Virus record (IMG/VR): IMGVR_UViG_3300045988_154997
Location: 37,871-101,870 of that record
Reading direction: 5' to 3' (one strand)
DNA: 64,000 bases
Origin: a virus
Taxonomy: Duplodnaviria; Heunggongvirae; Uroviricota; Caudoviricetes
The notes under the pieces were generated by a model. That model had not been told where the DNA came from. It made no database searches and saw nothing but the letters and a program-made list of their open reading frames with translations. This document shows, one piece after another, positions 1 through 64,000 of the stretch. The position numbers were made by a program, and so were the translations under genes. How positions within the stretch are numbered: the first letter of the stretch is position 1; the number at the start of each line of letters is the position of its first letter.

Positions 1-241
1 CATTCTAACTTATACTATGGTAAGGAATACTACTAAAATTTGTATCAATACTGAATACATTCATATCATATGCAAGTTACTTTTCTTACCTATTTTGGGC
101 TAATTTTTCTCCGTGCAATGGCCTTTAACCGGTCTTTTAAGTGCCTATCGAAAAAAATGATAATAGCTTTACAACCCTAACCTTTGATGTAATATCGGTA
201 AGCACTTACCAGAGAGAATTGAACGCGCAAAGGTTGTGACC

Positions 242-628
242 ATGTCTGATAACAAGATTGAATTTATAGAAAGTCGCTACGCTGCTTTTATCGCAGGGTT
301 GATTGAATCCTCACCTATGAGCCAGGCCCAGATAGCCAAAACAATTGGGTATAAAAACGCCAACAACCTTTCTTTAATTAAAAGCGGCAAAATTCCTTTG
401 CCTATCGATAAGGTTCGTCCGCTGGCGCTGGCACTGGGTATTGAGCCAAGTCGTCTTATGATGATGGTGCTGGAAGAACGCCAACCCGAACTCGCAGCAT
501 TTTTATACAAAGAAGGCACTGCTCCTCTTAACGAGGACGAAAAACAGGTTCTTGCTGCATATAACGAGCGATTCGGTAAAGAGAAAGGCGCATCACAAAA
601 GGTTGTTGAGGCCATAAAGTCTCTATGA
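242..628 (+). CDS. XRE-family HTH regulator (putative)
   Basis: ORF track 236..628 starts at GTG; first ATG at 242. HTH-like stretch SQAQIAKTIGYKNANNLSLIKSG. Converges on and overlaps the recombinase stop by 6 nt. Confidence 0.5.
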   Translation: MSDNKIEFIESRYAAFIAGLIESSPMSQAQIAKTIGYKNANNLSLIKSGKIPLPIDKVRPLALALGIEPSRLMMMVLEERQPELAAFLYKEGTAPLNEDEKQVLAAYNERFGKEKGASQKVVEAIKSL

Positions 629-1726
629 AAAATTTACACGAATAAGCTCTGTTGATAGACGATCTCCCTTAAATTTGTGGTCAATTTCGTCTAAATCCGG
701 TTGCTCTACGATTGATGCGATGTACGTCGAGAAACTTTCTAAGGCGTCTCGCATCTCGTCCATATAATCGTGCCGGTCGTAGACCCGATCTATCCCCTCA
801 AGACTGTGGTTCATGATTTTACGTGATACCTCCTGGCTTATGCCTAATGCTGGGAAGTAACTACGCGCAGTACGGCGCAAATCTCGGGGTGTAAATGGCT
901 CAAGCTCCATCAGTTCTGGTCGTTCCAGAATACGACGTAATGCCTGGGCTATTGCCACTTTAGACATAGGAAGGTCTTTCCCGATTTTTTTATTCGAAGG
1001 CACGAGCCACTGGCTGTCTTTACCATATTCGAACAACTCTTCAATACATGTGCGCATTAATGAGCTTAAAGGCAGAGAATGCTCACGGGCAGATTTGTTC
1101 CTCTTGCCTTGATTCCAAACCCCACGCTTAAGATTGAACTCACTTTTTTTAGCCCGCAGTACTTCGTCAGGTCGTCTTGCGGATACAAGACATAGCCTGG
1201 CCGCCCATTTTGTACCAGCACACACATTGAAGTAGTCCCATATATTCCAGAACACCCATACCTCTGCGTCGGTCAGCTTCCGCTCGCGAGGTGTGGGCTT
1301 TGCGCCACCGGCAACTTTGTTAAGTGACATATCGTTTAACGGTGACACGTCGATCATCCCCTGGAAGGCGCACCAGCTGAGGAACTGCTTCATCAGAGAG
1401 AAAACGCGGCGACCCATAACAATTTTGCCATCCAGTATTAGTGGGTTGACCAGTTGGTTCACCATGAACCTATTAATATCACTTACTTTTACATCGGCAA
1501 TGTGCGGCAAAACATGTATCAAAATACAATGAACAGCGATCTCTGGCCGACGTCTTGTTATCAGCAGAGATAAGCGAGTGAATAACATGAATGCGTCCGA
1601 GAATCTCATGTCATTGCTGACCTGGGAGATCATAACGGCCTGCATTTGAGATGCTCTTTCGAGATACTCAATCGCCTCTTTTGAGGTGTTCTCCGCAGCG
1701 CGTGCTCTGTCAAAGCTATTTTTCAT
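623..1726 (-). CDS. int: tyrosine recombinase / integrase
   Basis: C-terminal catalytic signature: ARRPDEV (Arg box), PRDLRRTARSY (box II-like), MNHSLEGIDRVYDRHDY (HxxxxxxxY with catalytic Tyr). Confidence 0.75.
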   Translation of the reverse strand: MKNSFDRARAAENTSKEAIEYLERASQMQAVMISQVSNDMRFSDAFMLFTRLSLLITRRRPEIAVHCILIHVLPHIADVKVSDINRFMVNQLVNPLILDGKIVMGRRVFSLMKQFLSWCAFQGMIDVSPLNDMSLNKVAGGAKPTPRERKLTDAEVWVFWNIWDYFNVCAGTKWAARLCLVSARRPDEVLRAKKSEFNLKRGVWNQGKRNKSAREHSLPLSSLMRTCIEELFEYGKDSQWLVPSNKKIGKDLPMSKVAIAQALRRILERPELMELEPFTPRDLRRTARSYFPALGISQEVSRKIMNHSLEGIDRVYDRHDYMDEMRDALESFSTYIASIVEQPDLDEIDHKFKGDRLSTELIRVNFS

Positions 1727-1824
1727 ATGACAATCACCGAGTTACGCCGATGCACTGTATAAGTAAACAGTATATTAGGCATAGATTCTTATAGGATCAA
1801 GAGTAAAAGTAACTCATTTTCAGT

Positions 1825-1857
1825 AATGATTCCATACATAGTAGGTATGGAATCATT
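1825..1857. promoter_or_regulatory. perfect 13-bp inverted repeat AATGATTCCATAC-N7-GTATGGAATCATT, candidate operator
   Basis: Read directly in the divergent intergenic region between the recombinase (minus) and the first cargo ORF (plus). Half-site recurs at 6642-6654 and 7654-7666. Confidence 0.5.
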
Positions 1858-1946
1858 GGGGGGCGATTTTTTTGAATCTATCTTTTCGAACGGAGGGGTT
1901 GGCTTCACTTTTATCTTCATCACCTAAAAGGTAATTGATTTACTTG

Positions 1947-2924
1947 AAAATGGCTGGTTTTATAGTATTGTCATGCGATCGCTGCAACAGGATAAGAAAA
2001 ATGATAAAAGAGACACCGGAAGTCAACACGCTATCTGAGTTATTAGGGGCTACGCCTCCCAAACCTCAGCTAGTAGTGACGACTAAAGGTATTGATTTAG
2101 GTCTGGATATCTCCCTCGGAGATTGGAATAACTCTTCATTATTATCACGACCTTCAGCTTTGTTAGCAATTGAGCATGGGGAAAATTTATTTGAACTCAT
2201 GGATAAAGAGTTAGGTCTTGTTGGTATTAATGAAGAAGGAGTGATCAAGTCAAACATCATTATCGAACTAGATCCCCATAAAACAACTATGAGAATATTA
2301 GGTAAAATTGCGGAAGCACTCATTGTTGAAGAATGTGAAAAAAACGCGAAACAAAATGAAAACTGGGCATTATTAGCAAAGAGATATACCCCTTTCACAG
2401 ATAGTTTGTCTAATTATAAAGCTGTTGGGACTGGACTCAACTATACGAAAATTAACTATCCTACTAAATATCAACCTAATGATACTCAACGGGACATTGT
2501 GTGGATAGACAAACGAGACCCACTTTCTCAATTACTTATTTCTGCTCCAACGTCGAATTCAGGTATACAGGCTGGAATTCAAGTGAAGGTCAGTGCAAAT
2601 GGTCTTAACTATCTATCACCAATGGATTTTTCTAGCAGAAGATATGAGGTCCCTATTGTTTACTTTGATTTAAATAATGATTTTTTTGAAATTCAGATGA
2701 AGATAGTGAACTCAGGAATTGATTCGGTTTATGGAATGGATTATCACCGTGGTAGAAACATTTCTCCTGAAATACATGAAAAACTATGTGCATATTATAA
2801 CCTTATATACTCCATTATCATTGGTGATATGAAATTAGAGGCTCTGTTACTAAATGAAGAGGCACTGAAAGGGTATGTGACTGAGATTAAAGATAGACAA
2901 GGTAAAAGAATAATCGTGACGTGA
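1947..2924 (+). CDS. hypothetical protein (AT-rich cargo gene, no recognisable motif)
   Basis: Long ORF 1935..2924 (TTG in track); first ATG at 1947, alternative ATG at 2001 with AGGA upstream. Visibly AT-rich compared with the structural genes. Confidence 0.45.
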   Translation, partial: KMAGFIVLSCDRCNRIRKMIKETPEVNTLSELLGATPPKPQLVVTTKGIDLGLDISLGDWNNSSLLSRPSALLAIEHGENLFELMDKELGLVGINEEGVIKSNIIIELDPHKTTMRILGKIAEALIVEECEKNAKQNENWALLAKRYTPFTDSLSNYKAVGTGLNYTKINYPTKYQPNDTQRDIVWIDKRDPLSQLLISAPTSNSGIQAGIQVKVSANGLNYLSPMDFSSRRYEVPIVYFDLNNDFFEIQMKIVNSGIDSVYGMDYHRGRNISPEIHEKLCAYYNLIYSIIIGDMKLEALLLNEEALKGYVTEIKDRQGKRIIVT

Positions 2925-3086
2925 AAACCTAAACTGTAAAGGCAACAAAAGGTGAAATAATAACTCATTAAAAGCACATTGTGTGAAATTTTAATCTGAT
3001 AATTCATATATCGGAAGGGATTTTAGATATTTTTAATATTTATAACTGTCCTTTTCATAGATATAGTTGATTTGAGCGCACACTTT

Positions 3087-3107
3087 CATGTAAAAAGCCG
3101 CCTAAGC
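3087..3107. terminator. hairpin AGCCGC-CTAA-GCGGCT, T-run on minus strand
   Basis: Stem-loop followed by TTTTT when read on the minus strand, immediately downstream of the glutaredoxin stop (3117). Confidence 0.5.
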
Positions 3108-3116
3108 GGCTCTTAA

Positions 3117-3362
3117 TTATAATGTACTCACCAGAGCGGCGAATTCCGTATAGCCACCGATAGATTCGCCATTTACGAACACCTGCGGTATGGTCTCCAC
3201 CGGCTTGCCAACCAGGGCGCTCAATTTCTCTTTGTCTATCCCAGCAGACACAATATCGATGTATTCGTAATCGCCAAAACCGTGACCGTGAAGCTGCTTC
3301 GCCAGCTCGACCGCACGTTTGCAGTATGAGCAGTTATCTCGTCCATAGATAGTGATCGTCAT
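3117..3362 (-). CDS. glutaredoxin (GrxA/NrdC-like)
   Basis: 81 aa; CSYC active-site motif at the N-terminus; KPVETIPQVFVNGESIGGYTEF closely resembles E. coli Grx1 from memory. RBS GAGG 7 nt upstream. Confidence 0.85.
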   Translation of the reverse strand: MTITIYGRDNCSYCKRAVELAKQLHGHGFGDYEYIDIVSAGIDKEKLSALVGKPVETIPQVFVNGESIGGYTEFAALVSTL

Positions 3363-3502
3363 TGCTTTGCCTCGTTATGCGCTTCGCTGGGGAACGTGTA
3401 GCGGTTAGTGAAAGAGCTGAGGTGGTAGTGCTCGTGAATGTATGGATTTGACTTCTGCACCTGACGAGATGCGCGACGCGCATGTTTACATTTATTTCCC
3501 AT
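3359..3502 (-). CDS. small basic hypothetical protein (47 aa), translationally coupled to glutaredoxin
   Basis: ATG at 3502 preceded by AAGGA. Stop overlaps the glutaredoxin start as ATGA. Track ORF 3359..3577 is probably an over-extension. Confidence 0.35.
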   Translation of the reverse strand: MGNKCKHARRASRQVQKSNPYIHEHYHLSSFTNRYTFPSEAHNEAKQ

Positions 3503-3558
3503 ATTGAGTCCTTTCAAGTGAGTATCCGAAAGAACTATACAGTTAACGTGCGTAAAAA

Positions 3559-3587
3559 GTAAGTGCTTACCTATCATTTATTGATAG
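3559..3587. promoter_or_regulatory. dispersed motif copy: GTAAGtgCTTAC palindrome + CTATCA-N5-TGATAG palindrome
   Basis: Contains the 16-mer GTGCTTACCTATCATT (3563-3578), identical to 9685-9700. Sits upstream of the plus-strand ORF at 3652. Confidence 0.4.
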
Positions 3588-3651
3588 AAGAATAGCCGCC
3601 TGTCGTGTGATACTATTTACAGAACTAAACTGGCTTTCCACAAGGTGTAAA

Positions 3652-4473
3652 ATGACTATCCTTGAAAATCCTGATGCGAATGTTGAATCTGTTTATAGTC
3701 TTCATCCAACCACGTTGTTTCATTTTACAAAAAACGAAGATGCTTTCTATAGCATATTGGCTGAGAAATATTTTAAACCATTTCTTGCTCGCGAGGAAAT
3801 AAGAGGAGTCGGGGGACGCAGGAGGTTTGCAGTACCAATGGTATCGTTTTGTGACATAAAACTATCACAAATCAGAGATCATAGCGGAAAATATGGAGAA
3901 TTCGGTCTTGGGCTAACTAAGTCTTGGGCGGAAAAGAAAGGTCTACACCCAGTTCTATATATGAATAAGAGTAGTGAAATATTTTCTAAATACAATGCCA
4001 GAATTCGACTTATTAAAAATAAGTTGGTGCCGCTTTGGAAGGCTAGAGGAAATTTAGATACCAAAAACAGAATAGAGTTTGAGAAATTGAAAGCAGAATA
4101 TTCTGATCTATATAATTTACTGCGTTATATGAAAAATTACAGAGGCAAGCTAGAGCGAAAAGATAATAAAACAATAGAGAATTATATATATGCAGACGAG
4201 AAAGAGTGGCGTTATGTGCCAGCTCCTTTTATTGGTGATTTATGGCCTAGTCTGAGTTTGGAGCGTGTTATCACTTCTGATGACAAAGCAAAAATTAGCT
4301 CAAAATTTTCAAAGTTTGGCATTGATTTTGAGTTCAATGATATAAAATATATACTTATACCTAAAGAACAACATATCCAAAAGCTAATTAACTTTCTCTC
4401 AGGTTTAGATGGATTTGAATCTTCAATTATTAGCAAAATTCTGACCATGGATAAAGTAAAGCAAGATTTTTAA
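3652..4473 (+). CDS. hypothetical Abi-like protein (N-terminal LFHFT motif)
   Basis: ORF 3607..4473; first ATG in frame at 3652 (MTILENP). N-terminal LFHFTKNEDAFYSIL recalls the HFT start of AbiGi-type proteins (from memory, unverified). AT-rich. Confidence 0.45.
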   Translation: MTILENPDANVESVYSLHPTTLFHFTKNEDAFYSILAEKYFKPFLAREEIRGVGGRRRFAVPMVSFCDIKLSQIRDHSGKYGEFGLGLTKSWAEKKGLHPVLYMNKSSEIFSKYNARIRLIKNKLVPLWKARGNLDTKNRIEFEKLKAEYSDLYNLLRYMKNYRGKLERKDNKTIENYIYADEKEWRYVPAPFIGDLWPSLSLERVITSDDKAKISSKFSKFGIDFEFNDIKYILIPKEQHIQKLINFLSGLDGFESSIISKILTMDKVKQDF

Positions 4474-4499
4474 TTTTTGGTTTAACGGGAGCCTAATTA

Positions 4500-5711
4500 G
4501 TGTCAATATTTTTAAGCGAAAAGGAAATGCAAAATTGGATAATTGACAAATTATCTGATCAAGATGGATTATATAATTCAATCATCAATATTGATAAATT
4601 AAATGAATTTAATCCGAAAAGACCCGAAGAGAAAAAAATTAAGGAGAGTTATCAGTTTTGTTTAAAGAACATAACATTGTTACATTTAATGACAGATGAT
4701 GAGAATATCTCAGCAACAAAATCTGAGATATTAAGACCTGATGTCGTTGCTTATTCAACAGAGAATGAATCCTTAGTTCTTATTGAGTTAAAAAATTTTT
4801 CAACACCAACAAGGGAAGCTGGAACTGAGCTAGTGGCATATGCTGCGGAACTAAAAAGTTACTTGTCATACTTGTCTGATGGAGATATTACCAATGTACT
4901 TATATCACCTGACTGGCCACCTTTGGTTAGACACTTTATTTTTAATATGATCGTGTGGCAGAAGAAAAACTTTCTATGTTTAGAACCTTGCTATGATTTA
5001 CAAGGTAACGTATCACTTACTCCTTTAGATATTAATAAATTAGTTATTGCGGAAGAAGCACTCAAGTTCTCATTTCGTCATCTTGGCGGGTTTCATATAT
5101 GTTTGTATGATGATGAAATGTATAATCAACCGACTTCCACTTCTCGTTTACATTCGAAATTGAATGTTATTAAAGCCAGCATGGCAAAAATGTCCTCAGA
5201 CGGTGAAAAGACTAATAGCCATGGGTTTGCTATTTTATGTAGAAATTTGAACGAGAGAACTTTAGCACCATATACGATTACTCTAGTTAATGTTTCTGCG
5301 TTTTCTTCCATAGAGCGATACTTTCATTCGCCACAAATATCCAATGCTTCTCAACTCCCTAGAATAGGACAAAAAATTTATGACATTTACACTCATTACC
5401 AACCATCAGGTTTTGGGGCATCAATGTCGAAAATTTACAATTCTGGGAGGGCATATTTAGAAAAAATTAATTGCAAGCCGCGGATCGAGGTTATAGACAC
5501 CTGGGATGTATTGCAAGTACATACACATGCGCCTTATATGGAAATGGTTCATATTGAAACGTGGGGAGTTTTTAAAGAAAAATTGATTGAAGGTCTAAAT
5601 GAATGTTATGAGGATGAATATTACACACCTGATTTTAACGATGTAGATTTTTGCATGGTGTGTATTGAATCCTTAATTGACCAGAATTATGAATTTATAA
5701 AACTTTTTTGA
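4500..5711 (+). CDS. PD-(D/E)xK nuclease-like protein (putative)
   Basis: 403 aa. Motif ILRPDVVAYSTENESLVLIELK fits the PD...(D/E)xK nuclease core. GTG start at 4500 with GGGAG 9 nt upstream; 26 nt after the previous gene. AT-rich. Confidence 0.5.
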   Translation: MSIFLSEKEMQNWIIDKLSDQDGLYNSIINIDKLNEFNPKRPEEKKIKESYQFCLKNITLLHLMTDDENISATKSEILRPDVVAYSTENESLVLIELKNFSTPTREAGTELVAYAAELKSYLSYLSDGDITNVLISPDWPPLVRHFIFNMIVWQKKNFLCLEPCYDLQGNVSLTPLDINKLVIAEEALKFSFRHLGGFHICLYDDEMYNQPTSTSRLHSKLNVIKASMAKMSSDGEKTNSHGFAILCRNLNERTLAPYTITLVNVSAFSSIERYFHSPQISNASQLPRIGQKIYDIYTHYQPSGFGASMSKIYNSGRAYLEKINCKPRIEVIDTWDVLQVHTHAPYMEMVHIETWGVFKEKLIEGLNECYEDEYYTPDFNDVDFCMVCIESLIDQNYEFIKLF

Positions 5712-5713
5712 AG

Positions 5714-5736
5714 AAAAGGGGCCGAAGCCCCTTTGA
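5714..5736. terminator. rho-independent terminator hairpin (AAAAGGGGC-CGAA-GCCCCTTTT), bidirectional
   Basis: GC stem with 4-nt loop and flanking A/T runs. Ends the plus-strand cargo operon and the minus-strand tRNA transcript. Confidence 0.6.
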
Positions 5737-5805
5737 ATATTGCGCTGAAAAAAAGTGTTGCTAGGATGTTAGCAAGCTATGGTTAAGAACGTCTGCCGTA
5801 ATTGT

Positions 5806-5895
5806 CAATCACAGCGTTGAGCGGTCTGGTTTATGTTAGCGGAGTCTTAATCGAGTTGATTAAAAGGCCAAACCGCTCAACGCTGTGTCTGGCGG
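5806..5895. repeat. long inverted repeat (15-bp arms ACAGCGTTGAGCGGT / ACCGCTCAACGCTGT, ~56-nt spacer)
   Basis: Read directly. Arms resemble those of a second IR at 6712-6833. Lies next to the 3' end of tRNA-Ser. Confidence 0.5.
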
Positions 5896-5899
5896 AGAG

Positions 5900-5986
5900 T
5901 AATGGAATCGAACCATCATCGTTTGCACAATGGGACGATTTTCAAGACCGCTTGAGCACCATGCTCCCTACTCTCCGGCCGTTGTG
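5900..5986 (-). tRNA. tRNA-Ser (anticodon UGA, type II) - tentative isotype
   Basis: 87 nt; reverse complement starts GGAGAGT, ends GGTTCGATTCCATTACTCTCCGCCA. Anticodon loop CTTGAAA. Long variable arm. Anticodon stem has two G-U pairs. Confidence 0.6.
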
Positions 5987-6200
5987 GTGGCCGGTACTGA
6001 ATCTCCGGCATACGGTGCAGCCAATTAGGACTACGGACGATCACCGCTCGCGAAAGGGAAGATTTGCGGCCGCATTTCCCTAACATCCAAGAAAGCTATC
6101 GCATCAGTCTGCGAATCCACCACAACGGTAAGATCACTACCTTTCGACCAGTCATTGTGCACATGAACGACGATTAACCGTAATGATCTTATCGTTGTAT

Positions 6201-6276
6201 TGGTGCCGGTTAACGGACTCGAACCGCTGACATCCTGCTTACAAGGCAGGCGCTCTACCAACTGAGCTAAACCGGC
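6201..6276 (-). tRNA. tRNA-Thr (anticodon UGU)
   Basis: 76 nt GCCGGTTTAGCTCAGTTGGTAGAGCGCCTGCCTTGTAAGCAGG...GGTTCGAGTCCGTTAACCGGCACCA; perfect acceptor and anticodon stems; CCA encoded. Confidence 0.8.
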
Positions 6277-6280
6277 AATT

Positions 6281-6367
6281 TGGTGGGGAGTGATGGAGTC
6301 GAACCACCCGAGTCGCAATGACAGTAGATTTACAGTCTGTCCCGCTACCTCTACGGACTAACTCCCC
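6281..6367 (-). tRNA. tRNA-Tyr (anticodon GUA, type II), atypical anticodon stem
   Basis: 87 nt GGGGAGT...ACAGA-CTGTAAA-TCTAC...GGTTCGACTCCATCACTCCCCACCA; resembles E. coli tRNA-Tyr but the two outer anticodon-stem pairs are C-A / A-C. Confidence 0.65.
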
Positions 6368-6372
6368 TAAAT

Positions 6373-6447
6373 TGGCGATGGTGGGTGGATTCGAACCACC
6401 GACCAGTTGGTTAACAGCCAACTGCTCTACCGCTGAGCTACACCATC
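6373..6447 (-). tRNA. tRNA-Asn (anticodon GUU)
   Basis: 75 nt GATGGTGTAGCTCAGCGGTAGAGCAGTTGGCTGTTAACCAACTGGTCGGTGGTTCGAATCCACCCACCATCGCCA; canonical cloverleaf. Confidence 0.8.
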
Positions 6448-6637
6448 AATTCAGCACTGCCAGTATTTATTACTCAACAGTGCCAATCGCGGCGGTGTTA
6501 GTTTCTGCCAGGAAACACACCGCTACTGGCACTTTCCGTTAGTGCCAGACGTTTTCGACTTCGCTCAATAGAAGGCAAAATCTTTAAGTAGATGATGTTT
6601 CTGAGGACAGCACCTACTTTGTAATTTATACAATGTG

Positions 6638-6654
6638 ATGTATGGAATCATTTG
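6638..6654. promoter_or_regulatory. 17-mer GATGTATGGAATCATTT (copy 1 of 2)
   Basis: Identical 17-mer at 7650-7666; shares its 13-mer with the operator palindrome at 1825-1857. Confidence 0.4.
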
Positions 6655-6711
6655 TTGTGAAAACAGGCACTAATGGCAACAGTGGTTAAACCTATACAAC
6701 AATCCTGTCTT

Positions 6712-6833
6712 CACAACGTTGAGGCCACTACTCCGATTGAATGTTTGCCCAACATGTTACATATCAACGCTCGCCGGTATCTCTGTGAATAGAACCTTAG
6801 AATTGATAAAAATGTAATGGCCTCAACGTTGTG
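6712..6833. repeat. long inverted repeat (15-bp arms CACAACGTTGAGGCC / GGCCTCAACGTTGTG, ~92-nt spacer)
   Basis: Read directly; arm sequence is related to the 5806-5895 IR. Confidence 0.5.
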
Positions 6834-6909
6834 TGCTGGCTAACCATACCAGCCGGGCTACGTCGCCGCTTTTTAACCCAGTATAAACGACATAATTGAA
6901 CAAAATGAC

Positions 6910-6989
6910 GTAACAGGATGGGCGGTCATTGGCTAAGAATCCGGGAGTCGTATATGAGTTGAAAATATACTGACCGCCCATTCTGTTAC
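6910..6989. repeat. inverted repeat (19-bp arms GTAACAGGATGGGCGGTCA / TGACCGCCCATTCTGTTAC, 1 mismatch)
   Basis: Read directly. A further 8-bp-stem hairpin (GAGGGAAC-TCTCAT-GTTCCCTC) follows at 6997-7018. Confidence 0.5.
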
Positions 6990-7193
6990 TTCATCGGAGG
7001 GAACTCTCATGTTCCCTCCTGCGTTCTGCAATCACACTCGCTCAGTGTGTCCCATTTCGGTAACGAGGCTGGAAACTGACCTCGCTGGTGTTTGGCTTAT
7101 TAGGCTACTGCCAGATAGACTTCTTCGTTTGCACTTGTATTTAAGTTCAAACAGTCGCGTCTCAACGAAAACAAAGTCATCTTATACATAAAA

Positions 7194-7219
7194 GATAGGT
7201 AAGTAAATACTTATTATTG
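7194..7219. promoter_or_regulatory. dispersed motif copy (GATAGGTAAGTA + TAAGTA-aa-TACTTA)
   Basis: Contains the reverse complement of TACTTACCTATC and a TAAGTA..TACTTA palindrome; just downstream of the gene ending at 7225. Confidence 0.35.
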
Positions 7220-7224
7220 TATTT

Positions 7225-7515
7225 TTATTCGGTTGTGACTTTTTTGATCAAGGCCACTCTACGACTAGGTGTTCTTGTGATGGTGGCAGTGAATTGTTTC
7301 GCTTGGATAGTAATGGTTTCGTTCTCCTTAAGTTGCCCGTAGCGAGTTTCCACCAGGGTGCCAAGACGCCACAGACCATCATCGATACGTTTATGACTAG
7401 CAAATTTAATCAGCAACAGTTTTACGACTAACTGACCTACGTAAAAGGCGAATGCGACTCCGGCCGCTAAGAAATAGGTGACCAACCACCATTCCCAAGA
7501 AGTTAACTTGCTCAT
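7225..7515 (-). CDS. small membrane protein (hypothetical)
   Basis: 96 aa with hydrophobic segment WEWWLVTYFLAAGVAFAFYVG; start overlaps the upstream stop as ATGA. Confidence 0.5.
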   Translation of the reverse strand: MSKLTSWEWWLVTYFLAAGVAFAFYVGQLVVKLLLIKFASHKRIDDGLWRLGTLVETRYGQLKENETITIQAKQFTATITRTPSRRVALIKKVTTE

Positions 7516-7664
7516 TTTTTCACCTTTGTTTCATGAACTACTCGATACACGCGCTTTCCGATGCACAGTGTTTTGGTTTTAAGTTCCTGCTTAATCAAAT
7601 CATGACAGATGCCGAAGCCGATAAGGAAGCCAGCCATAAAAGCCAATGAGATGTATGGAATCAT
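7512..7664 (-). CDS. small hydrophobic protein (50 aa; below the ORF-track size cutoff)
   Basis: Hand-translated MIPYISLAFMAGFLIGFGICHDLIKQELKTKTLCIGKRVYRVVHETKVKK; ATGA overlaps at both ends. Its start lies inside the 17-mer motif. Confidence 0.35.
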   Translation of the reverse strand: MIPYISLAFMAGFLIGFGICHDLIKQELKTKTLCIGKRVYRVVHETKVKK

Positions 7665-7876
7665 TTAAAGGCTCCTGATTCTACTAATTGCTGTAGCAAT
7701 AATTTCCCTTTATCAGTTAACTGGTAGTTGGCCGAGCGCCACGTTTCAGAAACGTTTGCAACCAACCCTAAACGCTCTAACTTAGCTCGCGTTTTAGGCT
7801 TCCAGTACTCAGGGAACTCCGGCCACTTACTTATTTCATGAAGCGTTTCTTTCTCCCGTTTACTTAATACGATCAT
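7661..7876 (-). CDS. hypothetical protein
   Basis: 71 aa ORF; start overlaps the ligase stop (7873-7876), translationally coupled. Confidence 0.45.
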   Translation of the reverse strand: MIVLSKREKETLHEISKWPEFPEYWKPKTRAKLERLGLVANVSETWRSANYQLTDKGKLLLQQLVESGAFK

Positions 7877-9195
7877 TCTTTATCTCCGATTCGATCTTCG
7901 GTATCGCGTAAGCAACGCGGCCATTTCAGTCGTGGGTGGCGTAAGCTGCCATCAGGTGTTTTCTCGTGACAATGAACCTCGACAATACGACCACGGTACT
8001 TCTCTTTGTTGTTCCAGATCTCGTCCAGATATTTATGCTTAATGCCGCTCGCACGAACGATGACGCCGTTTTCAAGACGAATAACAATTTTCCCAAGCGT
8101 GTTGGCAAAACCAGAGTCCGGGTCGCCCGGCTCAAAATCGATAATTTCACCATCTTCTGAATCTTCGTCTTTTAACTTCCACCAGCTGCGGGTACGTTTA
8201 AACTCGTAAACAGAGTTCGGATCTTTGCCCATCTCCCCTTCTTCGTTATCGTCCAGGCGTTTCATGAAGCGTTCGATGAAGTCTTCGTGGCTATGGATGA
8301 TGTAGAACGGATGCAGGTGAATGTCTTGTGCGTAGCCTTCACTGCGATCGTTTTTGAACAACGCCACGAGCATAGCCAGGCGCTCTTTCAGCTTCATACC
8401 TGTCTTTGCATACTCTTTGGATTTAGCCTGTGCTCGCCATTCCGGTAGGAAGAAGTCGAAAACATGATAAATAGCGCCAATTGCCTGCACGTTCTTTTTG
8501 CGCAATGCAGATACGGACTGGTTAAATGAACCGGCTGTGCCTTCACCATCGAAGAAGATGTGTTTGTGGCCTGAAAGTTTGCCTAATTCGAGCATGGCTG
8601 GCTTTAGGTGATCGAGAGACGTGATTGGATTACCAGTACGAGAAAGGAAGTTAACCTCTTCTTCGTCAACAATAACCTCGCAAATTACTCGCAAACCATC
8701 GAGCTTAAGGCTGCCAATCATCGGCCATTTTGCTTTAGGGTTTGGCTTGAAGGGGTATTTGTCGCCTTTTTCTTTATACGGTGACGCCAGCTGCACCTCG
8801 AATTTCGGAATGGGATTTTCAAAAACCTTGTTGCATAGGCTAATCCCAACGCCAGCTTTCGGATCTTTTAAGAGGAAACGACGGAAGACGTCCTGCCCAT
8901 CGGCGCACATTGACGCCACGATAGACTCAACAGCAGCTATTGCTGCGTTCCCCGTCAGCTCGCGAGAGGCCAGCTTATTCAGTACATCAATGGCTTTTTC
9001 GTCACTTGGGACGGACTCACTAAGCGGCTCTGCCACTTTGTATTTCTTTACCCCAAAACGGATGAAAGGGTTGAGCATCAATGAAACCATGCTTTGTTCA
9101 AAGTCATCCATGTTGGCCAATGCCTCTTTTTTTGCATTGGTTCCCATAGCTTTCATTTCGTCCAGCTTATGCTTAAGTGCGATCAACTTTTTCAT
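7873..9195 (-). CDS. ATP-dependent DNA ligase
   Basis: Adenylation motif I KLDGLR (SLKLDGLRVICEV); C-terminal GSLRHPRLKWPRCLRDTEDRIGDKE typical of ATP-dependent ligase OB-domain ends. Confidence 0.8.
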   Translation of the reverse strand: MKKLIALKHKLDEMKAMGTNAKKEALANMDDFEQSMVSLMLNPFIRFGVKKYKVAEPLSESVPSDEKAIDVLNKLASRELTGNAAIAAVESIVASMCADGQDVFRRFLLKDPKAGVGISLCNKVFENPIPKFEVQLASPYKEKGDKYPFKPNPKAKWPMIGSLKLDGLRVICEVIVDEEEVNFLSRTGNPITSLDHLKPAMLELGKLSGHKHIFFDGEGTAGSFNQSVSALRKKNVQAIGAIYHVFDFFLPEWRAQAKSKEYAKTGMKLKERLAMLVALFKNDRSEGYAQDIHLHPFYIIHSHEDFIERFMKRLDDNEEGEMGKDPNSVYEFKRTRSWWKLKDEDSEDGEIIDFEPGDPDSGFANTLGKIVIRLENGVIVRASGIKHKYLDEIWNNKEKYRGRIVEVHCHEKTPDGSLRHPRLKWPRCLRDTEDRIGDKE

Positions 9196-9662
9196 TGTTG
9201 TTTTGCCTCCATATGTTGATCGATTTGCTCATGTGTTTCTTTTGTTGTTTCTTCAATCAACGCCGCATACACGTCAGTGATCGCTGTTTGTGATGTGGCG
9301 CTCTTCTTAACCATGCTATTAATCGTTACACTGTCACGTTTTCGTTTTATAGTTCTGGCTTGTTTATTCCGTTCTTCAACCTCCTTAATGAGTGCGGTCA
9401 TATCTTCGTAATACAGAGATTCTCCTTTACGAATCTCTTCAACCATCATTTTTAACGCCTTGCATTTGCCTGCTTTAATAGCGGTTGCGCACGACTGGAA
9501 AGACGTTCGAGGAAGACGGTTTTCTTTGAAGGCAAGAATGGTGTGCTGGCAAACGGAGTAGCTGCAATATGCCGACTCACCGTTTATCTTTACTTCCTCA
9601 CAACGAAGTGAATAACCGTTATTTCCTGAAATAGAAGGGATTTTTGACAAATCAGCTTTCAC
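9192..9662 (-). CDS. Cys-rich hypothetical protein
   Basis: 156 aa with clustered cysteines (YCSYSVC, SCATAIKAGKC); overlaps the ligase start by 4 nt. Confidence 0.45.
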   Translation of the reverse strand: MKADLSKIPSISGNNGYSLRCEEVKINGESAYCSYSVCQHTILAFKENRLPRTSFQSCATAIKAGKCKALKMMVEEIRKGESLYYEDMTALIKEVEERNKQARTIKRKRDSVTINSMVKKSATSQTAITDVYAALIEETTKETHEQIDQHMEAKQQ

Positions 9663-9684
9663 AATTACCGCCAGAAATAATCTT

Positions 9685-9700
9685 GTGCTTACCTATCATT
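9685..9700. promoter_or_regulatory. dispersed motif copy GTGCTTACCTATCATT
   Basis: Exact 16-mer shared with 3563-3578, in the intergenic region between minus-strand genes. Confidence 0.4.
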
Positions 9701-9729
9701 ATTTGCGTAAAAAACGACACACAGAGAGC

Positions 9730-10512
9730 TTACCAACTTCCCCAGCTAATCATCTTGCGCTGATCGCTTTCTAAGCGATAGGGGGCAAGAAGCTCTGTGA
9801 CATGATTGGTGGCGTATGATTTGGCCTCTTGCTCTATCATCGGTAATTCGTTAGCAATCCTGACCATCTTCCCAGCAAATTCCGCCATTACGCCATCACA
9901 CGCCTTACCCGCATCAACAATGATATGCACAAGATCCAACTGGCTTTTGCACATGTCCCAAAGAGTCGAATATTCGCTCTCCCTGATTAGATTTACAGCA
10001 TCATTAGCCCCTTTATTAATCAAAACCTCCAACAGATTTGTCGGGGTGACGAAATCGGCTTTCAGAGACAATGTTGGTTCAGCTTTTACCGACAGCAAGT
10101 AATCTTCAAAGTTTTGCTTGTCTTCCAGCAAAGCTAAACTACGCATAGCTCGAATTGATTCTCGAATAACGGCTTCAATATGTTCGTCACCTGGAGGACA
10201 GATAATGGTATCTGTATAGATGACTCTGCCATCAAACCACGTCCCAACCTGCACTTTTAGAGTTCGTAAGTTTTCTTTGCGTACAAAAACAACTAATGCA
10301 GAACGTCGTGCATGTGCAGGTTCGCCCCATACGCACAACTTAACCTTCAGATAAGGTAGCCCCGGTAGCGGGATCTCGACCAAACGAGTGGCGATATGAT
10401 CCATTGCCGTATTGACGGCTTTTCCAATGATGTCTAGCCGATTGCTCTCGCTGATTTCTAAACCAGTTTTATCAATGATGTTGCAGGCTAATCTCTTAAT
10501 TTCTTCTTTCAT
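9730..10512 (-). CDS. hypothetical protein
   Basis: 260 aa ORF, no motif recognised. Confidence 0.45.
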   Translation of the reverse strand: MKEEIKRLACNIIDKTGLEISESNRLDIIGKAVNTAMDHIATRLVEIPLPGLPYLKVKLCVWGEPAHARRSALVVFVRKENLRTLKVQVGTWFDGRVIYTDTIICPPGDEHIEAVIRESIRAMRSLALLEDKQNFEDYLLSVKAEPTLSLKADFVTPTNLLEVLINKGANDAVNLIRESEYSTLWDMCKSQLDLVHIIVDAGKACDGVMAEFAGKMVRIANELPMIEQEAKSYATNHVTELLAPYRLESDQRKMISWGSW

Positions 10513-10553
10513 ACCAACTCCTAGCTAACGGATGAAAGTATTCTTACAAAAAC

Positions 10554-10580
10554 TTAAGTATGTATATACTTATCATTTTA
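10554..10580. promoter_or_regulatory. dispersed motif copy TAAGTA-tgtata-TACTTA + TCATTTTA
   Basis: Palindromic motif in the intergenic region upstream of the 9730..10512 gene. Confidence 0.35.
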
Positions 10581-10637
10581 GGTGCAATAGTTCTTTATAC
10601 TAAGATGCCGGGCGTATCCGCAGCCCAGCATTCACCT

Positions 10638-11051
10638 TTAATGAGCTACAGCCTCACTGTTGCACATCTTTCTGTAGACCTGCTTATAACGCTGTAAATC
10701 ATGAGGATCATTAGGTGCCAACGACTTCGATAGGATTTTGTATACCACCCCTTTTGAAAACATGCCCTTTGGCTTCATTTCGAGTTCAACAACATATGAG
10801 TGATAGCCCACGTATGCACCAAAGCCATTTTTGGCGTTTAATTCACCACACACAAAGCCTGTCACACTCCCATCATCATGATCAGTCCTGACAAACTTAT
10901 CTTTCCTAAACATCACCGACGTGGGATCTTTCATATCATCCGCAATTGCCTGTTGGCCCAGAGTAATAGCCTTCTCGTCTGTAGGCTTACACCCAACTAA
11001 TGCAAACAAAGACAATAAAGCACCTGTTAAAATCAACTTCTTTTTGCTCAT
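10638..11051 (-). CDS. lipoprotein (hypothetical)
   Basis: Signal peptide with lipobox MSKKKLILTGALLSLFALVGC. Confidence 0.55.
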   Translation of the reverse strand: MSKKKLILTGALLSLFALVGCKPTDEKAITLGQQAIADDMKDPTSVMFRKDKFVRTDHDDGSVTGFVCGELNAKNGFGAYVGYHSYVVELEMKPKGMFSKGVVYKILSKSLAPNDPHDLQRYKQVYRKMCNSEAVAH

Positions 11052-11284
11052 TTTGACTTCCCTTTATTTATATTTATCGTAGGTATTAGTTAACCAAAAC
11101 ACGAGCCGTGTCACAATAATTCCATAGCTCATTATTTCCATCGGTGATTAATATCACATCAACTTTACAGTTCATAAATTAAATTATCAAAGCTGACAGA
11201 TTAACTAAATTTAAGTACCCTTTTCGCACACTTGACGCTTGCCGCGTCTAAACTGTTCATCCTATATCAACAGAACAAAAAAAC

Positions 11285-12430
11285 ATGAAATACATAAAAT
11301 CTTCATCGTTGCTGGCATTAACTTTGCTTTTTAACTCTGGATTCGTTAACGCAGACAATAAACAAACGCTGATAGAAGCCGCTACCGCAGGGGATACCGC
11401 AGCACAAAGTGAGTTAGGTACAAATTATTTTGATGGTGTCAATGGTTTTGATAAGGATGTAGTTGAGGCCAAGAAGTGGATTGATCTAGCTGCAGAAAAG
11501 GGAGATAAAGTAGCATATTATGCACTTGGAGTTATGTACACATTTGGCGAGGGTGTAGATAAAGACCTAAATAAAGCTGTTGAGTACTACAAACTTGCGG
11601 GGGATGCTCGTGAAGGTAGAGCCTACAACAATCTTGGTGCTATTTATCAAAAGGGGATGCTTGGTAAAGTAGATCATGCACTCGCCATTAAATACTTCAA
11701 ACTAGCCTCTGATGCCGGGTATGTTAAAGCAACTTCAGTTCTTGGGGCGTATTACCAATATGGTAAAGGCGTTAAAAAGAATTATAAAAAGGCTTTTACT
11801 TATTACAAAAAGGCGGCAGACCAAGGCAGTTCAGAAGCTATGATAGGATTAGGAATACTATACGATGATGGGTTAGGCGTTAAACGCAATGATGCAGAAG
11901 CAGTTAAGTGGTATAAAAAGGCAGCGGAACTTGGAAACGCCGACGCCATAACCAATCTTGGCATTATGTATGAGAATGGGGAAGGTGTAAAAAAGGACTA
12001 TAAAAAAGCAGCCGACCTTTATCAGACTGCTTGCGATAAAGGAGAAAAAAGAGGCTGCGATTACATTGCAGAACTGAAAGAAAGCGGCAAATATCGAGCG
12101 CCGGCTTCCAAAGCCAAAACAAAATCCGCCACCCAGCGACTTATTGCTAAATCCATTGATAAGGGCGTTAACGCTACATTTACCTGGCAGGGTGATGATG
12201 CTACCTTCACCGCTAATGATGGCAAAGTTGACTGCACCTTCCTGAAGGATTTTTCAGAGAAAGGAGGCAATCTGGCTACCTCGTTTGTTTGCACCGACAA
12301 CGTTCAAATCATCCTGAAGCAATTCAGAGATACCAAGAATGCCTACCTCGCGGTAATGACTGACAACTTCAACACAGAAGTTAAATCATTTTCGGTCAAT
12401 GTGTACGTGACTAATACTGGTTCAAACTAA
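11285..12430 (+). CDS. secreted Sel1-repeat (TPR-like) protein
   Basis: N-terminal signal peptide; several Sel1-type repeats (AxxGxxxAxxxLGxMYxxGxGVxKDxxKAxxWYKKAAxxG). Encoded opposite to its neighbours. Confidence 0.75.
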   Translation: MKYIKSSSLLALTLLFNSGFVNADNKQTLIEAATAGDTAAQSELGTNYFDGVNGFDKDVVEAKKWIDLAAEKGDKVAYYALGVMYTFGEGVDKDLNKAVEYYKLAGDAREGRAYNNLGAIYQKGMLGKVDHALAIKYFKLASDAGYVKATSVLGAYYQYGKGVKKNYKKAFTYYKKAADQGSSEAMIGLGILYDDGLGVKRNDAEAVKWYKKAAELGNADAITNLGIMYENGEGVKKDYKKAADLYQTACDKGEKRGCDYIAELKESGKYRAPASKAKTKSATQRLIAKSIDKGVNATFTWQGDDATFTANDGKVDCTFLKDFSEKGGNLATSFVCTDNVQIILKQFRDTKNAYLAVMTDNFNTEVKSFSVNVYVTNTGSN

Positions 12431-13675
12431 TGCTGCTATGCCTTTTACCTTGCTTAAAAGTTCAAGCTGTCGTGAGTAAGGTTTTGCGCAATAGTAGGCT
12501 TTGATAATCTGCCCCGGGGTCGCATCGCCGGGGTCGAGTCCTTCCTCGCCCAAACATGCAATTTTCACATTAAGACCGATACTGGTCAGTCGCCTGGCTG
12601 CGGCCATAGTGTTTCGTATAGCTTGCTTTTCACTATCCCACATCATGATCACATTACGTAATCCACGCGCCTTGAGCGTCAGGAACGCGCCCAACTGATC
12701 TTCTGCATCCTGAGTGGTGTTACCAGATAGATGCATCCCGAACGTTCCTATTGGTTCCACGTAATCGCGTAATGTTTCTTCGTCAAAAATAGCTCGTTTG
12801 ACCCCCATAACATCGAACGCCCCCTCACAGACAACTACAGTCTGTTTGCCGACTGCATTGTGGCCGTTGTAGAGAAACTTACCTGAAGCTGGAAGCTGCA
12901 TAGGAAAGAGGTAGCGGCGTTCTGCTGTACCGGTAATGTCTCGTCCTTGAAATGTCTTCATTACCCCATCCAGATCGTAAACCGGTATCAGTATTCGCAT
13001 ATCGAAAATCTGTCCTTTAACCTGATCTGTATACGGATCTACATAAGCGTGCTTGCCTTCGACGCAGTATCGTAGGTCAAAATACTTTGCCATTTCAGGC
13101 GATATATTTCGTTCAACCAGATAGTCTGGAAGATGGCCATCTATAGGAAGATCGTAATGACGAGGGAGTGCAACTGGTCCCTCTAACTCGACTGTGCTTG
13201 CAAGCACTATCTCTTCTTTCTTTGGTGCCCACCCCTGGGAAAGAAGAGCGTTCTGCACATATTCCTCGAACTGTCGTCGTGATTTACCGCTGTAGTGCTT
13301 GAGGAAGACCAGCTTATTGAACTGAATCTCTTCGGGATGATCACCAGCGAAGCATTTACCGACGCCACTGGTCAGATTGAAATATACCTTCCAGTTGGAG
13401 CTGCCGCATACCGGACACTCCTTGATATTCACTTCACGACCGCGAGTACTCACGCCTCCACGTCGATAAACGATACCTTCAGTATCCAACCATTGTTCAA
13501 AATCTAATTCGGTAATTAGCTCTTTCAGCTCGCTCACGATAATTCCACTTTTAACAGGCAATATTGTGACCAACCTAAATGTTGATATAACATAAAGGCT
13601 CATGTGTTTTTCTTTTGTGGTTTGGCAAAAGAAAAGTTGTTTCACCAATGAATCAAGCGTGGAGGTGTTCTCCAC
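12422..13675 (-). CDS. DNA primase (zinc-binding + TOPRIM)
   Basis: CPVCGSSNWKVY...GKCF zinc-ribbon; TOPRIM-like VVVCEGAFDVMGV. Start uncertain (GTG at 13675; internal candidates at 13606 and 13537). Confidence 0.7.
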   Translation of the reverse strand: MENTSTLDSLVKQLFFCQTTKEKHMSLYVISTFRLVTILPVKSGIIVSELKELITELDFEQWLDTEGIVYRRGGVSTRGREVNIKECPVCGSSNWKVYFNLTSGVGKCFAGDHPEEIQFNKLVFLKHYSGKSRRQFEEYVQNALLSQGWAPKKEEIVLASTVELEGPVALPRHYDLPIDGHLPDYLVERNISPEMAKYFDLRYCVEGKHAYVDPYTDQVKGQIFDMRILIPVYDLDGVMKTFQGRDITGTAERRYLFPMQLPASGKFLYNGHNAVGKQTVVVCEGAFDVMGVKRAIFDEETLRDYVEPIGTFGMHLSGNTTQDAEDQLGAFLTLKARGLRNVIMMWDSEKQAIRNTMAAARRLTSIGLNVKIACLGEEGLDPGDATPGQIIKAYYCAKPYSRQLELLSKVKGIAALV

Positions 13676-13684
13676 GCTTATTTT

Positions 13685-15025
13685 TTAGGTAACGTCTAAG
13701 ATTCGCTCAATGAAGCGCATTTGTTCGAGGTTTTGTTTAACGCGAATGCTGATCCCTCCCTGCTGGTTACGCGAACCAGCAAAGTAGAGACGAGCCTCTC
13801 CTTTCGCTTCTTCTTCTTCGGTTTTGTTGATCGTTATTACCAGGTCAGCAATACGTACTTTTTCGATGTTGTCGGCAGCGTGCATCATTGTGGCAACTTC
13901 TGACGCGCCACCTTCACGGTTTGTTTGCGACGCCGTGATACCAGCAACGTTATGCTTGTCATAAAGAGCACGTAAATCGGTGTAGATACTACGAATGTTG
14001 GCGCGATCATCACGAAGGTCATAACTGGCACGCATCAAATCTGCGTAGTCGACAACAACCATGTCAGGCACCATGCCGTTGGCTTTCATGCTGTTAAGCA
14101 TACGGTCCAGATCTGCCGGTGACATACTTCCTGACGGACGCTCAACCACCCACAAACTACCAATCCCCTTCGTGGCTCCCAACTCTGCCAACTTACGATG
14201 AACCTCATCGCGCCGTTCCACCAGCTTGGACATTTCTGTCTCCGACAATCTTGCATCAAAACGGTCGGATAAAATGGTGGTGTGAACCTCCAGCGAGAGA
14301 TACAGAACATTGTAGCCAGCAAGCGTTGCGTTTATGGAAAACTCACCCATTGCGGTCGATTTGCCGGATTTAGCGAACCCCATGAAGAGCACCATTTCAC
14401 GCTTCGCCCAGCCTTTTTGGTACAGCAACCTATCGAGCAGAGGGAGTCCAGTTGTAATGCTGTTTGGCACATACTCCTCTGAAGCCTCATATTCACGCGC
14501 TTTCAATCGCTCACTTGCGGAGGTGTAGTAGTCATAGATTCCGGTCGCTTCGTTCGAGCCTATCTGCTGAACCTTGGCCATGATTGCCATCGCCCCCTGA
14601 AAGTCGCCCTTCTCTTTCAGTTCAGCAGCTTTAATCAGAGCATCATCAAACGCTACACTTTTTGCGAATGTGGATACCTGGTCAACCATGTACGAGGTAT
14701 CAGACAATTTTTCTGCAAGGATGCGCTTAAACGCAGCAACAACATCCGGGAAGAGTTCCTCACGGATGGTCTTATCGCGTTTCGCGCGCTTAAGCATATC
14801 CAGAATCGCAGATGAAGAAGGCGCGCTCTTGTACATACGGTAATAGCCCGAAACCATATTAACCAATATGGCATTGGCCGCATTGGCAAATTGGCTAGGC
14901 ACAACCAGATCTCCCGCACGAGTAAGAAACTCGTGATCACGACAAAAATATGCCGTCAGTCTGTTCTGGAAATCTTCATCAAACTCTTCGGACAGCCCGC
15001 GTCCTGTATGGCAAAGTTCGGTCAT
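13685..15025 (-). CDS. replicative DNA helicase (DnaB-like)
   Basis: Walker A GFAKSGKST, Walker B VVVDYADLM, ASQTNREG; RecA-like C-terminal domain typical of the DnaB/gp41 family. Confidence 0.85.
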   Translation of the reverse strand: MTELCHTGRGLSEEFDEDFQNRLTAYFCRDHEFLTRAGDLVVPSQFANAANAILVNMVSGYYRMYKSAPSSSAILDMLKRAKRDKTIREELFPDVVAAFKRILAEKLSDTSYMVDQVSTFAKSVAFDDALIKAAELKEKGDFQGAMAIMAKVQQIGSNEATGIYDYYTSASERLKAREYEASEEYVPNSITTGLPLLDRLLYQKGWAKREMVLFMGFAKSGKSTAMGEFSINATLAGYNVLYLSLEVHTTILSDRFDARLSETEMSKLVERRDEVHRKLAELGATKGIGSLWVVERPSGSMSPADLDRMLNSMKANGMVPDMVVVDYADLMRASYDLRDDRANIRSIYTDLRALYDKHNVAGITASQTNREGGASEVATMMHAADNIEKVRIADLVITINKTEEEEAKGEARLYFAGSRNQQGGISIRVKQNLEQMRFIERILDVT

Positions 15026-15044
15026 GTGCTTTCCTTTGTTTTTT

Positions 15045-15075
15045 AAACAAATTGTTTTCTAGTATTAGTTAATTA
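15045..15075. promoter_or_regulatory. conserved promoter/operator element (AACAAATTGTTTTCT...TTAATTAG)
   Basis: One of 8 copies of AACAAnTTGTTTTCT, here ~20 nt upstream of the helicase start. Confidence 0.45.
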
Positions 15076-15818
15076 GATAGGGGATCAATAAACCGCCGTG
15101 CTTCTTCCAGTTCTTCTGGAAAGTGGGCGGAAATAAGGCGCTCTGGAACGATTTCCATTAGCCAGATAGCAGAGAAAATTGCGCGTATGCGCTTGCTGCG
15201 GGGGATGATGCGCAAACGCTCCAGAATCCACTCAAAATAGCTTTCCTGAATCGGGTTGAACTGCATGTCTCCCATATGCTTAAAGCTAACCAGAGAGTCA
15301 TCCAGACGGGTTGTTGCGCGTCTGGATAATTTCTCTTCGAATATCTCAATCAGTTCTGGCTGCCATAAATGCTGTGGGCGCGGCAACTTGTCCCACAGAC
15401 GCCGTGCAGCTGCGGAAAGAACCGTGGAGATAAAGTAGTCGTATGAACAGCAATAGCGATCAGCAAACTGGCGTGCTTTCCATAGCGACGTTTTATTGGC
15501 AGTCGACAACTCCTGATAAGGCAGGCGTTTTAACCCGGTGGTGAACGGAGCTGTTTCAAAGTGTTCGCGACCGTGCGTCAGCATGATATTTGAGTACTGA
15601 CGTTTGTATGCCTCCGTAAAAAGACAGGTGGCCATGAGAGGATGCATGTCGCGGTAATCAAACCACTTCGTCTCGAAGAGTTCAGCCTCGTCATTGCAGC
15701 GCGACAAACCAATGTTTTCAGCGACCCACTTGTCCATAACAGCGGTATTCCACTCTGTCATGAAGTCGTACTGGTCGTTGTCAATGGTATCAAAAAAGAT
15801 TTGGCTCATGTGGCTCAC
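15069..15818 (-). CDS. hypothetical protein
   Basis: 249 aa ORF directly upstream of the helicase; no motif recognised. Confidence 0.45.
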   Translation of the reverse strand: MSHMSQIFFDTIDNDQYDFMTEWNTAVMDKWVAENIGLSRCNDEAELFETKWFDYRDMHPLMATCLFTEAYKRQYSNIMLTHGREHFETAPFTTGLKRLPYQELSTANKTSLWKARQFADRYCCSYDYFISTVLSAAARRLWDKLPRPQHLWQPELIEIFEEKLSRRATTRLDDSLVSFKHMGDMQFNPIQESYFEWILERLRIIPRSKRIRAIFSAIWLMEIVPERLISAHFPEELEEARRFIDPLSN

Positions 15819-15819
15819 C

Positions 15820-15840
15820 TGATAGGTAGTTACTTACTTA
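15820..15840. promoter_or_regulatory. dispersed motif copy (reverse orientation: TAAGTAAGTAACTACCTATCA)
   Basis: Lies ~10 nt upstream of the start codon of the 15069..15818 gene on the minus strand. Confidence 0.35.
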
Positions 15841-15927
15841 TTGCAATGAGCGGATGATAGCGACTGGTGGCAGTTTTTGGAAGTGGAAACGGAAGGGAAT
15901 GTGTCTGGGAAGTTGGCATAGAAAAAG

Positions 15928-15985
15928 ACCTGCTTCCGTATAAATAATAATAAGTAACTTAGTATTTATATACAGAAGCAGGTTC
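15928..15985. repeat. ~58-bp palindromic element (CCTGCTTCCGTATA...AT-rich core...TATACAGAAGCAGG)
   Basis: 14-bp GC-containing arms around an AT-rich core with TAAGTAACTTAGTA; a paralogous element sits at 49989-50045. Confidence 0.5.
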
Positions 15986-16006
15986 CAAATTCAACCAGCA
16001 GGATGC

Positions 16007-17203
16007 TTAAACATCTTTTAGAAAGCCTGGAAACCAATGTTTCATGATATACCTAAAATGTGCTCTAGTTGGTTCAAAAACCTGTCTAGATACCAGCGCT
16101 CCATCAGGATGATTCTGAACAGACTGTTCTTTTTCCATATCGTAAAAATTATGAGTTATCTCTGGGGGGAAGAAAATATTTCTGTCCAGTGGCACTGTCG
16201 CAAAAGGATTGTAGTAAATATGAAGGCCGTCAAAGTGCGTCTCTTCATGAGCAGTGGAATGGCAAACTACAATATCCGCACCAGTGACTTCGTTATTTAA
16301 AAAATGCCGATATGTAGTGATGAAATGATCAGGACCTATCCTTTGTGTGTGCTTTCCCTCGTTTTTCATCCCTTCATTGGCGATGAAATCATTCACATCA
16401 ATGGCTCGATATCGTGTTGACCTTACATATCTACCGATACCGCTTTGAACCACGGCTTTTCCAAAAGTGCCGGTGGTGGAGAAAATAACCGCACTTATTT
16501 CTTTATATGAGTCGTTAGTAAATATACCTAATGGAATTTCAACGTCTTCATTCTTTTTGATTGAGGTAACTTTAGTTTGGCTGCCAGTCACCAAATTTCT
16601 GGTGGTAGGTTCCTCAATGCCAAACAACACTCGATTGATGATTGTGTTATTTTGAGACAATGATAAATCGGAGTCAAAGGGTGCAAGCGCCAGAACAAAC
16701 GGCTTATTAACTACATGAGACATCGTAGAGTACGGGAATTTTTTGCCATTAACTCCTGTAAAAAGATCATGTTTGTCTTTGATTTTTCCGATTAATTTTA
16801 GCGTTGATTGATGTTTGAATTTTGATTCGCTAAAAAGAGCACCTGCAGGTGGATTATGTGGCCGATCTGATATCACAGCTTCGACGTTAAACTGGTAGCC
16901 TGACGGTGTAGTAACACAGAAATCGGGACTGTCTTTTGTGTAGTCGACAGAATAATCGAGACGAATAAACATTTCGTTCAGATACAATTCCCATAAGGCG
17001 GAATTGAAGGTTGTCTGAAACTCTTTAACGAATTTAGTCTGCTCACCGCTACGCTCCAGTAACCCACGCCCCCACGACTGTATCACTTCTCTTACTGGAG
17101 CATATGTATTATCTTGATAAATCTGTTTAAAAGATTCGTGCAGCTTGTTTTTTGCTATTTTGGTTGAGAACAAATCCATTATTAGCCTCACTAACCAGTT
17201 CAA
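16007..17203 (-). CDS. hypothetical protein (398 aa), partner of the DUF2971-like gene
   Basis: Long ORF, moderately AT-rich, no motif recognised; immediately downstream of the DUF2971-like gene on the same strand. Confidence 0.45.
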   Translation of the reverse strand: MNWLVRLIMDLFSTKIAKNKLHESFKQIYQDNTYAPVREVIQSWGRGLLERSGEQTKFVKEFQTTFNSALWELYLNEMFIRLDYSVDYTKDSPDFCVTTPSGYQFNVEAVISDRPHNPPAGALFSESKFKHQSTLKLIGKIKDKHDLFTGVNGKKFPYSTMSHVVNKPFVLALAPFDSDLSLSQNNTIINRVLFGIEEPTTRNLVTGSQTKVTSIKKNEDVEIPLGIFTNDSYKEISAVIFSTTGTFGKAVVQSGIGRYVRSTRYRAIDVNDFIANEGMKNEGKHTQRIGPDHFITTYRHFLNNEVTGADIVVCHSTAHEETHFDGLHIYYNPFATVPLDRNIFFPPEITHNFYDMEKEQSVQNHPDGALVSRQVFEPTRAHFRYIMKHWFPGFLKDV

Positions 17204-17245
17204 TAAGAAAAGCGCCCAACATAATCATTTGAGGAAAGTCTGGAG

Positions 17246-17965
17246 CTACTTCAGCTTTTCTTTGACAAGAAGATAACCATCATCAGGTGTACTCATTTTG
17301 TAAACCTCGATGCTCGTGTCTAGCTGTGTCCGGGCATATTCTTCTACTTCAGGAGAAACGTTATACCCAAGAATGATCTCTCTAATATATTTCTTATCAA
17401 ATGCCTGAGCGCCTATTTTTTTAGTAATAACCCTTTGTTCTTCCTCATATTTCCAGCATTCGTGCTTGTAGAAAAAGAGCTTATCAAAAAGTACCTTAAA
17501 CTCATCTGTAACTTCATCGAACACGGGAACAGAAGGTATATATTTCACATTATCAAAGCTGTGATACCCCTCAATAGAGGTAACAAAATCATCATCAAAG
17601 CCTATGCAGAAACCTTTATGCGACACTGAGTAATGTGACCACATCAAGATGTTATCTTCGTTTGGTGACAAGCACACCACACCAAAAGCCCCTAATGATT
17701 CTTTCCGCAAATCCACAGCCAACGATTTTGCAGCTTCAGGAGCTACAGCATCCCAGTCTTCAAAGGAAAAATCCTTACATCCATTGTCTTCAAAGTGTTT
17801 CCGGCGCTCCACTTCTGTACCTCCCATCGTTATCGAAACTTTGAACTCTGATGGGTCGTTGAATGAAGAAGGTGCGCTAGCAGAGATAGTGCCGTCCTCT
17901 ACAAACCGTTTGAGGTTACGTAACACTTTTTGCGAATCTTCACTTCCAATATATTTGTAGAGCAT
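17246..17965 (-). CDS. DUF2971-like protein
   Basis: First ATG gives MLYKYIGSED...SSFNDPSEF...NILMWSHYSVSHKGFCIGFD; the LYKY / FNDP / MWSHY pattern matches my recollection of DUF2971. Track start 18004 is TTG. Confidence 0.45.
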   Translation of the reverse strand: MLYKYIGSEDSQKVLRNLKRFVEDGTISASAPSSFNDPSEFKVSITMGGTEVERRKHFEDNGCKDFSFEDWDAVAPEAAKSLAVDLRKESLGAFGVVCLSPNEDNILMWSHYSVSHKGFCIGFDDDFVTSIEGYHSFDNVKYIPSVPVFDEVTDEFKVLFDKLFFYKHECWKYEEEQRVITKKIGAQAFDKKYIREIILGYNVSPEVEEYARTQLDTSIEVYKMSTPDDGYLLVKEKLK

Positions 17966-18009
17966 TAGGGAACCTATAGAAAGAGGTGCCAAGCAGCACC
18001 TCAATAAAA

Positions 18010-18369
18010 TTAACCTTTCTTCATCAACTCGCGTTTGATTTCATCGGTACGCATCGTGACGTCGGCAGCAGTGATCGCCTCGTTAAGTTTCACGATATCC
18101 TCGATTTCCTGCGGCGACTTCTCTGCCAGATGGAAAATAGCAGCACGAATCACATCAGAGCGGGTGAATTTCTCGAAGCGAGGGATGAACTTCATCATCT
18201 CCAGCAGTTCGAAGTATTCGTCTTCCAGTGACATTGTGCGGCTTTTAATTTTCTCTTTGCCACGAGTCGGGCGTCCCTGTGGTCTGACTGGTTGGCGCAA
18301 AGGAGTTGTGTTCTTAGCCGGTGCATCAGGCTCTTTGCGCTTTGCTAGGTCACCCATTTTCATGGACAT
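18010..18369 (-). CDS. small partition partner protein (ParG/ParB-like, putative)
   Basis: 119 aa, basic N-terminus then helical C-terminus; directly downstream of ParA with a 1-nt overlap, as in type Ib partition operons. Confidence 0.45.
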   Translation of the reverse strand: MSMKMGDLAKRKEPDAPAKNTTPLRQPVRPQGRPTRGKEKIKSRTMSLEDEYFELLEMMKFIPRFEKFTRSDVIRAAIFHLAEKSPQEIEDIVKLNEAITAADVTMRTDEIKRELMKKG

Positions 18370-19037
18370 TATTCTTCTTCCTCCAGACTCAACAGATAAT
18401 CTACAAATTCTTCAAACTCGGCTTCCGCCTTTTTGTCGCGCTCGCTACCGGTCATTTCAAAGATAGAACGACCAGACTCTTCCGCATCATCGTAGACGTT
18501 GCGGTTATATAGATTGACAGGCGCAGACTCGATGCCAAACGTCTCGACAATCTCTTTAGCCGCCAGAATGCGAGACACTTGTGATGGCAAAGCCGGGCAC
18601 TGGTTCATGACCGCGCGGACCTTCACTTTATCGTTTACATTGCGAACATTGTCGATAATAGGATCGATGTCACGTAAAGATTTCAAATCACGACGCTTAG
18701 GACGCAGCGGGATAATGATAACGTCAGCCATCAGCATCGCTTGTCGCTGAATTTCGGAGTCGAAGCCACCAGCATCTACCACTACATACTCAGCTCTACC
18801 CTGAAGCGATTTTAGGTGCTTAATGATGTCATCCTGAACGTATGCAAAAGGAATCAGCTCAAGGTCTTCGTTCTGTCGACGGTCTTCACACCAGCTCGTT
18901 GTCGTGCGCTGAATATCTATATCGGTGATATAAACCTTCTTCTTCTTTTTGACTTTCAGGCAAACGGCAATTTGCTGGGCAACGGTGGATTTGCCAGGCC
19001 CGCCCTTTGTGCCGCCAACCACAAAGATCTTGGTCAT
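18369..19037 (-). CDS. parA: ParA-family partition ATPase
   Basis: Deviant Walker A GGTKGGPGKST at the N-terminus, ~220 aa, acidic C-terminal tail. Confidence 0.8.
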   Translation of the reverse strand: MTKIFVVGGTKGGPGKSTVAQQIAVCLKVKKKKKVYITDIDIQRTTTSWCEDRRQNEDLELIPFAYVQDDIIKHLKSLQGRAEYVVVDAGGFDSEIQRQAMLMADVIIIPLRPKRRDLKSLRDIDPIIDNVRNVNDKVKVRAVMNQCPALPSQVSRILAAKEIVETFGIESAPVNLYNRNVYDDAEESGRSIFEMTGSERDKKAEAEFEEFVDYLLSLEEEE

Positions 19038-19073
19038 TGGAGAGTTCCCTTTGCGTATATAATTATCGTCTGA

Positions 19074-19100
19074 AACAACTTGTTTTCTTATATGTGATAT
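19074..19100. promoter_or_regulatory. conserved promoter/operator element (AACAACTTGTTTTCTTATATGTGATAT)
   Basis: Copy of the AACAAnTTGTTTTCT element ~40 nt upstream of parA. Confidence 0.45.
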
Positions 19101-19172
19101 AGCCTAAATGCCTACGGCTGTGGTGTAAAGGTTTAATGATAGGTACATAGATTTGGTAAGGACTTAATAACA

Positions 19173-19197
19173 AAAAACCCGCCGTAGCGGGTTTAGG
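19173..19197. terminator. rho-independent terminator (AACCCGC-CGTA-GCGGGTT), minus strand
   Basis: Hairpin followed by a T-run on the minus strand, 3 nt after the stop of the 19200..19976 gene. Confidence 0.6.
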
Positions 19198-19199
19198 AA

Positions 19200-19976
19200 T
19201 TAGTGGTTGGTAGACCTGGCATCAAATGTTGTAACGCCCACTTCAATGTGGCGGTCTTCTTTGGAGATGATGGTGAGAATCTGACTAGATGGGTCTATGC
19301 TGACAGCCATAGGGTTCCAGTGACGTAACTGAGCCTCGCTGTTCAATAGCAGCGCATCCCACGGTTTGACGCCATTCTGCCCAATACCACCTTCAACAAG
19401 GACATCTATAAATTCTTTATTTAAATTGTCATAGATTTGGACACGCCCGACCAGAAGCATACCGACCGCCCAAATTCTGGCACCGTAAACCGTCTGATGG
19501 TCATCACATACCACATGGTCATGCCAATTGAGAAGGAAATTGTAAACTCTTCTAGCAAGTCCCTTTTGTTCCTTTGAAGGGGTTACAAATGCCCCTTTGA
19601 TCTGGACACCAAGGTGAGAGCCTTTTTGTGAGCGAAACTGGAAACGTTTGTAGACGAACCTGGCAATCTGAATGCCGTCATCATCTTCTTGTTCATCACC
19701 AACTAACTCACGAACACTATGAACTATCTCTGCTTCTGAATACCCCTGCTCGTCAAGATCCATTGCATGTTCTTGAAGCCAATCTGCATCAGGGTCGCCT
19801 ACAAATGATACTGTCAAACAGTAATCATAATTAGATCCCGTCAAGGACCATTCTGTGAGCCGTAAAACAGAAAAATCAGAGTTAACCATGTAGCCAACTC
19901 TGATTTTCTCTCTTGCTTCACATTCAGGGAAATCAGACAGAACTTTTGAATACTCTGCTATGAATGATGGTGACAT
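19200..19976 (-). CDS. hypothetical protein
   Basis: 258 aa ORF with an acidic stretch EQEDDDG; no motif recognised. Confidence 0.45.
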   Translation of the reverse strand: MSPSFIAEYSKVLSDFPECEAREKIRVGYMVNSDFSVLRLTEWSLTGSNYDYCLTVSFVGDPDADWLQEHAMDLDEQGYSEAEIVHSVRELVGDEQEDDDGIQIARFVYKRFQFRSQKGSHLGVQIKGAFVTPSKEQKGLARRVYNFLLNWHDHVVCDDHQTVYGARIWAVGMLLVGRVQIYDNLNKEFIDVLVEGGIGQNGVKPWDALLLNSEAQLRHWNPMAVSIDPSSQILTIISKEDRHIEVGVTTFDARSTNH

Positions 19977-20375
19977 TTAGTTCGCAAGCCGCATATCCGT
20001 AGATGAATCCAGTTTCGCTATTTTAACATCTACGCGGTATTTATCTTTGATAAATTTAGCTATTTTGCTTTCAATCTCATAGAAAGCATCCTGTTCACAA
20101 CGCACAACATCGGGAAACTGTTTTTCTGGCTTAACAAGAAAACGTAACCGATTGTTGAGCACCATCATTTCTGCAAACAATTTGATGGTAAACTTGCCTT
20201 CTTCAACGTCACTTTTAAGGTTAACGATGAAACGCTGATCCTTAAGCATACCCGGTTTGTTCATTTCACGAATTTGGAGCGAGTCATTCCAATGCCGCAA
20301 CGGAACCGATGCGATCATCTTGGTACAGTCTCTTATCGTCTGAATAGAACGAGATGCGTTAAGTGCAGTATGCAT
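19977..20375 (-). CDS. hypothetical protein
   Basis: 132 aa ORF abutting the previous gene. Confidence 0.45.
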   Translation of the reverse strand: MHTALNASRSIQTIRDCTKMIASVPLRHWNDSLQIREMNKPGMLKDQRFIVNLKSDVEEGKFTIKLFAEMMVLNNRLRFLVKPEKQFPDVVRCEQDAFYEIESKIAKFIKDKYRVDVKIAKLDSSTDMRLAN

Positions 20376-20549
20376 GTTTCCACCTTAGCCGGTAATAACT
20401 TTATGTCATAGCGGCGACCTTGTCGGTTTAGAGGCTACGAGTATGCGTCGATTTATTAAAACAAGGTATGATTTACTTGACATCCATGCTTCAAATCTAC
20501 CTTGTGCTCTAATAATATGCAAATTTTATGTTAGAAAATTCCGCTTTTA

Positions 20550-20789
20550 TTATGGCACTTTTCTGCCCCATCCACACAATCGCTCCCCTATCATATTGTG
20601 AAAAAGTACTTCCCTTTCAGTCTCTTCGGTCATGAGATCATCACGGCTGATGTATAGCGGTGTAGCCGCATCGCAGAAAAGCACACCAGAGGATTGAGGC
20701 TTAATCACGCAACCACTTATTGTGCAACTCATGATGAACAGTAGAAGCATCTTTGCGCCGTAACTCATCAAGTGTTTCATTTTTGACAT
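20550..20789 (-). CDS. outer-membrane spanin (Rz1-like lipoprotein), overlapping the i-spanin
   Basis: Internal start MSKMKHLMSYGAKMLLLFIMSCTISGC gives a signal peptide and lipobox; the frame overlaps the 3' part of the i-spanin gene. Confidence 0.45.
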   Translation of the reverse strand: MSKMKHLMSYGAKMLLLFIMSCTISGCVIKPQSSGVLFCDAATPLYISRDDLMTEETEREVLFHNMIGERLCGWGRKVP

Positions 20790-20952
20790 CCACTGTGCTT
20801 TGAAGTCGTTTCCTGTCTTCCTGTTTTGCCTTCTCTTCCATTGCTCGTCGCGCCGCATTTCCGCCCATCGTGTAAGCGCCGACCAGAACGAAAAGAACGG
20901 CAGCCAGCGTAATCAAAGCAACTTTTAGCTTTGTCATCAGGCTGCCTAGCAT
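20701..20952 (-). CDS. inner-membrane spanin (Rz-like)
   Basis: 83 aa; N-terminal TM segment ALITLAAVLFVLVGAY followed by charged coiled-coil; directly downstream of the endolysin. Confidence 0.5.
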   Translation of the reverse strand: MLGSLMTKLKVALITLAAVLFVLVGAYTMGGNAARRAMEEKAKQEDRKRLQSTVDVKNETLDELRRKDASTVHHELHNKWLRD

Positions 20953-20953
20953 A

Positions 20954-21673
20954 TTAGACCATCCCTTTCTGGTGTCTTCTTACCTGCGACCAGGCGATAA
21001 ATCCAGCCACAACAATAGTGGCAATACCGAAGATGATGCGTACTGTATCCCCACTAGAGATATGACCTTGTGCTTTATCCATAGCAGCGGAAACCTGCGG
21101 CATAACATCGGCCAGCTGCGCCAGACCAATACCTGCTGTAACAGTTGCGCCTGCTGTTTCTTTAGTTACAGGAACAGCCTTCACGGTTTTCACCGGCTTA
21201 ACGACGCCAGCTCGACGCAGACCTTCCTCAATAACTTCTGCCGCATACCAGGTGTTCAGCGTTTTTAGCGGACCTCGCCCATTCTCATGGCGAATGATTG
21301 CCTCAACCAAAGGTCGAAGAATGTCGTAATCATGCAGATCGATGATCATGTCTGCGGTTACACCAACGGCTTTAGACACCTCATTAATGTAGGCGTCAGT
21401 GTTGTTTTCATTCGGCGGTGCCCAACGTTCAATAACTTCACGAATGGTATCGATACTTGAGCCGTCTTTTGCGCGACGTTTGTCGTGGTAGGTAATTAGA
21501 GTCACCGCCAGCGCACGAATCCCCCAAACAGGGTCTTTAAACGTGCAAAAGCGCGGTTCGTCTGGATTCGCAACCAGACCTTGCCACGGTGATCCTTTAT
21601 CAAGATTACCGGGGTTATTATTACGAATGCCTCTCGGAGTCTTCATCCTTGATCTCCTGTTATTGCAGTCCAT
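20954..21673 (-). CDS. putative endolysin (peptidoglycan hydrolase) with C-terminal TM segment
   Basis: Position in the lysis cassette; N-terminal GIRNNNPGNL motif (recalled from phage lysins, unverified); C-terminal hydrophobic VRIIFGIATIVVAGFIAW. Confidence 0.45.
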   Translation of the reverse strand: MDCNNRRSRMKTPRGIRNNNPGNLDKGSPWQGLVANPDEPRFCTFKDPVWGIRALAVTLITYHDKRRAKDGSSIDTIREVIERWAPPNENNTDAYINEVSKAVGVTADMIIDLHDYDILRPLVEAIIRHENGRGPLKTLNTWYAAEVIEEGLRRAGVVKPVKTVKAVPVTKETAGATVTAGIGLAQLADVMPQVSAAMDKAQGHISSGDTVRIIFGIATIVVAGFIAWSQVRRHQKGMV

Positions 21674-21995
21674 TTTTTACGCCATACGCGGCTAACCCCA
21701 AAAGCAGTGCAGTAATAAAGAACGACGTTATTTTAGAAACAATGCCGCCAAAGAACCCACTGGAGATGGAATCTAACCGGTTAAGGAGTTTGTCCAGATT
21801 GGAGTGTTGAATACTATGTTGCGCCGGGGTCATATCACCAAAGTAGGTTTTCAGCTGATCATTGACCTCCTGGCCAATTTCTTCACGTAGCTCTTTACCT
21901 AATTTGCCAACAACCTCCCGAGCAACGATCGCGGCAATACGCTCAACTTGCTCTGTTGTAACGCTCGCCATCTCGTTCGACATGTTTTCCTCCAT
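21660..21995 (-). CDS. holin-like membrane protein (putative)
   Basis: 111 aa with C-terminal TM segment SKITSFFITALLLGLAAYGV; directly upstream of and overlapping the endolysin. Confidence 0.35.
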   Translation of the reverse strand: MEENMSNEMASVTTEQVERIAAIVAREVVGKLGKELREEIGQEVNDQLKTYFGDMTPAQHSIQHSNLDKLLNRLDSISSGFFGGIVSKITSFFITALLLGLAAYGVKNGLQ

Positions 21996-22051
21996 GAAAA
22001 GTCAAATCGGGATGGCGGATTTATATCACATTTCACCCTTTTGTTGTAGGT

Positions 22052-22069
22052 GTGTACTTACCTATCATT
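22052..22069. promoter_or_regulatory. dispersed motif copy GTGTACTTACCTATCATT
   Basis: Upstream (~60 nt) of the holin-like gene start. Confidence 0.4.
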
Positions 22070-22298
22070 CAGCATTGCAACGAACTGATGAGAAAGCACC
22101 TACTCCTACCCATCGCCAGTTATAGATGCTACCCGCTTTGTATAAGGTATAGTCGTTCACTTTTTTAACAGCATATATGGGTATGACTGTCTCCTGTCCA
22201 CCAATGATAGCCTCACCGTAACATATAGGTGTCGGCAATTTCTGGCAGCCAGTAAGAGAGAGAACAACAGCTATTGTTAGAAATAATCTTTTCATCAT
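22065..22298 (-). CDS. small lipoprotein, candidate superinfection-exclusion (Cor/Llp-like role)
   Basis: 77 aa, lipobox MMKRLFLTIAVVLSLTGC; sits between the tail-fibre genes and the lysis genes. Confidence 0.5.
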   Translation of the reverse strand: MMKRLFLTIAVVLSLTGCQKLPTPICYGEAIIGGQETVIPIYAVKKVNDYTLYKAGSIYNWRWVGVGAFSSVRCNAE

Positions 22299-22305
22299 TT
22301 ACTCA

Positions 22306-22914
22306 TCAGTTATACAGATTTCTATTTATTACCGGTACTCTGCCATTTACGCTAAAACTATGGCCGCCATTAAGTTGGTTTACGAATATCGAGCTAACAG
22401 TATTTCCATATGCCGCATATCCATAAACCATTGTCATGGCCCCGCCCGGTACTGGAACCGCGAACACATTTGCATATGTTGGGATTATCGCTGGCGGGTA
22501 ATCAAAAACATGCCCTCCAGAACTGTTCCACTCCGTATTATTAAGAAAGGTAAATGAAAGTGGGATATTTGCCGTATTATAGATCTCCTCTCCTCGCGCA
22601 TTGAAAAAACTCATGCCCCAAGTTTCTTTTTTGGCTATACCTTTCGAAAATACGTATATCGTGGCACTAGAATCGCTACCCTGACCTCCGAAACTGTAAA
22701 TCACCTGGTTGTTACGCACTATTCTGTTGGCTATTAATGAAACAGCTTTCGAATAGGCAACAAAAATCATCGGTGAACGATCTGGAGATATTTGGGTGTT
22801 AAACTCTGTCCCGCCAGACAAAGAAACAACCTGCTTTCTCTGAAAAACGATAGGAGACAAAGAAGGAGACATCCAGACCTTCCCGTCAGATCGATATATC
22901 TTGCTTCCGTACAT
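22306..22914 (-). CDS. tail fibre-associated protein (hypothetical)
   Basis: 202 aa, Gly/Ser/Asn-rich; coupled (TAATG overlap) to the upstream 84-aa gene, downstream of the tail fibre. Confidence 0.4.
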   Translation of the reverse strand: MYGSKIYRSDGKVWMSPSLSPIVFQRKQVVSLSGGTEFNTQISPDRSPMIFVAYSKAVSLIANRIVRNNQVIYSFGGQGSDSSATIYVFSKGIAKKETWGMSFFNARGEEIYNTANIPLSFTFLNNTEWNSSGGHVFDYPPAIIPTYANVFAVPVPGGAMTMVYGYAAYGNTVSSIFVNQLNGGHSFSVNGRVPVINRNLYN

Positions 22915-23168
22915 TATTTTTGAAAAACCAATATGTTTAAATTGCCACTAGCTCCAGACCATGAAATGGTATTTCCAGAAACCGTAAGACTTGTGTATTT
23001 CCCATTGGTTACGTCCATTATGTAATAGTCGATTCCCAATCCCGCCTCAACCTCATATGTTCTACTTCCTGAACCAGAGGGAGTAAAATAATCGAGGTAA
23101 TAAACAGGGGCCAACGCATCGACCATCTCCTGTCTTGATGGCGACCAAACCTGTGCACCATAGCTCAT
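22914..23168 (-). CDS. hypothetical protein (tail fibre region)
   Basis: 84 aa ORF directly downstream of the tail fibre gene. Confidence 0.4.
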   Translation of the reverse strand: MSYGAQVWSPSRQEMVDALAPVYYLDYFTPSGSGSRTYEVEAGLGIDYYIMDVTNGKYTSLTVSGNTISWSGASGNLNILVFQK

Positions 23169-23228
23169 AAATATATCCTTATACTTTTAAGCAGGGGCTG
23201 GTTTAGTTCCAGCCCCGATTGAAGTTGT

Positions 23229-26200
23229 TTATTCTTTAGGTGAATTTAACTTCGTTTCAAGCTCCTCAACCCTTTTGGTCAATTGCTGAATATGATGAAT
23301 GAGTGGTACAACCAAACGCTCATACATCACTCCTTCAGCGACCATACCATTTGAGGAAATATCTCCTGGAGAATCATTATTTGTTGGTTCACGCCAATGG
23401 ACATATTGCGGGGCAATCTCACCAACCTCTTCAGCAATAAGGCCGTAATACCCCCAATCCTTTCGGTCACCTCGACAAATTGAACGATACCAAACAGGTC
23501 TTAATGACAAAAGTTCATCAGCATATCGATCTTGTAATGTTTCAATATCCTTTTTATAGCGCCTTGAAGATGTTGAACGCCAAACTGTATTGATACCTGG
23601 GTTTGGATCAATGTACATATTGGCACCGCTAGTAGTTGTGCCAATATCCCATATAGCAAACCCTCCACTACCGCCTGATTTGACAACCAGTGTTTCAGCA
23701 ATAATATCCAGGTTGCCACTATAGCCTGTCAGTGATGATCTGCTTGCATAGGAACTTAGAAGGTTTGTTACCTCTGTTTTCGTATAAGCATTAAGGTTAG
23801 CCGCAGTCAAAGTAATATCGGCAGAGCCATCAAACGCCACACCAGCAATTTTCCTTGCTGTCTGCAATTTTGTGGCTGTTGCGGCATTACCAGTAGTATT
23901 CTGATTACCGGTTGTATTCACACCAGGGATTGAATCCTTAGCGGTATATACCTGCGCCCACGCTGACCATGCCGCATCAGTGGTATCTCTTCTGGAGCGA
24001 ATGAAAACCGGCGCATGTGCACCGCTCGTACCACTCCAGCCAATAAGCAACTCGCCCTCACCAGCAGCACTCGCACCTTTCATGTGCAATACGTTGCCAT
24101 ACGTGGTCGGGTAGCTATTGTTGTACGCCTCGTACATTTGAATGCCAGCAGTACCTTGAGTAGAACCGCTTAAAGCCGTAACTCGACCACGAGAAACCAA
24201 TGTATTAATATTGATATCACCTGAACCATCAAACTTAACACCATTGATGTTTCTCGCTGTTTGCAACTTCGTAGCTGTTGAAGCATTGCCATTCAAGCTA
24301 CCATTTACGCCACCAGTAACATTTAGTCCATTACCAATAGACACAACACCGCTGCTATTATTAATTATAATCGGTCGCAAACTGTTCCATGAACCTAACG
24401 TATCTCCTGATGCTGTTAGCATGAAATATGTGCTGCCGCCGTCATTACGGATAAAGAACCCGTAGTTACCGTAAGCAATGCGGAAACCATTTGCATATTT
24501 TGAAACGATCTCACCAGAAGACGTTAACCCTCCAGATAATGTGCCACCTGAAAGCGGTAATGCTCCTACATCAGAAGCTGTTGGTTTGTTTCTAGTGTTA
24601 TAAGAACGACGCCAGCCTGGTGCATAATCACTTCCATTGTACACATAAATAAATTCCGCATTGTTAACACCACCATGACCCGATGTTGTTGTCGTTGTAA
24701 CACGAATAGTGTAGTGGCTTGTTGCCTTATTACTAAACACCTCAATCACGGAACCAGATAGATCGATCCTACCGCAACCAGTGTCGTCTATATAATTATT
24801 GTTGGCGTAAGTCCATGAGCACCGTGCGATCCAATGTTTGTTTGTAAATGCCCCCTGATTATTTAGCCAAGTTATAAATTGAGCAGTCGTAAATGCCGTT
24901 CCGTTACCACTATTTAACCATCCAGCGGCAGCGGTTGGCGCGTTTATATCAGCCGGCTGAGGCATAAATCCAGTCGTGTAAACCTGCTCCCAACCACTTT
25001 CAAAACCATAGCCATCTCTTGAGGAACGGTAGAACAGACCACCATTTTTATAGTGAGCTTTAATTTGAAGCGTACGGCAACTACCTACACCGGTATAAAA
25101 GTTGGCAAGAATATAACTGTCGCCTGTTCTAGTTACATTGTAAGCACCAGATTCAGCATTCCACGGCACGCCACCATCAGCATCCGCATATGACCCTGTT
25201 GCCCTTCTTGCGAAAGCGGCAACATGCGCAGCGGTTAAAGTGATATCAGTAGAACCATCAAATGGAACACCGGATATTTTTCTTGCAGTCTGAAGTTTTG
25301 TAGCAGTTGCAGCATTACCAGTGGTGTTCTGATTACCCGTAGTGTTTACACCTGGAAGGTTGATATTTGCAGAACCGTCGAAACCAACTCCACCGATAGA
25401 TCTTGCCGTCTGCAATTTCGTTGCTGTACTTGCATTACCATTTAATGTTCCGGTGATCCCACCAGTAACAGACAACGGACCTGAAACTGTTCCTCCGGTT
25501 GTTGGCAGTGCTCCAATATCTAACGGCGTCGGTTTCTGATGTGTGCTATACATCGTATAAACAACACCATCGGTAACGCTGGAAGGCTTACTCGCTGAAT
25601 ATGTTGGCGATGTATAAATAGAAACTGACGCATTTGCAGTACAATCCCAATGGATATTTACACTCGTCGCATAATTGCCAATTTCAACGTAAATATCATA
25701 TGTATCGCCGGATGTGTTGATCCAGGCGAAATTCGTTAATCCGACAGCTGTACGCTTCCACAAAGCACCTGTAATCCCTTTGGGGTTTCCATTGCCTGCT
25801 CGTAGAACCAGTTCTGAAATGCCTGCCTGATGTGGGGAGCCGACGTTGTAACCAGCGCCACCAATCAATGCGATGTAAACGATGGAACTCGCTTGTGGCA
25901 TTGTAACAGTAGCCAGTTTGAACCACCCGGCCCCGCCAGAGAAAGACATCGTTATTGAATTTAAAGTACCAATATCTTTCGGCGTTAATGTGATATCCGC
26001 AGTCAGTGCTTTCCCGTTAATTTTTCGGTTAGATGGCACCCTGCTGTTCGCATTGTCATTGACTACTTTAACTGCTTTTGGCGTTGCGGCCAGCGATTCA
26101 CTGGTGCTGTCGACAGCACTGCTAAGTTTCACAACACCTTTAGTTGTAAGGCTTGCGTCTTCCATCGCAACTGCACCGGCAATCTCTTCAGCACGATCAG

Positions 26201-27527
26201 CAGCAGCTTCCGCACGGGTCGCAGCGGATTCAGCAGCAGTTTTGCTCTGAGATGCTGCCGTCGCACTGCCTGCCGCCTCTGTTGCTTTCGTGGATGCCGT
26301 CGTGGCGCTGCCCTTCGCTGCTGACGCCTGTCTGGTCGCCTCATCTTTTGAAGCAGACGCAGATGATGCCGATGACGCCGCCGAACTGGCGGACGATGCG
26401 GCAGCCGTTTTTGAGGATTCTGCGCTGGTTTCCGACGCTTTCGCGTTCGTTTCGGATGTCTTCGCTGCGGAAGCAGACCTCGCTGCTGCGCTGGCCTGTT
26501 CAGTGGCTTCGCCAGCCTTCGTTGTGGCTGTTGAAGCAGACGATGCGGCACTTTCTGCCGATTTTCCGGCGGCGGTGGCACTGGCTGAGGCCTGCCCGGC
26601 ACTTGTTGACGCGGCACTGGCAGACGACGCAGCCGCTGTTTTTGAGCCTGCCGCAGCCGAGGCGCTCTGTCCCGCTGCCGTTTCAGAAGACCTGGCGTTC
26701 GTCTCGGACGTTTTTGCCGCCTTCGCGGAATTTCCTGCCGCCGTTGCCGAGGAAGCGGCATTACTGGCGCTCGAGGCTGCGCTCGTTTCTGATGATTTCG
26801 CTGCCTCTTTTGAGGCCGCCGCATCCCGGGCTGAGGTGGCAGCTTCTGACGCCTTCGTGGTCGCGGTGGATGCAGAAGTGGCTGCAGATTTTTGTGACGC
26901 TGCAGCATTCGTTTCAGACGTTTTCGCGGCACCGGCACTGGTGGCCGCCGCGCTTTTTGAGGACTCTGCAGCGGATGCACTTTGAGACGCTTGAGAGGCT
27001 TTTTCTCCAGCGGTATTGGCGCTTTCTGCTGCTGCGGCAGCACTGGCCGCCGCCTCACGAGCTTTGTCGCCAGCAGCATCAATCGCGTCAGTGTTATTTT
27101 TATACCACTCAACGTTTTCGTTGTGCTCGTTGACGATCTGCATTAGCGGCTTAACGGTCACTTCTGTACCGTCTTCACGCTCGATTGTCACCTCATCCAG
27201 AGCAGTCAACCAACTGCGCATGGACTTGGAATCAGCCGACATACGCGACATTAGTGCTGTAAAGCGCGCGCTAAACTGTGTTAAGTCGCCTTCATAGGTC
27301 GTAATGATTCGGCACGGAACTTCAGACTGAGTTTCGCCGGTATAAGGTTCTGAGAGAACAATGTTCGTATCACTGGTTACGCGCTTGATCTCATACAGCT
27401 TATTGTCGGGGCCAATGACGATCATCCCCGGCAACACACCATTAGCTGTTACGTTCCAGGCTGTCCCTGCCCCAACCAGAGTATTGCTGCCCTGTGTAAA
27501 TGTGATAGTACCTTCCCTGTACCACAT
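23229..27527 (-). CDS. long tail fibre protein with C-terminal intramolecular chaperone (S74-like) domain
   Basis: 1432 aa: N-terminal Ala/Ser-rich low-complexity region, four copies of a GNASTATKLQTARxIxGVxFDGSxDI fibre repeat, C-terminal RYKKDIE...GLIAEEV autoproteolytic chaperone-like domain. Confidence 0.8.
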   Translation of the reverse strand: MWYREGTITFTQGSNTLVGAGTAWNVTANGVLPGMIVIGPDNKLYEIKRVTSDTNIVLSEPYTGETQSEVPCRIITTYEGDLTQFSARFTALMSRMSADSKSMRSWLTALDEVTIEREDGTEVTVKPLMQIVNEHNENVEWYKNNTDAIDAAGDKAREAAASAAAAAESANTAGEKASQASQSASAAESSKSAAATSAGAAKTSETNAAASQKSAATSASTATTKASEAATSARDAAASKEAAKSSETSAASSASNAASSATAAGNSAKAAKTSETNARSSETAAGQSASAAAGSKTAAASSASAASTSAGQASASATAAGKSAESAASSASTATTKAGEATEQASAAARSASAAKTSETNAKASETSAESSKTAAASSASSAASSASSASASKDEATRQASAAKGSATTASTKATEAAGSATAASQSKTAAESAATRAEAAADRAEEIAGAVAMEDASLTTKGVVKLSSAVDSTSESLAATPKAVKVVNDNANSRVPSNRKINGKALTADITLTPKDIGTLNSITMSFSGGAGWFKLATVTMPQASSIVYIALIGGAGYNVGSPHQAGISELVLRAGNGNPKGITGALWKRTAVGLTNFAWINTSGDTYDIYVEIGNYATSVNIHWDCTANASVSIYTSPTYSASKPSSVTDGVVYTMYSTHQKPTPLDIGALPTTGGTVSGPLSVTGGITGTLNGNASTATKLQTARSIGGVGFDGSANINLPGVNTTGNQNTTGNAATATKLQTARKISGVPFDGSTDITLTAAHVAAFARRATGSYADADGGVPWNAESGAYNVTRTGDSYILANFYTGVGSCRTLQIKAHYKNGGLFYRSSRDGYGFESGWEQVYTTGFMPQPADINAPTAAAGWLNSGNGTAFTTAQFITWLNNQGAFTNKHWIARCSWTYANNNYIDDTGCGRIDLSGSVIEVFSNKATSHYTIRVTTTTTSGHGGVNNAEFIYVYNGSDYAPGWRRSYNTRNKPTASDVGALPLSGGTLSGGLTSSGEIVSKYANGFRIAYGNYGFFIRNDGGSTYFMLTASGDTLGSWNSLRPIIINNSSGVVSIGNGLNVTGGVNGSLNGNASTATKLQTARNINGVKFDGSGDININTLVSRGRVTALSGSTQGTAGIQMYEAYNNSYPTTYGNVLHMKGASAAGEGELLIGWSGTSGAHAPVFIRSRRDTTDAAWSAWAQVYTAKDSIPGVNTTGNQNTTGNAATATKLQTARKIAGVAFDGSADITLTAANLNAYTKTEVTNLLSSYASRSSLTGYSGNLDIIAETLVVKSGGSGGFAIWDIGTTTSGANMYIDPNPGINTVWRSTSSRRYKKDIETLQDRYADELLSLRPVWYRSICRGDRKDWGYYGLIAEEVGEIAPQYVHWREPTNNDSPGDISSNGMVAEGVMYERLVVPLIHHIQQLTKRVEELETKLNSPKE
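26130..27110. repeat. low-complexity GC-rich coding repeat (Ala/Ser/Thr-rich part of the tail fibre)
   Basis: Repetitive GCx codon runs; produces three long artefactual antisense ORFs in the six-frame track. Confidence 0.7.
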
Positions 27528-27571
27528 GTTGAATATGCTCCTTGATTTGGTGGGCTATCCTTGCCCACCAT

Positions 27572-27590
27572 TAAGTATGTACCTACTTAT
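27572..27590. promoter_or_regulatory. dispersed motif copy TAAGTATGTACCTACTTAT
   Basis: Between the J stop and the tail-fibre start; preceded by hairpin GGTGGGC-TATCCTT-GCCCACC (27549-27569). Confidence 0.35.
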
Positions 27591-27619
27591 TTTTACCGAT
27601 ATAAATATTTTTTTCTACA

Positions 27620-30600
27620 TTACAGAAGGCCAATTCTTACTCGTAGGACGTTGTTATCGTCATAAACGTCAATCCGCTGACCATTTATGACCAGTCGCCC
27701 ATTACCCCCGCTATTACCGTTGATCTCAAGCGTTCCATTTTTGCCGAACCGCCATCCAGATCTACCGCTAACAAAATTGGTAGATTGCAGATCGCCTACT
27801 TTTGCATTGGTGATTGTGCCATCCTTGATATACGCACCATTCATATAGGCGATACTGTTTTCGATAACAAATGGCGTGGTGATCTTCCCGTTAACAGAGT
27901 TGACCAAACCAAACCTGTCAGCCTGCACCAAAAACTGAGAAAGGCCAGTGGTGTCGATACCAAGCGCAATACCAGCAACATACTTCTGCCCTCCGCTCGT
28001 TGAAGTTTCCATTTTCAACGTCCACGCGGTTGACACTTTTTTGTTGGTATCAGCAATAGCTGTTGCCTGCTGTTGAATTGTCGCGGTATTTCCATCCACC
28101 TCTGCTTTCAGAGTATCGATTCGCCCACTCAGAGCATTATCTGCCTGCGTTCTCGCTGTCGTTTCAGTTGTTACCGCCGCGGAAATGTTGGCTGCCGTTT
28201 GAGACTCTAAGTTTGTGATTTGAGTCGCCAATGCAGCATCTTGCTCTGTACGCGTTTTCGTTTCGGTTGCTACAGCCGCTTTAATATCCTCTTTGTATTG
28301 AGAGGTCAGCTTGGTGATCTGAGACGACAACGCCGAGTCAGCATCAGTTCGAGCCTGCGTTTCAACTGCAACGGCCGCACTAATATCTTTCGCTGTCTGT
28401 GCTTTTAAACTTGAAACCTCTTTTGTTAAAGCGGTATCACCATCAGCACGAGCCGTTGTTTCTCTGGCAAGAGATGCCTCGAGATCATTAGCTTTTGCTG
28501 TAAGAGACGAAATCTGAGTGGACAATGCACTATCGGCATCAGTCCTTGCCTTTGTCTCTACAGCAACCGCTGCGGCAATATCAGTTCCGGTTTGTGCTCG
28601 CAGGCTGTTAATTTCTCGTGAGAGCGCCTGGTCAGCACTTGCTCTGGCCTCCTGCTCCTGAGTGATGGCAGCGGATATATCACCGTCAACCTTTGACTGA
28701 AGCTGGTTTATTTGTTTGGCTAACGCAGAGTCCCCGCTTGCTCGGGCCTCCTGCTCACTACGTATTGCAGCAGAAATATCATCATCAACCTTTGCCTGAA
28801 GTTGGGTGATCTGGCTTGCCAGAGCCGAATCTTCCGTTGCTCGGGCTTCTTGCTCTTCCTTAATAGCTGCGACGATATCGTTGCTTACTTTCGACTCAAG
28901 CTGAGTGATCTGTGTCGTCAGAGCTTCATCGGCAGATGTGCGAGCCTCCTGCTCTGTACTAATCGCCGCGCTGATATCTCCTTCAAACTTAGATTGCAGC
29001 TGAGTGACACGCTTTGCCAACGCTTCATCGCCATCGGCACGAGCGGTGGACTCTTCCAGAATACTGGCCTTAATGTCTTCGCCAATTTCTACGCGAATTT
29101 CCTCAACCTTCGTGGCCATTGCAGACATATCATCAGCAAAGGTTTTCTGTGTTGTTGCGATCTTCGCGTTATTGACCATCTGCTTGTGCTGGTCTTCATC
29201 TTGACGAAGAGCCAGGTCAATATTTGTTTTGGCTAACGCCTCAATGTTCGTAGTCAGTTCTGCACTGGCACGATCGACCTCTGCAACCGTCTTTTTCATT
29301 TCTTCAACGGCAGCGGAGCTTTCCTCTACCGTTGACTGCAACACTTCCAGTTGTTTAGCGTTTGCAGCATCGCCTTCAACACGAGCCTCGCTTTCCTTAG
29401 CAATAAGAGCCGCCGCTTCATCTCTTGCAGCCTTTATTGCCTCGACTGTATTAGCGAGAGCTTTATCGTGTTCAGATACGGTGTTTTCGATTTCAACAAT
29501 TGCAGCATCAGTAGCATCAATTTTTTCAAACGCTTCATTGACCTTGTCGATCGTTGCCGAAACCTCACCTTTAAGCTCGGTTTGTGCGTTCTCCAAAGCA
29601 TCGCTACGCTCGTTGAATTTTATTTCAAAACCCGCGAGGTTATCGCTGAACTGCTTATCTAATTCAGCTATATCTTCCTTAACGTCGTTTACCGACCCCT
29701 CCAAAGATTCGACGCTCTGGTTGATATGCTCATTTAACTCGTCAACTGCTTCTTGAGAGGCTTTGCTGTTGATGTCCTCAAGCAGAGCCTGACCAAGCTC
29801 GGAAGATGTAATTTTGCCAGCCAGGAACGACAGTACATCGCGAGTTGTCGCCTCTGTACCCAAGTTTGAGTTCGGAGGGCTTAACATACCTCGCTTGTTC
29901 GATGCTCGAACCCAGTAATACCACGTTTCGCTATCCCCAAGACCAGCATGTGTAAAGGTGGTGCTTGCAGACTCTGCGATCAGTTTCGCCGTATCCAGAT
30001 TGTTGGTCTGGGATGCGTAAACATTAATGTGATCAAGGTCTACCGAATCTGGATTAACCCAATTCAGTATCACATTACGATAGTCTCCAACGGCCGTTAA
30101 TGACGTTGGTGCATCCGGCGGTGTCATTGTGCCCAGCACCTGATAAACGGTACTGATAATTTCTGTTTTTTTACCGTTGAATGAAACCGCATACAGTTGG
30201 AAGTCGTAGCGTCCATTCTCCGCGACATTAACGATTTCGTATTGCTCTTCGGTTACACGCGCCGATTGCCAGTTCGATACATTGTTTTCATCAGAACGTC
30301 GCCAACTGATCCAATACTCTGGAGATTTCCCTTCCCATGTTGCAGTCAGTTTTACTGACAGGTTGCCCGGGCTTGAGAGGTAAGTCCCTTCAGTGATTTG
30401 CAAATTAGACGGCTTGGAGTAAGTCGGGTCCAATACCGTCGTATTCTGCGGGATAAGCGTTGCACCATTGTCGATCGCCTCATATTTAGACGGATTGTTT
30501 TCAACAGCGGTGATGTCAAAGCTACCCGACGTTTCCCCCTGAGCGATGTTAACGATGCGAACGCGCATAGGTTCGAGATCTGGTTCTGTAATTGTCCAGA

Positions 30601-32350
30601 CACCGTTCAAAACAGGCGTTTCCGCTGACGACAGAGCTTTTGAAAACGTAACCTTTGTTATGTTTTCGCCAGTTTCAAGAACATCGCGCTCAACGATTTT
30701 GCCTTCCTGATTCAATATCCGAATAAAGCTGCCGCTTTTAGCTAACGACACAGGCGCATCGAGAGTGATGCTGTTTTTGGTAAACTCCACAATTCGACCG
30801 GAGTTACGTTTACCTGCACGATATTTGTTCTGAATCAGAACGGTTTCACCGGGCATCAGAAATGAGGCGTCTAAGCCGGCAGTAAATGTAATTACATCCG
30901 ACTCCATTCTGGCGGTATACAAAAGCCACAAACCAACTCGGTGAGCCTGGCCTCGGCTTGTACATCCAAATGCTACGACTTCTGTTTTACGCTCACCATA
31001 ACGGCGCATTGCGTCCTGATCTTCAACGTACTCGATATTTTGCTTATAACCGTCCTCCTTGTTGTTGTAGGTTACGAGCGCAACGGATGGGCGATCTTTA
31101 CGCGCAGAACCTTTATAGGTAAACAGTCCATCTTTGACGTTGGAGTTGGTAAACATCATTACCGGATCTGATGGGCTATCCTGCATGATGTTAACCATGC
31201 CACCAGCCCAAAACACCATGCCGCGGAATGCACCGGCAATATCCTGAATTAATCGGTATGCGTCTTGTCGACTGGTGATCTGCGTATTGATTGCAAAGCG
31301 TTTCTCTTTACCCCCAAAGCCATCATCGACCTCTTCGTCACAATATCGACCAATCTGGTAGAGCTGGCCGAGGTCAATCATGGATTCCGACACAAATTGC
31401 CCAAGACCATACCGAGTATTGGTAAGCAAATCGTAGAGAATCCACGCAGGGTTTGAAGAAGACAACAGCTTAAAAGTACCGTCCCATACGCCGACATAAG
31501 TATTGGTGTATTCGTTGTAGTTTGACGGTACTCGGATTTTGATACCGCGCACCAAATACGAACGGGAAGGCATTGTGCTACCAAACTGCTCTGAATTGAC
31601 CTTCAAGCCAACAAGAGCAGAGTTAGGGTAGTTCATTGGCGTGTCGACAATCTCACCGATGGAATCAACCCATGTGTCGTTGTAGAGGTACTGGCTACTG
31701 TTATCATCTGTAAGACGAATCACCCTAACCTTGTATGCACGACCAGGCTTAGGTAGTTTCAGCTCATAGCTACGGTAATACACGCCTGTTTTCTTTGCCG
31801 TTAGCGTGATATCAACGCTTTTCTCACCTTCTGCCACCACATCAGAAAATGTTGCGTCTCCGTTGGCGATCTGGAATTTGTACTTCACCGTAGTGCCATT
31901 TGTATCGCCAGAGCTTTTATCAACGCTACGTAAAGAGGGGAATTTCATGATGACACGAACGCGATCAGCTTCATCGTTATCGATTGAAACCGTAACGTCG
32001 TGTGTTTTTTTAAGCTGAATATTTACGGACTTAGGCGTTTCAACAAAATCAAAACCAGCCATTGGCGTCTGGTCTTGTGAGCCGTCACGAAAATCCCATG
32101 TAATACCGCTGAAGTTGGAAGAGCCATCTTCATTCAAGATCGGTAAATCGTCGATGAAGATCGACTTTGCGCCATTTACCAGGCCACCGATAACCCCCTC
32201 GCCAAGAAGGTCGAGGATGGCTGCCATAGCACGAGAATTGACAGTATCATCAGCTTCAACCGGGGTACGGCTGGAGCTTTTACTTTTCTTGCCACCAGCA
32301 CCGGCAATAAGAAGCGGTAATTTTTTCTTCTTGAACTGTTCCATGTCCAA
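27620..32350 (-). CDS. J: central tail fibre / tip attachment protein J with inserted tandem-repeat region
   Basis: N-terminal half aligns by eye to lambda gpJ (YPNSALVGLKVNSEQFGS, AFGCTSRGQAHRVGLWLL, KYVAGIALGIDTTGLSQFLV); contains ~10 tandem ~33-aa repeats. Confidence 0.85.
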   Translation of the reverse strand: MDMEQFKKKKLPLLIAGAGGKKSKSSSRTPVEADDTVNSRAMAAILDLLGEGVIGGLVNGAKSIFIDDLPILNEDGSSNFSGITWDFRDGSQDQTPMAGFDFVETPKSVNIQLKKTHDVTVSIDNDEADRVRVIMKFPSLRSVDKSSGDTNGTTVKYKFQIANGDATFSDVVAEGEKSVDITLTAKKTGVYYRSYELKLPKPGRAYKVRVIRLTDDNSSQYLYNDTWVDSIGEIVDTPMNYPNSALVGLKVNSEQFGSTMPSRSYLVRGIKIRVPSNYNEYTNTYVGVWDGTFKLLSSSNPAWILYDLLTNTRYGLGQFVSESMIDLGQLYQIGRYCDEEVDDGFGGKEKRFAINTQITSRQDAYRLIQDIAGAFRGMVFWAGGMVNIMQDSPSDPVMMFTNSNVKDGLFTYKGSARKDRPSVALVTYNNKEDGYKQNIEYVEDQDAMRRYGERKTEVVAFGCTSRGQAHRVGLWLLYTARMESDVITFTAGLDASFLMPGETVLIQNKYRAGKRNSGRIVEFTKNSITLDAPVSLAKSGSFIRILNQEGKIVERDVLETGENITKVTFSKALSSAETPVLNGVWTITEPDLEPMRVRIVNIAQGETSGSFDITAVENNPSKYEAIDNGATLIPQNTTVLDPTYSKPSNLQITEGTYLSSPGNLSVKLTATWEGKSPEYWISWRRSDENNVSNWQSARVTEEQYEIVNVAENGRYDFQLYAVSFNGKKTEIISTVYQVLGTMTPPDAPTSLTAVGDYRNVILNWVNPDSVDLDHINVYASQTNNLDTAKLIAESASTTFTHAGLGDSETWYYWVRASNKRGMLSPPNSNLGTEATTRDVLSFLAGKITSSELGQALLEDINSKASQEAVDELNEHINQSVESLEGSVNDVKEDIAELDKQFSDNLAGFEIKFNERSDALENAQTELKGEVSATIDKVNEAFEKIDATDAAIVEIENTVSEHDKALANTVEAIKAARDEAAALIAKESEARVEGDAANAKQLEVLQSTVEESSAAVEEMKKTVAEVDRASAELTTNIEALAKTNIDLALRQDEDQHKQMVNNAKIATTQKTFADDMSAMATKVEEIRVEIGEDIKASILEESTARADGDEALAKRVTQLQSKFEGDISAAISTEQEARTSADEALTTQITQLESKVSNDIVAAIKEEQEARATEDSALASQITQLQAKVDDDISAAIRSEQEARASGDSALAKQINQLQSKVDGDISAAITQEQEARASADQALSREINSLRAQTGTDIAAAVAVETKARTDADSALSTQISSLTAKANDLEASLARETTARADGDTALTKEVSSLKAQTAKDISAAVAVETQARTDADSALSSQITKLTSQYKEDIKAAVATETKTRTEQDAALATQITNLESQTAANISAAVTTETTARTQADNALSGRIDTLKAEVDGNTATIQQQATAIADTNKKVSTAWTLKMETSTSGGQKYVAGIALGIDTTGLSQFLVQADRFGLVNSVNGKITTPFVIENSIAYMNGAYIKDGTITNAKVGDLQSTNFVSGRSGWRFGKNGTLEINGNSGGNGRLVINGQRIDVYDDNNVLRVRIGLL
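28060..29010. repeat. tandem ~99-bp repeats inside the J gene (encode the 33-aa DISAAIxxEQEARxxAD repeats)
   Basis: Near-identical segments recur with 99-bp spacing (e.g. GCTCGGGCCTCCTGCTC at ~28737 and ~28836). Confidence 0.7.
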
Positions 32351-32361
32351 AAAATCCTTGA

Positions 32362-32952
32362 TTACATAAGCTGGTCGATGGTGATAGAAGAACTCACGAC
32401 CTGTGAGCCAACTAAAATTTCCTCGCCATAGATAAGCTGTACAGGGTTCCCCTGGTTTGTTGTGTTTTGAGGTCCATCAAAGTAATAAGAGTTCGAGTTA
32501 TCCGCCTGCCTCACACTTTCGTTAGTGGCTTGCGGAGATATGATTTGCGCTATACCGCCCATCATCAGTGACAAACCGAGAGGCGCAAGAGCGGGCACCC
32601 ATATCGAGGCAACCATTAATACTGCTCCAACAACCGTCTGAAACCATCCAAAAGCAGATCCACCACTTCCTCGCGGAACAGGGGTAATGCGGATTTTTGC
32701 AATATTGTCAGACTGCCCCATCATCTGATATTCACTCTCGTCCACAGACCACTTGTGGCCCTGTTTATTGGTGATCTGGATGTGGTATCTGTCATAGGTT
32801 TTGATATTGCGCTTCATCCATGCTTTAAACCCAGGCTTGTTGGCCTCAATTAAATCCAGAGCCTGTTTTGTATTACGCACCTTTAGATGCCAGTGGCGGC
32901 CAAAATGTTTGGCCATAGGGCCTCCAAGCTGCACATGAACTAACTCAGACAC
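32362..32952 (-). CDS. I: tail assembly protein I
   Basis: C-terminal GPQNTTNQGNPVQLIYGEEILVGS matches lambda gpI GPVNTVAQGNPVPLLYGEMIVGS; position between K and J. Confidence 0.7.
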   Translation of the reverse strand: MSELVHVQLGGPMAKHFGRHWHLKVRNTKQALDLIEANKPGFKAWMKRNIKTYDRYHIQITNKQGHKWSVDESEYQMMGQSDNIAKIRITPVPRGSGGSAFGWFQTVVGAVLMVASIWVPALAPLGLSLMMGGIAQIISPQATNESVRQADNSNSYYFDGPQNTTNQGNPVQLIYGEEILVGSQVVSSSITIDQLM

Positions 32953-33764
32953 GTCTCATCTCCCTTGAGCAAGTCTCTGTGACGCAAGTGATGCGTCGTA
33001 TGTTTCTGATACATTCCGCCGTAATAAGCACGACAACTTAGGCGGTCGATCTGGTGATGAAGAATCATTCCATCGCCGATATAAACCGCGCAGTGGTCAG
33101 GCATTTTCCCGTATTGGATAAAGAATACGTCCCCACGTTGAGGCTCTGTTCCGGGCGCAAGACGCACCAATCCCTCGTTACGGTAGTTCTGATCGAGAAT
33201 GTCGTTATCGCCGGTGTACCACGATGGAATATGCAGGTGTGCGTTCGGGTTTAGTTCGACGTTAAACTCACGCTTCAAATAGTCCCGACACAACATCCAG
33301 CAATCAAATACGCCAAATACATACGGTCTGCCCAGGTATGGCATTTCGAAACCATCAGGTGTGATCACATTCATCTCGCTAAAATGGAAAGGGGCATCTC
33401 CCTCAACATTCTTGCGAATAGCCAGAATCATCCACGGAACTTCCGTCGTTTCGCAGCCTGCACGATCGGCATAAGATGCTTCTGCTGATTCATCAGTATG
33501 TGAATGCCAGATTGCGATAACATCACCCGCATCCTCTGCCGCCATAATGTCGTCAACGTGCATTACAAAAGTGTTCTGCGGGTTCTCCGAAACATTCCGC
33601 GCTTCCATAAAGCGATATTTGTCGCCATTAGTTCTAACCAGAAAGCCACACGCTTCATTAGGGTAGCGATTTATGGCGCAGAGATAGATTTGCTGCATAA
33701 CGTCAGAGCCAAGCTCAGGGATTGCTTTATTACCCATACCGCGTAGCTCCAATAAATCCGCCAA
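32940..33764 (-). CDS. K: tail assembly protein K (JAB/MPN + NlpC/P60 domains)
   Basis: ACGFLV and HSHTDES (JAB-like), GDVFF...HCAVYIGDGMILHH (NlpC/P60-like); lambda K position. Confidence 0.75.
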   Translation of the reverse strand: MADLLELRGMGNKAIPELGSDVMQQIYLCAINRYPNEACGFLVRTNGDKYRFMEARNVSENPQNTFVMHVDDIMAAEDAGDVIAIWHSHTDESAEASYADRAGCETTEVPWMILAIRKNVEGDAPFHFSEMNVITPDGFEMPYLGRPYVFGVFDCWMLCRDYLKREFNVELNPNAHLHIPSWYTGDNDILDQNYRNEGLVRLAPGTEPQRGDVFFIQYGKMPDHCAVYIGDGMILHHQIDRLSCRAYYGGMYQKHTTHHLRHRDLLKGDETCLS

Positions 33765-34428
33765 AATGGATCACACCGTCGGCAAAATAATTCCGACGCG
33801 CATTACAGGCGTCATAACGTTTTGTGCAGTAATCCGCACCAGACATAGACGTCTGCTGGTTATTTTTGTCGAAATATGGACCGGTATAGCCGCATTCTGG
33901 CCCTCGGTATTTCCACGGGCAGGTGTTTTTAATGATCTGACGATACGGCAGTTGCACCCCCATCAAATCGAACACACTGGACAATTCAAACTCGACAACC
34001 TGATGAGTTTCGAGAGTTTTCTGTTCGATAAACCACATTTCATCCGGGAAATGTTGGTTTGGATCTGCTGTTGGGTTGCCGTCTTTAAAATTAACGGCAT
34101 CGAGGAAGCGAGCCAGCGTCATCTTGCGAATAATGCGGCAGCCAACAAGATCGTCGTTCGCCTGAACTTCCGCAGAGACGGTTCCGGCAAAGTTCGATAC
34201 CTGAATTTTTGGACGAGGCAACGTTCCCTGGCCCGTTTTGTCAAAGCCTGATGCTTTTATTGGCCACGGCTCGTATGTCACTCCTTGCCAGACGACCGGT
34301 TGCATCAGTTCGTTTGTTCCGGCGTGGAAGAATAGCTTCCCCCCTGAAGTTGTGTTCGACATATCCAGTACGAACAACTCAATGAGTGCAGAGGGAGATA
34401 AGCTCTGAATATCAGCTTTAATTCCCAT
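33730..34428 (-). CDS. L: minor tail protein L
   Basis: ARFLDAVNF and NTCPWKYRGPECGYTGP match lambda gpL; start moved to MGIKAD (34428) with AAGGA upstream, giving 232 aa. Confidence 0.85.
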   Translation of the reverse strand: MGIKADIQSLSPSALIELFVLDMSNTTSGGKLFFHAGTNELMQPVVWQGVTYEPWPIKASGFDKTGQGTLPRPKIQVSNFAGTVSAEVQANDDLVGCRIIRKMTLARFLDAVNFKDGNPTADPNQHFPDEMWFIEQKTLETHQVVEFELSSVFDLMGVQLPYRQIIKNTCPWKYRGPECGYTGPYFDKNNQQTSMSGADYCTKRYDACNARRNYFADGVIHFGGFIGATRYG

Positions 34429-34477
34429 TGTTTCATCCTTGAAATAAGTAGGCGCTAACATCCTGTCAGCGCCACAA

Positions 34478-34500
34478 TGATAGTAAATTAGTACTTACTT
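34478..34500. promoter_or_regulatory. dispersed motif copy (TGATAG...TACTTACTT) with adjacent hairpin
   Basis: In the M-L intergenic region; hairpin GGCGCT-N11-AGCGCC at 34451-34473. Confidence 0.3.
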
Positions 34501-34510
34501 ATCCAGATAC

Positions 34511-34846
34511 TTAAGCCTCAAATACTTGTCTGAATGTAGCAGTTAAGACACAGTACCCCTGATATCGCTTGACCGTATGACTGTCACATACAACTACAAT
34601 CTGCTTGCCTCTTGGATTAACCCAATAGAACGATTCAACGCCTGATCGCTCAGTCAGGAAGTCATCGATTGCATTAATTTCGTTGTATGATCTGGTAAAG
34701 GTTAACGACCATTCTTCTTTAATACGATTAAGACCTTGAGCCTGTCGCTGCTCGTAGTCATCACCAAAATTAAGTACCGTTACATTCGGTTTTACGCTTT
34801 TTTCAGATTCGTAATCTGGATACCAATTAAACGTTTGTCTTTCCAT
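34511..34846 (-). CDS. M: minor tail protein M
   Basis: 111 aa; FGDDYEQRQAQGLN...SFYWVNP resembles lambda gpM (FGDGYSQRAPAGLN...SFLWTPP); located between H and L. Confidence 0.8.
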   Translation of the reverse strand: MERQTFNWYPDYESEKSVKPNVTVLNFGDDYEQRQAQGLNRIKEEWSLTFTRSYNEINAIDDFLTERSGVESFYWVNPRGKQIVVVCDSHTVKRYQGYCVLTATFRQVFEA

Positions 34847-34888
34847 CTCACATCCTTGTGAGACTGCCCCGGTCGGGGCAGTCGATAG

Positions 34889-37800
34889 TTAGTTACGTTG
34901 AGTGTTTGGGTTGAGTGATCCGCCAGGGCGTTTCTCTTGAGCAATAGTCTCAAGCGCGATTGCTTTCATCCGTTGAGCGGCATTGTTCCATATGCTTTCT
35001 GTATCGCCGGATTCAGTTGTGCTACCGTCACTATGGACGTTGATCTCAATTGATACCGGAGAAAGAACATTTCCTCCTCCACTCATACCATCGGTACTGA
35101 GCGTTACAGGGATTGTTCGGCCATCAGGCAATGGAACATACGCCTCATTCATAGAACCTTCCCCAAACAACGCTAATTGAGGCGAGTTAGCAATACCGCC
35201 TTTCTGGTATGCCCGGAGCGGGATCACGCCGTCTTTTCCGAATATTCCTCCATTTGCAAACTTCGGGATTGCAGGAATGCCTTTAGTTCCGTCAGCCACA
35301 CTGCTGGTTGCGGTTTTAGCAGAGCTTGATGTCACGCTGTCGAAACCACCGCCAGCCCAAGCTGAAACAAGACCAGATGCAACCGTTGCTCCAAAACTCA
35401 ACCACTTATTACCAGAGCCGGAAGCATTAGCTCCAAGCATTGCAAACGCGGCAGACAGCGCGCCGGTAACAGAGCTTAGGTTCTGCATCGAGAAGATGGA
35501 GTCCTTCACTGCTTTTGTCTCAGCATCTTTGGCTTCAGTGCTATCAAATAGCCCTGATACCCAGCTACCAATCGCATTTGTTGCAGTGCCAATTGCGCTG
35601 GTGGTCTGCTGTGTTGTTTGCCCCAATCCAGTTACCGAACTGGACGTCTCCTTCGTGGCTTCTCCTACTGACTTGTCGCCGTTAACAGTGTTACCCATTC
35701 GTACACCTTGATTGGCAACGGCGGAAGCAACCCCGGTCAGCAAATTACCACTCTGTGAACTACCAGCTGCGGTGGTTCCCATCCCCAACATGTTCATTAG
35801 AGGCAGCGTGATCTGCGACTTCACGACCATATTGGTGATATCTTTCAAAATGGACTGAGATAGGCTGGAGAAGCTCATCTTCCCGTTAATAACGAAATCA
35901 GTCAGGGCATCAGTTAAGCCACTAAACAAATCAGTCCAGGTGTTTTCGATCTGCTCTGCCAGATTTTCGTATTCCAGTGCCAACTTCTGCGTCGCAGTCC
36001 CCGTCTCTTTAATGAGCGCGGTATTTCCAGCGGCAATAAGTTGATTGATTTTCTTAGTATAAAGCGCCACGACTTTAGGATCAGACGCCTTATCACGAAG
36101 TTCTATCAACGCTTTAAGATTACGGTTGTAGGTGCCTTCGAAATCAGCAACTTTATCTTCGCGAGACGGCGTATAGCCAGCACTAATAATGGAATCCGCC
36201 TCCGGTGCCCAAGTGGAGATCATCTGCTCAACATTGCGGCGATTAAACATCTCGCGATATTCAGGTGTCGCATTTTTGAGGTCTTCAAGACGTTTTTTCG
36301 CCTTGTCGATCATCTCTTGAGTGATGAACTCGTTAGGAACCGCATTAGCCAAATCTGTCAGCGATTTCGTTGTATCGCGAAGAGACTGATCAAACGATAC
36401 CGTAGCCTTAGAGCTTTCACCCATTTGCCCCATAAGCTGATCGGCTTTGTCCAGAGCCTTCTGGTATCCGGCTGCCAGTTTCTGTTGCGCTGCCTGTTCC
36501 TTCTTGGCCGCACGCTGCGAGGCGTTAGCTGATCGTTGGGCTGCTTTCTCGGCAGCTGCTGCATCCTGTTCACGAGCTTTAGTCAGTGCAGCAATGGCTG
36601 CGGCACGCTCTTCATCGCTCATTTTCTCCAGAGAGCTGGCGCTGGATGCTTTCTGCAAATTAAGCTGCGTCTTGAGTTGTTTAGGCCCAATAATCGGCTT
36701 ACCTTCGAAGTCCATCATCGGAGTGCCGTCAGGCAAAGTACGTTGATAAGTCGCAGAATCCATCTGGTTTCGCATATATTGCGCCAGCGCCTTCTGAGCT
36801 GCTTTATCAGTTGTACCTAACCCAAGAACAGTCCCCTGGTTTGACATTACGCCCTTACCAGTTTTGGCCGCGTTATCTCTCTCGAACTCTGCCTGAGTCA
36901 GCTCCTGAGCAACGGCTTCCAAATGCTCCTGATAACCACGAATACTGCCTTGCAGTTTCTGGATCTGCTCGGTATTTCCATCCTTTTTGGCTTTTTCAAG
37001 CTGATCATTAAGAGTCGCGATTTGCTTCTCGGTCGCATTCTTACGAGAAGAAAGTGAATCAACCAGTTTTTGCGCAGGCTCCAGATAGCTTTTGTTTACC
37101 GTTTCACGTAACGGTGCCAATAGCTTGTTCTTTTCGTCATCTGAAAGTGAACCGTCATCATTGATTTTCTGGATCTTATCCAGAGCCTCCTGCCGGGCTT
37201 TCACGAATGTTGCCGCGAAAATCTGGTTTTCCGCTCGAATTTTCTCAATCTGAGATTCGGCAGCCTCTTTAGCCAAACGCTTTGCTACAGCGCCGTCACC
37301 AAGAGCTATCGTGCCGGTTATCTTTTGATACTCTTCCTGATTTTTTTTCAGGCGTGCTTCGATGTCAGCCTTCGACTCTTTGTGAGTAATAACACCGGCA
37401 GAGTTAGATACGTAATTAACGCCCTCACCATTTTTTAATGCTCGTTGATCAGCGAGAATCTGCTTTTCGAGCTTTTCTGCGCGATCGGCCATCTGTGCTC
37501 GTTTGGCCGCTGTCATCGCCTCTGGTATTTTCCTAATCTCGTCAACGACCTTTGAAGTTTCGCTGCGGAGCATGGTCATGTACGTGATTAGGCCAGCAAC
37601 AGCTACAGTGGCAACTGTAAATGCTGCCCCTATAGGGTTTGCTGCAATGAACGCCGTTAATCCCGCAAAAGCGCCTTTAAGCCCCGTAATCGCCCCACGG
37701 ATGGCGAAAATAAGAGAGGGAATCGGAGCCAGCCCCATACGTGCCGCACGATTGAATCGAGTTACTGCTGTAGCACCGAGATTAAATGGAGTCTGTATGG

Positions 37801-39463
37801 CGGTCGCCATCGTGGCAAAGGTGCTAACCATCTGGCTCCCAGCGCCAACTACCCCCATGATCCCTGCTCGCATCAGTTTGAACGCAACCATCGCGGCCAC
37901 GACCTTACCGAGATTAATTACCAGCTCTTGGTTCTTTGCTAACCATTGAGCAAGCTGACGCAACCCATCGATTGCCGTTGTTAACCCCGAACCTAAAGAA
38001 TTGGCAAACGAAATCCCTTCGGCGCTATTCATGATTGAAGCCAGTTCTTTCATCCCCTTCGATAGAGAATCCAGATATCCGGCCTGACCAACCCGATCAG
38101 CAAATAACGTGAATGACGTCTGAAGTTGCGCCAGCGCACCTGTGTAGGTTTGCATCATGTCTTTCGCTGCGTTCTCATTCTCCGCACGCAGACCAACAAA
38201 CATCAGAGACAACGCCTGTTTTGCCTCAACCGTACCGCTGGCAACGGCTTTAGTCAGTTCCCCCATAGTGATGCCTGCGGCGTCTGCCATTGCCTGCATC
38301 GCGTTAGGAACGGCTTCACCTAATTGCTGACGTAGCTCTTCCATTGACACAACGCCCTTACCGGACATCTGCTGAACGGCCACAGCCGCACGTTTCAACA
38401 GCTCACTATCACCACCAAAACGAGCAACGGAGTCCACCAGCGCCTTCAGAGAACCATCGGTTGGATCTAAGCCAGCAGAACGAAACTTCACGAAGGAGTC
38501 TGTTAACGCCTGCATCGCGAACGGCGCATTTTGAGCCATGTCTACGATGTACCTCATATCATCAGCGGCAGCCTGGCCCGGGTTGGACTTCTCCTTATTC
38601 AACCCTCGAAGCATCACCCGCATACGTTCCATTTCGGCCGCAGCTTCAACAATAGGCTTCTGCCACCCAAACATGATGTCAGTAACCGTTCTGGCTGCAT
38701 CTCCGATCTCGCCAAGCAGGAAAATGTTGCCACGAAGGCCAGAGAACATACCTCCTTCGTTACTTTTACCGCTATGGCCAGAAGCGCCGCTACGCCGCCC
38801 GCTACCACCATCGCCACTTCCAGATGTACGAACGCGTACCGGCTTGCTAATCAGTTGCTGACGTCCGATAACTTCGTCCATCTGCTCACGAACCTTTTTC
38901 AGTCCCTCGGCAGCCTGACTCGTTGTGACACCCCAATTACTGAGTCGCTTCGTCGTGGTATTAAGGCGCGTATTCATGCCACTCACGGACGCAGAGGCTT
39001 CTTTGACCTCCGTACCAAAGCGGCTTGCGCTTTTGCTTGCATAGGTCGCCCAATCAGAGAAATCATTTAGCTCTGATTGCACTTTACGTAATGACGCGGT
39101 GAGTTTATCTACTGAAGAAGTTGTCGTATCGACGCGCTCAATCAGGGCTTTAAGACCAGAATTGAGGCTGGTGATGTTGCCACGCATTTTACGCGTAGCA
39201 TCTGAAGCAAGCTCAAAACCGGCAGCTACATCCTGTAGTTTATCTGCCGTAGAATCGAGCTTGCTTTCCAGAACGCCAATGATACGGGCGACCGAACCCA
39301 AAGAGCGTTCAAAGGTTTGGATTTTTTGAGCAGGCTTTGTTACCTGCTCACCAAATCGAGTAAGCAGTTTCCCCGCACGATCGATTGACGCTGTAAACTG
39401 TTTGTCTTCCAGCGACAGGATAAACTCTACGTTTTGTGACATTCCCTTGTCATCCTCTGCCAA
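34889..39463 (-). CDS. H: tail tape measure protein
   Basis: 1524 aa, long helical/coiled-coil central region, hydrophobic Gly-rich segment; position between G-T and M. Confidence 0.85.
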   Translation of the reverse strand: MAEDDKGMSQNVEFILSLEDKQFTASIDRAGKLLTRFGEQVTKPAQKIQTFERSLGSVARIIGVLESKLDSTADKLQDVAAGFELASDATRKMRGNITSLNSGLKALIERVDTTTSSVDKLTASLRKVQSELNDFSDWATYASKSASRFGTEVKEASASVSGMNTRLNTTTKRLSNWGVTTSQAAEGLKKVREQMDEVIGRQQLISKPVRVRTSGSGDGGSGRRSGASGHSGKSNEGGMFSGLRGNIFLLGEIGDAARTVTDIMFGWQKPIVEAAAEMERMRVMLRGLNKEKSNPGQAAADDMRYIVDMAQNAPFAMQALTDSFVKFRSAGLDPTDGSLKALVDSVARFGGDSELLKRAAVAVQQMSGKGVVSMEELRQQLGEAVPNAMQAMADAAGITMGELTKAVASGTVEAKQALSLMFVGLRAENENAAKDMMQTYTGALAQLQTSFTLFADRVGQAGYLDSLSKGMKELASIMNSAEGISFANSLGSGLTTAIDGLRQLAQWLAKNQELVINLGKVVAAMVAFKLMRAGIMGVVGAGSQMVSTFATMATAIQTPFNLGATAVTRFNRAARMGLAPIPSLIFAIRGAITGLKGAFAGLTAFIAANPIGAAFTVATVAVAGLITYMTMLRSETSKVVDEIRKIPEAMTAAKRAQMADRAEKLEKQILADQRALKNGEGVNYVSNSAGVITHKESKADIEARLKKNQEEYQKITGTIALGDGAVAKRLAKEAAESQIEKIRAENQIFAATFVKARQEALDKIQKINDDGSLSDDEKNKLLAPLRETVNKSYLEPAQKLVDSLSSRKNATEKQIATLNDQLEKAKKDGNTEQIQKLQGSIRGYQEHLEAVAQELTQAEFERDNAAKTGKGVMSNQGTVLGLGTTDKAAQKALAQYMRNQMDSATYQRTLPDGTPMMDFEGKPIIGPKQLKTQLNLQKASSASSLEKMSDEERAAAIAALTKAREQDAAAAEKAAQRSANASQRAAKKEQAAQQKLAAGYQKALDKADQLMGQMGESSKATVSFDQSLRDTTKSLTDLANAVPNEFITQEMIDKAKKRLEDLKNATPEYREMFNRRNVEQMISTWAPEADSIISAGYTPSREDKVADFEGTYNRNLKALIELRDKASDPKVVALYTKKINQLIAAGNTALIKETGTATQKLALEYENLAEQIENTWTDLFSGLTDALTDFVINGKMSFSSLSQSILKDITNMVVKSQITLPLMNMLGMGTTAAGSSQSGNLLTGVASAVANQGVRMGNTVNGDKSVGEATKETSSSVTGLGQTTQQTTSAIGTATNAIGSWVSGLFDSTEAKDAETKAVKDSIFSMQNLSSVTGALSAAFAMLGANASGSGNKWLSFGATVASGLVSAWAGGGFDSVTSSSAKTATSSVADGTKGIPAIPKFANGGIFGKDGVIPLRAYQKGGIANSPQLALFGEGSMNEAYVPLPDGRTIPVTLSTDGMSGGGNVLSPVSIEINVHSDGSTTESGDTESIWNNAAQRMKAIALETIAQEKRPGGSLNPNTQRN

Positions 39464-39719
39464 ATATTTGCATCAGTTGCTCTTTGGCGTCAGGGTCTGC
39501 CTTATCCTGGCTTGGATCGTAGACTTTATCTGTTACGACTGGTCTTCCAATCCTGAGTTGCAAACCCTCCATGAACGCCTTCACAGCCTCGCCATCCGCC
39601 TGGGACGCACGAGCGACTTGTAAGTTGCGGACATCCTCTTCCGCACGCAGACGGTCTATATTGCGACTGAGCATCCAGAACATCGTGAGAGGAACGTTCA
39701 GTAGCTCTAATGGCGACAC
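39450..39719 (-). CDS. T: T-frame segment of tail assembly chaperone G-T (reached by -1 frameshift from G)
   Basis: This frame is open upstream to 39836 and sits at -1 relative to G; poly-A slippery stretch GAAAAAG at plus coordinates 39823-39829 (minus strand). Confidence 0.6.
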   Translation of the reverse strand: MSPLELLNVPLTMFWMLSRNIDRLRAEEDVRNLQVARASQADGEAVKAFMEGLQLRIGRPVVTDKVYDPSQDKADPDAKEQLMQIFGRG

Positions 39720-39799
39720 GGCGTAGTGAGCAACTACACGACTGAAATAGAATCCGAGATCTATTGAGACGGTCCTTGTCCCGGATTCATCGCGGGAAA

Positions 39800-40117
39800 T
39801 TACTTTGCCCCTTCGCCAGCCGCTTTTTCGTTTTCTTCATCAATCACTTCCATAGCGAAGGTGAAGATCTGCTGGAGTTGCGGAACAGTCAGTTTTTCAA
39901 GAACTTCGTTAGGTACTGAAGGGATAACCTTACGAACCAGATCTGCATAAGCTGTCACTTGCTCAACAGGAGACATGTTCATGAGATCTTTGCCTTCCAT
40001 CTGCTTGATGGAAACGAACAGACCTACCGTCATTTCAACGATGGGATATTCCTGACCGCCAAATTTGATGCTTTTCTTCGGAGGCAGAATGGAATCTAGA
40101 TCGAGTAATTTGGTCAT
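39800..40117 (-). CDS. G: tail assembly chaperone G
   Basis: 105 aa acidic protein between the major tail and tape measure genes; ends EENEKAAGEGAK. Confidence 0.7.
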   Translation of the reverse strand: MTKLLDLDSILPPKKSIKFGGQEYPIVEMTVGLFVSIKQMEGKDLMNMSPVEQVTAYADLVRKVIPSVPNEVLEKLTVPQLQQIFTFAMEVIDEENEKAAGEGAK

Positions 40118-40172
40118 TGGTTAAAATCCTTTTAAAAGAGAGGCCCATCCTGAGCCTCTGCTTAATTACTGA

Positions 40173-40919
40173 TTAATCTGCGGGGTTAATCGTTACTGAC
40201 TTAGTTGCCTTCTTACCACCGCTATTGCTGGTGAAGGAGATATTTGTAGAACCCTGCGCCACACCACGTACCAGACCCGTTTGATCTACCGTGGCCTTTT
40301 TCTGGTCTTCGGATTCCCAAACACCGGTTTTGTCTGCGGCATCAGCTGGAGTGATTTCGGCTGTCAGTTGCACAGTCTCCCCTGCTTTTACAGTTGGAGA
40401 TTCCGGTTTGATCGACACGGTTTTTACCGGTTTAGGGCCGCTCATTCTTCCCAGAACGCCTTCGTCATCAGGGTATGCGCTGAACTGAACAGAGAACACA
40501 CGAACATCATCAGACTGGTAAGTCATGGTGAAGTTACCTGCGGTCGCAGCTTTCGGGATGGTCAGAACGTAGTCGGTAGTGTCCTGCGGAGTCAGAACCA
40601 GCTCTTTGGCTACGTCGATCAGGTTGACACCCTGTGCGGAAGTGATGGTCACAGCGTTGTCGTCTTCGTTCAGAGTAGACCCCGGCATCAGATCGACCAT
40701 ATTTTTCAACACAGACTCGGCCAGCGGCGCAGTAATGGTAATGTTACGACCCTGCACCAGCTCTGACATAATTGTCTGGCCGTGCTGGTCGACAGTGACT
40801 TTCAGCGTTTCAGTGGCTACTTCAACCTGAACACCACCTTTGGTGTAACCCAAATCCACACCACCAAACGACACCTTACAGGCACCAAGTTTGATGTTTT
40901 TTACATGGGTATTAGACAT
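40173..40919 (-). CDS. V: major tail protein with C-terminal Ig-like (Big_2) domain
   Basis: Start MSNTHVK with AAGGAG 8 nt upstream; C-terminal Big_2-like VKAGETVQLTAEITPADAADKTGVWESEDQKKATVDQTGLVRGVAQG. Confidence 0.75.
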   Translation of the reverse strand: MSNTHVKNIKLGACKVSFGGVDLGYTKGGVQVEVATETLKVTVDQHGQTIMSELVQGRNITITAPLAESVLKNMVDLMPGSTLNEDDNAVTITSAQGVNLIDVAKELVLTPQDTTDYVLTIPKAATAGNFTMTYQSDDVRVFSVQFSAYPDDEGVLGRMSGPKPVKTVSIKPESPTVKAGETVQLTAEITPADAADKTGVWESEDQKKATVDQTGLVRGVAQGSTNISFTSNSGGKKATKSVTINPAD

Positions 40920-40969
40920 TGATGGAAAACTCCTTTTTCCGTTAATTCTACGCATTCATTGCGCTAACA

Positions 40970-40985
40970 GTAAGTATATACTTAC
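40970..40985. promoter_or_regulatory. dispersed motif copy, perfect palindrome GTAAGTATATACTTAC
   Basis: 16-bp perfect palindrome in the U-V intergenic region. Confidence 0.4.
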
Positions 40986-40993
40986 CGATTAAC

Positions 40994-41377
40994 TTAATTC
41001 AATAAATAGCCAGCAAATTCAACAGGAATGCCTGCTTCTATTAATGCTCCATCATTTTTGGGATAAATGATTGGCATCGCCATCGGTCGTACCAGTCGAA
41101 AATAAACACCACCAGATTCCGTTTCCTCTACTGGAAACATCTCAATGATTTTATTGGCTTTCTCAACCGTCGTAGTAATTGACGAACCACGCACAATTAT
41201 TGTGAATGATTCGTGGTAAAAGCCCTGTAGCTCATGATCGATGCTGATACCGGTATTTGGGTTAATAAGCAGGACGCCAGATTTCACATTGGCAGGCAAG
41301 TAGTGACAGAAAATGTCAGTCCCGACCGTGCCAATCTTTGCCTTCTGCATCAAACTTGCAAACGCTTCAATAAACAC
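40994..41377 (-). CDS. tail terminator protein (U-like), by position
   Basis: Probable GTG start at 41377 with GAGAGG upstream, 2 nt after the upstream stop; track start 41500 would overlap the upstream gene. Confidence 0.45.
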   Translation of the reverse strand: MFIEAFASLMQKAKIGTVGTDIFCHYLPANVKSGVLLINPNTGISIDHELQGFYHESFTIIVRGSSITTTVEKANKIIEMFPVEETESGGVYFRLVRPMAMPIIYPKNDGALIEAGIPVEFAGYLLN

Positions 41378-41378
41378 A

Positions 41379-41852
41379 TTAACCTCTCGTAAAACCGGCT
41401 TTTCTGGCAGCCTCAAGAATCGCTTCTGAGAACTGCTTCTCGCTAATTTCCACCGTTCTTTCCAGAAAGTGTGGCCCAACACGAGGTTTAACACCGGCAA
41501 TTGGTGGGTTTGTCACGTTCTTCATTCGAGAAAGATAACCGAGTCGGTATTTACCCAGCTCCATGTACTTAGCATAGTCACCGACTTCTACGCCCGGATG
41601 CCCCTGACGTGGTTTTGCTCCAGACACAGAAAGCTCAATGCGCAGCCCTGAATAACCTTCTTTAATCACCCTGGCAAAGATGGCTGTCTCCAGAGATCCG
41701 GTTTCCAGCGGGGCCATTGCACGGCTGAGACGCTCAACCAAACGCGCCAGCTTTTCCATGTCCCGAATAAGATATCGCTTAAATGCTTTCTGGCTGTTAT
41801 TGAGTCTATTCCCCGCACGTTTGAACTGATGCGCATCGTATTTCAGACCCAT
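41379..41852 (-). CDS. tail completion / head-tail joining protein (Z or HK97 gp10-like), by position
   Basis: 157 aa basic protein in the head-tail connector position. Confidence 0.45.
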   Translation of the reverse strand: MGLKYDAHQFKRAGNRLNNSQKAFKRYLIRDMEKLARLVERLSRAMAPLETGSLETAIFARVIKEGYSGLRIELSVSGAKPRQGHPGVEVGDYAKYMELGKYRLGYLSRMKNVTNPPIAGVKPRVGPHFLERTVEISEKQFSEAILEAARKAGFTRG

Positions 41853-42187
41853 ATATTCGCCCCCACTTCAAGATGCCCAGGTCTTCCTCGTAGCCCCCAG
41901 CGGCGATGAACACTGGACACCTTTAATTTTTGACCTTCAAGGATCAGCACATCATCAAGTTGTACAGCCGCTTCTAAAGGGACAACTAACACAGCATCAA
42001 ACAGCTCCAGACTCGCCTTACCACGACTACCAGAGCTATCAGCACGAACTGACGATTTCTCATTACTCTGTTCGAACTTAACCACGCCGACATTCGTCTT
42101 CCTGACGAATTGTAATTGCGCCTCGCCGTAAACGTTCTTTGCGCCAAAGCGGTAGATCGCAATTTCTGTTTGCCACGAAATATTCAT
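41843..42187 (-). CDS. head-tail adaptor / head closure protein (putative)
   Basis: Track ORF starts at TTG (42283); first ATG at 42187 (MNISWQTEIAIY). Confidence 0.4.
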   Translation of the reverse strand: MNISWQTEIAIYRFGAKNVYGEAQLQFVRKTNVGVVKFEQSNEKSSVRADSSGSRGKASLELFDAVLVVPLEAAVQLDDVLILEGQKLKVSSVHRRWGLRGRPGHLEVGANIWV

Positions 42188-42266
42188 GCTCTCTCTCTGT
42201 TGTTGTCGGTCGCTCTCATTACTGGCCAAAAACCCTTTCGACCAAAAGTAAATAATGCGACTGGCG

Positions 42267-43100
42267 TTACGCACGGCGAACAATCATACGGTTGTTGATG
42301 TAACTGACCAGCAAGCGCCAGGTACTGCGAGCCACATGCACGTTTGCAGCTTTACCGGTACGGTACATGTTGGTTGTTTCACCGATTGACTCTGATAAAA
42401 TGCCATCCTCTCGTGCTGCGGCAACATCATTGCCATTTGCGATCTCACACGCTTCGTTGACAACGGCAAGCATCAACGCTTCTTTGAAGTAGTCAGGGAA
42501 CTCTTCAAACTTCTCCTGCGTCATCTTTTCCCAATCGACTAAATCATGCCGGTACGCTCCATCTGCTCCCCACGGAATGTCATACACATTCAGCATATTT
42601 TGAGGGCGATCGTATCGGTCAAAGTCGATACGTAGAATTTTGCAGATTGAGAACGGTAAAGTTTTAATTCGTCTGGTAGCCTCAATGAGACGCTTGCGCA
42701 TTAAGCCTTCACCATCCGACAGCAAAGTGTCCCCATTCAGCATATCGATCGCCTGCATTTGAGCATCAGCGACAGTTGCAAACGACTGTTCTGGTATCGA
42801 CAGTTCAAAACTATTCAGCAGAACATACATTTGCCGCTCTTCATGCGTCAGACCCGATGCAACAGCCTTCACAATGATGTACCGCAGATCGCGTTCTTTC
42901 TCAGAGAGCTGGTTATATTCAGCCGACACGACAACCGGAATCGACATTTGACCGCTGGTAATTTCTAGCGGCTCGCCATCAACGAGAATAGCCCCGGTGC
43001 TGTCCTTTACTGTGTAGGTAGCAGATTCGATATCCAGCACGTTGAAGGCAAATGAAAGGGAAACAGCTTCACCGCTACGATACGAGTCGATCTGCGCCAT
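42267..43100 (-). CDS. hypothetical virion-module protein
   Basis: 277 aa ORF in the head-tail connector block. Confidence 0.45.
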   Translation of the reverse strand: MAQIDSYRSGEAVSLSFAFNVLDIESATYTVKDSTGAILVDGEPLEITSGQMSIPVVVSAEYNQLSEKERDLRYIIVKAVASGLTHEERQMYVLLNSFELSIPEQSFATVADAQMQAIDMLNGDTLLSDGEGLMRKRLIEATRRIKTLPFSICKILRIDFDRYDRPQNMLNVYDIPWGADGAYRHDLVDWEKMTQEKFEEFPDYFKEALMLAVVNEACEIANGNDVAAAREDGILSESIGETTNMYRTGKAANVHVARSTWRLLVSYINNRMIVRRA

Positions 43101-43534
43101 TACTCACCGCCTTGTGCTTTCAGGATGCCTTCAATCATCTCGACAATTCCTTTCGCTTTGACACCAACCTGATTACCAATCACACGTAGACCGGCAATGC
43201 CTTCATTGTCTGCAATTGACTCCAACTCTTCTCGTGTGAAAGTCTGGATCTGTTTGGCCGGTTCATCTGGTGTCCCACGTTTCATTGGCACAATGTCAGG
43301 TGCTGCTGGCTCGGTAATCAGGTCTGCGGTCAACTCGCCACGATCACTGTATGCGGCAGACGGAGAAACATTTTTGCCCTCGACTGTTGATGCTCGCATT
43401 GAGGCACAAATCCTTTGCTGATCGATAAAAGGCAACTCCGCTACGGACACCCCGTTCTCGAACTGAACGCCGCACAACATTCCCGAATAACCGGAAAATT
43501 GCGGTTCTAATAAAACAATTTTTGCTGGTTTCAT
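43100..43534 (-). CDS. hypothetical virion-module protein
   Basis: 144 aa ORF, start overlaps the downstream gene. Confidence 0.45.
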   Translation of the reverse strand: MKPAKIVLLEPQFSGYSGMLCGVQFENGVSVAELPFIDQQRICASMRASTVEGKNVSPSAAYSDRGELTADLITEPAAPDIVPMKRGTPDEPAKQIQTFTREELESIADNEGIAGLRVIGNQVGVKAKGIVEMIEGILKAQGGE

Positions 43535-43578
43535 AACGCATTCTCTCTACATGGGCGGCTTTCGCCGCCCAATATTGA

Positions 43579-44499
43579 TTATTCCTGTGCAGCAGTGACT
43601 TCTACGGTCGCTGTCGCTTTGTGGCTACCATCTTGGGTAGTAACCTCGATTGTGGCAGTACCAGCCGCAACGCCAGTTACAACACCGGTTTCGCTATCCA
43701 CCGTTGCAAACTCGGTATTTTTGGATTCCCAAGTAACGGTTTTATTTGTTGCTCCTGCCGGCTCGACATTTGCGGTCAGCTGAACAGTTTTGTTTGCCTC
43801 AACGGTTGTGCTATTTGGGTCGATTTCGACGCCGGTAACAGCCACAACAGGCGCAGTTACTTCCACCGTTGCAGTTGCCTTTTTGCTGCCATCTTGGGAA
43901 ACGATCTCAATCGTCGCAGTGCCAACTTCTACACCAGTAACGTTCCCGCTCTGGTCTACCGTTGCCTTATCTTCATTTTTGGAAGACCAGGTAACAGCCT
44001 TATTCGTCGCATTTGACGGCTGAACATTCGCTTTCAGACTGACTGATTTCCCTTTCTCAACAGACGTTGATTCTGGCGTTACCGTTACGGATTGAACGGC
44101 TACCGGATTTACGGTGACTTCCACTGAAGCGGAAAGCTGGGTTTCCTGATCAGTTGCAGTAATTTTTACTTTGCCTGGTGCTGCGCCAGTTACTAATCCA
44201 GTGCCGTTAACGGTTGCAATTTGGTCATTGGCTGACTTCCAGGTGAATGAACTGGCACTCTTACCCATACTAATACCTGCACTAAGTTGAACAGTTTTCC
44301 CAACCAAAACTGACGGTGAAGCCGGGGTTATGTTTACGGATTGGGAGAGGGGAACCGCCTGCAAACAAGCAGATAGCTGACTTTGTTGCCGCTCGGTTAA
44401 AGGTTCATCGGAGATAGAATTGGTAAATCCGGCACGGCACATATGCCCCGTAAAATCCGAAAATGCCTCTTCCGTAATCTTCATCTTTTGTTCTGGCAT
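43579..44499 (-). CDS. Ig-like (3x Big_2) capsid decoration protein (putative)
   Basis: Three tandem ~85-aa Big_2-like repeats (VxLxAxVxPxxATNKxVTWxSxNxxxATVDxxGxVTGVxxGTATI); directly downstream of the major capsid gene. Confidence 0.6.
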   Translation of the reverse strand: MPEQKMKITEEAFSDFTGHMCRAGFTNSISDEPLTERQQSQLSACLQAVPLSQSVNITPASPSVLVGKTVQLSAGISMGKSASSFTWKSANDQIATVNGTGLVTGAAPGKVKITATDQETQLSASVEVTVNPVAVQSVTVTPESTSVEKGKSVSLKANVQPSNATNKAVTWSSKNEDKATVDQSGNVTGVEVGTATIEIVSQDGSKKATATVEVTAPVVAVTGVEIDPNSTTVEANKTVQLTANVEPAGATNKTVTWESKNTEFATVDSETGVVTGVAAGTATIEVTTQDGSHKATATVEVTAAQE

Positions 44500-44572
44500 T
44501 TCTCGCTCCTACAAAAAGGGTGGGCGTATAGCCCACCCTTTAACATAGATAACTACCTATCTACCACACTGA

Positions 44573-45448
44573 TTAAATTTTTACATTGGTCAGTGCAGCG
44601 ATAGCCTTATCGTGCTTATTCGCCAGAGAGCAGTACCACTTCACACGGGTACGTACTGCGTCTTTGTTCTGTACAGTACCAATGTTTTCAACAACGATAC
44701 CTGCGTTGTCGCCGCCATACAGACCAGTAACGCCGTTCTCTTCTGACAGATGCAGGCAGTAGATGCTTGCTTTGCCAGCATCGGTCGGGATGAAGTCGTT
44801 GATGATGAACGGAACGCCGTTATGACACAGCATCGGACGACCGAAGTTCTCCATCATGATTTCAGACGGACCTACGTTTACTGTACGCAGCAGCGCACGG
44901 TAAGCACGCAGGTGCTCTGAACGCATCATGATGCAGTCAGCACCAAGATCTTTCACCGCATCGACCAGTTCGTCGAACATAGAGAAAGTCATAGATGCAC
45001 CGGCGATATCGATCTTCTGATCTGCGTGCATCAGGCGTGGAATGCCGTCAAACGCCTTGTTGTTGGAGCTGGAGTCACCCAAAATCAGGTTGCGACGGAA
45101 CGCACGAGCCAGACCTTTAACTTTCTGACGAACCTGAATAGCCAACTGGTTGTTGGTGTCGGCCATAGTGGTCGCCAGGAATTTATCAACGTCTACGTCA
45201 CCAGCCAGAATACGCAGTTTCGCAACGCATTCTTCGAAGGTTGCTGCACCTTCAGGGATGGTGTCGTTAACGTCGATGAAGGTAGCTTCACTCAGCGTTT
45301 TTTCACGGTTGTACAGATATGCCTTTGAATTAATTTTCATAAAAGGCAGGATGGCAAACAGGTCATCGCGATCGATGATAGTTTCGATCACACCCTGTTC
45401 AAGTTCGTTGTTAGACAGCTTTTCAGCTTCTTCACGCAGTAGTGGCAT
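44573..45448 (-). CDS. major capsid protein
   Basis: 291 aa, located after the scaffold gene and before the decoration gene; call rests on gene order and size only. Confidence 0.75.
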   Translation of the reverse strand: MPLLREEAEKLSNNELEQGVIETIIDRDDLFAILPFMKINSKAYLYNREKTLSEATFIDVNDTIPEGAATFEECVAKLRILAGDVDVDKFLATTMADTNNQLAIQVRQKVKGLARAFRRNLILGDSSSNNKAFDGIPRLMHADQKIDIAGASMTFSMFDELVDAVKDLGADCIMMRSEHLRAYRALLRTVNVGPSEIMMENFGRPMLCHNGVPFIINDFIPTDAGKASIYCLHLSEENGVTGLYGGDNAGIVVENIGTVQNKDAVRTRVKWYCSLANKHDKAIAALTNVKI

Positions 45449-45473
45449 CTATCAATTCCCTTTGATTTAGATG

Positions 45474-46361
45474 TTACTTAAGTCCAATTTTCCCCAGACC
45501 GGAGGCCAACTTATCCATAGTCGACTTGTTCTTCGGTTGGGATATTGTGTAGGTCGATTTGGAATGTGAGCCTACACCCTGCTTGGCTTCGCTACGCATC
45601 AATGCGTCAGCTTCCGGATCTGCCCGCACAATGCGTTCAATCGCGGATTCAAACGGCAACGGCTTACCTTCACCGTCAACCAGAACAGCTCGTTCTTTGT
45701 GACCTGCCGGTTTGTCATAACCCACTACGCTACCGTCTTCACCCACTTCAAAATGAGAACCGTAGATCACGCGGGCTTTTGCCGGGGTCATCAGAACTTT
45801 GTCACGTAGGAAGAGAGAGTTACTGAAGGAAGCGCCCACGGTCATCTCGACTAATTGAGATTTCAGTGATGCGTTTTCACTTTCCAGTGCTGCATAACGT
45901 TCGTCACGCTGTGCCAGCTCTGCCTGGTGTGCTTCGATCATCTGTTTTTTAACAGCATCGAACTCACCACGACGCTCCAGTTCAGCTTGCTCCGCCTCAC
46001 GACGTGCGTTTTCTGCGGCCTGTTCAGCTTCTAAAAGCTGGCGAGCACGAGCCGGATCGATATCACCGTACTGAGCAAGCTGATCGGCCAATGTGCGCTC
46101 TTTCTCTTTGCGCTTCATGTTCTCCTTCAGCAGTTCAGCACCAGCTTTCTTGGTTTTACGAAGTTCGGCCAGTAACTCTTCCTGAGTCATGCCAGCGTAT
46201 TCGTCATCGCCCTTCGGCTGCTCTTTTTGTTCCCCCTGTTTGTCAGGATCTTGTGTACTCTGCTCATTATCAGCAGCTACACCGCCAGCGCCTCCACGCT
46301 CATGCGCTTCAGCGACATCCATCAGACCACGACGGGCCAAAAGCATTTGCCACAGATTCAT
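45474..46361 (-). CDS. scaffolding protein
   Basis: 295 aa, strongly charged/helical (EAEQAAENARREAEQAELERR); between portal and capsid. Confidence 0.7.
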   Translation of the reverse strand: MNLWQMLLARRGLMDVAEAHERGGAGGVAADNEQSTQDPDKQGEQKEQPKGDDEYAGMTQEELLAELRKTKKAGAELLKENMKRKEKERTLADQLAQYGDIDPARARQLLEAEQAAENARREAEQAELERRGEFDAVKKQMIEAHQAELAQRDERYAALESENASLKSQLVEMTVGASFSNSLFLRDKVLMTPAKARVIYGSHFEVGEDGSVVGYDKPAGHKERAVLVDGEGKPLPFESAIERIVRADPEADALMRSEAKQGVGSHSKSTYTISQPKNKSTMDKLASGLGKIGLK

Positions 46362-46382
46362 AAAAATTCCTTTTGTTACTTA

Positions 46383-47957
46383 TCACTCGTTCTCTTGAGT
46401 AGATGAGTCCCCATTCCCTCGGGGTTGATCTTGCCCGCTTTCTTGGGCTGCACCACGATCATAAGTAAGTACTGACTTATTTTCAAGGGTATTTAGATCA
46501 TTTTTTGGAGGAAAATTCAAGAGATCTTTATCAAATTCCTTTTTCATCGCCTCAGTAATGTTCGGGAAAATCTTCTCAATAAGCATTTCCATCTGGTGAC
46601 GACGTACAGAGTCCGGTGCCTGAAGTAATGACAGTTTCTCGGCAACAGAAAATTCATCAGTAAGGCCACGAATATCGAAACTTTCTGGATACGCAATTAA
46701 AGAGTGGTCTTCGTCCAGATCTACCCCCATCCATTTCGCAACCAGTAGCATGATTTGGCGTTCAGCCCTTTCCAGACGCTCTGCTTTTGTGACAAGCAAG
46801 CTATTTACACGCTGGAAGTCATACATTTTTGCGGCACCAGATGAATTATCGATTCCCTGTGCGTTGTCCTGCTTCGTTCGCTCACCAGCTACACCAACTG
46901 AATGGTAGATTTCGTTAATCACCGTCTTAATCGTAGTGATGATCATCTGAGCTTGTTTCGGGTCTGGTGACAGATAAAACGGCTGGTTTCCACCTTCAGA
47001 ATCGTAGGTGAAGACTCGCTTTGTGCCCATTTCAAGCACTTTAGTGTGGTTTTCATCACCAGGTAAAAGCGACTGTACCGGTATAGCCAACTGGCTAAAT
47101 GTCTGATCCTGAATAATGGCATCAAGGTTTGACAGATAGTTTGCAACCGCACGATCAAGATAAGCGATATCATCGATCAACGATGGGCTGAAATACGGTG
47201 ATTCACTTTCTCCAATACAATCAACAGGAAACACAGGAACTACGCCGAGATTATGCTCACCGCTATCCTCTAAAATAACTTTTGCCTGACGGCGACCTGC
47301 TCCACCAGCGCCCTTCTTCACTTCCTCACGGAACAGATACCACTCGTTTTGTGTCCACAGACGATAACGTTGGTATTCCTGACCTGTAGAAGTAAAAGGA
47401 TCTGCGTCATCACGAGCGACTTCCACAATTAACGCCCACAACATATTCCCGTCGTCGTCCCATGCCACATCCAGCATTTGCTGAGGTGAAATCCAGTAGG
47501 CGTAGGCGCGAGCATCTTTCTTTTTCTCGTCAGCTACTGACTCAACATCACCACTCATCGTGCTATCGACAACAACCCATATGCGACCGTAAATAGACGA
47601 CTGCAAATCAATAGCGGCCATAAATGAGTCAATAGAGGCATTCTGGCGAGTCGCACGTTTCCAGAAATTGCGGATCTGCTCTGGTGCCTCTTCGATATTT
47701 CTATGAATGTCTTCTTTAAAGAGATATTTGTTGATGAGGTTTACCACCTCACGAGTGTGGTTGAAGCGATAAGCACGTTCAACTCGCTCCTTAAACTCCT
47801 GATCTCCCTCTTTAAAGTAACGAAAGATATTGTCTGTAAACCAACCACGCCCGCCAGCGTAAGTGCTGGCGAGGAAGTCCCAATGTTCTTTTTTCTTTTC
47901 GTATTCCGGGTGGCGTCGCGCCACCAGATCCTTAATTTGTTTGTCGTTCAATTCCAT
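46383..47957 (-). CDS. portal protein
   Basis: 524 aa directly downstream of the large terminase; acidic C-terminus. Confidence 0.75.
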   Translation of the reverse strand: MELNDKQIKDLVARRHPEYEKKKEHWDFLASTYAGGRGWFTDNIFRYFKEGDQEFKERVERAYRFNHTREVVNLINKYLFKEDIHRNIEEAPEQIRNFWKRATRQNASIDSFMAAIDLQSSIYGRIWVVVDSTMSGDVESVADEKKKDARAYAYWISPQQMLDVAWDDDGNMLWALIVEVARDDADPFTSTGQEYQRYRLWTQNEWYLFREEVKKGAGGAGRRQAKVILEDSGEHNLGVVPVFPVDCIGESESPYFSPSLIDDIAYLDRAVANYLSNLDAIIQDQTFSQLAIPVQSLLPGDENHTKVLEMGTKRVFTYDSEGGNQPFYLSPDPKQAQMIITTIKTVINEIYHSVGVAGERTKQDNAQGIDNSSGAAKMYDFQRVNSLLVTKAERLERAERQIMLLVAKWMGVDLDEDHSLIAYPESFDIRGLTDEFSVAEKLSLLQAPDSVRRHQMEMLIEKIFPNITEAMKKEFDKDLLNFPPKNDLNTLENKSVLTYDRGAAQESGQDQPRGNGDSSTQENE

Positions 47958-47975
47958 TTGAATAACCTTGGATAA

Positions 47976-47990
47976 TTACTTACCTATCGA
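47976..47990. promoter_or_regulatory. dispersed motif copy TTACTTACCTATCGA
   Basis: In the 26-nt gap between the terminase large subunit and the portal. Confidence 0.35.
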
Positions 47991-49240
47991 GAACCACCAA
48001 GAATAACACGGTTTTTGACTGGATACCTACGATGTACTGGATAGCCCAATGCGTCTGCACTATGCTCAATGCCACCTGTCTTATCCATATCTCGTGTTCC
48101 AGGCTTGTAGATGACTTTTTCCAGTGAATCAATCAAATGCTTGCACTTCGGATCGATATACAGCCGGATATCTCCAGATGCGGACATCAGCATTCGGTTA
48201 ACAGCATTAACACGATCCGCAATTGGCGGGTGCTTTTTCGAATAATCGACACGTAAGAATCCCTTCTCTTTGAATATGTCTACGTCAGACTCCCCACGAG
48301 CATGTTGGCGATAAGCACCTGCCGGATCTGGAAATACCGTTACCTGTGATTTCCAGCGCCAGAAGCGTCTCTCAAGCTCATCACAAACTTCTGCCGTGTT
48401 AGAGGAAAAGAGCACCAATTCATCAATTGCCCATAGCTCACCATTTGGCTGAGGTTGCAAAATTACTGAAGACATCGGGTCAATGTTGAAGTCCTGCCCT
48501 ACCCATATAGGCAACCGAGGGTTGAACTGAAGCGGTTTTACATGCACGTTACGATCGAACGGGTAGTAAACGCGCCCGGACATGTTCTCAAAGCTGGCCA
48601 GGTACTCCTGAGCGAACGATTTGGGGTCCATATCGTTCTTAGCAGCTTCAATTTCCGCCGTAGGTACAAACGGAGAATCGGCAGTTACAAACTGCCAGCT
48701 CTTCCACTGTCCCTTTCTTTGCAGCTCTACGTTCTGGCCTATAGTCCACAGTTTGTGAAATTCCGAGAAGCCTTTTGGCGTACCAATGATCAGTGCACCG
48801 CCGCGTGTCGATGAAAGAGTAGGTCGTAACACCTTGTACCAGGTGTCAGCCTTCATATCCTGAAATTCATCAAGCACTACAAAATGCAACGCTACGCCGC
48901 GCAGAGTGTCAGGCTTATCAGCACCTTTGAGGGCGATCTCCGAACCGTTCTTCAACACGATTGTCATCGTGGTGTCGTTCTTTTTCCTAACCCACTTACG
49001 AGGCAGAACTTCCTGTAGATCGTCCCATAAAATCTGGCGAGCCATCTGGTAAGTAGGAGCGACATACCAGACCCTTTGCTTTTTTTCCTTTGCCGCCGCA
49101 CGAATAATAGTGGAGATCGACAACCGGGATTTTCCCCAGCGTCGACCAGCACAAACAACTTTAAATCGATGCGGAGACTGGAAGACTTTCATCTGTCCAG
49201 AATGCAGTTGCACAAGACTGAGCGAGGACGGGATTGCCAT
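47984..49240 (-). CDS. terminase large subunit
   Basis: Walker A VVCAGRRWGKS, Walker B VVLDEF; C-terminal nuclease-sized domain. Confidence 0.85.
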   Translation of the reverse strand: MAIPSSLSLVQLHSGQMKVFQSPHRFKVVCAGRRWGKSRLSISTIIRAAAKEKKQRVWYVAPTYQMARQILWDDLQEVLPRKWVRKKNDTTMTIVLKNGSEIALKGADKPDTLRGVALHFVVLDEFQDMKADTWYKVLRPTLSSTRGGALIIGTPKGFSEFHKLWTIGQNVELQRKGQWKSWQFVTADSPFVPTAEIEAAKNDMDPKSFAQEYLASFENMSGRVYYPFDRNVHVKPLQFNPRLPIWVGQDFNIDPMSSVILQPQPNGELWAIDELVLFSSNTAEVCDELERRFWRWKSQVTVFPDPAGAYRQHARGESDVDIFKEKGFLRVDYSKKHPPIADRVNAVNRMLMSASGDIRLYIDPKCKHLIDSLEKVIYKPGTRDMDKTGGIEHSADALGYPVHRRYPVKNRVILGGSR

Positions 49241-49872
49241 TATTCGTCCTCCCCTTCACTTCCATCATCTGTCGCATCAAATTCGCTTAGAGCTTCTTCT
49301 TCCAACGTCTCAAGCAATTCGTCATCGATGATTTCAGGCTCGTCGTCTTCCTGACGTAATTTCGCCACCTGGGAAGGCGTAAGCTCACCAAATACCAGGT
49401 TCGGAATTTCTTCCTCGTCATTTTCCGCATGATCCATGCCCAATGCTTTGGACGAAACTTCAAAGCATTTTGCAAGGGTATTACTGGCTCTCTGTAAGCT
49501 CTTGAGAGAATCCTCAATCGCCCCTAAAGGCTTACCCTCACGTTTGGCCGTAGTGACTTCGACCATCACCATCTGCCCCAACGCATACGCCCAGCCGTCA
49601 TAACGTGTACGACGTTCTTCTATCTTTTCCGCACGGGCTTTAGCGCGAAGCTCTGCGTCAGATTTAAGAGACTCACGAACCATCTTCCCAACAGAGTCCG
49701 CGCCTTTCTCTAATCCTCGCTTTTTGAAATGTCTGGAGAGTGTTTCACGACGAATGCCGTACTCTTCCTCCAGCTTTGAGAGTGTATATTCGCCTGACGT
49801 CCATTTGGCTTCAGCTTCGGCCCACTCCGCTGGTGTCAGGCGAGTTTTTACCTCGTCTTTTTCGACCGTCAT
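49240..49872 (-). CDS. terminase small subunit (putative)
   Basis: 210 aa, N-terminal HTH-like YTLSKLEEEYGIRRETLSRHFKKRG, acidic C-terminus; start of the large subunit overlaps its stop. Confidence 0.6.
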   Translation of the reverse strand: MTVEKDEVKTRLTPAEWAEAEAKWTSGEYTLSKLEEEYGIRRETLSRHFKKRGLEKGADSVGKMVRESLKSDAELRAKARAEKIEERRTRYDGWAYALGQMVMVEVTTAKREGKPLGAIEDSLKSLQRASNTLAKCFEVSSKALGMDHAENDEEEIPNLVFGELTPSQVAKLRQEDDEPEIIDDELLETLEEEALSEFDATDDGSEGEDE

Positions 49873-49913
49873 AGATCCCTCTAAAACACACAGAGCGCGT
49901 CCATGCGCTCTAA

Positions 49914-49969
49914 AACAACTTGTTTACTGCATCTGCTAACCAACTTGTTTTCTGGGGTGTTTAATTAGG
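49914..49969. promoter_or_regulatory. two tandem copies of the conserved promoter/operator element
   Basis: AACAACTTGTTT (49914-49925) and CAACTTGTTTTCTGGGGTGTTTAATTAGG (49941-49969), upstream of the terminase small subunit. Confidence 0.45.
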
Positions 49970-49988
49970 TCTGGCATGTCTTACGAAG

Positions 49989-50045
49989 CCTGCTTCCGTA
50001 TATATTTAATAAGTTACTTATTATTTATATATACAGATGCAGGTC
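49989..50045. repeat. ~57-bp palindromic element, paralogue of 15928-15985
   Basis: CCTGCTTCCGTATATAT...TAAGTTACTTATTA...ATATATACAGATGCAGG. Confidence 0.5.
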
Positions 50046-50067
50046 TTTAAATAAGCTCCCAGACCGA

Positions 50068-50334
50068 TTACATCACCAGTAACTTCGCTTTGGCTCGACC
50101 TAAAGTGGTTAACCCAAGAGTTCGGCGGTGATAGCGATTGTCACTGCGTTGGCGCGTATGCCCTTTCTCCACCAGCCCCTTTTTTATCAGAGCGCGAATT
50201 GAGAACTGGATACTTTGCTTGGTTGTCTTGTACGGCAAAACTTCAAGCAATTCGTCCAGGTCAAGTAGATGACCTCGCTCATAACCGAGATTGAGCGTTT
50301 TGATGATGTCCTTTTGTTTATCGGTTAACGTCAT
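50068..50334 (-). CDS. small winged-helix DNA-binding protein (putative)
   Basis: 88 aa, basic C-terminus; last gene of the ParB-ParB-ATPase-GNAT operon. Confidence 0.4.
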   Translation of the reverse strand: MTLTDKQKDIIKTLNLGYERGHLLDLDELLEVLPYKTTKQSIQFSIRALIKKGLVEKGHTRQRSDNRYHRRTLGLTTLGRAKAKLLVM

Positions 50335-50343
50335 GGCAAATCC

Positions 50344-51234
50344 TTATGCCGGTAAAGCAATTTCTAACGGTTTATCCAAAGGTTGTTTGTCGAATGCCAG
50401 CAGTGGCAGCGTGTCAGGCAGTCGACGGCCAAAGTCAGGGTTTCGGTACACACCATACAACGGAGACGTAAAGCTCAGGTTGTGAATGTCCTTGAGCAGC
50501 TTCACAATGCTGGCCTCGTCCACCAGACTGTCGGCAATGTCCTGAATCGTCGTGCCACGATTCCGCCCAGCTTTTGCCAGGGAACTGTTCTTGTGGTAGT
50601 CCGCCACCAGATCACGCAGTGCACGGCGACGACGAGACTCGCTCATTGCGAACAACTCTTTGACGATCGCCTCGTTATCACCCGGGTCGGAACGGAAATG
50701 GCGCTGGAATACACGCAGTGCACTTTCATAGCTCTTCGGTCGCTCAGGGCGGATGAACTTAAACCCTGCTTTCATGGCGAAGGGATTGTATTTGCTCATC
50801 GAGGACTGGATCTCAATGATTGGCCGGTCATGCATCCTGCTAACCAGGTTAATCATTCGATAAGAGACGCCTACGCCACGATACTGAGTATCCACAACTG
50901 AGCGACTGATCACCGCAAAGTTGTTATTCACGTACCGACCCCAGTACTGGTTAGCCACGGTGGTATTAGTGGTTGGTTTCAACTTAGGAAACATGCGGTG
51001 GCGAGGTGCCAACAGTAGTTTCGGGTAAGCCATAACCACGACGCCCACCAGACGGTCATCAAGTTCGCAGCGATAGTAAGTTGGCGCGAAAGGTTTGCCG
51101 TCTGTTTTGTAGTGAAGCGACTTAAGAGCGTGCCAGTCCTCTACAGTTCCCTTTGTAACAGTCATTCGCTCCAGAAAGTCCAGATGACGCGGAAACTCTT
51201 CAGGGCGGTAGCGTTTAATGATGATGTCCGTCAT
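50344..51234 (-). CDS. GNAT-fold acetyltransferase-like protein (putative)
   Basis: Motif-A-like TQYRGVGVSYRMINLV (Q-x-x-G-x-G); 296 aa. Confidence 0.45.
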   Translation of the reverse strand: MTDIIIKRYRPEEFPRHLDFLERMTVTKGTVEDWHALKSLHYKTDGKPFAPTYYRCELDDRLVGVVVMAYPKLLLAPRHRMFPKLKPTTNTTVANQYWGRYVNNNFAVISRSVVDTQYRGVGVSYRMINLVSRMHDRPIIEIQSSMSKYNPFAMKAGFKFIRPERPKSYESALRVFQRHFRSDPGDNEAIVKELFAMSESRRRRALRDLVADYHKNSSLAKAGRNRGTTIQDIADSLVDEASIVKLLKDIHNLSFTSPLYGVYRNPDFGRRLPDTLPLLAFDKQPLDKPLEIALPA

Positions 51235-51896
51235 GAATGGACCTCATCATGACTACCATTGTGATATTCCACCTTCACGCGTTCTTTGTAGTGCTTGGTG
51301 ATCTGCATATCCGGGCGCAGCGCGTTCTTCAGGTCTTCGTGAGTCGTCGCCACCATTACCGTCGCACCAACCTTTCGAGCGGCACGCTGGAGGTTAGACG
51401 CCACAACCTGAGCGGTTACACGGTCGAGAACAGCGCCGAACTCGTCAGCAGCCCACACTTTAGCGCCTGACTCAATCAGTTTGGCAATCTTGAGACGATA
51501 TTTCTGACCGTCTGACATTTCAGAAGGCTTGCGAACAAACAGATATGCATCGTTCAGACCAGCCATAGATAACAACCCAAGCGCATCGCTGGTCGTTTTG
51601 CCCAACTGATCGATGACGTTAACCTCATTATCGAAGGTAAAATCATCGATGGAGGCTACAGACAGCCCTTCATCCTTCATCTGTCGTTGCAACTCGCGCA
51701 GCACAACGGATTTGCCGGAACCGGATTGGCCGGTGATGTACACCACATCGCCCTGCTTCACTTCCAGCTCCAGATTGTCGTAAAGCGTCCACTCTTTTTC
51801 GTCCAGGCCAAGCCCGAACGACTCAGCGATTTCCAACGTGCGCGTGGTTTTATTTACGCGTGTCTGAAACGATACGTTGATGATGTATTTGCTCAT
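51231..51896 (-). CDS. ABC-type P-loop ATPase
   Basis: Walker A GQSGSGKS, ABC signature-like LSDGQKYRL (my call; the 4th residue is D, and only one Gly is present), Walker B VWAADEF, H-loop TTHED; 221 aa. Confidence 0.7.
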   Translation of the reverse strand: MSKYIINVSFQTRVNKTTRTLEIAESFGLGLDEKEWTLYDNLELEVKQGDVVYITGQSGSGKSVVLRELQRQMKDEGLSVASIDDFTFDNEVNVIDQLGKTTSDALGLLSMAGLNDAYLFVRKPSEMSDGQKYRLKIAKLIESGAKVWAADEFGAVLDRVTAQVVASNLQRAARKVGATVMVATTHEDLKNALRPDMQITKHYKERVKVEYHNGSHDEVHS

Positions 51897-52594
51897 GCAG
51901 CCATCTCCCCGGAAGAGATCTTCTCCGCATATGCCACAAATGCGTCTACCCCGCTTTCTCCCGTCATTTCTTCCATGTGGGCAAGCAAATCACCAACAAC
52001 AATGGCAGAGCCAGCAGGAAGCGTTTTAAAGCCCAATACGTCGACAACACGTACTTCTTCCGCTGCAACTTCACGACTGATCTCGGTGTGTTCATCCTTC
52101 TGTCGTTTAGTTTCTTCGCCAAGATCGATAACTAGCGAGTCGGTGTCCATTTCTTCTGTCATGCTACCAACGAGAACATTCAACTCACGCTCTTCAAAGC
52201 CGAAAACCTCGATATCGTCCAGAACAAGCGACTCAAGCTCTTTCTGTAGCTTAATTGCATCGTAATCAATGCTGGCAAGTCGGTTATCTTCAAGGCGCTT
52301 CGCACGAACCTCGTCATCACTGAGATCATCGCGAACAATAACCGGTACGCGCTCAAGTCCAGCAAAAATTGCAGCCTCACGGCGGCCGTGGCCAGTAATA
52401 ATTACGTCGTTCTTATCGACCGTAATTGGCTGGTCAAATCCGCGCTTTTTAATGGCTGCGGCTAGATCTCGGATCTGCTGTTCATCATGCTTTTTGGCAT
52501 TCATCTCATAGGGAATAAGATCTGCCGGGTCGCGATATACGATTTCAAACTTTTTGGTCATTACATACGCTCCTTGTAGTAGTCGACCAGCCAC
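51893..52594 (-). CDS. ParB-like nuclease domain protein
   Basis: ParB/Srx N-terminal motif IITGHGRREAAIFAGLERVPVIV; acidic C-terminal half. Confidence 0.6.
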   Translation of the reverse strand: MAGRLLQGAYVMTKKFEIVYRDPADLIPYEMNAKKHDEQQIRDLAAAIKKRGFDQPITVDKNDVIITGHGRREAAIFAGLERVPVIVRDDLSDDEVRAKRLEDNRLASIDYDAIKLQKELESLVLDDIEVFGFEERELNVLVGSMTEEMDTDSLVIDLGEETKRQKDEHTEISREVAAEEVRVVDVLGFKTLPAGSAIVVGDLLAHMEEMTGESGVDAFVAYAEKISSGEMAA

Positions 52595-53259
52595 ACCAGA
52601 GCCTCACCAGCGTTCTCCATTTCATTACCGGTGTTAATAGCCTGCTCTTTGATGATGTTTTTTATGGTTTCTGCAACACGATCTGACGCATCGAAAGTTA
52701 CTTTGAAGCGCATGGTCTGATGTTCCGCACCCACACGTTCGGTTTTCTCTCGTTTGTCGGTATCGACAGGCTCATCACTACCACGAGACAACGCCTCCAG
52801 TGCTTCAAGGTCGATTGCCGCCTCTTTTGCTAAAACCATCGAGATTTCGTCGTCATACGGGGCGATTTCAGACAGTTGATAGTCAAGTTCTGACTGAATT
52901 TCTTCAATGAAGCGTTGCAATGCGATTTGGTCGTCTTCACCGTATCGCTCGTTGTCCACCAGTGACATCTGTTTAGCTACGACATCGCTAATTTTGCCCA
53001 CAGAAAGCACCGGAACCGTTGAAATTCCTTGCTCAATAGCAGCACGCCAGCGATGTTCGCCGCCGAGGATTTCAAAAAATCCATCTTCAAGTTCACGAGC
53101 CAAAATTGGCTTAAAAAAGCCCAATTTTTCGATAGAACCTTTCAGTTTTTCAAAATTCTGCGCACCAACCGAATTGGTGTTCCAGGTATTCGGGCGAAGG
53201 TTGGCAACATCAACCTGCAAAATCGTGATTTTTACATCCATTTTATTGCTACAATCCAC
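52561..53259 (-). CDS. ParB-like nuclease domain protein (second copy)
   Basis: ParB/Srx motif ILGGEHRWRAAIEQGISTVPVLSV; first gene of the operon. Confidence 0.6.
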   Translation of the reverse strand: MDCSNKMDVKITILQVDVANLRPNTWNTNSVGAQNFEKLKGSIEKLGFFKPILARELEDGFFEILGGEHRWRAAIEQGISTVPVLSVGKISDVVAKQMSLVDNERYGEDDQIALQRFIEEIQSELDYQLSEIAPYDDEISMVLAKEAAIDLEALEALSRGSDEPVDTDKREKTERVGAEHQTMRFKVTFDASDRVAETIKNIIKEQAINTGNEMENAGEALVWLVDYYKERM

Positions 53260-53277
53260 TAAGTAATCACTTACTTA
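53260..53277. promoter_or_regulatory. dispersed motif copy TAAGTAA-tcac-TTACTTA in a divergent promoter region
   Basis: Palindrome between the minus-strand ParB-like operon start (53259) and the plus-strand helicase start (53324). Confidence 0.4.
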
Positions 53278-53323
53278 TTATAATAGCCAAATAACATACA
53301 AAAGGCACTAAGGAAAGAGGTTT

Positions 53324-54883
53324 ATGACTGTTCGGATTGTATCTAACGCAGTTAATGCGCTTATTTCTGGCGCAGATGACAAGGTAAAGCAAATGGTGCA
53401 ACAGATGTTGAGCTACGAAGTCGAGACTGGCGACTGGAAGGGCACAAGCACGATGTTCAACTGGAGTAAAAACTCGTTCCCTGCTGGCTTTGCCAAGCCT
53501 GTAGCGGCGAACTTGAACAAGGCGGGCATCAAATGTGTTCATATCCGCAAAGACAAAGCCCCGGCGCTTGGTAAACCAAATCCTGCGGTTAACCCATTCC
53601 CATACAATCCTGATTATGCGTATCAGGATCAGACTGTGGAAACACTGGTTCGAGAGGGAATGATGATTGCGCAGATCGCTACTGGTGGCGGGAAATCTAA
53701 CGTTGCCTGCAAAGCAGCTGCACGTATCGGTCGAATGACATTATTTTTAACAACCCGCTCTGTTCTGATGTTTCAAATGGCCGAAAACTTCCAGAGATCC
53801 ATCGACTACCGCGCCGAAAATGGCGAACCGTGGTTAAAAGACCAAAAGGTTGGAGTCATTGGCTCGGGTGAGTTCCAGGTATCACGACATATCAACGTCG
53901 CTACAGTTCAAACTCTTGCAAGTTTCCTCGAAGAACCACCACGCGATGCAACACCAGATAAGAAAAGCTACCACCTCAAACGTCGGGAGTTGGTGAAACG
54001 CTTCCTTTCAAGTGTCTCTCTTCTTATTCTGGAAGAGGCGCATGAGTCTTCAGGCTCAAATTTCTATGACATCGCCAGATTATGTGTGAACGCAGACTAT
54101 CGTCTGGCGCTTACAGCCACGCCGTTCATGAAGGATTCGACGGAAGCCAACATGCGCCTGATGGCGGTGGCCGGGCGAATTGAAATTAAAGTCACAGAAA
54201 AGTACCTGATTGATCGAGGCATTCTGGCAAAGCCGTACTTCCTTTATCATAAAGTTGCCTACAAGCCAGACGAGGCCAGAATCAAGGCCGAACTTGCCAA
54301 CAAACACCTCAATTTTAGAGTTGGTATGAGCACCGCCTACCAAAAGGCTTATCAGTTGGGGATCGTGTATAATTTGGGACGTAACGAGGCCATTGTTCGC
54401 GAAGCATTGCTCTATAAGCAACATTCTCTCAATTGTATGACTCTGGTTCGTCTTAAACGCCACGGGCAAATCCTGATGGAAATGATGAAAGAGTCCGGCC
54501 TTAGAGTTGACTTCATCTATGGGGAATCTAACCAGGCGACAAGGCAAGCAAAGCTGAACAGTTTAGCGTCTGGAGAAATAGATGTTTTAATAGGCTCGAC
54601 TATTCTGGATGTCGGTGTTGATGTGCCAAGCGTTGGTGCGGTCATTCTTGCTGGTGGTGGGAAAGCAGAAGTTGAAATGAGGCAGCGTGTCGGTCGTGGC
54701 TTACGAGCCAAAAAAAATCAGGCAAACGTGTGTTTTATCACTGATTTCATTGACATTAGCAACAAATACCTGTTGTCTCACTCTTATGAGCGAAAACACA
54801 TCATCGACACCACACCTGGCTTTGCAGAAGGTGTATTGCCTATTGATGGAGCATTCGATTTTGGAGTTCTGAAACGAGATTAG
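53324..54883 (+). CDS. superfamily-2 DEAD/DEAH-box helicase
   Basis: Motif I IATGGGKSNVA, motif II LILEEAHES, motif III LTATPF, motif VI QRVGRGLR. Confidence 0.8.
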   Translation: MTVRIVSNAVNALISGADDKVKQMVQQMLSYEVETGDWKGTSTMFNWSKNSFPAGFAKPVAANLNKAGIKCVHIRKDKAPALGKPNPAVNPFPYNPDYAYQDQTVETLVREGMMIAQIATGGGKSNVACKAAARIGRMTLFLTTRSVLMFQMAENFQRSIDYRAENGEPWLKDQKVGVIGSGEFQVSRHINVATVQTLASFLEEPPRDATPDKKSYHLKRRELVKRFLSSVSLLILEEAHESSGSNFYDIARLCVNADYRLALTATPFMKDSTEANMRLMAVAGRIEIKVTEKYLIDRGILAKPYFLYHKVAYKPDEARIKAELANKHLNFRVGMSTAYQKAYQLGIVYNLGRNEAIVREALLYKQHSLNCMTLVRLKRHGQILMEMMKESGLRVDFIYGESNQATRQAKLNSLASGEIDVLIGSTILDVGVDVPSVGAVILAGGGKAEVEMRQRVGRGLRAKKNQANVCFITDFIDISNKYLLSHSYERKHIIDTTPGFAEGVLPIDGAFDFGVLKRD

Positions 54884-54885
54884 TT

Positions 54886-55164
54886 ATGAGCGAAAAGAAA
54901 ACAACTTATTGTCAGGTAGCATTGTCTGATAAGGCCAATGACAAACTTGGAAAGTTTCAAGTGAAACTAAAAGAAAAAAATATCAAAATGTCTAAGGCTG
55001 AAGTCATAAATACCATTCTGGAACAATTGACAATGGCCGACTTTGACAAGGTTATATCTTCTGTCGGGGCTTCCGCTAAGACTCGTGAGAAAATCATGCG
55101 TATCTATGAGAACTCTAATATGACAAAGGAAGATCTCGAAACGCTATTAAGCAGATTAAAATAA
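54886..55164 (+). CDS. hypothetical protein
   Basis: 92 aa ORF 2 nt after the helicase stop. Confidence 0.45.
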   Translation: MSEKKTTYCQVALSDKANDKLGKFQVKLKEKNIKMSKAEVINTILEQLTMADFDKVISSVGASAKTREKIMRIYENSNMTKEDLETLLSRLK

Positions 55165-55190
55165 TCACGCTATCAATTAGGGAGACAAAG

Positions 55191-55655
55191 ATGAAGTCTC
55201 CCATACTGTTCACTTTCTGTTCTAAAACTATCATGAAATACTCGCTTCTCCCTCTACTAACGTTACCAGTGTTGATGCTTACCGCGTGCCAATCACGCCC
55301 AATATCAATCCATGACGCCAAACCAGCACCGCAGGCCAAAGTGTTCAAGTATCAAAGCGCAGCGCCAGCTACGTTGGTGGTAATGAGAGACACAGGTTTT
55401 GTAGGAGCTGGATGTGATGCTTCCATTTTCATCAACGGCGAAACTGTCGCAAAACTGGCTACAGGCGAAAAAGCGACTTTCCATTTAAATGCCGGAGAAT
55501 TAATTGTGGGTGCATCTCTTGAAGGTGCAGGTTTATGTGCTCTAAACCCCGCTCGTCAAGAGCGAGAAACGACTCTGAAGAATGGAGACACAAAAGCGTT
55601 CAGGGTGTTCACCAGCAATTCTGGTGACATCGACATTCTGCCAACAACTCTGTGA
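55191..55655 (+). CDS. lipoprotein (hypothetical)
   Basis: Signal peptide with lipobox LLTLPVLMLTAC. Confidence 0.5.
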   Translation: MKSPILFTFCSKTIMKYSLLPLLTLPVLMLTACQSRPISIHDAKPAPQAKVFKYQSAAPATLVVMRDTGFVGAGCDASIFINGETVAKLATGEKATFHLNAGELIVGASLEGAGLCALNPARQERETTLKNGDTKAFRVFTSNSGDIDILPTTL

Positions 55656-55659
55656 TGAC

Positions 55660-56184
55660 ATGACAACCAAAGATATTACCTACGGTATCCAAGCTGAACT
55701 CTGGCCGCGAGATTACACTAACGTTGAAAAACTACTGATGTTCTGGCGCAGAGAACAAATTCCTGTAAGGGTCACTCTCGAAGATGGCCAGGCGTTTTGC
55801 ATGTACGTTTATGGCCTCATGCCATCTCGTAACAAAGTTGACCTTTGCCCAGCCCCTTTTGACAAAGAAAATCGTATAAGGCTCCCACTTGAACGCATTA
55901 GTACAATTGAATCAGGTGTGGTTGACAGTATCGCTCACGATTTCAAAGGTCGACTAACAGTTCACCCTGATTATGTCGATAATCGGCCATCACGCCGCGA
56001 TTTTTTTGCAATTTGCAACCAAGCCTACAAAGCAAACAAATCTATAAGGGTGTACATGGCGGATGGCCGTGAAATTGAGGGGGTGTCAGCAGGCGCAGAT
56101 GCTTGTCAGGTTACACTACGTGTCGAGAACGGTAGAAAAATAGTTGTTTTGTTCGATTGGGTTGAACGAATTTTGCCTTTTTGA
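55660..56184 (+). CDS. hypothetical protein
   Basis: Track ORF 55582..56184; in-frame ATG at 55660 (MTTKD) lies just after the upstream stop. Confidence 0.45.
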   Translation: MTTKDITYGIQAELWPRDYTNVEKLLMFWRREQIPVRVTLEDGQAFCMYVYGLMPSRNKVDLCPAPFDKENRIRLPLERISTIESGVVDSIAHDFKGRLTVHPDYVDNRPSRRDFFAICNQAYKANKSIRVYMADGREIEGVSAGADACQVTLRVENGRKIVVLFDWVERILPF

Positions 56185-56187
56185 GTT

Positions 56188-56496
56188 ATGAAATCGATAT
56201 TGTTACCACCATTATTTTTACTTTGCTCAGTTGCGGCAAATGCAATGGACTATAAGCCTGTCATTCAGTCGCTGATGAATGACGTGTGCTCAACGTCTCA
56301 GAATGTATCAGTTTGCATGTATCAATTTTCGGCAGCCGTAAAAGCAGGAAAAGCGATAGGTGAGAATGTGGAACTGTGTAAGAAAGTGGCAAATGAAGAA
56401 CGGGCAATGTTGGATTGCGAATCTAGCGAGTCATCGGCACAGTTCGTTGATGCGCTATTTGACACCAATCGTAAGGCTGTAGATTCTGTTCAATAA
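56188..56496 (+). CDS. secreted hypothetical protein
   Basis: N-terminal signal peptide MKSILLPPLFLLCSVAANA; several Cys. Confidence 0.45.
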   Translation: MKSILLPPLFLLCSVAANAMDYKPVIQSLMNDVCSTSQNVSVCMYQFSAAVKAGKAIGENVELCKKVANEERAMLDCESSESSAQFVDALFDTNRKAVDSVQ

Positions 56497-56508
56497 ATCT
56501 ATAAGGTT

Positions 56509-56540
56509 AATAACCGGCTAAGTCCGGTTATTATTTTTCA
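56509..56540 (+). terminator. rho-independent terminator (AATAACCGG-CTAAGT-CCGGTTATT + T-run)
   Basis: Hairpin followed by ATTTTT, 13 nt after the stop at 56496. Confidence 0.6.
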
Positions 56541-56779
56541 CATCACTTCTTTATATCTACAAATCAAATAACCTAAATATATATAAGGTCTAAAGCCGCA
56601 ATCGATTATTTATTTAGGGAACACCTTCGACGATCTCGCTTTTATTTCTAGGACTTTCATCCCTGCAAAAAATTTAAAAAAAACACTTGCAATCTTTTTT
56701 CGCATATCGATAATTGAACTCGTCGAAAGCGAAGACGCTAACGACAATAAATTTTAAATTTACATAAGGAAAAATTATC

Positions 56780-57430
56780 ATGGCTAACATTATCATTTCT
56801 AAAAAATCCATCATTGAAGCTGCTTCCATTGTATCCGATGAACTGCGCGAAAAAGCAGATCTGGCAACTCAAACATATAACGAACATTATAAAAATGGTA
56901 CGCACACTAAAGCAGACAAAGCAAATATGCAAGCTGCGACCACTAAACTTGCTTACTTCATCAACAACGTCGTAAACGCAGTAGAAGACGAAAAATTATG
57001 CTCTGTTTTCTACTATGCGATTAAAGCAAGCAAACAAGCGCCAGAAGTATTTTTCCGTGATGCAATGACTAATAGTTATTCTCTGGAAAAACTGGTTTAT
57101 CTGGTTAAATCAATTAAATCTGGTAAATGCGTTTATTCCATCGCTGATATGTCTGGATCTCGTGTATTCGCTTTAATCGATATGATTAACGACGAGATCG
57201 ACACGTTCACTAATGGCGCTGTTTTCGATTTAATGAATGAAGCTAAAAAAGCGTGTGAAATTAAATTGGACGCTGGTTATACTCAAGCCAACCAGTTGAT
57301 CAATCTTTGCGAACGTCTTGGACTTGTTGAAAAAGTCAAAGGAGCTGGGAGCGCGAAAGCTGGTACTCAGCAATATCGCTTCATTAAAAATGATTTCTAC
57401 AATTATTTAGCTGATGCTTTCAAAGCGTAA
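56780..57430 (+). CDS. hypothetical protein (AT-rich cassette gene 1)
   Basis: 216 aa ORF with AAGGAAAAA upstream; visibly AT-rich. Confidence 0.5.
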   Translation: MANIIISKKSIIEAASIVSDELREKADLATQTYNEHYKNGTHTKADKANMQAATTKLAYFINNVVNAVEDEKLCSVFYYAIKASKQAPEVFFRDAMTNSYSLEKLVYLVKSIKSGKCVYSIADMSGSRVFALIDMINDEIDTFTNGAVFDLMNEAKKACEIKLDAGYTQANQLINLCERLGLVEKVKGAGSAKAGTQQYRFIKNDFYNYLADAFKA

Positions 57431-57442
57431 TTAATGGAATCA

Positions 57443-57463
57443 AGCGCCCACTATGGGCGCTTT
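57443..57463 (+). terminator. hairpin AGCGCCCA-CTAT-GGGCGCT (weak T-run), duplicate of the 57940-57960 hairpin
   Basis: Identical 21-mer at 57940-57960; sits between gene 1 and gene 2 of the cassette. Confidence 0.4.
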
Positions 57464-57478
57464 AAAGGAGCTTTGAAA

Positions 57479-57682
57479 ATGGTCAGCTATGACAAGATCC
57501 GCGCGGAATATCGCGCAAAGTATCGCGCTTATAAACTAGAATTAATCGATGATTTAATCGCGCAACGCGACCAATTAAATTTTACGTTTTCTGATTTGCT
57601 TAACAGCAAGCGAGATTGCAAGCGCAAACGTGAATACTTACGTTTAAGCGCATTAATCGGAAAACTTCAAAATTCTATTTAA
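57479..57682 (+). CDS. hypothetical protein (AT-rich cassette gene 2)
   Basis: ATG at 57479 with AAGGAG 9 nt upstream; the track start 57434 would place the hairpin inside the ORF. Confidence 0.4.
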   Translation: MVSYDKIRAEYRAKYRAYKLELIDDLIAQRDQLNFTFSDLLNSKRDCKRKREYLRLSALIGKLQNSI

Positions 57683-57702
57683 TTTTTTTAAGGAGCTTAA
57701 TC

Positions 57703-57933
57703 ATGTTTGTTCTTATCGCTGGCGTTAACGTCCATAACGAATATTATGTTAATCGCATCGCTGGGATCGCTGGTTACGCTGGGCGCGCAGTCGAGCTTAT
57801 AGATGAAACGACGCGCAAAATTGACTTATTGAGCGACCAGGAGCGAAAAAAAGCAGACGTGAACGACGCTGATATATTTTTAATGTTAAAAGCGTTTGTA
57901 GAAATGGGATTTAAAATCAGTTTACACAAATAA
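57703..57933 (+). CDS. hypothetical protein (AT-rich cassette gene 3)
   Basis: 76 aa ORF with AAGGAG upstream. Confidence 0.4.
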   Translation: MFVLIAGVNVHNEYYVNRIAGIAGYAGRAVELIDETTRKIDLLSDQERKKADVNDADIFLMLKAFVEMGFKISLHK

Positions 57934-57937
57934 AATC

Positions 57938-57966
57938 GAGCGCCCACTATGGGCGCTTTTTTCGTT
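57938..57966 (+). terminator. rho-independent terminator (GAGCGCCCA-CTAT-GGGCGC + TTTTTT)
   Basis: Strong hairpin with a 6-T run, 5 nt after the stop at 57933. Confidence 0.7.
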
Positions 57967-58420
57967 TCCAATACTCCCACCATAACGCGCCATCATTAGC
58001 ACGTTTTTTATTGTCTTTAACTCACTCCAACAACATAAAAATAAGCGCCAAAATAACGCTATGGACGCGTTTTTATATCCTTACCAGTACATACCCATTA
58101 CTTAACACATTAACGCGCTTAAAACACGTTATATTGCGCTATAGAGTATGGTTAATCATTGGCTTTTAGTCTTGCTTTATGATCCGCGTTTATTTGTCGG
58201 CGCGGATCGGCATTTTGTTTTGTTCCGTATCCGCTCGCGTATTATGTGCGCGTGATTTTTCACATAATCACACCACTTAATCACGTATGTGATTATGCTA
58301 CGAAAGAAAACTGGATGTCTCAGGCGACGAAAGTCATCATAATTTTCCCCGCTCACCTGTCCGACAACCGCTGGTTGGATTCCACCAGCTTCCCGATGTT
58401 TTTTCTACATAAAGGCGAAT
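57967..58420. other. AT-rich non-coding region with short inverted repeats (candidate origin-associated region)
   Basis: No convincing ORF; short IRs (GATCCGCG...CGCGGATC, CATAATCACA...TGTGATTATG); adjacent to iteron-like repeats. Confidence 0.4.
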
Positions 58421-58423
58421 GCA

Positions 58424-58541
58424 GCCGTTTCCCGAAAAAAATCCTGGCCGTTCCCCGTCGGTTCATGAATACGTTCCTCGCCGTTTCTGAAAATTTCCCT
58501 GCGGCAGCTGGTGGCTATAGAGAAAGGGCCGTTTCTGGCCC
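58424..58541. repeat. iteron-like direct repeats, array A (GCCGTTTCCC-type, 4 copies)
   Basis: Copies at 58424, 58447, 58480, 58528; the last lies within a terminator hairpin downstream of the 58551..59033 gene. Confidence 0.5.
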
Positions 58542-58550
58542 TCTTCTCAG

Positions 58551-59033
58551 TTACACGCCATCAAGGATGTGGATGCGGTTGCTTGCGTATACATTCAGCA
58601 TAAAGTTAGCGCAAAACAGTTTCCATGTATCAACGCCAGCGGTATACGTAATGTTTTTGCATTTAATTGCATTGTTGGCGATCCGCATCCCCTGCGATAC
58701 TGCTTCATCGTCGGAAAATTTGAACGACGATTGAGTTTTAATCCAGACAGAAATCTGCGTAGCGAACTCAATCAGCTTGGACTGGCAGAATCGCCCGGAG
58801 CGCACCGGAAAGACGAACGTTCCGAATCCAGAATTTACCACATACGCTTTCTCAAATACCCGCGAGTAACGACGATTGCCAATGATGTCGCGTGCAATAA
58901 TGCATTTTTCTTGTGCTGACAGTTCTACCGTCTCATTGTCGCGCCATGCACCAAGTACTCGTTTTTCAATGTCAGAGAACGTTACAGCGATATTGCCATG
59001 TGCGGGTGCGTTTACAGTAGCGATAAAATTCAT
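58551..59033 (-). CDS. hypothetical protein
   Basis: 160 aa ORF flanked by a promoter-like element upstream and a terminator hairpin downstream. Confidence 0.5.
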   Translation of the reverse strand: MNFIATVNAPAHGNIAVTFSDIEKRVLGAWRDNETVELSAQEKCIIARDIIGNRRYSRVFEKAYVVNSGFGTFVFPVRSGRFCQSKLIEFATQISVWIKTQSSFKFSDDEAVSQGMRIANNAIKCKNITYTAGVDTWKLFCANFMLNVYASNRIHILDGV

Positions 59034-59044
59034 GATTAATTCCT

Positions 59045-59077
59045 TATCGTAAATAACAAATTGTTTTCTTGTTGGTG
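59045..59077. promoter_or_regulatory. conserved promoter/operator element (AACAAATTGTTTTCTTGTTGGTGTTAATTATCG)
   Basis: Best-preserved copy. On the minus strand reads TTAACA-N17-TGTTAT with palindrome AACAATTTGTT in the spacer, then AAGGA and ATG. Confidence 0.5.
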
Positions 59078-59119
59078 TTAATTATCGTTGTACGAATAAG
59101 GCGTCAAAGTGGAAAGTTG

Positions 59120-59208
59120 CGGTAGCCGGACGGGAACAGGTGGGTTTGTCGGTTGCCTGGAGGTAAGAGGTTGGTGTTTTTAGCCTGCGGGAAACAGGAT
59201 GGTCATTT
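59120..59208. repeat. three tandem ~31-bp repeats (CGGTAGCCnGG-N-GAGGTgGG-TTTT family)
   Basis: Same family recurs as two tandem copies at 62295-62357. Confidence 0.5.
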
Positions 59209-59228
59209 AAGGCCATCAATGCTGATGG

Positions 59229-59381
59229 CCTTAATAATTATCGACCGATTACGCTAAGGATCTTTTCCTCAACTGATTTGTTGTTGCGACTAAACTGCCT
59301 TGCGTATCTGATGACAGAAGAGGCGTTTTGCTTTCTGACCATCTCGGCTCTTTCCTTCAGGCGTTTCTTGAAATCGCCCAT
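59229..59381 (-). CDS. small basic protein (50 aa; below the ORF-track cutoff)
   Basis: Hand-translated MGDFKKRLKERAEMVRKQNASSVIRYARQFSRNNKS...; GGTGG upstream of the ATG; hairpin 59201-59224 downstream. Confidence 0.3.
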
Positions 59382-59383
59382 AT

Positions 59384-59758
59384 TTACCACCAGGCGCAGA
59401 AGGTCAGTCTGTTATTGTGAAAGTCGTGGTTCCTGATCAGGTCTTCCACAAGTTTTTTCAGCTTATCCACGTCATGCCAGTAACCTTCGTCGTACTCCTG
59501 ACTGCCGAAGAAAAAACCTTCCCGAGTAGGCAAGTACTCTTCGCAATTGCTTTCGTTTATGTGCATCAAATGAGCTTTCAGAAGACAAATGTCATTCATC
59601 GTTAATTCTAAAAGCTCACAATTTTCGACTTCACCTACGTTGCGCTCCATCCACCCAACGAGCGCATTGAACTTACGGAAGTAAGCAACCTGCTTTCTGG
59701 ATGCCTCGTTATTCAGATCGTTTTTAGGCTGTGTCTCGATATAGATATCAAGTCCCAT
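59384..59758 (-). CDS. hypothetical protein
   Basis: Start placed at MGLDIYIE (59758) with AAGGA 7 nt upstream; the track start 59800 is GTG. Confidence 0.45.
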   Translation of the reverse strand: MGLDIYIETQPKNDLNNEASRKQVAYFRKFNALVGWMERNVGEVENCELLELTMNDICLLKAHLMHINESNCEEYLPTREGFFFGSQEYDEGYWHDVDKLKKLVEDLIRNHDFHNNRLTFCAWW

Positions 59759-59805
59759 GATGGTTTCCTTATTAAGTTGCTTCAGTGAAATCATTTTCAC
59801 AAATC

Positions 59806-59826
59806 AGATAAGGCAGAAAACAAATT
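59806..59826. promoter_or_regulatory. conserved promoter/operator element (GAAAACAAATTGTTATCGGGC)
   Basis: Copy of the AACAAnTTGTT element upstream of the 59384..59758 gene. Confidence 0.4.
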
Positions 59827-59832
59827 GTTATC

Positions 59833-59857
59833 GGGCATAATAAAATGGCGCGGTTTA
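59833..59857. terminator. rho-independent terminator (AAATGGCGCG-GTTTA-CGCGCCATTT), minus strand
   Basis: Perfect hairpin with T-rich tail on the minus strand, downstream of the stop at 59876. Confidence 0.6.
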
Positions 59858-59875
59858 CGCGCCATTTAAAGAGGA

Positions 59876-60271
59876 TTAAGCGAATACGCTTTCAGGGATT
59901 AAGGTGTCGGCAGGAATGCCAGAGGTAATGCGCAGACCGTACTGGCCAATCCAGGTGGTGCTGGTGTTCAGGCTGGAGGCGAATACGGTGTTAACCATAT
60001 TCATCATGGTTTCAAACACCTCTTCATCAACCTGGCGGAAGTAGTTCTCGATTTTCAGCAGCAGCGGGTCAGTTGCATCGAGAATGGACTGGTATTGAGT
60101 CGCGTACTCGCCGCCGGAGGCGTCACCTTTACGCACGATCGTACTGGCCTGGACTTCGGCACCAGTTTCGGTGTTGTACGTAACAACGGTAATTTTTGCC
60201 ACATTCTTACCTTCGGCGGTTTCAGAGGCATAGTAAACATCAACTGTCAGTTTTTCGCGTTTAACGGTCAT
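59876..60271 (-). CDS. hypothetical protein
   Basis: 131 aa ORF between a terminator and an upstream palindromic motif. Confidence 0.5.
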   Translation of the reverse strand: MTVKREKLTVDVYYASETAEGKNVAKITVVTYNTETGAEVQASTIVRKGDASGGEYATQYQSILDATDPLLLKIENYFRQVDEEVFETMMNMVNTVFASSLNTSTTWIGQYGLRITSGIPADTLIPESVFA

Positions 60272-60314
60272 TTCACTCTCCGTAGTGTATTGGTTATTTT
60301 TCTATTCTATGATC

Positions 60315-60330
60315 GTAAGTATGTACTTAC
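60315..60330. promoter_or_regulatory. dispersed motif copy GTAAGTA-tg-TACTTAC
   Basis: Near-perfect palindrome ~45 nt upstream of the 59876..60271 gene start. Confidence 0.4.
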
Positions 60331-60340
60331 AATACAAAAA

Positions 60341-60363
60341 AGCCCCGTAAGGATGGCGGGGCT
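60341..60363. terminator. rho-independent terminator (AGCCCCG-TAAGGATGG-CGGGGCT), minus strand
   Basis: Hairpin followed by TTTTTT on the minus strand, downstream of the stop at 60398. Confidence 0.6.
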
Positions 60364-60397
60364 GTCGTACGGTCGACTAATTACCACTTGCACATTA

Positions 60398-60708
60398 TCA
60401 GGCTATTGCCATCACTGATGCTCTCTGAATCTCTTGCTGGGCCACGCGGTTAACTTCCATCAAAGCCAGTTCGAGCTGATGTTCCGGCCACATTCTTTGA
60501 AATGCCACCCAGCCTTTTCCACGCTGGCGACGAACATTCATTACATAACGAGTAAAGGTGTTTTTATCGAAAGACACCGCTGTTTCACGGAACAGACGAA
60601 TAGAGGTCCCATTGGCAACGATGTCCAGCAAAGTTAATTGAGCAACCAGTGCAGGCTTCTCTTTTCTCTTCTGGTCTTTGTCCAGACCAAGAACCAATGA
60701 TTTTTTCA
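60398..60708 (-). CDS. hypothetical protein
   Basis: Start placed at MKKSLVLG with GGAG 6 nt upstream; the track start 60739 would overlap the promoter element. Confidence 0.45.
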
Positions 60709-60721
60709 TCACAACTCCGTA

Positions 60722-60750
60722 AACAACTTGTTTTCTCAATGGCGTAAATA
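60722..60750. promoter_or_regulatory. conserved promoter/operator element (AACAACTTGTTTTCTCAATGGCGTAAATAAT)
   Basis: Copy of the AACAAnTTGTT element directly upstream of the 60398..60708 gene. Confidence 0.45.
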
Positions 60751-60862
60751 ATACCAGTAAGAAAACGGCTACAAAGCATATTGATCAGGTGCATGAGCTA
60801 TATGCAGGTTCTTCCCTGCGGCTATAGAGAAATTAAGCCAGCAATGCTGGCTTTGGTTGGGG

Positions 60863-61213
60863 TTACTCGAATACTTCAAGAAACTCCTGAACGTCCCAAT
60901 GCTGGACGAGGTGAAGATAGACCTTAGAAATCACGTCATTTTCGCTATCGCATGTGAAGTAGTACTTCTGGCTGCGGTTGTATGTGTCCACACAAAATTC
61001 GCTCATATCCATAAAGTCAGCATCTTCACCCATGTCGCAAATCATCAAAGCAGGTGCGTCATCACGAGTCATCAGCTCAAGCACCCACCGCGAATTGATC
61101 AGAGTGGAAGACCAACCTTCTAACTCATAAAACTGATCAAACTCTTTTTGAGTTAATTTCTTGATTTGGTTGATGTCGATATTTGCAAACATAAAGCAAT
61201 CCTTAAACAACAT
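60863..61213 (-). CDS. hypothetical protein
   Basis: 116 aa acidic ORF; start possibly at the internal MFANIDINQ (61192). Confidence 0.4.
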   Translation of the reverse strand: MLFKDCFMFANIDINQIKKLTQKEFDQFYELEGWSSTLINSRWVLELMTRDDAPALMICDMGEDADFMDMSEFCVDTYNRSQKYYFTCDSENDVISKVYLHLVQHWDVQEFLEVFE

Positions 61214-61236
61214 GTTTTCTTGATGGTGTTATTATC
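61206..61236. promoter_or_regulatory. conserved promoter/operator element (AACAACATGTTTTCTTGATGGTGTTATTATCG)
   Basis: Copy of the element at the 5' end of the 60863..61213 gene. Confidence 0.45.
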
Positions 61237-61555
61237 GCAATAACGCACAGGCGAAAAAGGATTTTATTCCGGTGAATGTGGTTTTGGCAGTGAGTTTTCA
61301 GGTTCAGTACCGAGTACACTTTTTACATTATTCTGATTTAGTGGCCGAAAGTGGCTGGTGGGCAGAATAATCCTCTCCCCGAAAACCTACTGAAATCGAT
61401 TGTGACCCGTTGGCTGTCTGGCACAATTACGCTGTAGCTGGGCATTCAGAGGGAATCCAGCGGTAAGCAAGTCCGCCTGCACGTGAGCGCCTCTCTTCTT
61501 CCCGCACATTACAGGTGGGTAGCCGCAACTCTCCCTCTCGCTATACCGGTACGCC

Positions 61556-61690
61556 GCCGTTCCTGAACCGGCATCGAGCCTTTTCCCGAAATCCACACAG
61601 GCAACTCGACCGTTTCCCTGAAAACCTCCAGCCGTACCCCGAAGGCAACCCAGCCGTTTCTGTAGCGGGATGCAGCCTTTTCCCTGTATG
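61556..61690. repeat. iteron-like direct repeats, array B (6 copies of GCCGTTTCCCTG-type 10-mer at ~22-bp spacing)
   Basis: Copies start at 61556, 61578, 61609, 61631, 61653, 61675; spacing 22 bp (one 31-bp gap). Confidence 0.6.
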
Positions 61691-61899
61691 GACCGAAGGC
61701 TGACCGTAGGGGTGTTACGGGGGATAAAATCAGGAGTTGAATAAATACGAAAAAGGAGGCGACACCCCTCCTTCCCTCCCGACTTATACATACCTGGCTT
61801 CTTCGCTATACATGTTGTGTTTTCTTCGTGTTTTATCTGTTTCAACCTCTCTATAGGCGTTAATGCTCACTCCTTCCAGAACGTTCTATACGGCGACTA

Positions 61900-62520
61900 T
61901 TTCTGTTGGTGAATTGGGTGTGTTGTTTTCTCTGTCGGTGTATGTGGTTTCGTTAGTTTTGCGGTGGTTCTTCTATGGGGTGTTCTCGTCGTTTTGGTGA
62001 TTGTTCTTCTCCGTCTATGGAGTAATGGCAGGTGGGCGATTGCTTTCGTTATTGTGTTTGAGTTGTTTGTCTGGAGTGTGTGAAAGGCTTTTGTAGTTAT
62101 TCGTGTATTGGGTAATGGCGTTTCCCGTGATTGTTATGTTTCGTGTCTTTTGGGATTGAGAGAAACCTTGCGGTTACAGGCTTCGTTGGGGTTTCAGTGA
62201 TTCTGGTGTTTCTTCGCTGTTTGGGTAATGGCGTGTCGTGGGTATCGCGCGTATGAATGTTTTCGGATTGCCTGTGAAAGTTAGGTTGGTTGTCCGGTAG
62301 CCTGGGGAGAAGAGGTGGGTCTTTTCGGTAGCCTGCCATAAAGAGGTTGGCTGTTTTGGGTAATGGCATATGTGTTATTTAGTTGTTTTGTTATGCCTGA
62401 AAATAAGTTGTTTATATGTTTGTGTAACGCAACGGGAACGATTTTGAGCGTGTGTTTTTGTTGGTAGTGTGTTGGGTCGTCTGTGGTGAAAATTGGACGC
62501 TGTGGCGCTGTCTGCTGCGT
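61900..62520. repeat. G+T-rich strand-biased non-coding region with internal repeats
   Basis: Plus strand almost only G and T; GGGTAATGGC recurs at ~62111, ~62223, ~62359; two tandem 31-bp repeats at 62295-62357; no credible ORF. Confidence 0.5.
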
Positions 62521-62756
62521 AGAATTACGGGTATAAGCAGTGATGTGTGAAAACGTCAATTTTTTAGACCAAATCGGGTGAAAGCGTTGATGTTTCGTTG
62601 ATCTGTTATTCAGTTGTTTTCTTGATTGTATAAACAACTATAACTTATTGATATTTAAGGATGTGATTGCGGGTATGGAAGGAGAGTAGTGGCGATCAAC
62701 GGATTCTTATAGAAAAGAATCAAATTGTGACCGCCATTATCAATGAGTTGCAACCG

Positions 62757-63326
62757 TTAGTTGTTCAGATAAACATTTGGAACACGGACGTAGAAGTTCC
62801 TGTCGCCGGTAAGTTCCAGAGTAATGTTAATGTCATTACCATTGTCTAGTGTAGCCGTTGCTCTATAGAACTTATCCGTCACCTTGTCCTCTATTGTCAC
62901 CTTCATACATTTTGGTGCAGTCGAACCGTTATTCTCTTTCAGAATAGTTGTCACGAGAGGGCAGGCTGCTTCTTCAAGAGCAACCTCGTCCTTGTGTGGG
63001 ATGCCGATGAAGATAATCCAAGCCAGCGACGCAACGATTATGATAAATGGCACTCTGCTGCCTTTTGTAATAGTCGCGCGCTTCCAGAGATAGACAGGCA
63101 GGAGGAATACCCCCCATAGAATTGAAGGTGGTTCACAGCCAGACTCCGATAGAGCCATTCTGTCAGCTACTAACAAACCGATGGTAGTTACACCCCCAAT
63201 TATAATAGCGTAATTGGTATACTCTTCCGGCGATACTCCAAAGAAGAAAGGCATGAACGCTAGAATCCACGCATAAATGTTATTCAGAGGTTTTGTTTGT
63301 TGGTTCTGGGTTTCCATCACATCCAT
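62757..63326 (-). CDS. membrane protein (hypothetical)
   Basis: 189 aa with several hydrophobic segments (IYAWILAFMPFFFGV, IIIGGVTTIGLLV, ILWGVFLLPVYLW, FIIIVASLAWIIFIGI). Confidence 0.5.
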   Translation of the reverse strand: MDVMETQNQQTKPLNNIYAWILAFMPFFFGVSPEEYTNYAIIIGGVTTIGLLVADRMALSESGCEPPSILWGVFLLPVYLWKRATITKGSRVPFIIIVASLAWIIFIGIPHKDEVALEEAACPLVTTILKENNGSTAPKCMKVTIEDKVTDKFYRATATLDNGNDINITLELTGDRNFYVRVPNVYLNN

Positions 63327-63478
63327 TCCATCACATAAAAATCGCGTTTATATATTATCAATTTTCTCACTTGTATAACCTAAATACGCATCCGTTTATC
63401 AATCCACCTTCCACAAACATCAGCGTTAGCTATGAAAAATAACAATCTCAAAGTGAAAACCATTATCATAGGAAACGA

Positions 63479-63664
63479 TTAGATGAGATGGTCTAATTCA
63501 TCATCTATCATTGCTTTAACACTTGAGTCATTAACCCCGTATTGATTTATGAACCGTTTCAGCTCCGGTGAAAACTGAAGGTAGATATCGTGAGCGTTTT
63601 TCACTGTAGGTTCAACGCCACGCATTTCAAGCGCCTTTAGTAGATATGAGTCTTCTTTAAGCAT
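63479..63664 (-). CDS. small hypothetical protein
   Basis: 61 aa ORF; no motif. Confidence 0.3.
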   Translation of the reverse strand: MLKEDSYLLKALEMRGVEPTVKNAHDIYLQFSPELKRFINQYGVNDSSVKAMIDDELDHLI

Positions 63665-63700
63665 AAATTCTCCGTTGTCTAGTATGAAGCGATTGCCGGA

Positions 63701-64000
63701 TTACCATTGCCAGCACTCTAGCCCTTCAACGACCGGTGCACCACAATCAAAATGTACAGAGTCAAAGCCTACATCAAGTACTTTCTGAATGTTCGCAATC
63801 GCGCCCTCGGATATACCATATCGACGCAACTCATCTTTCCAGTCATCGTCCTGTAACCCGGCGTGGACAATGCAACCGTACTCAATTTGTGAAACCCAAT
63901 CCAGCTCATTGCTTGCGATCATGAATCGGCGAGCATCTTCCTCTGATGTATGAGATGAGCTGATCAATGCCACCTGGTAGGCTTGGGTAATGTTCAACAT
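63701..64000 (-). CDS. hypothetical protein, possibly truncated by the window edge
   Basis: ORF reaches the last base of the window; the ATG at 64000 may or may not be the true start. Confidence 0.35.
   Translation of the reverse strand: MLNITQAYQVALISSSHTSEEDARRFMIASNELDWVSQIEYGCIVHAGLQDDDWKDELRRYGISEGAIANIQKVLDVGFDSVHFDCGAPVVEGLECWQW

Follow-up and report, generated by a model that had tools for sequence, protein, structure and literature searches.

What function is served by the short palindromes scattered between the genes of this phage DNA? The stretch analysed (the window, 64,000 nucleotides) shares 95-98% identity with the SSU5-like phage-plasmid Cyrano, an Escherichia phage, and its source is an SSU5-type phage-plasmid of E. 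coli. The initial annotation described the palindromes as a variably spaced TAAGTA-N-TACTTA motif, present at 15 or more intergenic sites (15 were listed) at a density beyond chance, and proposed a phage-specific regulatory site such as a late promoter, an activator or repressor site, or a processing site.

The excess over chance was borne out. Allowing up to three mismatches, GTAAGTANNTACTTAC had 19 matches in the window against 1.9 in shuffled sequence, and TACTTACCTATCATT had 10 against 1.4. A symmetric 28-bp matrix, trained on SSU5 and one Klebsiella relative only, with the window left out, returned 14 sites of at least 12 bits, compared with 0.125 expected (maximum 2) from 200 shuffles that kept local composition in 100-nt blocks. 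Because shuffles that preserve composition yield so few sites, AT-richness is no explanation for the family.

The consensus is a fixed dyad, (A)TGATARGTAAGT|ACTTACYTATCA(T), spanning 22-28 bp, in which two GATARGTAA half-sites flank a 4-bp centre, forming a perfect 20-bp palindrome that matches both strands equally; its outer arms bear -10-like hexamers (TATCAT or TATTAT). The apparent variable spacing results from an internal 4-nt periodicity of GTAA/GTAC, and the family is one fixed-register dyad with only two true +4 variants, at 40970 and 60315, both conserved. About 15 copies adjoin lytic genes in the window. The sequences reported for the copies were present where they had been placed, and of the 15 positions 11 proved to be full members (3559, 7194, 10554, 15820, 22052, 27572, 34478, 40970, 46461, 53260 and 60315), one a core only and two conserved half-sites. 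The remaining position, 19135, was rejected as a member (score -38, with only an ACCTATCATT arm), and one member, at 44541-44568, had been overlooked.

Site 2 (3551-3578; full dyad, CGTAAAAAGTAAGTGCTTACCTATCATT on the plus strand, 26.3 bits) occupies the divergent gap between a glutaredoxin operon (minus strand) and an AbiGi gene (plus strand), and its Klebsiella orthologue lies upstream of a PhoH-glutaredoxin operon. Site 3 (7191-7218; full dyad, 34.3 bits; orthologues 32.2 in Cyrano, 28.0 in SSU5 and 38.0 in Klebsiella) starts 7 nt past the stop codon of the minus-strand ORF 7225-7515, with the dyad centre about 20 nt away, upstream of a tRNA cluster (tRNAs at 5890-6447). Site 4 (9673-9700, listed as 9685; 5.5 bits) is a half-site between two minus-strand genes, with a good AATGATAGGTAAGCAC on the minus strand and a degenerate other half, and this half-site is retained in Cyrano, SSU5 and Klebsiella. 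Site 5 (10550-10577; full dyad, 25.2 bits; orthologues 25.3 and 31.2) lies 52 nt upstream of the CYRAN_34 homologue (9730-10512, minus strand), and CYRAN_34 expression steps up in the lysogen data. Site 6 (15818-15845; full dyad, 18.8 bits; orthologues 19.3, 15.3 and 29.8) immediately precedes the CYRAN_31 homologue, with which the helicase/primase module begins. Site 7 (22042-22069; 21.7 bits; orthologues 20.0, 21.4 and 27.7) precedes the holin gene (21660-21995, minus strand).

Site 8 (27567-27594; 24.8 bits; orthologues 26.3 and 25.2) separates tail gene J from the tail-fibre gene and is followed in the sense direction by a GC hairpin (27541-27565), and site 9 (34479-34506; 19.7 bits; orthologues 26.7, 29.2 and 36.0), between minor tail genes M and L, is followed by a 10-bp GC hairpin (34451-34473). 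Site 10 (40966-40993), between the tail-completion and tail-tube genes, is a +4 variant, GGTAAGT-ATAT-ACTTAC, which scores 22.5 bits in two registers and contains a perfect 16-bp palindrome (40970-40985); its spacing is retained in Cyrano, SSU5, Klebsiella and a divergent Klebsiella plasmid. Site 11, the overlooked member (44541-44568; 13.3 bits, with a perfect 40.4-bit Klebsiella orthologue), directly follows the stop codon of the major capsid gene, with a T-tract terminator hairpin (44522-44538) immediately after it; this order of stop, site and terminator is retained in Klebsiella and Acinetobacter. Site 12 (46457-46484; 27.8 bits; Klebsiella orthologue 31.8; identical in Cyrano and SSU5) is not intergenic as had been stated but falls within the 3'-terminal part of the portal gene, where it takes up the 17-bp spacer of a near-consensus sigma-70 promoter on the minus strand (TTGAAA-17-TATGAT, 10/12 match) facing the next head gene, which is at background in the lysogen. 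Site 13 (47964-47991, listed as 47976; 8.7 bits), between the large terminase and portal genes, is degenerate, with the left half only, and its orthologues score 14.1 in Cyrano, 25.6 in SSU5 and 35.5 in Klebsiella, the last two being strong full sites; 21 nt separate its centre from the start codon of the portal gene, a space too short for a promoter plus leader. Site 14 (53255-53282; 16.3 bits) lies in the divergent gap between the first ParB-like gene (minus strand) and a UvsW-type helicase gene (plus strand), and Acinetobacter has a site at the same junction (record position 69364). Site 15 (60311-60338; +4 variant GTAAGTA-TG-TACTTAC, 13.1 bits; retained in Cyrano, SSU5 and Klebsiella) directly follows an intrinsic terminator upstream of ORF 59876-60271 and occupies the spacer of TTGTAT-17-GATCAT on the minus strand. 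The suggestion that copies often stand between a terminator and the next start codon applies to the 60315 copy alone, and at three sites the GC hairpin is downstream of the site.

Site positions are conserved across six related genomes. At the scan thresholds used, Cyrano, SSU5, a Typhi pHCM2-like plasmid and two Klebsiella relatives have 25-28 sites per genome, almost all of them in non-coding DNA next to lytic genes, and the same junctions are occupied despite sequence drift in Cyrano, SSU5, Klebsiella, the divergent Klebsiella plasmid and the pHCM2-like plasmid. In Cyrano, 24/25 sites are non-coding (p about 1e-20) and all are beside lytic genes, none heading plasmid-maintenance or toxin-antitoxin genes. 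Throughout these SSU5-type phage-plasmids, nearly all lytic transcription units have sites at the head and at internal junctions. A distant relative from Acinetobacter has the same network with a changed half-site, TCAGTCA-N4-TGACTGA; its 83.7 kb contain 28 sites where 0.34 would be expected, including orthologous junctions at TerL|portal, after the capsid gene, at helicase|ParB and upstream of SbcD. The network appears to be undescribed so far for the SSU5-type family, which is clinically widespread.

The dyad arms vary independently of each other: 8.9 of 14 positions form Watson-Crick pairs, compared with 8.96 after re-dealing arms among sites, and A-C mismatches between arms are as frequent as G-C, which is consistent with sequence read-out of the duplex. 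This lack of covariation and the weakness of the predicted RNA hairpins point to a double-stranded DNA site for a protein rather than a hairpin or terminator, and the copies are most likely bound by one phage-encoded dimeric regulator.

A candidate for this regulator is encoded beside site 1. The gene (236-628, plus strand; CYRAN_45 homologue) specifies a 130-aa XRE/HTH_19-type repressor, with a weak Pfam HTH_19 match below cut-off and a match to phrog_8 'transcriptional regulator' (1e-11). Site 1 (190-217), in the control region of this gene, consists of a perfect 14-bp core dyad, GGTAAGCACTTACC at 197-210, without outer arms, and lies 1 nt downstream of the -10 of a sigma-70 promoter predicted by promoter scan (168-195, plus strand; TTTACA, 16-nt spacer, TAATAT), which would place it at about -5 to +9 of the inferred start point. 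Three lineages retain TTTACA-16-TAATAT with the dyad after it, the spacer sequence differing in Klebsiella and the pHCM2-like plasmid; the core is perfect in Klebsiella and reads GGTAAGTGCTTACT in the pHCM2-like plasmid, and the Cyrano copy, identical to site 1, scores 19.2 bits with a core-14 matrix. SSU5 is without the repressor gene only because of a deletion, a 7.5-kb segment that the pHCM2-like plasmid has. Site density in the immunity region is no higher than in other intergenic DNA. The XRE recognition helix and the half-site are conserved together and both are altered in Acinetobacter (the helix reading KRPNVLSMIKSG vs KNANNLSLIKSG), and the XRE-type protein is the leading candidate binder of the dyad. 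Two ParB-like proteins and an 88-aa putative winged-helix protein are conserved as well as the XRE protein or better and also diverge in Acinetobacter, so this co-variation does not single out the XRE protein.

We put at about even the chance that the dyads are dispersed operators and roadblocks of this XRE-type immunity repressor. In the plasmid-prophage state the dyads would be occupied by repressor, and initiation would be blocked, since the outer arms carry the -10-like hexamers and some dyads take up the entire -35/-10 spacer of a strong sigma-70 promoter. Copies within operons that have no room for a promoter could act as roadblocks against read-through, in the manner of mycobacteriophage stoperators. 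Site 1, at the start point of the repressor promoter, would provide negative autoregulation, and it also faces the first gene of the opposite, lytic-direction operon. As a separate observation running against a repressor, site 1 is a 14-bp core only within a family whose consensus is 22-28 bp, and that length is long for a small XRE dimer.

Published RNA-seq of the Cyrano lysogen, a relative of the window's element, shows the repressor expressed at 96 against a background of 9.8, about 10-fold. Genes next to sites are generally silent, including those whose near-consensus sigma-70 promoters enclose a dyad (CYRAN_4, 10.9; CYRAN_56, 5.0, the floor). Two Cyrano sites, before CYRAN_81 and UvsW, are upstream of genes expressed in the lysogen, and site score correlates weakly with leaky downstream expression (rho -0.24 to -0.30, p 0.19-0.33). 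The best -10 lies at 7, 10 or -14 from the dyad centre, a variable position as expected for operators.

Two known repressor systems resemble this arrangement. In P1, a single plasmid-prophage immunity repressor, C1, has many operators scattered over about 100 kb, which overlap promoters of lytic and accessory genes, regulators included (the annotated record lists Oref, Omat, Ossb, Oc4, OrepL and Olpa); C1 is not of XRE type and its operators are asymmetric 17-mers, whereas the present dyad is two-fold symmetric, 22-28 bp long and unrelated in sequence, and also recurs within the late operon at intervals of about two to five genes. The stoperators of L5 and Bxb1, bound by a gp71-type repressor, are asymmetric, orientation-dependent 13-bp sites present in some 25-30 copies in short gaps between genes of both early and late lytic operons, frequently abutting a stop or start codon, and are believed to obstruct elongation in addition to initiation. 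The present sites are similar in number and likewise spread through lytic operon gaps, but they are palindromic, have an orientation bias only in the Acinetobacter variant, and their repressor binding and roadblock role are putative.

An activator-dependent lytic promoter, in which the outer arm (TATCAT/TATTAT) is the -10 and a dyad near -20 substitutes for the -35, is a less probable reading that we regard as unlikely. A phage activator, for example the 88-aa putative winged-helix protein encoded immediately before the small terminase gene or a Cro-like product of the gene opposite the repressor, would recruit RNA polymerase, and binding at the repressor start point would shut the repressor off. 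The layout recalls P1 late promoters, in which a 9-bp Lpa box with the same AAGT/ACTT half-core dyad (AAGTKACTT-N4-TAnnnT) stands 4 bp from the -10 without a -35; here an 8-bp core (AAGTACTT) lies 3 bp from the hexamer, within the 22-28 bp dyad. The -35 is not conserved and is absent at most sites, so many putative promoters would be weak even if derepressed, as an activator predicts. Sigma-70-like promoters around the sites are more frequent in sense (37/92) than antisense (19/92), hexamer position 5 is more often A on the downstream arm (0.63 vs 0.42), the Acinetobacter downstream half is degraded towards TATACT (28 vs 6 mismatches, p = 0.0018), and, under partial induction, expression steps up just past several sites (CYRAN_12, 34, 56 and 60). 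Against this, some sites leave only 21-27 nt before the start codon (TerL|portal), a terminator directly follows the post-capsid site in three lineages, the conserved block extends over the first bases of the -10 itself, symmetric sites would fire in both directions, and the silence of near-consensus promoters enclosing a dyad requires repression. A P1 Lpa-type late promoter was rejected as the identity of the sites: Lpa boxes occur only at late genes and depend on Lpa, a search for an Lpa (PF25716) homologue found none, and the present sites also precede early-type genes for replication, recombination and nucleotide metabolism besides structural genes. On the sequence evidence we favour the repressor over the activator.

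It is improbable that the dyads are instead loading or binding sites of the two ParB-like proteins (52561-53259 and 51893-52594), serving genome organisation, packaging or long-range transcription control in lytic growth. Dispersed 13-16 bp palindromes bound by ParB-family proteins include the KorB operators of RK2, used for plasmid-wide repression, parS and Noc-binding sites, and the 14-bp core fits their size and form. Two ParB_N-domain proteins are encoded in every relative, Acinetobacter included, a site stands directly upstream of the ParB-like operon in the enteric and Acinetobacter lineages, and a location right after stop codons, whatever the order of promoter and terminator, would suit sites that need only non-coding DNA. 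Lysogen expression of the two ParB-like genes is 5.0 and 9.5, at or close to the floor, so their products cannot be the silencer there. The helix-turn-helix of these proteins, like ParB binding here, is putative, and a role in transcription is indicated by the fixed geometry relative to the repressor promoter and by the strand-related asymmetry of the Acinetobacter sites.

RNA or single-stranded DNA hairpins acting as terminators, RNase processing sites or mRNA stabilisers are very improbable: the sites are inverted repeats, many start a few nucleotides past a stop codon (centre 6-28 nt downstream) and A and T runs flank some, but arm pairing shows no excess or compensatory changes, the AU-rich stems have predicted stabilities of -1.3 to -10.8 kcal/mol (median about -4.5), separate canonical GC-rich terminators adjoin several sites, Rfam gave no matches, and conservation falls on the sequence itself rather than on pairing. 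Of the functions first proposed, the late promoter and the processing site are not supported, and a phage-specific regulatory protein site is supported by the conserved dyad without covariation, its restriction to non-coding DNA beside lytic genes, its positional conservation and the copy at the repressor promoter.

The palindromic sequences listed by the initial annotation are all present where it had placed them, and their density exceeds chance as it had claimed. A symmetric 28-bp matrix, trained on SSU5 and the Klebsiella phage pJN2-26 only and thus with the window excluded, detected 14 sites of at least 12 bits in the window, against an expected 0.125 (maximum 2) in 200 shuffles that preserved composition in 100-nt blocks. 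Pattern searches of the window matched GTAAGTANNTACTTAC 19 times (1.9 in shuffled controls) and TACTTACCTATCATT 10 times (1.4 in shuffled controls), and the 8-mers ATAAGTAA and TTACTTAT rank near the top for over-representation in the related phage-plasmids Cyrano (15 versus 1.75) and SSU5 (10 versus 0.53). Since the excess is over controls that keep local composition, AT-richness is ruled out as the origin of the motif family.

A palindrome with a variable spacer (N2 or N6) did not survive iterative alignment over four genomes, which resolved the copies into one register with the consensus (A)ATGATAGGTAAGT joined to ACTTACCTATCAT(T). At the core of this consensus stands the perfect 20-bp palindrome ATAGGTAAGTACTTACCTAT, and the apparent variation in spacing arose because of an internal GTAA/GTAC periodicity. 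The canonical register holds for the copies listed at window positions 197 and 3559, and four extra central bases occur only in those listed at 40970 and 60315, where this longer form is retained in orthologues. The central 4 bp are free to vary in a divergent Klebsiella plasmid, which keeps GATAAGTAA and TTACTTATC; this gives the working model GATARGTAA-N4-TTACYTATC, referred to here as the dyad. Hits from the iterative alignment are balanced between strands (window 15/16, Cyrano 27/28, SSU5 26/28, Klebsiella 32/32). Most of the 15 copies listed by the initial annotation belong to this family, eleven as full members, the one at 197 by its core only and those at 9685 and 47976 as conserved half-sites; the copy at 19135 is not a member, and a further dyad at 44541-44568 had been overlooked.

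Pairing between the two arms of a site is no higher than between arms exchanged among sites. Klebsiella sites have 8.93 Watson-Crick pairs of 14, compared with 8.96 when the arms are re-dealt, the other genomes give similar values, and in the R/Y column of the dyad A-C mismatches and G-C pairs are equally frequent (18 each). Sequence that is conserved while pairing is not is characteristic of a site where a protein binds with two-fold symmetry, which makes the dyad a candidate site for protein binding in double-stranded DNA.

Escherichia phage Cyrano (OV696614), an SSU5-like phage-plasmid of E. coli LF82, is 95-98% identical to the window in reverse orientation and lacks some of its segments. 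Most genes of the window, including the entire head, tail and lysis module, are on its minus strand. Site counts are 14-15 in the window and 25-28 per genome, with 26 dyads in the divergent Klebsiella plasmid and 28 in a Salmonella Typhi pHCM2-like plasmid. Almost every window site is matched in Cyrano, SSU5 and Klebsiella by a site at the corresponding junction, also where drift has altered the sequence, the dyad between TerL and portal scoring 8.7 bits in the window and 35.5 in Klebsiella. Within the IMG/VR viral collection the exact 20-mer is limited to 26 stretches, all in contigs of 13-112 kb (mostly 56-112 kb), and in species-representative genomes it was met 13 times, once each in metagenome bins without relation to the family, a number close to chance and uninformative.

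The network extends in altered form to the Acinetobacter baumannii plasmid NZ_CP035046, a distant relative with the same gene order as the window. The 83.7 kb fetched from this plasmid contain 28 variant dyads, TCAGTCA-N4-TGACTGA, against 0.34 expected, at orthologous junctions that include TerL-portal, the end of the capsid gene, helicase-ParB and the regions upstream of SbcD and CobS/CobT-like genes. Together with TAAGTAA in Enterobacteriaceae, this implies a general half-site T[A/C]AGT[A/C]A, in which the variable positions are A in Enterobacteriaceae and C in Acinetobacter. From these comparisons, the dyad network appears to be ancestral and to have co-evolved with its reader.

Placement was counted against annotated gene starts in Cyrano, where 24 of 25 dyads are non-coding although non-coding DNA makes up only 13% of the genome (p about 1e-20); the sole coding copy lies in the final 100 nt of the portal gene. 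Dyads precede or separate the portal, scaffold-like, capsid-neighbour and tail-tube genes, tail gene L, the fibre and holin genes, the helicase/primase module, the tRNA cluster, the genes for SSB, SbcD, NrdA, ThyX and Dam methylase, the UvsW/ParB-like junction and others. Those of Cyrano are all beside lytic genes and none heads plasmid-maintenance, toxin-antitoxin, RepA or integrase genes; two weaker dyads are upstream of CYRAN_81 and UvsW, which the lysogen does express. Many dyads have their centre only 6-28 nt beyond the preceding stop codon, and the following start codon is 12 to 760 nt away. This latter distance is 21-27 nt at the TerL-portal junction, and the dyad after the capsid gene directly precedes a T-tract terminator hairpin in the window, Klebsiella and Acinetobacter, so not every copy can be a promoter.

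The leading candidate for the protein that reads the dyads is a 130-aa XRE repressor of HTH_19 type, encoded at window 236-628 on the plus strand. Its gene has matches in 865 plasmid records, which come from Klebsiella, E. coli, Enterobacter, Yersinia (plasmids of about 100 kb from Y. pestis), Salmonella (including a Typhi pHCM2-like plasmid) and Acinetobacter. The XRE recognition helix is conserved alongside the conserved half-site (KNANNLSLIKSG, KNPNILSLIKKG, ENANNISLIKSG), and in Acinetobacter the helix differs (KRPNVLSMIKSG), as does the half-site. A single base separates the promoter predicted for the repressor gene, TTTACA-16-TAATAT, from the dyad core downstream of it at 197-210. This would place the site at the transcription start of the gene, and the hexamers and dyad, but not the spacer, are kept in three lineages, including Klebsiella and the pHCM2-like plasmid. 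The repressor control region of the divergent Klebsiella plasmid has two dyads, and the Acinetobacter XRE gene is adjoined by two full dyads and one half-copy. Given the predicted promoter, the repressor-gene dyad would stand where an autoregulatory operator classically lies.

Absence of the XRE gene from SSU5 was considered as an argument against this protein and dismissed. SSU5 and the pHCM2-like plasmid are 95% identical over 87 kb, and SSU5 lacks a 7.5-kb segment (positions 41021-48561 of the pHCM2-like plasmid) with the genes for the integrase and the XRE repressor as well as the immunity-region site, so the gene is missing only because SSU5 is a deletion of a pHCM2-like genome. The same deletion could explain the plaque-forming phage behaviour of SSU5.

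Transcription in the lysogen is consistent with silencing at the dyads. RNA-seq of the Cyrano lysogen (PMC9928086, supplementary table) gives a value of 96 for the repressor over a background of 9.8, and the dyad-adjacent genes are at background. Two near-consensus sigma-70 promoters have a dyad as their 17-bp spacer, the portal-internal TTGAAA-17-TATGAT and TTGAAA-17-TATCAT, and the genes behind them, CYRAN_4 and CYRAN_56, are at 10.9 and at the floor, respectively (PMC9928086). The best sigma-70-like -10 has no fixed position relative to the dyad and several copies sit where no promoter fits. Expression of the repressor, silence of the adjacent genes, the unfixed -10 and the copies with no room for a promoter were all counted in favour of repression, and a model in which the dyads are dispersed operators or roadblocks is given about an even chance. 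Dyad score has a weak, non-significant negative trend with leaky downstream expression.

One of the two closest functional analogues of the dyads is the stoperators of mycobacteriophage L5, which are asymmetric and stand in one orientation relative to transcription; among dyads, an orientation bias is seen only in the Acinetobacter variant. The other is the dispersed C1 operators of the phage-plasmid P1, which are annotated in the P1 record. The dyads resemble both in number, dispersion and placement and, as in dispersed-operator systems, they have many copies in the non-coding gaps of lytic operons and one copy (197-210) in the repressor gene's own control region. They are palindromic, unlike the asymmetric P1 operators, and their binder is likely to be of another protein family.

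That the dyads and their binder form an ancient co-evolving genome-wide silencing or roadblock system of the whole SSU5 supergroup from Enterobacteriaceae to Acinetobacter is a speculative and quite unlikely reading. In it, the 25-30 sites would let a single small repressor govern about 100 kb, or the same control would fall to two ParB-like clamp proteins in the manner of KorB, and some sites would be elongation roadblocks inside operons and just ahead of terminators.

Alternatively, the dyads could be activator-dependent promoters, which is unlikely but agrees with several observations. Most dyads have no -35 at all, their outer arms resemble -10 hexamers with a slight downstream-side bias, expression climbs just past some of them in partly induced samples and their general appearance recalls P1 late promoters. 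In Acinetobacter the upstream half is near-invariant (6 mismatches) and 28 mismatches have eroded the downstream half in a systematic way towards TATACT (p = 0.0018); the enteric dyads are symmetric, with upstream/downstream half-site mismatches of 23/31, 38/49, 44/38 and 41/50, none of them significant. The initial annotation had named a late promoter among several options, but beyond the general look the dyads do not belong to the Lpa-dependent class of P1, from which they differ in box geometry, gene class and activator. The P1 box is a 9-bp inverted repeat, AAGTKACTT, near -22 and 4 bp upstream of the -10 hexamer in the annotated record; in the dyad AAGT and ACTT abut without a central base, 3 bp from the hexamer and inside a dyad of 22-28 bp. 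P1 late promoters have a TAnnnT -10 and no -35. Dyads have TATCAT or TATTAT on both arms, mostly without a conserved -35, but these -10-like hexamers belong to the palindrome itself and a few dyads do have a good -35. Lpa promoters are confined to the late operons for morphogenesis, lysis and packaging, whereas dyads also precede SSB, SbcD, NrdA, ThyX, Dam methylase, helicase/primase-module and tRNA genes. The best tblastn match to Lpa had E = 0.74, a profile HMM of 10 Lpa homologues reached at best E = 0.31 among six-frame ORFs of four genomes, and PF25716 (Lpa) had no hit among 20 window proteins scanned.

That the dyads are loading sites for ParB-like proteins is distinctly improbable. ParB-family binding sites (parS, Noc-binding site, KorB operator) are palindromes of 13-16 bp; the 14-bp core of the dyad is GGTAAGTACTTACC. 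Two proteins with a ParB N-terminal domain are encoded in all relatives, as is an 88-aa protein, weakly similar to winged-helix regulators, whose gene lies upstream of the small terminase gene. In the Cyrano lysogen, expression of the ParB-like genes is at the floor or close to it (PMC9928086). An action as RNA hairpins carries almost no weight, and the dyads were rejected as intrinsic terminators or structured RNA, given predicted hairpins of only -1.3 to -10.8 kcal/mol, the lack of excess pairing and no family match in Rfam; canonical GC-rich terminators adjoin several dyads as distinct elements. GC-rich hairpins lie immediately downstream, in the sense of transcription, of three late-operon sites (27541-27565, 34451-34473 and 44522-44538), and the last of these, after the capsid gene, has a T tract and a stop-site-terminator order that is kept in Klebsiella and Acinetobacter.

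A FljA-family protein at window 55582-56184 (PF03614, 'repressor of phase-1 flagellin', E = 2.5e-84) was considered as a binder since it is an annotated repressor, conserved among enteric relatives and in 831 related plasmids. The taxonomic spread of the XRE gene is similar to that of this gene, with the addition of Acinetobacter, which is not among the taxa listed for the FljA-family plasmid matches. The divergent Klebsiella plasmid has an unchanged motif with a protein that is just 36% identical, and the 83.7 kb fetched from the Acinetobacter relative lack the protein but keep the site network, making it an unlikely binder. Its C-terminus has a weak Hfq-like hit. Searches of solved structures with the XRE, FljA-like and 88-aa proteins returned nothing useful.

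The motif sequence was not found in any relevant paper of the literature searched, and papers on the SSU5-type plasmid family held no operator, promoter, repressor or motif description relevant to the dyads. The dyads form a real and conserved candidate cis-regulatory network that appears to be previously undescribed, and the silence of lysogeny and the lytic switch of SSU5-type phage-plasmids also appear not to have been described before. These elements are common, also clinically, judging from the 865 records with the repressor gene, and can carry resistance genes. A 22-bp site, a full site map and a named candidate repressor make their lysis-lysogeny control directly testable, and the half-site change from TAAGTAA to TCAGTCA with its accompanying recognition-helix changes provides a natural specificity-swap test. 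Phage regulators with many dispersed sites are a well-known kind of system, so that a gap is filled and nothing is overturned; if the silencing or roadblock reading is true, Gram-negative phage-plasmids would have a 'stoperator' system of palindromic sites, or a phage would for the first time be seen to have a transcription network of ParB type.

Cyrano lacks some accessory genes of the window, among them one for an AbiGi-like abortive-infection protein (PF10899, E = 5e-25), followed by a gene that is probably its partner (3607-4473 and 4500-5711), and one for a Sel1-repeat protein (11285-12430). Four tRNA genes (Ser, Thr, Tyr, Asn) are clustered at 5890-6447 on the minus strand; the Cyrano annotation has three (Asn, Thr, Ser). 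Matches to sigma-70 promoters in a simple scan are depleted in the structural module at 20001-40000 (12 versus 24.9 +/- 5.0 in shuffles). Chi (GCTGGTGG) is about 10-fold over-represented and strand-biased: the minus (sense) strand has 9 copies and the plus strand 4, where 0.84 would be expected on each, for example at 8179, 14218, 31200 and 47302. The palindromic 8-mer TACCGGTA has six copies against 0.38 expected, all intragenic (12928, 22330, 41248, 42353, 47076 and 61544).

A second repeat family consists of AT-rich hairpins of about 57 bp with GC-containing clamps (CCTGCTTCYGTATA...TATACRGAAGCAGG), found at window 15928-15983 and 49988-50044 and in three copies per genome in Cyrano, SSU5 and Klebsiella. 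One copy directly precedes the small terminase gene and another precedes the helicase/primase module. In the relatives, a T run flanks most of the copies, which resemble bidirectional terminators, and CCCAGAC(C) repeats follow downstream. The centre of the hairpin, ATAAGTnACTTAT, includes the P1 Lpa-box pattern AAGTnACTT.

Follow-up and report, generated by a model that had tools for sequence, protein, structure and literature searches.

The 33-bp palindrome beside the tyrosine recombinase gene is probably the core site of this recombinase, with a role in multimer resolution or cyclisation, and forms the edge of a cargo region. Single copies of its arm elsewhere in the element appear to be solitary arms under selection, and binding of the recombinase to them is a guess. 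The window, the 64-kb stretch of DNA that was analysed as a whole (Table 1), is an SSU5/pHCM2/pMT1-type phage-plasmid. A close relative is Cyrano. The palindrome was assigned to the recombinase because its arms co-vary with the recombinase, the pair also occurs where an adjacent XRE gene is missing and the XRE gene has a palindrome of its own.

Table 1. Features of the window discussed in the text.
Feature	Position	Strand	Remarks
Candidate XRE operator, 14-bp palindrome GGTAAGCACTTACC	197–210		directly after extended −10 box (TGTAATAT)
XRE-like helix-turn-helix regulator	236–628	+	convergent with recombinase gene, overlaps its 3′ end
Tyrosine recombinase Int, 367 aa	623–1726	−	PF00589; core-binding and catalytic domains, no arm-binding domain
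Degenerate arm-like copy within recombinase gene	1109–1120	−	TTGATTCCAAAC on plus strand, 10/12
Inferred recombinase promoter	1772–1800	−	TTGATC (1800–1795), 17 nt, TAATAT (1777–1772); read by eye
Presumed core recombination site	1825–1857		left arm 1825–1837, spacer 1838–1844, right arm 1845–1857
MIPYI ORF within palindrome	1826–1927	+	reading changes with spacer
Variable cargo region	1858–5708		homology to relatives ends at 1857, returns at ~5708
Cargo ORF, 329 aa, unknown	1935–2924	+	
Cargo glutaredoxin	3117–3362	−	
Second copy of candidate XRE operator (AGTAAGTGCTTACC)	3558–3571		ahead of minus-strand glutaredoxin operon
Cargo AbiGi-like gene	3607–4473	+	Pfam and PADLOC
Cargo 403-aa partner	4500–5711	+	
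tRNA cluster Ser-Thr-Tyr-Asn	5890–6447	−	between cargo and site 2
MIPYI ORF, 28 aa	6565–6651	−	
Site 2, solitary arm copy	6637–6653	+	exact 17-mer; non-coding; ~190 nt upstream (transcript sense) of tRNA-Asn
Downstream neighbour of 50-aa ORF	7225–7515		shares 4 nt (ATGA) with it
MIPYI ORF, 50-aa hydrophobic protein	7512–7664	−	phrog_6302, full length, E = 8e-36
Site 3, solitary arm copy	7650–7666	+	exact 17-mer; covers stop codon of 71-aa ORF and start codon of 50-aa ORF
Upstream neighbour of 50-aa ORF	7661–7876		shares 4 nt (ATGA) with it

The palindrome consists of the arms AATGATTCCATAC and GTATGGAATCATT around the spacer ATAGTAG. The first-pass annotation had described it as a perfect 13-bp inverted repeat with N7, and re-reading of the sequence bore this out. 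No other perfect 13-bp inverted repeat with a spacer of 0–20 bp occurs in the window; at least one such repeat arose in 3 of 100 Markov simulations. A distance of 24 bp separates the 33-mer from the −35 box, downstream of it, of a recombinase promoter, which is regarded as putative because its score is under the threshold of the consensus scan. The GATCAA box of this promoter is kept in diverged lineages. An intrinsic terminator was not called between 1600 and 2100; the stem contains G or C at 4 of 13 positions and a T run begins 9 nt beyond it.

Conservation of the palindrome beside this gene extends to 78 viral contigs and 7 genomes. A recombinase homologue lies 44–100 bp from the full site in every related locus that reaches that flank (16–100 bp including diverged lineages), with the site upstream of the gene. 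The arms, which were fixed by the search pattern so that part of their invariance is ascertainment, are identical at 13 of 13 positions while the recombinase protein identity spans 57–100%. The flanks of the full site fall into at least five diverged groups. In an independent set anchored on the polymerase gene, arm changes occurred at the outermost base only. The spacer is 7 bp long in every lineage examined and varies in its letters (ATAGTAG, TTAATAG, CTTACAA, CTACCAA and others). Recombinases at 44–50% identity have the same layout with both arms altered jointly, to ATGACTCCAGAC-N7-GTCTGGAGTCAT or GTGACTCCAGAC-N7-GTCTGGAGTCAC. Three of the contexts of such pairs are plasmids of non-phage type: a plasmid contig of Erwinia, a 507-kb replicon of Pantoea and a contig of 120 kb. 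Linkage to the recombinase, co-variation with it and the perfect 13-7-13 layout agree with simple core sites of the lox, FRT and dif type, in which inverted arms of ~11–13 bp surround a spacer of 6–8 bp. The earlier proposal of the recombinase as a likely partner of the palindrome, which lies between its gene and the cargo, thus gains support from sequence comparison.

The protein belongs to the tyrosine recombinase superfamily (PF00589, 40.6 bits vs. a cut-off of 27.1) and also matches the phrog_1 integrase (E = 5e-47). Across 29 homologues, R185, K211, R284, H307 and Y316 show little or no variation; the first histidine of the H-x-x-R signature is an arginine (R281) in this family. The predicted structure (pLDDT 85) matches the folds of lambda Int 75–356, Tn1549 Int, Xer, IntI and Cre. 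The top matches are constructs of core-binding and catalytic domains (lambda Int 75–356; Tn1549 Int 82–397), with Cre at rank 38 and lower (E ~1e-2). A phmmer search of the PDB, in which Cre is present, gave no sequence match at E ≤ 1. PF13356 was not reported on the recombinase and is listed only for homologues at ≤34% identity.

The element was met only in plasmid form, and each replicon has a single full site. Among 5426 complete E. coli genomes, 252 contain it at 255 places, all on plasmids; no chromosomal, integrated copy was among these places. The recombinase–site pair was likewise seen in Salmonella Typhi pHCM2 and in Yersinia pestis, on a contig of 108 kb that is taken to be pMT1-like. 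A role in multimer resolution is suggested because the element is plasmid-only with one full site per replicon. We infer binding, strand exchange, the resolution role and a function of the solitary copies as follows. The two identical 13-bp arms would be binding sites around a 7-bp crossover spacer. One recombinase monomer would occupy each arm, two copies of the site would synapse and strands would be exchanged across the spacer. The likely job would be the resolution of plasmid multimers and possibly the circularisation of incoming phage DNA, as with Cre/loxP for P1. As a by-product, the site may act as the fixed edge of a hot spot for cargo-module swaps between lineages.

A description of the site or of a Cre/lox-like pairing was not found in the searchable literature. 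The arrangement resembles Cre/loxP of P1 and its relatives Dre/rox and Vika/vox: a phage-plasmid tyrosine recombinase lies beside a single simple site with perfect 13-bp inverted arms and a short asymmetric spacer. One site per replicon is shared, as is the expected resolution or cyclisation role, for which chromosomal integration is not needed. Unlike in Cre/loxP, the recombinase has no detectable sequence similarity to Cre, the fold rank of Cre is far below those of lambda Int and Tn1549 Int, and the spacer has 7 bp, compared to 8 bp in the 34-bp loxP. The PDB search, the fold rank and the spacer length place the pair outside the Cre/loxP family. We know of no counterpart for loxP of solitary arm copies kilobases away.

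Integrases of the lambda-Int and P4 type share the 7-bp crossover and provide the best structural matches. Seven bp is the overlap length of the lambda-Int type and the crossover region of lambda att sites. P4-type integrases are the nearest sequence relatives with an extra domain (PF13356 in P0114–P0120). Unlike these enzymes, the recombinase lacks the N-terminal arm-binding domain, and its site is a perfect palindrome by the gene rather than an attP with arm-type sites. A lambda-type heterobivalent integrase with attP was rejected in view of the absent domain and of 0 of 255 E. coli copies being chromosomal. Xer/dif, cer, XerS/difSL, XerH/difH and ResD/rfsF of F have inverted arms around a 6–8 bp spacer and the function proposed here; XerS/difSL and XerH/difH also combine a single recombinase gene with its own adjacent site. 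In contrast to such dimer-resolution sites, the recombinase is encoded by the element itself and belongs to another lineage, and accessory sequences were not recognised nearby. The arm sequence is unrelated to dif, which is GGTGCGCATAA-N6-TTATGTTAAAT.

Pdif modules of Acinetobacter plasmids and integron attI/attC cassettes resemble this locus in that the site falls on the border of exchangeable cargo and that one cargo class is found on different backbones. The cargo falls into 25 classes among 150 loci, and the same class is joined to different recombinase/spacer lineages. Loci L005 and L029 are 76.5% identical on the side of the recombinase and 91.3% identical on that of the cargo, and the switch occurs at the first base past the arm. 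Among the matches listed for E. coli genomes, most stop exactly at 1857. As judged from these alignments, the palindrome marks a sharp, fixed edge of a swappable cargo region. Unlike in pdif modules and integrons, there is one full site, a second full site flanking the cargo was not found, the right boundary (~5708) is a terminator-like hairpin and an IntI-type integrase is absent. An integron or cassette array does not fit one full site per replicon with lone arms as the other copies. Between lineages with different spacers, cargo exchange leaves the spacer with the recombinase side, which counts against a clean recombinase-mediated crossover within the spacer. A loose A/T-rich motif is common to the cargo flanks, so that sequence divergence, and not insertion, may account for part of the boundary.

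The 17-mer GATGTATGGAATCATTT recurs exactly at sites 2 and 3. Both recurrences were already seen in the first-pass annotation, with the first placed one base off (6638–6654 instead of 6637–6653). Four matches to the 17-mer with at most three mismatches occurred in 0 of 100 shuffles. In the window and the remaining 49 kb of Cyrano (~113 kb), the 12-mer core is located in the palindrome, at sites 2 and 3 and at one place in a DNA polymerase gene, and nowhere else. Most other lineages, pHCM2 among them, have an intact version, GATGTATGGAATCAA, of the copy that is degenerate here within the recombinase gene. The 12-mer is the same in all lineages at sites 2 and 3 and in the polymerase gene, with diverged flanks and without synonymous changes (SSU5 site 2 has one T-to-C change). 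Site 2 is the only invariant block of alignment A2, and the site 3 codons ATG ATT CCA TAC ATC have 0 synonymous changes over diverged lineages. SSU5 has lost the recombinase, the XRE gene and the palindrome together, yet keeps the solitary copies. Shuffles and comparative constraint thus sustain the earlier idea of a shared signal: the two distant 17-mers are a common DNA signal and not due to chance. The alignments indicate that the solitary copies are kept unchanged by selection on DNA (or RNA).

The best guess is that the solitary copies are extra recombinase-binding sites with a regulatory or architectural function. Each is oriented like the arm on its own side of the core. A partner arm at 6–8 bp from the lone arms was not recognisable, and neither were promoters at these copies. 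To our knowledge, accessory sites of known recombinases lie within ~200 bp of the core and not kilobases away. The polymerase loop of Providencia and Xenorhabdus consists of another peptide and lacks the arm copy. Their phage-plasmids have a sequence-different analogue in cobT and after dnaB. At 2 of 11 positions, this solitary element, ATCGGGAGTCA, does not match the local arm, which another binder or RNA pairing would explain no less well than binding of the recombinase.

It is unlikely, though worth weighing, that the solitary copies work as RNA, by trans or long-range pairing that controls processing, decay or translation of replication genes, with the palindrome still the DNA site of the recombinase. 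All genes here are co-oriented; upstream transcripts (sites 2 and 3) carry AAAUGAUUCCAUACAUC and downstream ones (recombinase, polymerase) the exact complement GAUGUAUGGAAUCAU. The transcript classes are perfectly complementary over 15–17 nt, with a constant strand assignment in all lineages. Site 3 spans the ribosome-binding region and the start codon, and site 2 is mostly unpaired in the consensus fold of a structured non-coding leader before the tRNAs. The Providencia and Xenorhabdus solitary elements match each other and differ from the arms, as mutual pairing predicts. However, RNA pairing alone leaves the identity of the copies with the recombinase arms in this clade unexplained. An Rfam search gave no match, the covariation term in the fold is only 0.09 kcal/mol, and compensatory changes cannot be scored because the core never varies.

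Binding of another phage-plasmid or host factor to the solitary copies is rather improbable. They would then form an oriented set around the core and might, for instance, load the phage-type replication machinery or act as polar barriers against replication or transcription. The copies occur in phage-plasmids only, being absent from non-phage plasmids with the same recombinase–site pair, and are found within or next to genes for replication (polymerase, ligase operon, cobT, dnaB). In two clades, six copies at separate places have an orientation that is mirrored about the core, although it is confounded with the uniform direction of transcription. Retention in SSU5 without the recombinase agrees with another binder; their identity to the recombinase arms in this clade does not, and a candidate binding protein was not found. 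P1 C1 operators, Ter/Tus and KOPS around dif likewise combine asymmetric single motifs over several kb with one two-part palindromic copy or an orientation that mirrors around a recombination site. This likeness is an analogy only: here there are 3–4 copies, inside coding sequence, and the binder is putative.

The XRE-like protein had also been considered as a binder of the palindrome. It is very unlikely that all copies are operators of this repressor, with a two-part operator in the palindrome and single operators in control of the polymerase gene, the tRNA leader and the operon of small ORFs. The position of the palindrome between the recombinase promoter region and a highly expressed first cargo gene would suit an operator, and SSU5, which was isolated as a phage, lacks XRE, recombinase and palindrome alike. 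The dispersed single copies resemble the asymmetric C1 operators of P1. In the Cyrano lysogen, CYRAN_43 was 723-fold over background and the XRE homologue CYRAN_45 was expressed (PMC9928086). Against this, the palindrome stays with the recombinase where an adjacent XRE gene is missing (Erwinia L174, Pantoea megaplasmid L178, 120-kb contig L181 and Chimaeribacter L090), and its arms co-vary with the recombinase lineage. The XRE promoter has a separate 6-2-6 palindrome, conserved upstream of XRE homologues at 56–100% identity and present in two copies in the window vs. 0 of 100 shuffles. A helix-turn-helix dimer would not typically bind 13-bp arms whose centres are separated by 20 bp, and a 13-7-13 site beside a two-domain tyrosine recombinase has the layout of a crossover site. 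The solitary copies also lie away from recognisable promoters.

Minus-strand small ORFs starting with MIPYI were found at both 17-mers, as first noticed, and both ATGA overlaps of the 50-aa ORF are present. Only its product is a conserved protein, with homologues at 54–94% identity. Recurrence of the 17-mers by coding constraint, or as duplicated gene starts with a shared MIPYI N-terminus, is scarcely credible: the 50-aa ORF is a real conserved gene starting with MIPYI, but relatives have no coding sequence at site 2 (MIPYIQ-stop in SSU5), the in-frame polymerase copy reads C-M-E-S-L in another frame and on the other strand, the ORF in the palindrome shifts with the spacer, synonymous positions are fixed while neighbouring codons vary, and the copy number was reproduced in 0 of 100 shuffles.

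About 5% of complete E. coli genomes have the recombinase–site pair. Provided that the recombinase is active, the pair would explain how large phage-plasmids avoid multimers and why the first nucleotide of their defence and accessory cargo is always at one fixed place. The natural variant site families (ATGATTCCATAC vs. GTGACTCCAGAC arms, many spacers) may be useful as compact lox-like tools if they are not cross-reactive. The invariant lone arms in coding sequence clearly illustrate how selection on DNA or RNA can prevail over codon freedom, and they suggest a regulatory link. A more far-reaching idea, which is speculative and at present doubtful, is that the lone arms belong to a site-specific recombination module as a hitherto unrecognised layer, placed to either side of the core at a distance of kilobases, in essential replication genes and pointing towards the core. 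As polar recombinase-bound barriers, loop anchors or complementary RNA elements, they could link the state of the recombination site to replication or to the expression of phage replication genes. If so, the analogue in Providencia and Xenorhabdus would mean that the lone-arm arrangement arose more than once.

The window belongs to an SSU5-type phage-plasmid. Over positions 600-2000, the window and a 111-kb plasmid from E. coli LH09-a are 100% identical, and the Escherichia phages CMS-2020a and Cyrano share about 97% identity with the window. In relatives, the region to the left of the window contains a 70-aa gene, cobT, cobS and a DNA polymerase III alpha gene. The perfect inverted repeat between recombinase gene and cargo, two 13-bp arms around a 7-bp spacer, was present as the first-pass annotation had described it. 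It is the single instance in 64 kb; 3 of 100 Markov simulations gave one. For its single-stranded DNA, a stem of 13 bp is predicted (-11.3 kcal/mol, z = -7.3), and a terminator scan predicted no terminator at the palindrome. The 17-mer GATGTATGGAATCATTT recurs exactly in two solitary copies of the arm (half-sites), of which site 2 begins one base before the position first assigned to it. With up to 3 mismatches allowed, four 17-mer matches were observed, a number reached in none of 100 shuffles.

Features of the recombinase module, its solitary elements and related loci (coordinates refer to the window unless a locus, L, is named)
Feature	Position (strand)	Sequence or context
XRE-like regulator	236-628 (+)	
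Candidate XRE operator	197-210	GGTAAGCACTTACC, 14-bp palindrome upstream of XRE gene
Near-copy of candidate operator	3558-3571	AGTAAGTGCTTACC, ahead of minus-strand glutaredoxin operon
Tyrosine recombinase "Int"	623-1726 (-)	
Palindrome	1825-1857	AATGATTCCATAC-ATAGTAG-GTATGGAATCATT, between recombinase gene and cargo
Variable cargo	beyond palindrome, before tRNAs	includes AbiGi-like protein
First cargo ORF	1935-2924	329 aa
AbiGi-like gene and 403-aa gene	3607-5711	26 nt apart
tRNAs Ser/Thr/Tyr/Asn	5867-6451	after cargo
Inverted repeat, long-range	5800-5890	CACAGCGTTGAGCGG...CCGCTCAACGCTGTG, beside tRNA-Ser
Non-coding stretch with site 2	after tRNAs	
Site 2	6637-6653	non-coding; sole invariant block of alignment A2
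Inverted repeat	6703-6838	CACAACGTTGAGGCC...GGCCTCAACGTTGTG, long-range, arms separated by about 95 nt; between site 2 and 96-aa gene
Small-gene operon, 71/50/96 aa	after site-2 stretch	contains site 3
Site 3	7650-7666	in 71/50/96-aa operon
DNA ligase	after small-gene operon	
ORFs starting MIPYI	6565..6651 (-), 7512..7664 (-), 1826..1927 (+)	
Polymerase copy	about 6.0 kb left of palindrome, opposite strand	about 250 nt into polymerase gene
Fourth near-copy	1109-1120 (-); L182 (pHCM2) 7730 (-); L092 7917-7928 (-)	GATGTATGGAATCAA (degenerate in the window), inside recombinase gene, codons D-V-W-N-Q
Solitary element, Providencia/Xenorhabdus	L172 13122 (+), 6584 (-); L173 13076 (+), 481 (-); L179 13006; L180 13090	tgATCGGGAGTCA
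cobS-like AAA gene, Xenorhabdus	L173 14481-16802; L180 14531-16834	LAGLIDADG domain insertion
Providencia site		ATGACTCCAGAC-TACATAG-GTCTGGAGTCAT
Xenorhabdus site		GTGACTCCAGAC-GTAGTTA-GTCTGGAGTCAC
Erwinia plasmid contig, Pantoea 507-kb replicon and 120-kb contig sites		GTGACTCCAGAC-CTATTAA/TTATTAG-GTCTGGAGTCAC/T

The palindrome had been proposed as an operator for either the XRE-like regulator or the recombinase. In a pattern scan with both arms fixed in sequence and any 7-bp spacer, 78 viral contigs had the site, as did 7 of the species-representative genomes (Kluyvera, Chimaeribacter, Buttiauxella and a 108-kb Yersinia pestis contig); S. Typhi pHCM2 also has it. Wherever a locus reaches far enough, the start of a recombinase homologue lies at a distance of 44-100 bp. 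Recombinase identity falls from 100% to 57% with the arms unchanged, and the flanks form at least five unalignable groups, many loci being redundant samples of few lineages. An independent check of 80 polymerase-anchored loci showed the outermost base as the sole arm change. The spacer is constant at 7 bp and lineage-specific in sequence (ATAGTAG, TTAATAG, CTTACAA, CTACCAA, CTAAGGA, TTACATA and others). At 44-50% recombinase identity, architecture and place are the same and both arms are altered together, also on the Erwinia, Pantoea and 120-kb replicons, none of which is phage-like. Arms that co-vary symmetrically with the recombinase lineage, whatever the neighbouring genes, are expected of a recombinase core site. 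This comparison assigns the palindrome to the recombinase as its putative core site, to which the enzyme would bind.

The other proposed partner, the XRE protein, does not fit. The Erwinia, Pantoea, 120-kb and Chimaeribacter loci have no XRE gene adjacent to that of the recombinase, so that site and recombinase occur as a pair without it, and the XRE gene has a candidate operator of its own. The 14-bp palindrome GGTAAGCACTTACC lies directly 3' of a TTTACA-17-TGTAATAT promoter with an extended -10 box and is kept upstream of XRE homologues at 56-100% identity. With the near-copy there are two in the window, which none of 100 shuffles gave. GGTAAGCACTTACC is the likely true operator of the XRE protein.

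The recombinase matches PF00589. R185, K211, R284, H307 and Y316 show little or no variation among 29 homologues, and R281 takes the place of the usual first histidine. The best structural matches of the AlphaFold model (pLDDT 85) were Tn1549 Int 82-397 and lambda Int 75-356, followed by Xer, IntI and Cre. From these fold matches, the enzyme is predicted to consist of a core-binding and a catalytic domain without an arm-binding domain. The arm-binding domain PF13356 is confined to homologues at 34% identity or less. Recombinases of this reduced architecture use simple sites; in the lambda-Int lineage, the overlap typically measures 7 bp.

Most of the E. coli matches listed stop exactly at 1857, where the right arm ends. 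Beyond the arm, 150 oriented loci fall into 25 sequence classes. A given cargo class can occur with different recombinase and spacer lineages, and identity then jumps across the site: between loci L005 and L029, for example, it is 76.5% for 1.47 kb on the side of the recombinase and, counted from the first base past the arm, 91.3% for 1.42 kb of cargo. The match ends and the re-joined cargo classes mark the palindrome, at the level of sequence, as a recurrent recombination boundary. A clean cassette exchange by the recombinase has to be viewed with caution, because the spacer stays with the recombinase side in exchanges and a motif is shared beyond the arm. This is a common loose T-run/AAATYCTGA motif 8-25 nt past the arm in unrelated cargo classes (1858-1900; L001-L083): a T run, then GAATCT, AAATCTGA or AAATTCTGA. 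Its function could be that of a promoter/UP element common to these classes, or of an accessory site for DNA bending.

The right cargo boundary, at about 5708, is a hairpin 3' of the last cargo gene and not a site. The half-site at 6637 was considered for this role since a megablast alignment to SSU5 began exactly there; sensitive blastn, in which homology resumes at 6372 in SSU5 and at about 5708 in close relatives, revealed this start as an artefact. The first cargo ORF had no match. In the Cyrano lysogen, the first cargo gene is the highest-expressed gene, 723-fold over background (PMC9928086). The AbiGi-like protein (PADLOC E = 5e-47) and the following 403-aa protein, which is without a family match, may form an AbiG-like two-gene abortive-infection pair. 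A shared mobile tRNA block is suggested by the similarity of the tRNA cluster to tRNA genes elsewhere: identity is 92-93% with those of P7 and D6, which are unrelated phage-plasmids, and about 79% with those of N4-like phages. The inverted repeats beside tRNA-Ser and to the right of site 2 are related in sequence and have no Rfam match. The LAGLIDADG insertion in the cobS-like gene of Xenorhabdus phage-plasmids is probably an intein or a homing endonuclease.

The spacer alone was inverted in at least two lineages. PhiR41_1 (10821-10853) and locus L038 (4934-4966) are 99.8% identical on both sides, with exactly reverse-complemented spacers (CTACTAT and ATAGTAG), and L040 and L088 show the same flip in the TTAATAG group. 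The function is thus independent of spacer orientation relative to the neighbouring genes. The flips were not taken as a sign of recombinase activity, because template switching can also invert a short loop flanked by perfect inverted repeats, without a recombinase.

In all lineages, SSU5 site 2 excepted, the 12-mer GTATGGAATCAT is unchanged at three homologous positions (sites 2 and 3 and the polymerase gene); in most cases GAT precedes it. The flanks have strongly diverged, and synonymous positions within the 12-mer are unchanged. In the polymerase gene, the copy encodes C-M-E-S-L in a loop; the same loop reads ETQLP in Providencia and EELLP in Xenorhabdus, which have no copy there. Fixed synonymous positions and a variable loop peptide argue for selection on the nucleic acid and not on the protein. 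The near-copy in the recombinase gene is intact in most non-E. coli lineages, including pHCM2, and degenerate in the E. coli lineage of the window; beyond these copies, the arm motif is absent from about 113 kb. Every copy is oriented like the palindrome arm on its own side; orientation and the uniform transcription direction are confounded here. In Providencia and Xenorhabdus, the phage-plasmids have a different conserved solitary element, with 9/11 positions matching their own arm, in cobT and just after dnaB. It also has diverged flanks and follows the same orientation rule around its own palindrome. The non-phage plasmids had no solitary elements.

Additional binding of the same recombinase is the first choice for the half-sites, tentatively and at slightly below an even chance within the overall model, because in this clade their sequence is exactly that of the arms. 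A degenerate partner arm 6-8 bp from each half-site was sought by eye, and none was found beyond chance. Alternatively, the half-sites may serve RNA-RNA pairing between complementary transcript segments, upstream transcripts containing AUGAUUCCAUAC and downstream transcripts its complement, or may bind a different, oriented DNA-binding factor. Both alternatives agree with the better match of the Xenorhabdus-clade solitary elements to each other than to the arms, and with the retention of the copies in SSU5, which lacks the recombinase. An Rfam search returned only tRNAs, the consensus fold of the site-2 leader had no convincing covariation, and no sigma-70 promoter was predicted at the half-sites. 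Duplicated 5' gene ends, suggested by the minus-strand ORFs that indeed start with MIPYI at both 17-mer copies, can be dismissed: the site-2 frame is not conserved (MIPYIQ-stop in SSU5) and that of the palindrome varies with the spacer. The 50-aa ORF at site 3, coupled to both neighbours by ATGA overlaps as first described, is a genuine conserved small protein (phrog_6302) with homologues; these do not reach the other clade, where its N-terminus was to be compared with the arm.

SSU5 is a 6.6-kb deletion derivative (8718-8727, compared with L092 6590-13207) with about 10 bp overlap at the junction. It lost the 70-aa gene, XRE, recombinase, palindrome and cargo. Neither the 585 plasmid records nor the phage collection contained the junction a second time, and its uniqueness may be linked to the isolation of SSU5 as a phage. 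Its solitary copies are retained and include the sole core substitution seen in any lineage, T to C in site 2. For half-site decay without a recombinase, SSU5 is the one informative genome (n=1); locus L131, also without recombinase, ends before the sites.

The searchable literature, queried by topic and by site sequences, yielded no description of the module. As a pair, recombinase and site are in principle ordinary; what is unusual is the presence of conserved, oriented lone arms within coding sequence. In working principle, the module resembles Cre/loxP of P1 and self-encoded dif-type systems. It does not belong to the Cre family, as it has no sequence similarity and a spacer of 7 bp instead of 8, and it differs from lambda-type integrase/attP in lacking an arm-binding domain and integrated copies.

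A search of 5426 complete E. coli genomes found the module in 252 of them, with all 255 copies on plasmids and none on a chromosome. Per replicon, a single full site is present. Two module copies each occur in three of the E. coli plasmid records, and several E. coli carriers are 150-230 kb in size and cointegrate-like in appearance. A role in chromosomal integration is unlikely, given the plasmid-only copies and the one full site per replicon. On the economical reading of these distributions, recombinase and site would resolve multimers of the phage-plasmid, and perhaps also cyclise its DNA after infection, as in P1.

Follow-up and report, generated by a model that had tools for sequence, protein, structure and literature searches.

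The window, a stretch of 64,000 nucleotides, belongs to an SSU5-like phage-plasmid of Escherichia coli that is about 112 kb in size. Positions 3300-5900 are 100% identical to plasmids including NZ_CP100547 and NZ_CP104116, and the flanks match the Escherichia phages Cyrano and CMS-2020a as well as hundreds of phage-plasmids from Klebsiella, Escherichia, and Enterobacter. As the initial annotation had described, two plus-strand genes lie here 26 nt apart. Gene 1 (3652-4473, ATG to TAA) encodes a 273-aa AbiGi-family protein with a predicted ADP-ribosyltransferase-like (DarT-like) fold, and gene 2 (4500-5711, GTG to TGA) encodes a 403-aa protein of an unnamed family. The intergenic spacer (4474-4499) carries a Shine-Dalgarno sequence, GGGAG, at 4487-4491. 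To the left of the pair lies an integrase gene (623-1726) and to the right a tRNA cluster (Ser, Thr, Tyr, and Asn; 5890-6447), both on the minus strand. The pair is also more AT-rich than its surroundings, another observation that held up: the GC content is 33.9% in gene 1, 33.3% in gene 2, and 33.8% in the whole segment, compared to 45.6% in the window, and the segment has the lowest GC content among 619 sliding 2.1-kb intervals, more than 3 SD under the mean.

According to base-level alignments with related elements, the backbone ends on the left at about 3579 with '...TTACCTAT', and homology resumes in every relative at 5703-5714, which gives the right junction. The 2.1-kb AT-rich segment between the two junctions (approximately 3580-5713) is accessory cargo in a variable slot that extends from grxA to tRNA-Ser and whose contents differ among relatives. 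In Cyrano, the same slot is nearly empty. The plasmid pWP4-S18 encodes a protein of 395 aa there, which matches putAbiC weakly, and an O169:H41 plasmid carries a 262-aa and a 184-aa protein, the former matching the PADLOC model PDC-M68A (6e-25) as well as endonuclease-effector models. In Klebsiella phage-plasmids, the orthologous slot harbors an AbiGi protein with 64-65% identity to gene 1 and no gene 2. The two-gene cargo is present in 18 of about 665 plasmids having the same flanks. Among 5,426 complete E. coli genomes, 19 have it, plasmid-borne in every case; these roughly 18-19 pair-bearing plasmids are near-identical to each other. The variability of the slot supports the view that gene 1 and gene 2 are hotspot cargo, in the type of spot between an integrase and tRNA genes that the initial annotation had associated with defense genes.

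Upstream of gene 1, the backbone is shared with plasmids that do not carry the pair as far as about 3579, and a cargo-specific 5' leader (3580-3651, plus strand) follows. The leader contains a conserved extended -10-like element, TGTGATACT (3606-3614), as a candidate promoter, and the Shine-Dalgarno sequence AAGGTG (3642-3647) precedes the start codon. The TGTGATACTATTT block (3606-3618), with its extended -10-like character, is conserved 5' of both the E. coli and the Klebsiella AbiGi genes, and we regard it as a putative promoter and a better candidate than the palindrome-bearing motif further upstream. That motif (3559-3587) had been taken for the operon's own regulatory element. It does contain a genuine 6-5-6 palindrome, CTATCAtttatTGATAG (CTATCA-N5-TGATAG, 3571-3587), but the palindrome spans the junction of backbone and cargo, positions 3559-3579 are common to plasmids without gene 1 and gene 2, and no copy was found upstream of the Klebsiella AbiGi gene. 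With its left arm in the backbone and no conservation at the Klebsiella locus, a function as operator is unsupported, and the palindrome is probably not a dedicated one.

The right edge of the slot is marked by a GC-rich hairpin, AAAGGGGC-cgaa-GCCCCTTT (5715-5734), with an 8-bp stem, a folding energy of -13.2 kcal/mol, and a z-score of -2.3. The hairpin at 5714-5736 had been assigned to the operon as its terminator. The structure itself is real, but it is identical in Cyrano, which has no cargo, in pWP4-S18, which has other cargo, and in the Klebsiella relative, which has AbiGi only, and the better T-tract is the one read on the minus strand, downstream of the tRNA genes. Because the hairpin is the same whatever the cargo and is oriented in this way, these alignments identify it as a backbone element and do not support a terminator that belongs to the operon; it probably acts as a bidirectional terminator common to the tRNA cluster. 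A generic promoter scan performed no better than chance (7 found versus 9.8 expected). No hairpin, terminator, or internal promoter was detected between gene 1 and gene 2, and the two genes would be transcribed together.

By its profile matches, gene 1 encodes a full-length AbiGi-family protein, as its LFHFT motif, present as reported, had suggested. It matches Pfam PF10899 with an E-value of 4.1e-25 (89 bits, cutoff 22.4 bits) and the PADLOC AbiGi model with 5.5e-47, residues 13-273 aligning to model positions 11-260 of 260. Comparison with genuine lactococcal AbiGI using hhalign gave 99.7% probability over 249 columns. Identity to AbiGI is about 30%, and in NCBIfam NF042957, the AbiGI equivalog, gene 1 scores 52.2 bits, under the 300-bit cutoff, which places it in a distant AbiGi subfamily. 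RefSeq already names the protein 'AbiGi family', so gene 1 cannot be called undescribed; the corresponding statement on the pair applies to gene 2, which has no name.

The predicted model of gene 1 resembles DarT ADP-ribosyltransferases, and the candidate ADP-ribosyltransferase (ART) motifs I, II, and III (H/R, S/Y, and E or ExE) sit on predicted strands as expected. Within the gene 1 subfamily, E183-x-E185 and S65 are invariant and H24 is at least 90% conserved; at the position of H24, which is the LFHFT histidine, lactococcal AbiGI has Asn according to hhalign. In the literature, PF10899 has been classed as ART-like, near DarT and DUF2971, and we found a weak DUF2971 match in 5 of 39 gene 1 family members. 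The DarT-like predicted fold agrees with this published class, and we hold the assignment with moderate confidence. Despite the similar predicted fold, gene 1 differs from DarT in several respects. Its model has an additional long helical hairpin formed by residues 110-157 as well as a domain at the C-terminus, and sequence-level similarity to solved DarT structures is lacking, as the family profile matched no PDB sequence, those of DarT included. Furthermore, unlike in DarTG systems, neither gene 2 nor the neighboring genes encode a DarG-like macrodomain antitoxin.

Pfam calls AbiGi an 'antitoxin' and AbiGii a 'toxin' (Type IV toxin-antitoxin), and NCBI likewise uses 'toxin/antitoxin' names. 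The 'antitoxin' label on AbiGi is a prediction, and lactococcal AbiGi and AbiGii are each non-toxic in E. coli (PMC3985639). Lactococcal AbiG has been shown experimentally to be an anti-phage system, triggered by the phage major tail protein (PMC13064643). Its abortive-infection phenotype, which affects transcription or replication of the phage, is known only from lactococci. The locus described here shares several properties with that system (AbiGI plus AbiGII, plasmid pCI750 type): the homology of gene 1 to AbiGI extends along the entire protein, the arrangement is bicistronic and its second gene encodes about 400 aa, and the genes are borne on a mobile element. The lactococcal layout consists of a 293-aa AbiGI, a 2-nt gap, and a 397-aa AbiGII, whereas the spacer here measures 26 nt. 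The similarity ends with gene 2. Searches with Pfam, PADLOC, and NCBIfam revealed no AbiGii-family neighbor of gene 1, and gene 2 is unrelated to AbiGII, so that a divergent AbiGii could be ruled out: no HMM matched, and comparison with genuine AbiGII gave 0.49 as the lowest BLASTP E-value and an hhalign probability of 0.05%. Gene 2 has a predicted nuclease fold, whereas AbiGII is without fold matches according to a 2026 review (PMC13064643). Close relatives of gene 1 also differ from AbiG in having no partner at all.

The N-terminal part of gene 2 (approximately residues 1-165) is predicted to form a PD-(D/E)xK nuclease domain with a confident restriction-endonuclease-like alpha/beta core, in agreement with the RPDVVAY...LVLIELK core motif that had been noted and is indeed present. 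Across 35 sequences, D81, E96, K98, and E7, a glutamate of the N-terminal helix, do not vary, and further invariant residues include P80, R105, G108-T109-E110, and D127/D129. In long forms of the protein, the equivalents D92, E107, and K109 are the same in all of 30 relatives, and the catalytic residues are retained in all contexts in which gene 2 occurs, 700-aa long forms included. Predicted structure and conservation together thus support a PD-(D/E)xK fold with invariant catalytic D/E/K in the N-terminal domain. The remaining C-terminal 240 or so residues are predicted to form two alpha/beta domains, for which we found no informative match or recognizable relative. In a subfamily of 700-750 aa, the whole 400-aa module of gene 2 is contained with its triad kept (hhalign 100%, 380 columns), followed by one C-terminal extension. 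This extension gave only an insignificant UreE-like match; that it might be AbiGi was ruled out, as none was found among 318 proteins.

In searches of Pfam, PADLOC, and NCBIfam, gene 2 matched no curated family. The gene 2 family shows weak recurrent matches to YhcG_C, HSDR_N, and BsuBI/PstI, and gene 2 itself a sub-threshold match to HSDR_N_2. It falls into phrog_30092, a family label without function whose members presumably come from prophages, and a tblastn search of 50,697 phage records gave no match. Likewise, the family profile matched no PDB sequence, and we found no papers on the two RefSeq accessions of gene 1 and gene 2. The family comprises 54 clusters at 90% identity, and an exhaustive profile search yielded at least 454 representatives at 50% identity. 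It ranges over Enterobacterales, Bacteroidota, Planctomycetota, Leptospirales, Alphaproteobacteria, and a CPR lineage. Gene 2 shares its fold and the E...PD...ExK arrangement with solitary PD-(D/E)xK nucleases (NucS/Shedu-like, the HsdR N-domain, YhcG, and Type IV/Mrr-like enzymes), and like these its family occurs as single-gene cargo in defense-type hotspots. Unlike Shedu (SduA), gene 2 has no DUF4263 match in Pfam or PADLOC, and its nuclease domain is N-terminal, whereas that of Shedu is C-terminal. Mrr and other curated PD-(D/E)xK models in Pfam and PADLOC are also unmatched, and in contrast to the solitary nucleases, the 400-aa unit is conserved whole, even inside the 700-aa forms.

Gene 2 homologues occur most often (about 21 loci) at the end of a P2-like prophage, 1-12 nt after int, in a C-int operon. 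A minor defense hotspot between int and att has been described in P2 (PMC13586616). Because an identical homologue was found with the same P2-like prophage at different host sites, the gene travels with the prophage. A further homologue lies in an ICE transfer region. Some chromosomal loci adjoin Type IIG R-M, AbiEi/Eii, BovA, PDC-S05, IetA, PD-T4-6, RmrA, and MADS genes; many other chromosomal homologues have housekeeping genes as neighbors. The immediate neighbors vary and include S24 peptidase, HNH, PrimPol-D5, CHAT, or unknown proteins. Across taxa, a recurrent alternative partner for gene 2 was sought and not found, and the contexts share no common recombination or replication partner.

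The initial annotation had proposed that the two genes form one defense module. To compare their distribution, we ran both family HMMs over 84 fetched loci (gene 2 loci from GTDB genomes, IMG/VR, and metagenomes). AbiGi and gene 2 occurred together in only two of these, both from the same plasmid lineage. None of the approximately 76 other gene 2 loci had an AbiGi ORF within 5-6 kb, and none of six loci of close AbiGi homologues had gene 2. In PLSDB, AbiGi homologues are found on 92 plasmids and gene 2 homologues on 25, and the overlap of 18 plasmids seen consists entirely of this lineage. Fusions of AbiGi and gene 2 were absent from 318 proteins. A conserved pairing can be ruled out outside one near-clonal plasmid lineage, and a new two-gene system is not supported: neither the 84 loci nor PLSDB revealed co-occurrence beyond this lineage. 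The matched GC and GC3 values of the two genes could be dismissed as a sign of joint origin, because enterobacterial members of both families have 30-36% GC throughout.

In all contexts examined, relatives that share 60-73% identity with gene 1 occur alone. In Klebsiella, 15 nt separate the stop codon of the solo AbiGi gene from the backbone hairpin described above. An AbiGi at 71% identity stands beside Avs4 on IncF pETN48 and related contigs, and a Serratia relative adjoins a CI/S24 repressor gene; both are solo. A distant homologue (38% identity) occurs alone in the lysis region of an E. coli prophage, and other AbiGi homologues are solo in prophages as well. AbiGi also occurs fused to an HNH domain (P0090), and some AbiGi homologues have tightly linked neighbors of about 280 aa upstream (loci L089 and L092), which are unrelated to one another and to gene 2. 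Since each gene is normally alone elsewhere, the locus probably consists of two stacked modules and not of one two-gene system. Both genes look like anti-phage genes, and we consider it somewhat probable that they are two autonomous single-gene candidates placed in one hotspot behind one promoter. Several features count against stacking. The 26-nt gap with no detectable internal promoter or terminator is what a true two-component system would have, the layout mimics the canonical AbiGI with its 397-aa partner 2 nt downstream, and the HNH-AbiGi fusion hints that AbiGi can cooperate with a nuclease.

The same features can be turned into the main alternative explanation, in which the locus would be a two-component system of the AbiG type whose partner has been exchanged: the PD-(D/E)xK protein would replace AbiGii and act jointly with gene 1 in abortive infection, AbiGi being the common sensor or enzymatic core. 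A tight operon whose 26-nt spacer contains its own Shine-Dalgarno sequence, an architecture parallel to lactococcal AbiGI-AbiGII, the P0090 fusion, and the unrelated upstream neighbors linked to some AbiGi homologues all agree with it. Effector swapping is common among defense systems. The distribution argues in the opposite direction, as the pairing is confined to one near-clonal plasmid lineage, the closest AbiGi relatives are solo in five different contexts, the same slot included, and gene 2 homologues stand alone at over 70 loci and show no recurrent partner. The BLASTP and hhalign results separate gene 2 from AbiGII, and the upstream neighbors at L089 and L092 have nothing in common with each other or with gene 2. 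Taking these points together, we regard a swapped partner as possible but doubtful. A broader proposal treats AbiGi as a modular ART-like core with interchangeable nuclease partners, the partner being AbiGii in lactococci, an HNH domain fused to it in P0090, and the PD-(D/E)xK protein here, and the gene 2 family as a new single-protein nuclease defense; we judge this combination unlikely. In it, the operon would be a newly assembled AbiG-type two-component system. Its second part is independent of any partner swap and refers to a family that spans phyla and has members at the P2 int-att hotspot as well as in ICEs and phage-plasmids.

A role other than phage defense appears quite improbable. 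The genes could constitute an addiction or post-segregational killing module, or gene 2 could be a DNA-processing or anti-restriction nuclease of the element, serving its replication, recombination, or competition between plasmids. The 'toxin/antitoxin' names in Pfam and NCBI and the nature of the element as a low-copy plasmid prophage are compatible with addiction, but the toxin-antitoxin label is a prediction and the individual lactococcal proteins were not toxic in E. coli (PMC3985639). About 97% of related phage-plasmids are without gene 1 and gene 2, and the genes are therefore not needed for maintenance. The location of gene 2 homologues next to integrases and within an ICE transfer region, and the housekeeping neighbors of many chromosomal ones, would fit a DNA-processing role; against this, the contexts lack a shared recombination or replication partner. 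In addition, lactococcal AbiG is anti-phage by experiment (PMC13064643).

Under the reading of two stacked and autonomous modules, we infer a defense function for both genes together with their enzymatic activities, targets, and triggers, their co-transcription, and their functional independence. Gene 1 would sense a superinfecting phage and, through its ADP-ribosyltransferase-like core, most likely carry out an NAD+-dependent modification of a nucleic-acid or protein target, and phage gene expression or replication would be blocked as the outcome. Gene 2 would be a self-contained nuclease of about 400 aa, in which the PD-(D/E)xK domain is catalytic and the two C-terminal alpha/beta domains presumably recognize or regulate. 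It would most likely cut invading DNA in the manner of Type IV restriction or of a Shedu-like solitary nuclease.

Gene 1 is a known family in a partner-less form, and gene 2 is the more novel part of the locus. Its family has no name but is of a well-known sort, the PD-(D/E)xK nucleases that travel as defense-type cargo, and on sequence and model evidence it is a reasonable candidate for a new nuclease-type defense family, one that is invisible to PADLOC-DB 2.0, Pfam-A, and NCBIfam. The locus also calls for caution, since a tight operon in a hotspot does not in itself point to a multi-gene system. The proteobacterial AbiGi subfamily, normally solo and DarT-like in its predicted fold, challenges the 'antitoxin' label in the databases, and a DarT-like AbiGi points to an enzymatic mechanism, open to testing, by which the long-unexplained AbiG system may work. 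Should gene 2 prove protective against phages, the defense catalogue would gain a widespread nuclease system made of a single gene, and a concrete gene could be assigned to the recently noted int-att hotspot of P2-like phages.

Members of the AbiGi family, to which the first gene of the pair belongs, also occur without the nuclease-fold partner. The IncF plasmid pETN48 (locus L096) carries a homologue of 71% identity (3001-3822) that stands alone, as also seen in loci L031/L032, and is convergent with avs4 (AVAST type 4; 4361-6819). This variant was found by tblastn in about 20 other E. coli and Salmonella plasmids among the matches listed. For some AbiGi homologues of 38-40% identity (L089-L091 and L092), genes of about 280 aa lie upstream at a distance of 38-95 nt (2599-3462 in L089-L091; 2588-3406 in L092). 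The upstream genes of L089-L091 and that of L092 show no similarity to each other or to the second gene of the pair; they are possible alternative partners of AbiGi. A natural fusion is found in P0090, a metagenomic protein of 411 aa, in which an N-terminal HNH nuclease domain is joined to the full AbiGi domain.

The PD-(D/E)xK family of the second gene includes a large subfamily of long forms (P0220-P0318; 700-750 aa), which contain the entire module plus a C-terminal extension of about 330 aa. These extensions form one family (61/63), and searches of Pfam, PADLOC, and PDB gave no match for them. The one long-form gene whose surroundings were examined (L093, 1651-3828) is also solo and adjoins an HTH regulator.

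A second AT-rich cargo ORF of 307-329 aa and 36% GC is located in the integrase-to-grxA slot (1935/2001-2924, plus strand). Pfam, PADLOC, PHROG, and NCBIfam searches returned no match for this ORF; among the 18 pair-carrying plasmids, just 6 have it, and distant relatives are found on small Acinetobacter plasmids. In Cyrano and pWP4-S18, the same slot holds a different gene, encoding 184 aa.

The hairpin at 5715-5734 is identical across backbones that have no cargo, other cargo, or AbiGi only, and is the right boundary of the hotspot that holds the pair. As an intrinsic terminator it fits the minus strand better, where it lies downstream of the tRNA cluster. This cluster (5890-6447) comprises four genes (Ser, Thr, Tyr, and Asn), and some 220 nt without a tRNA gene follow tRNA-Ser; the Cyrano annotation lists three, without Tyr. 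A small minus-strand ORF at 3359-3577 represents only the 5' end of phoH, whereas the Klebsiella relatives (L034/L035) encode a full PhoH of 258 aa at the equivalent position, so a deletion adjoining the cargo slot has occurred in this lineage. Other E. coli plasmids carry different cargo in the slot occupied here by the pair. An O169:H41 plasmid encodes a 262-aa protein (L087, 1674-2462, minus strand) that matches the PADLOC models for PDC-M68A, a CBASS-type endonuclease effector, and the SduA N-region, and a 184-aa protein follows it. pWP4-S18 encodes a 395-aa protein (L086, 1931-3118, plus strand) with a weak putAbiC match. In SSU5-like phage-plasmids, the slot of the pair behaves as a defence hotspot.
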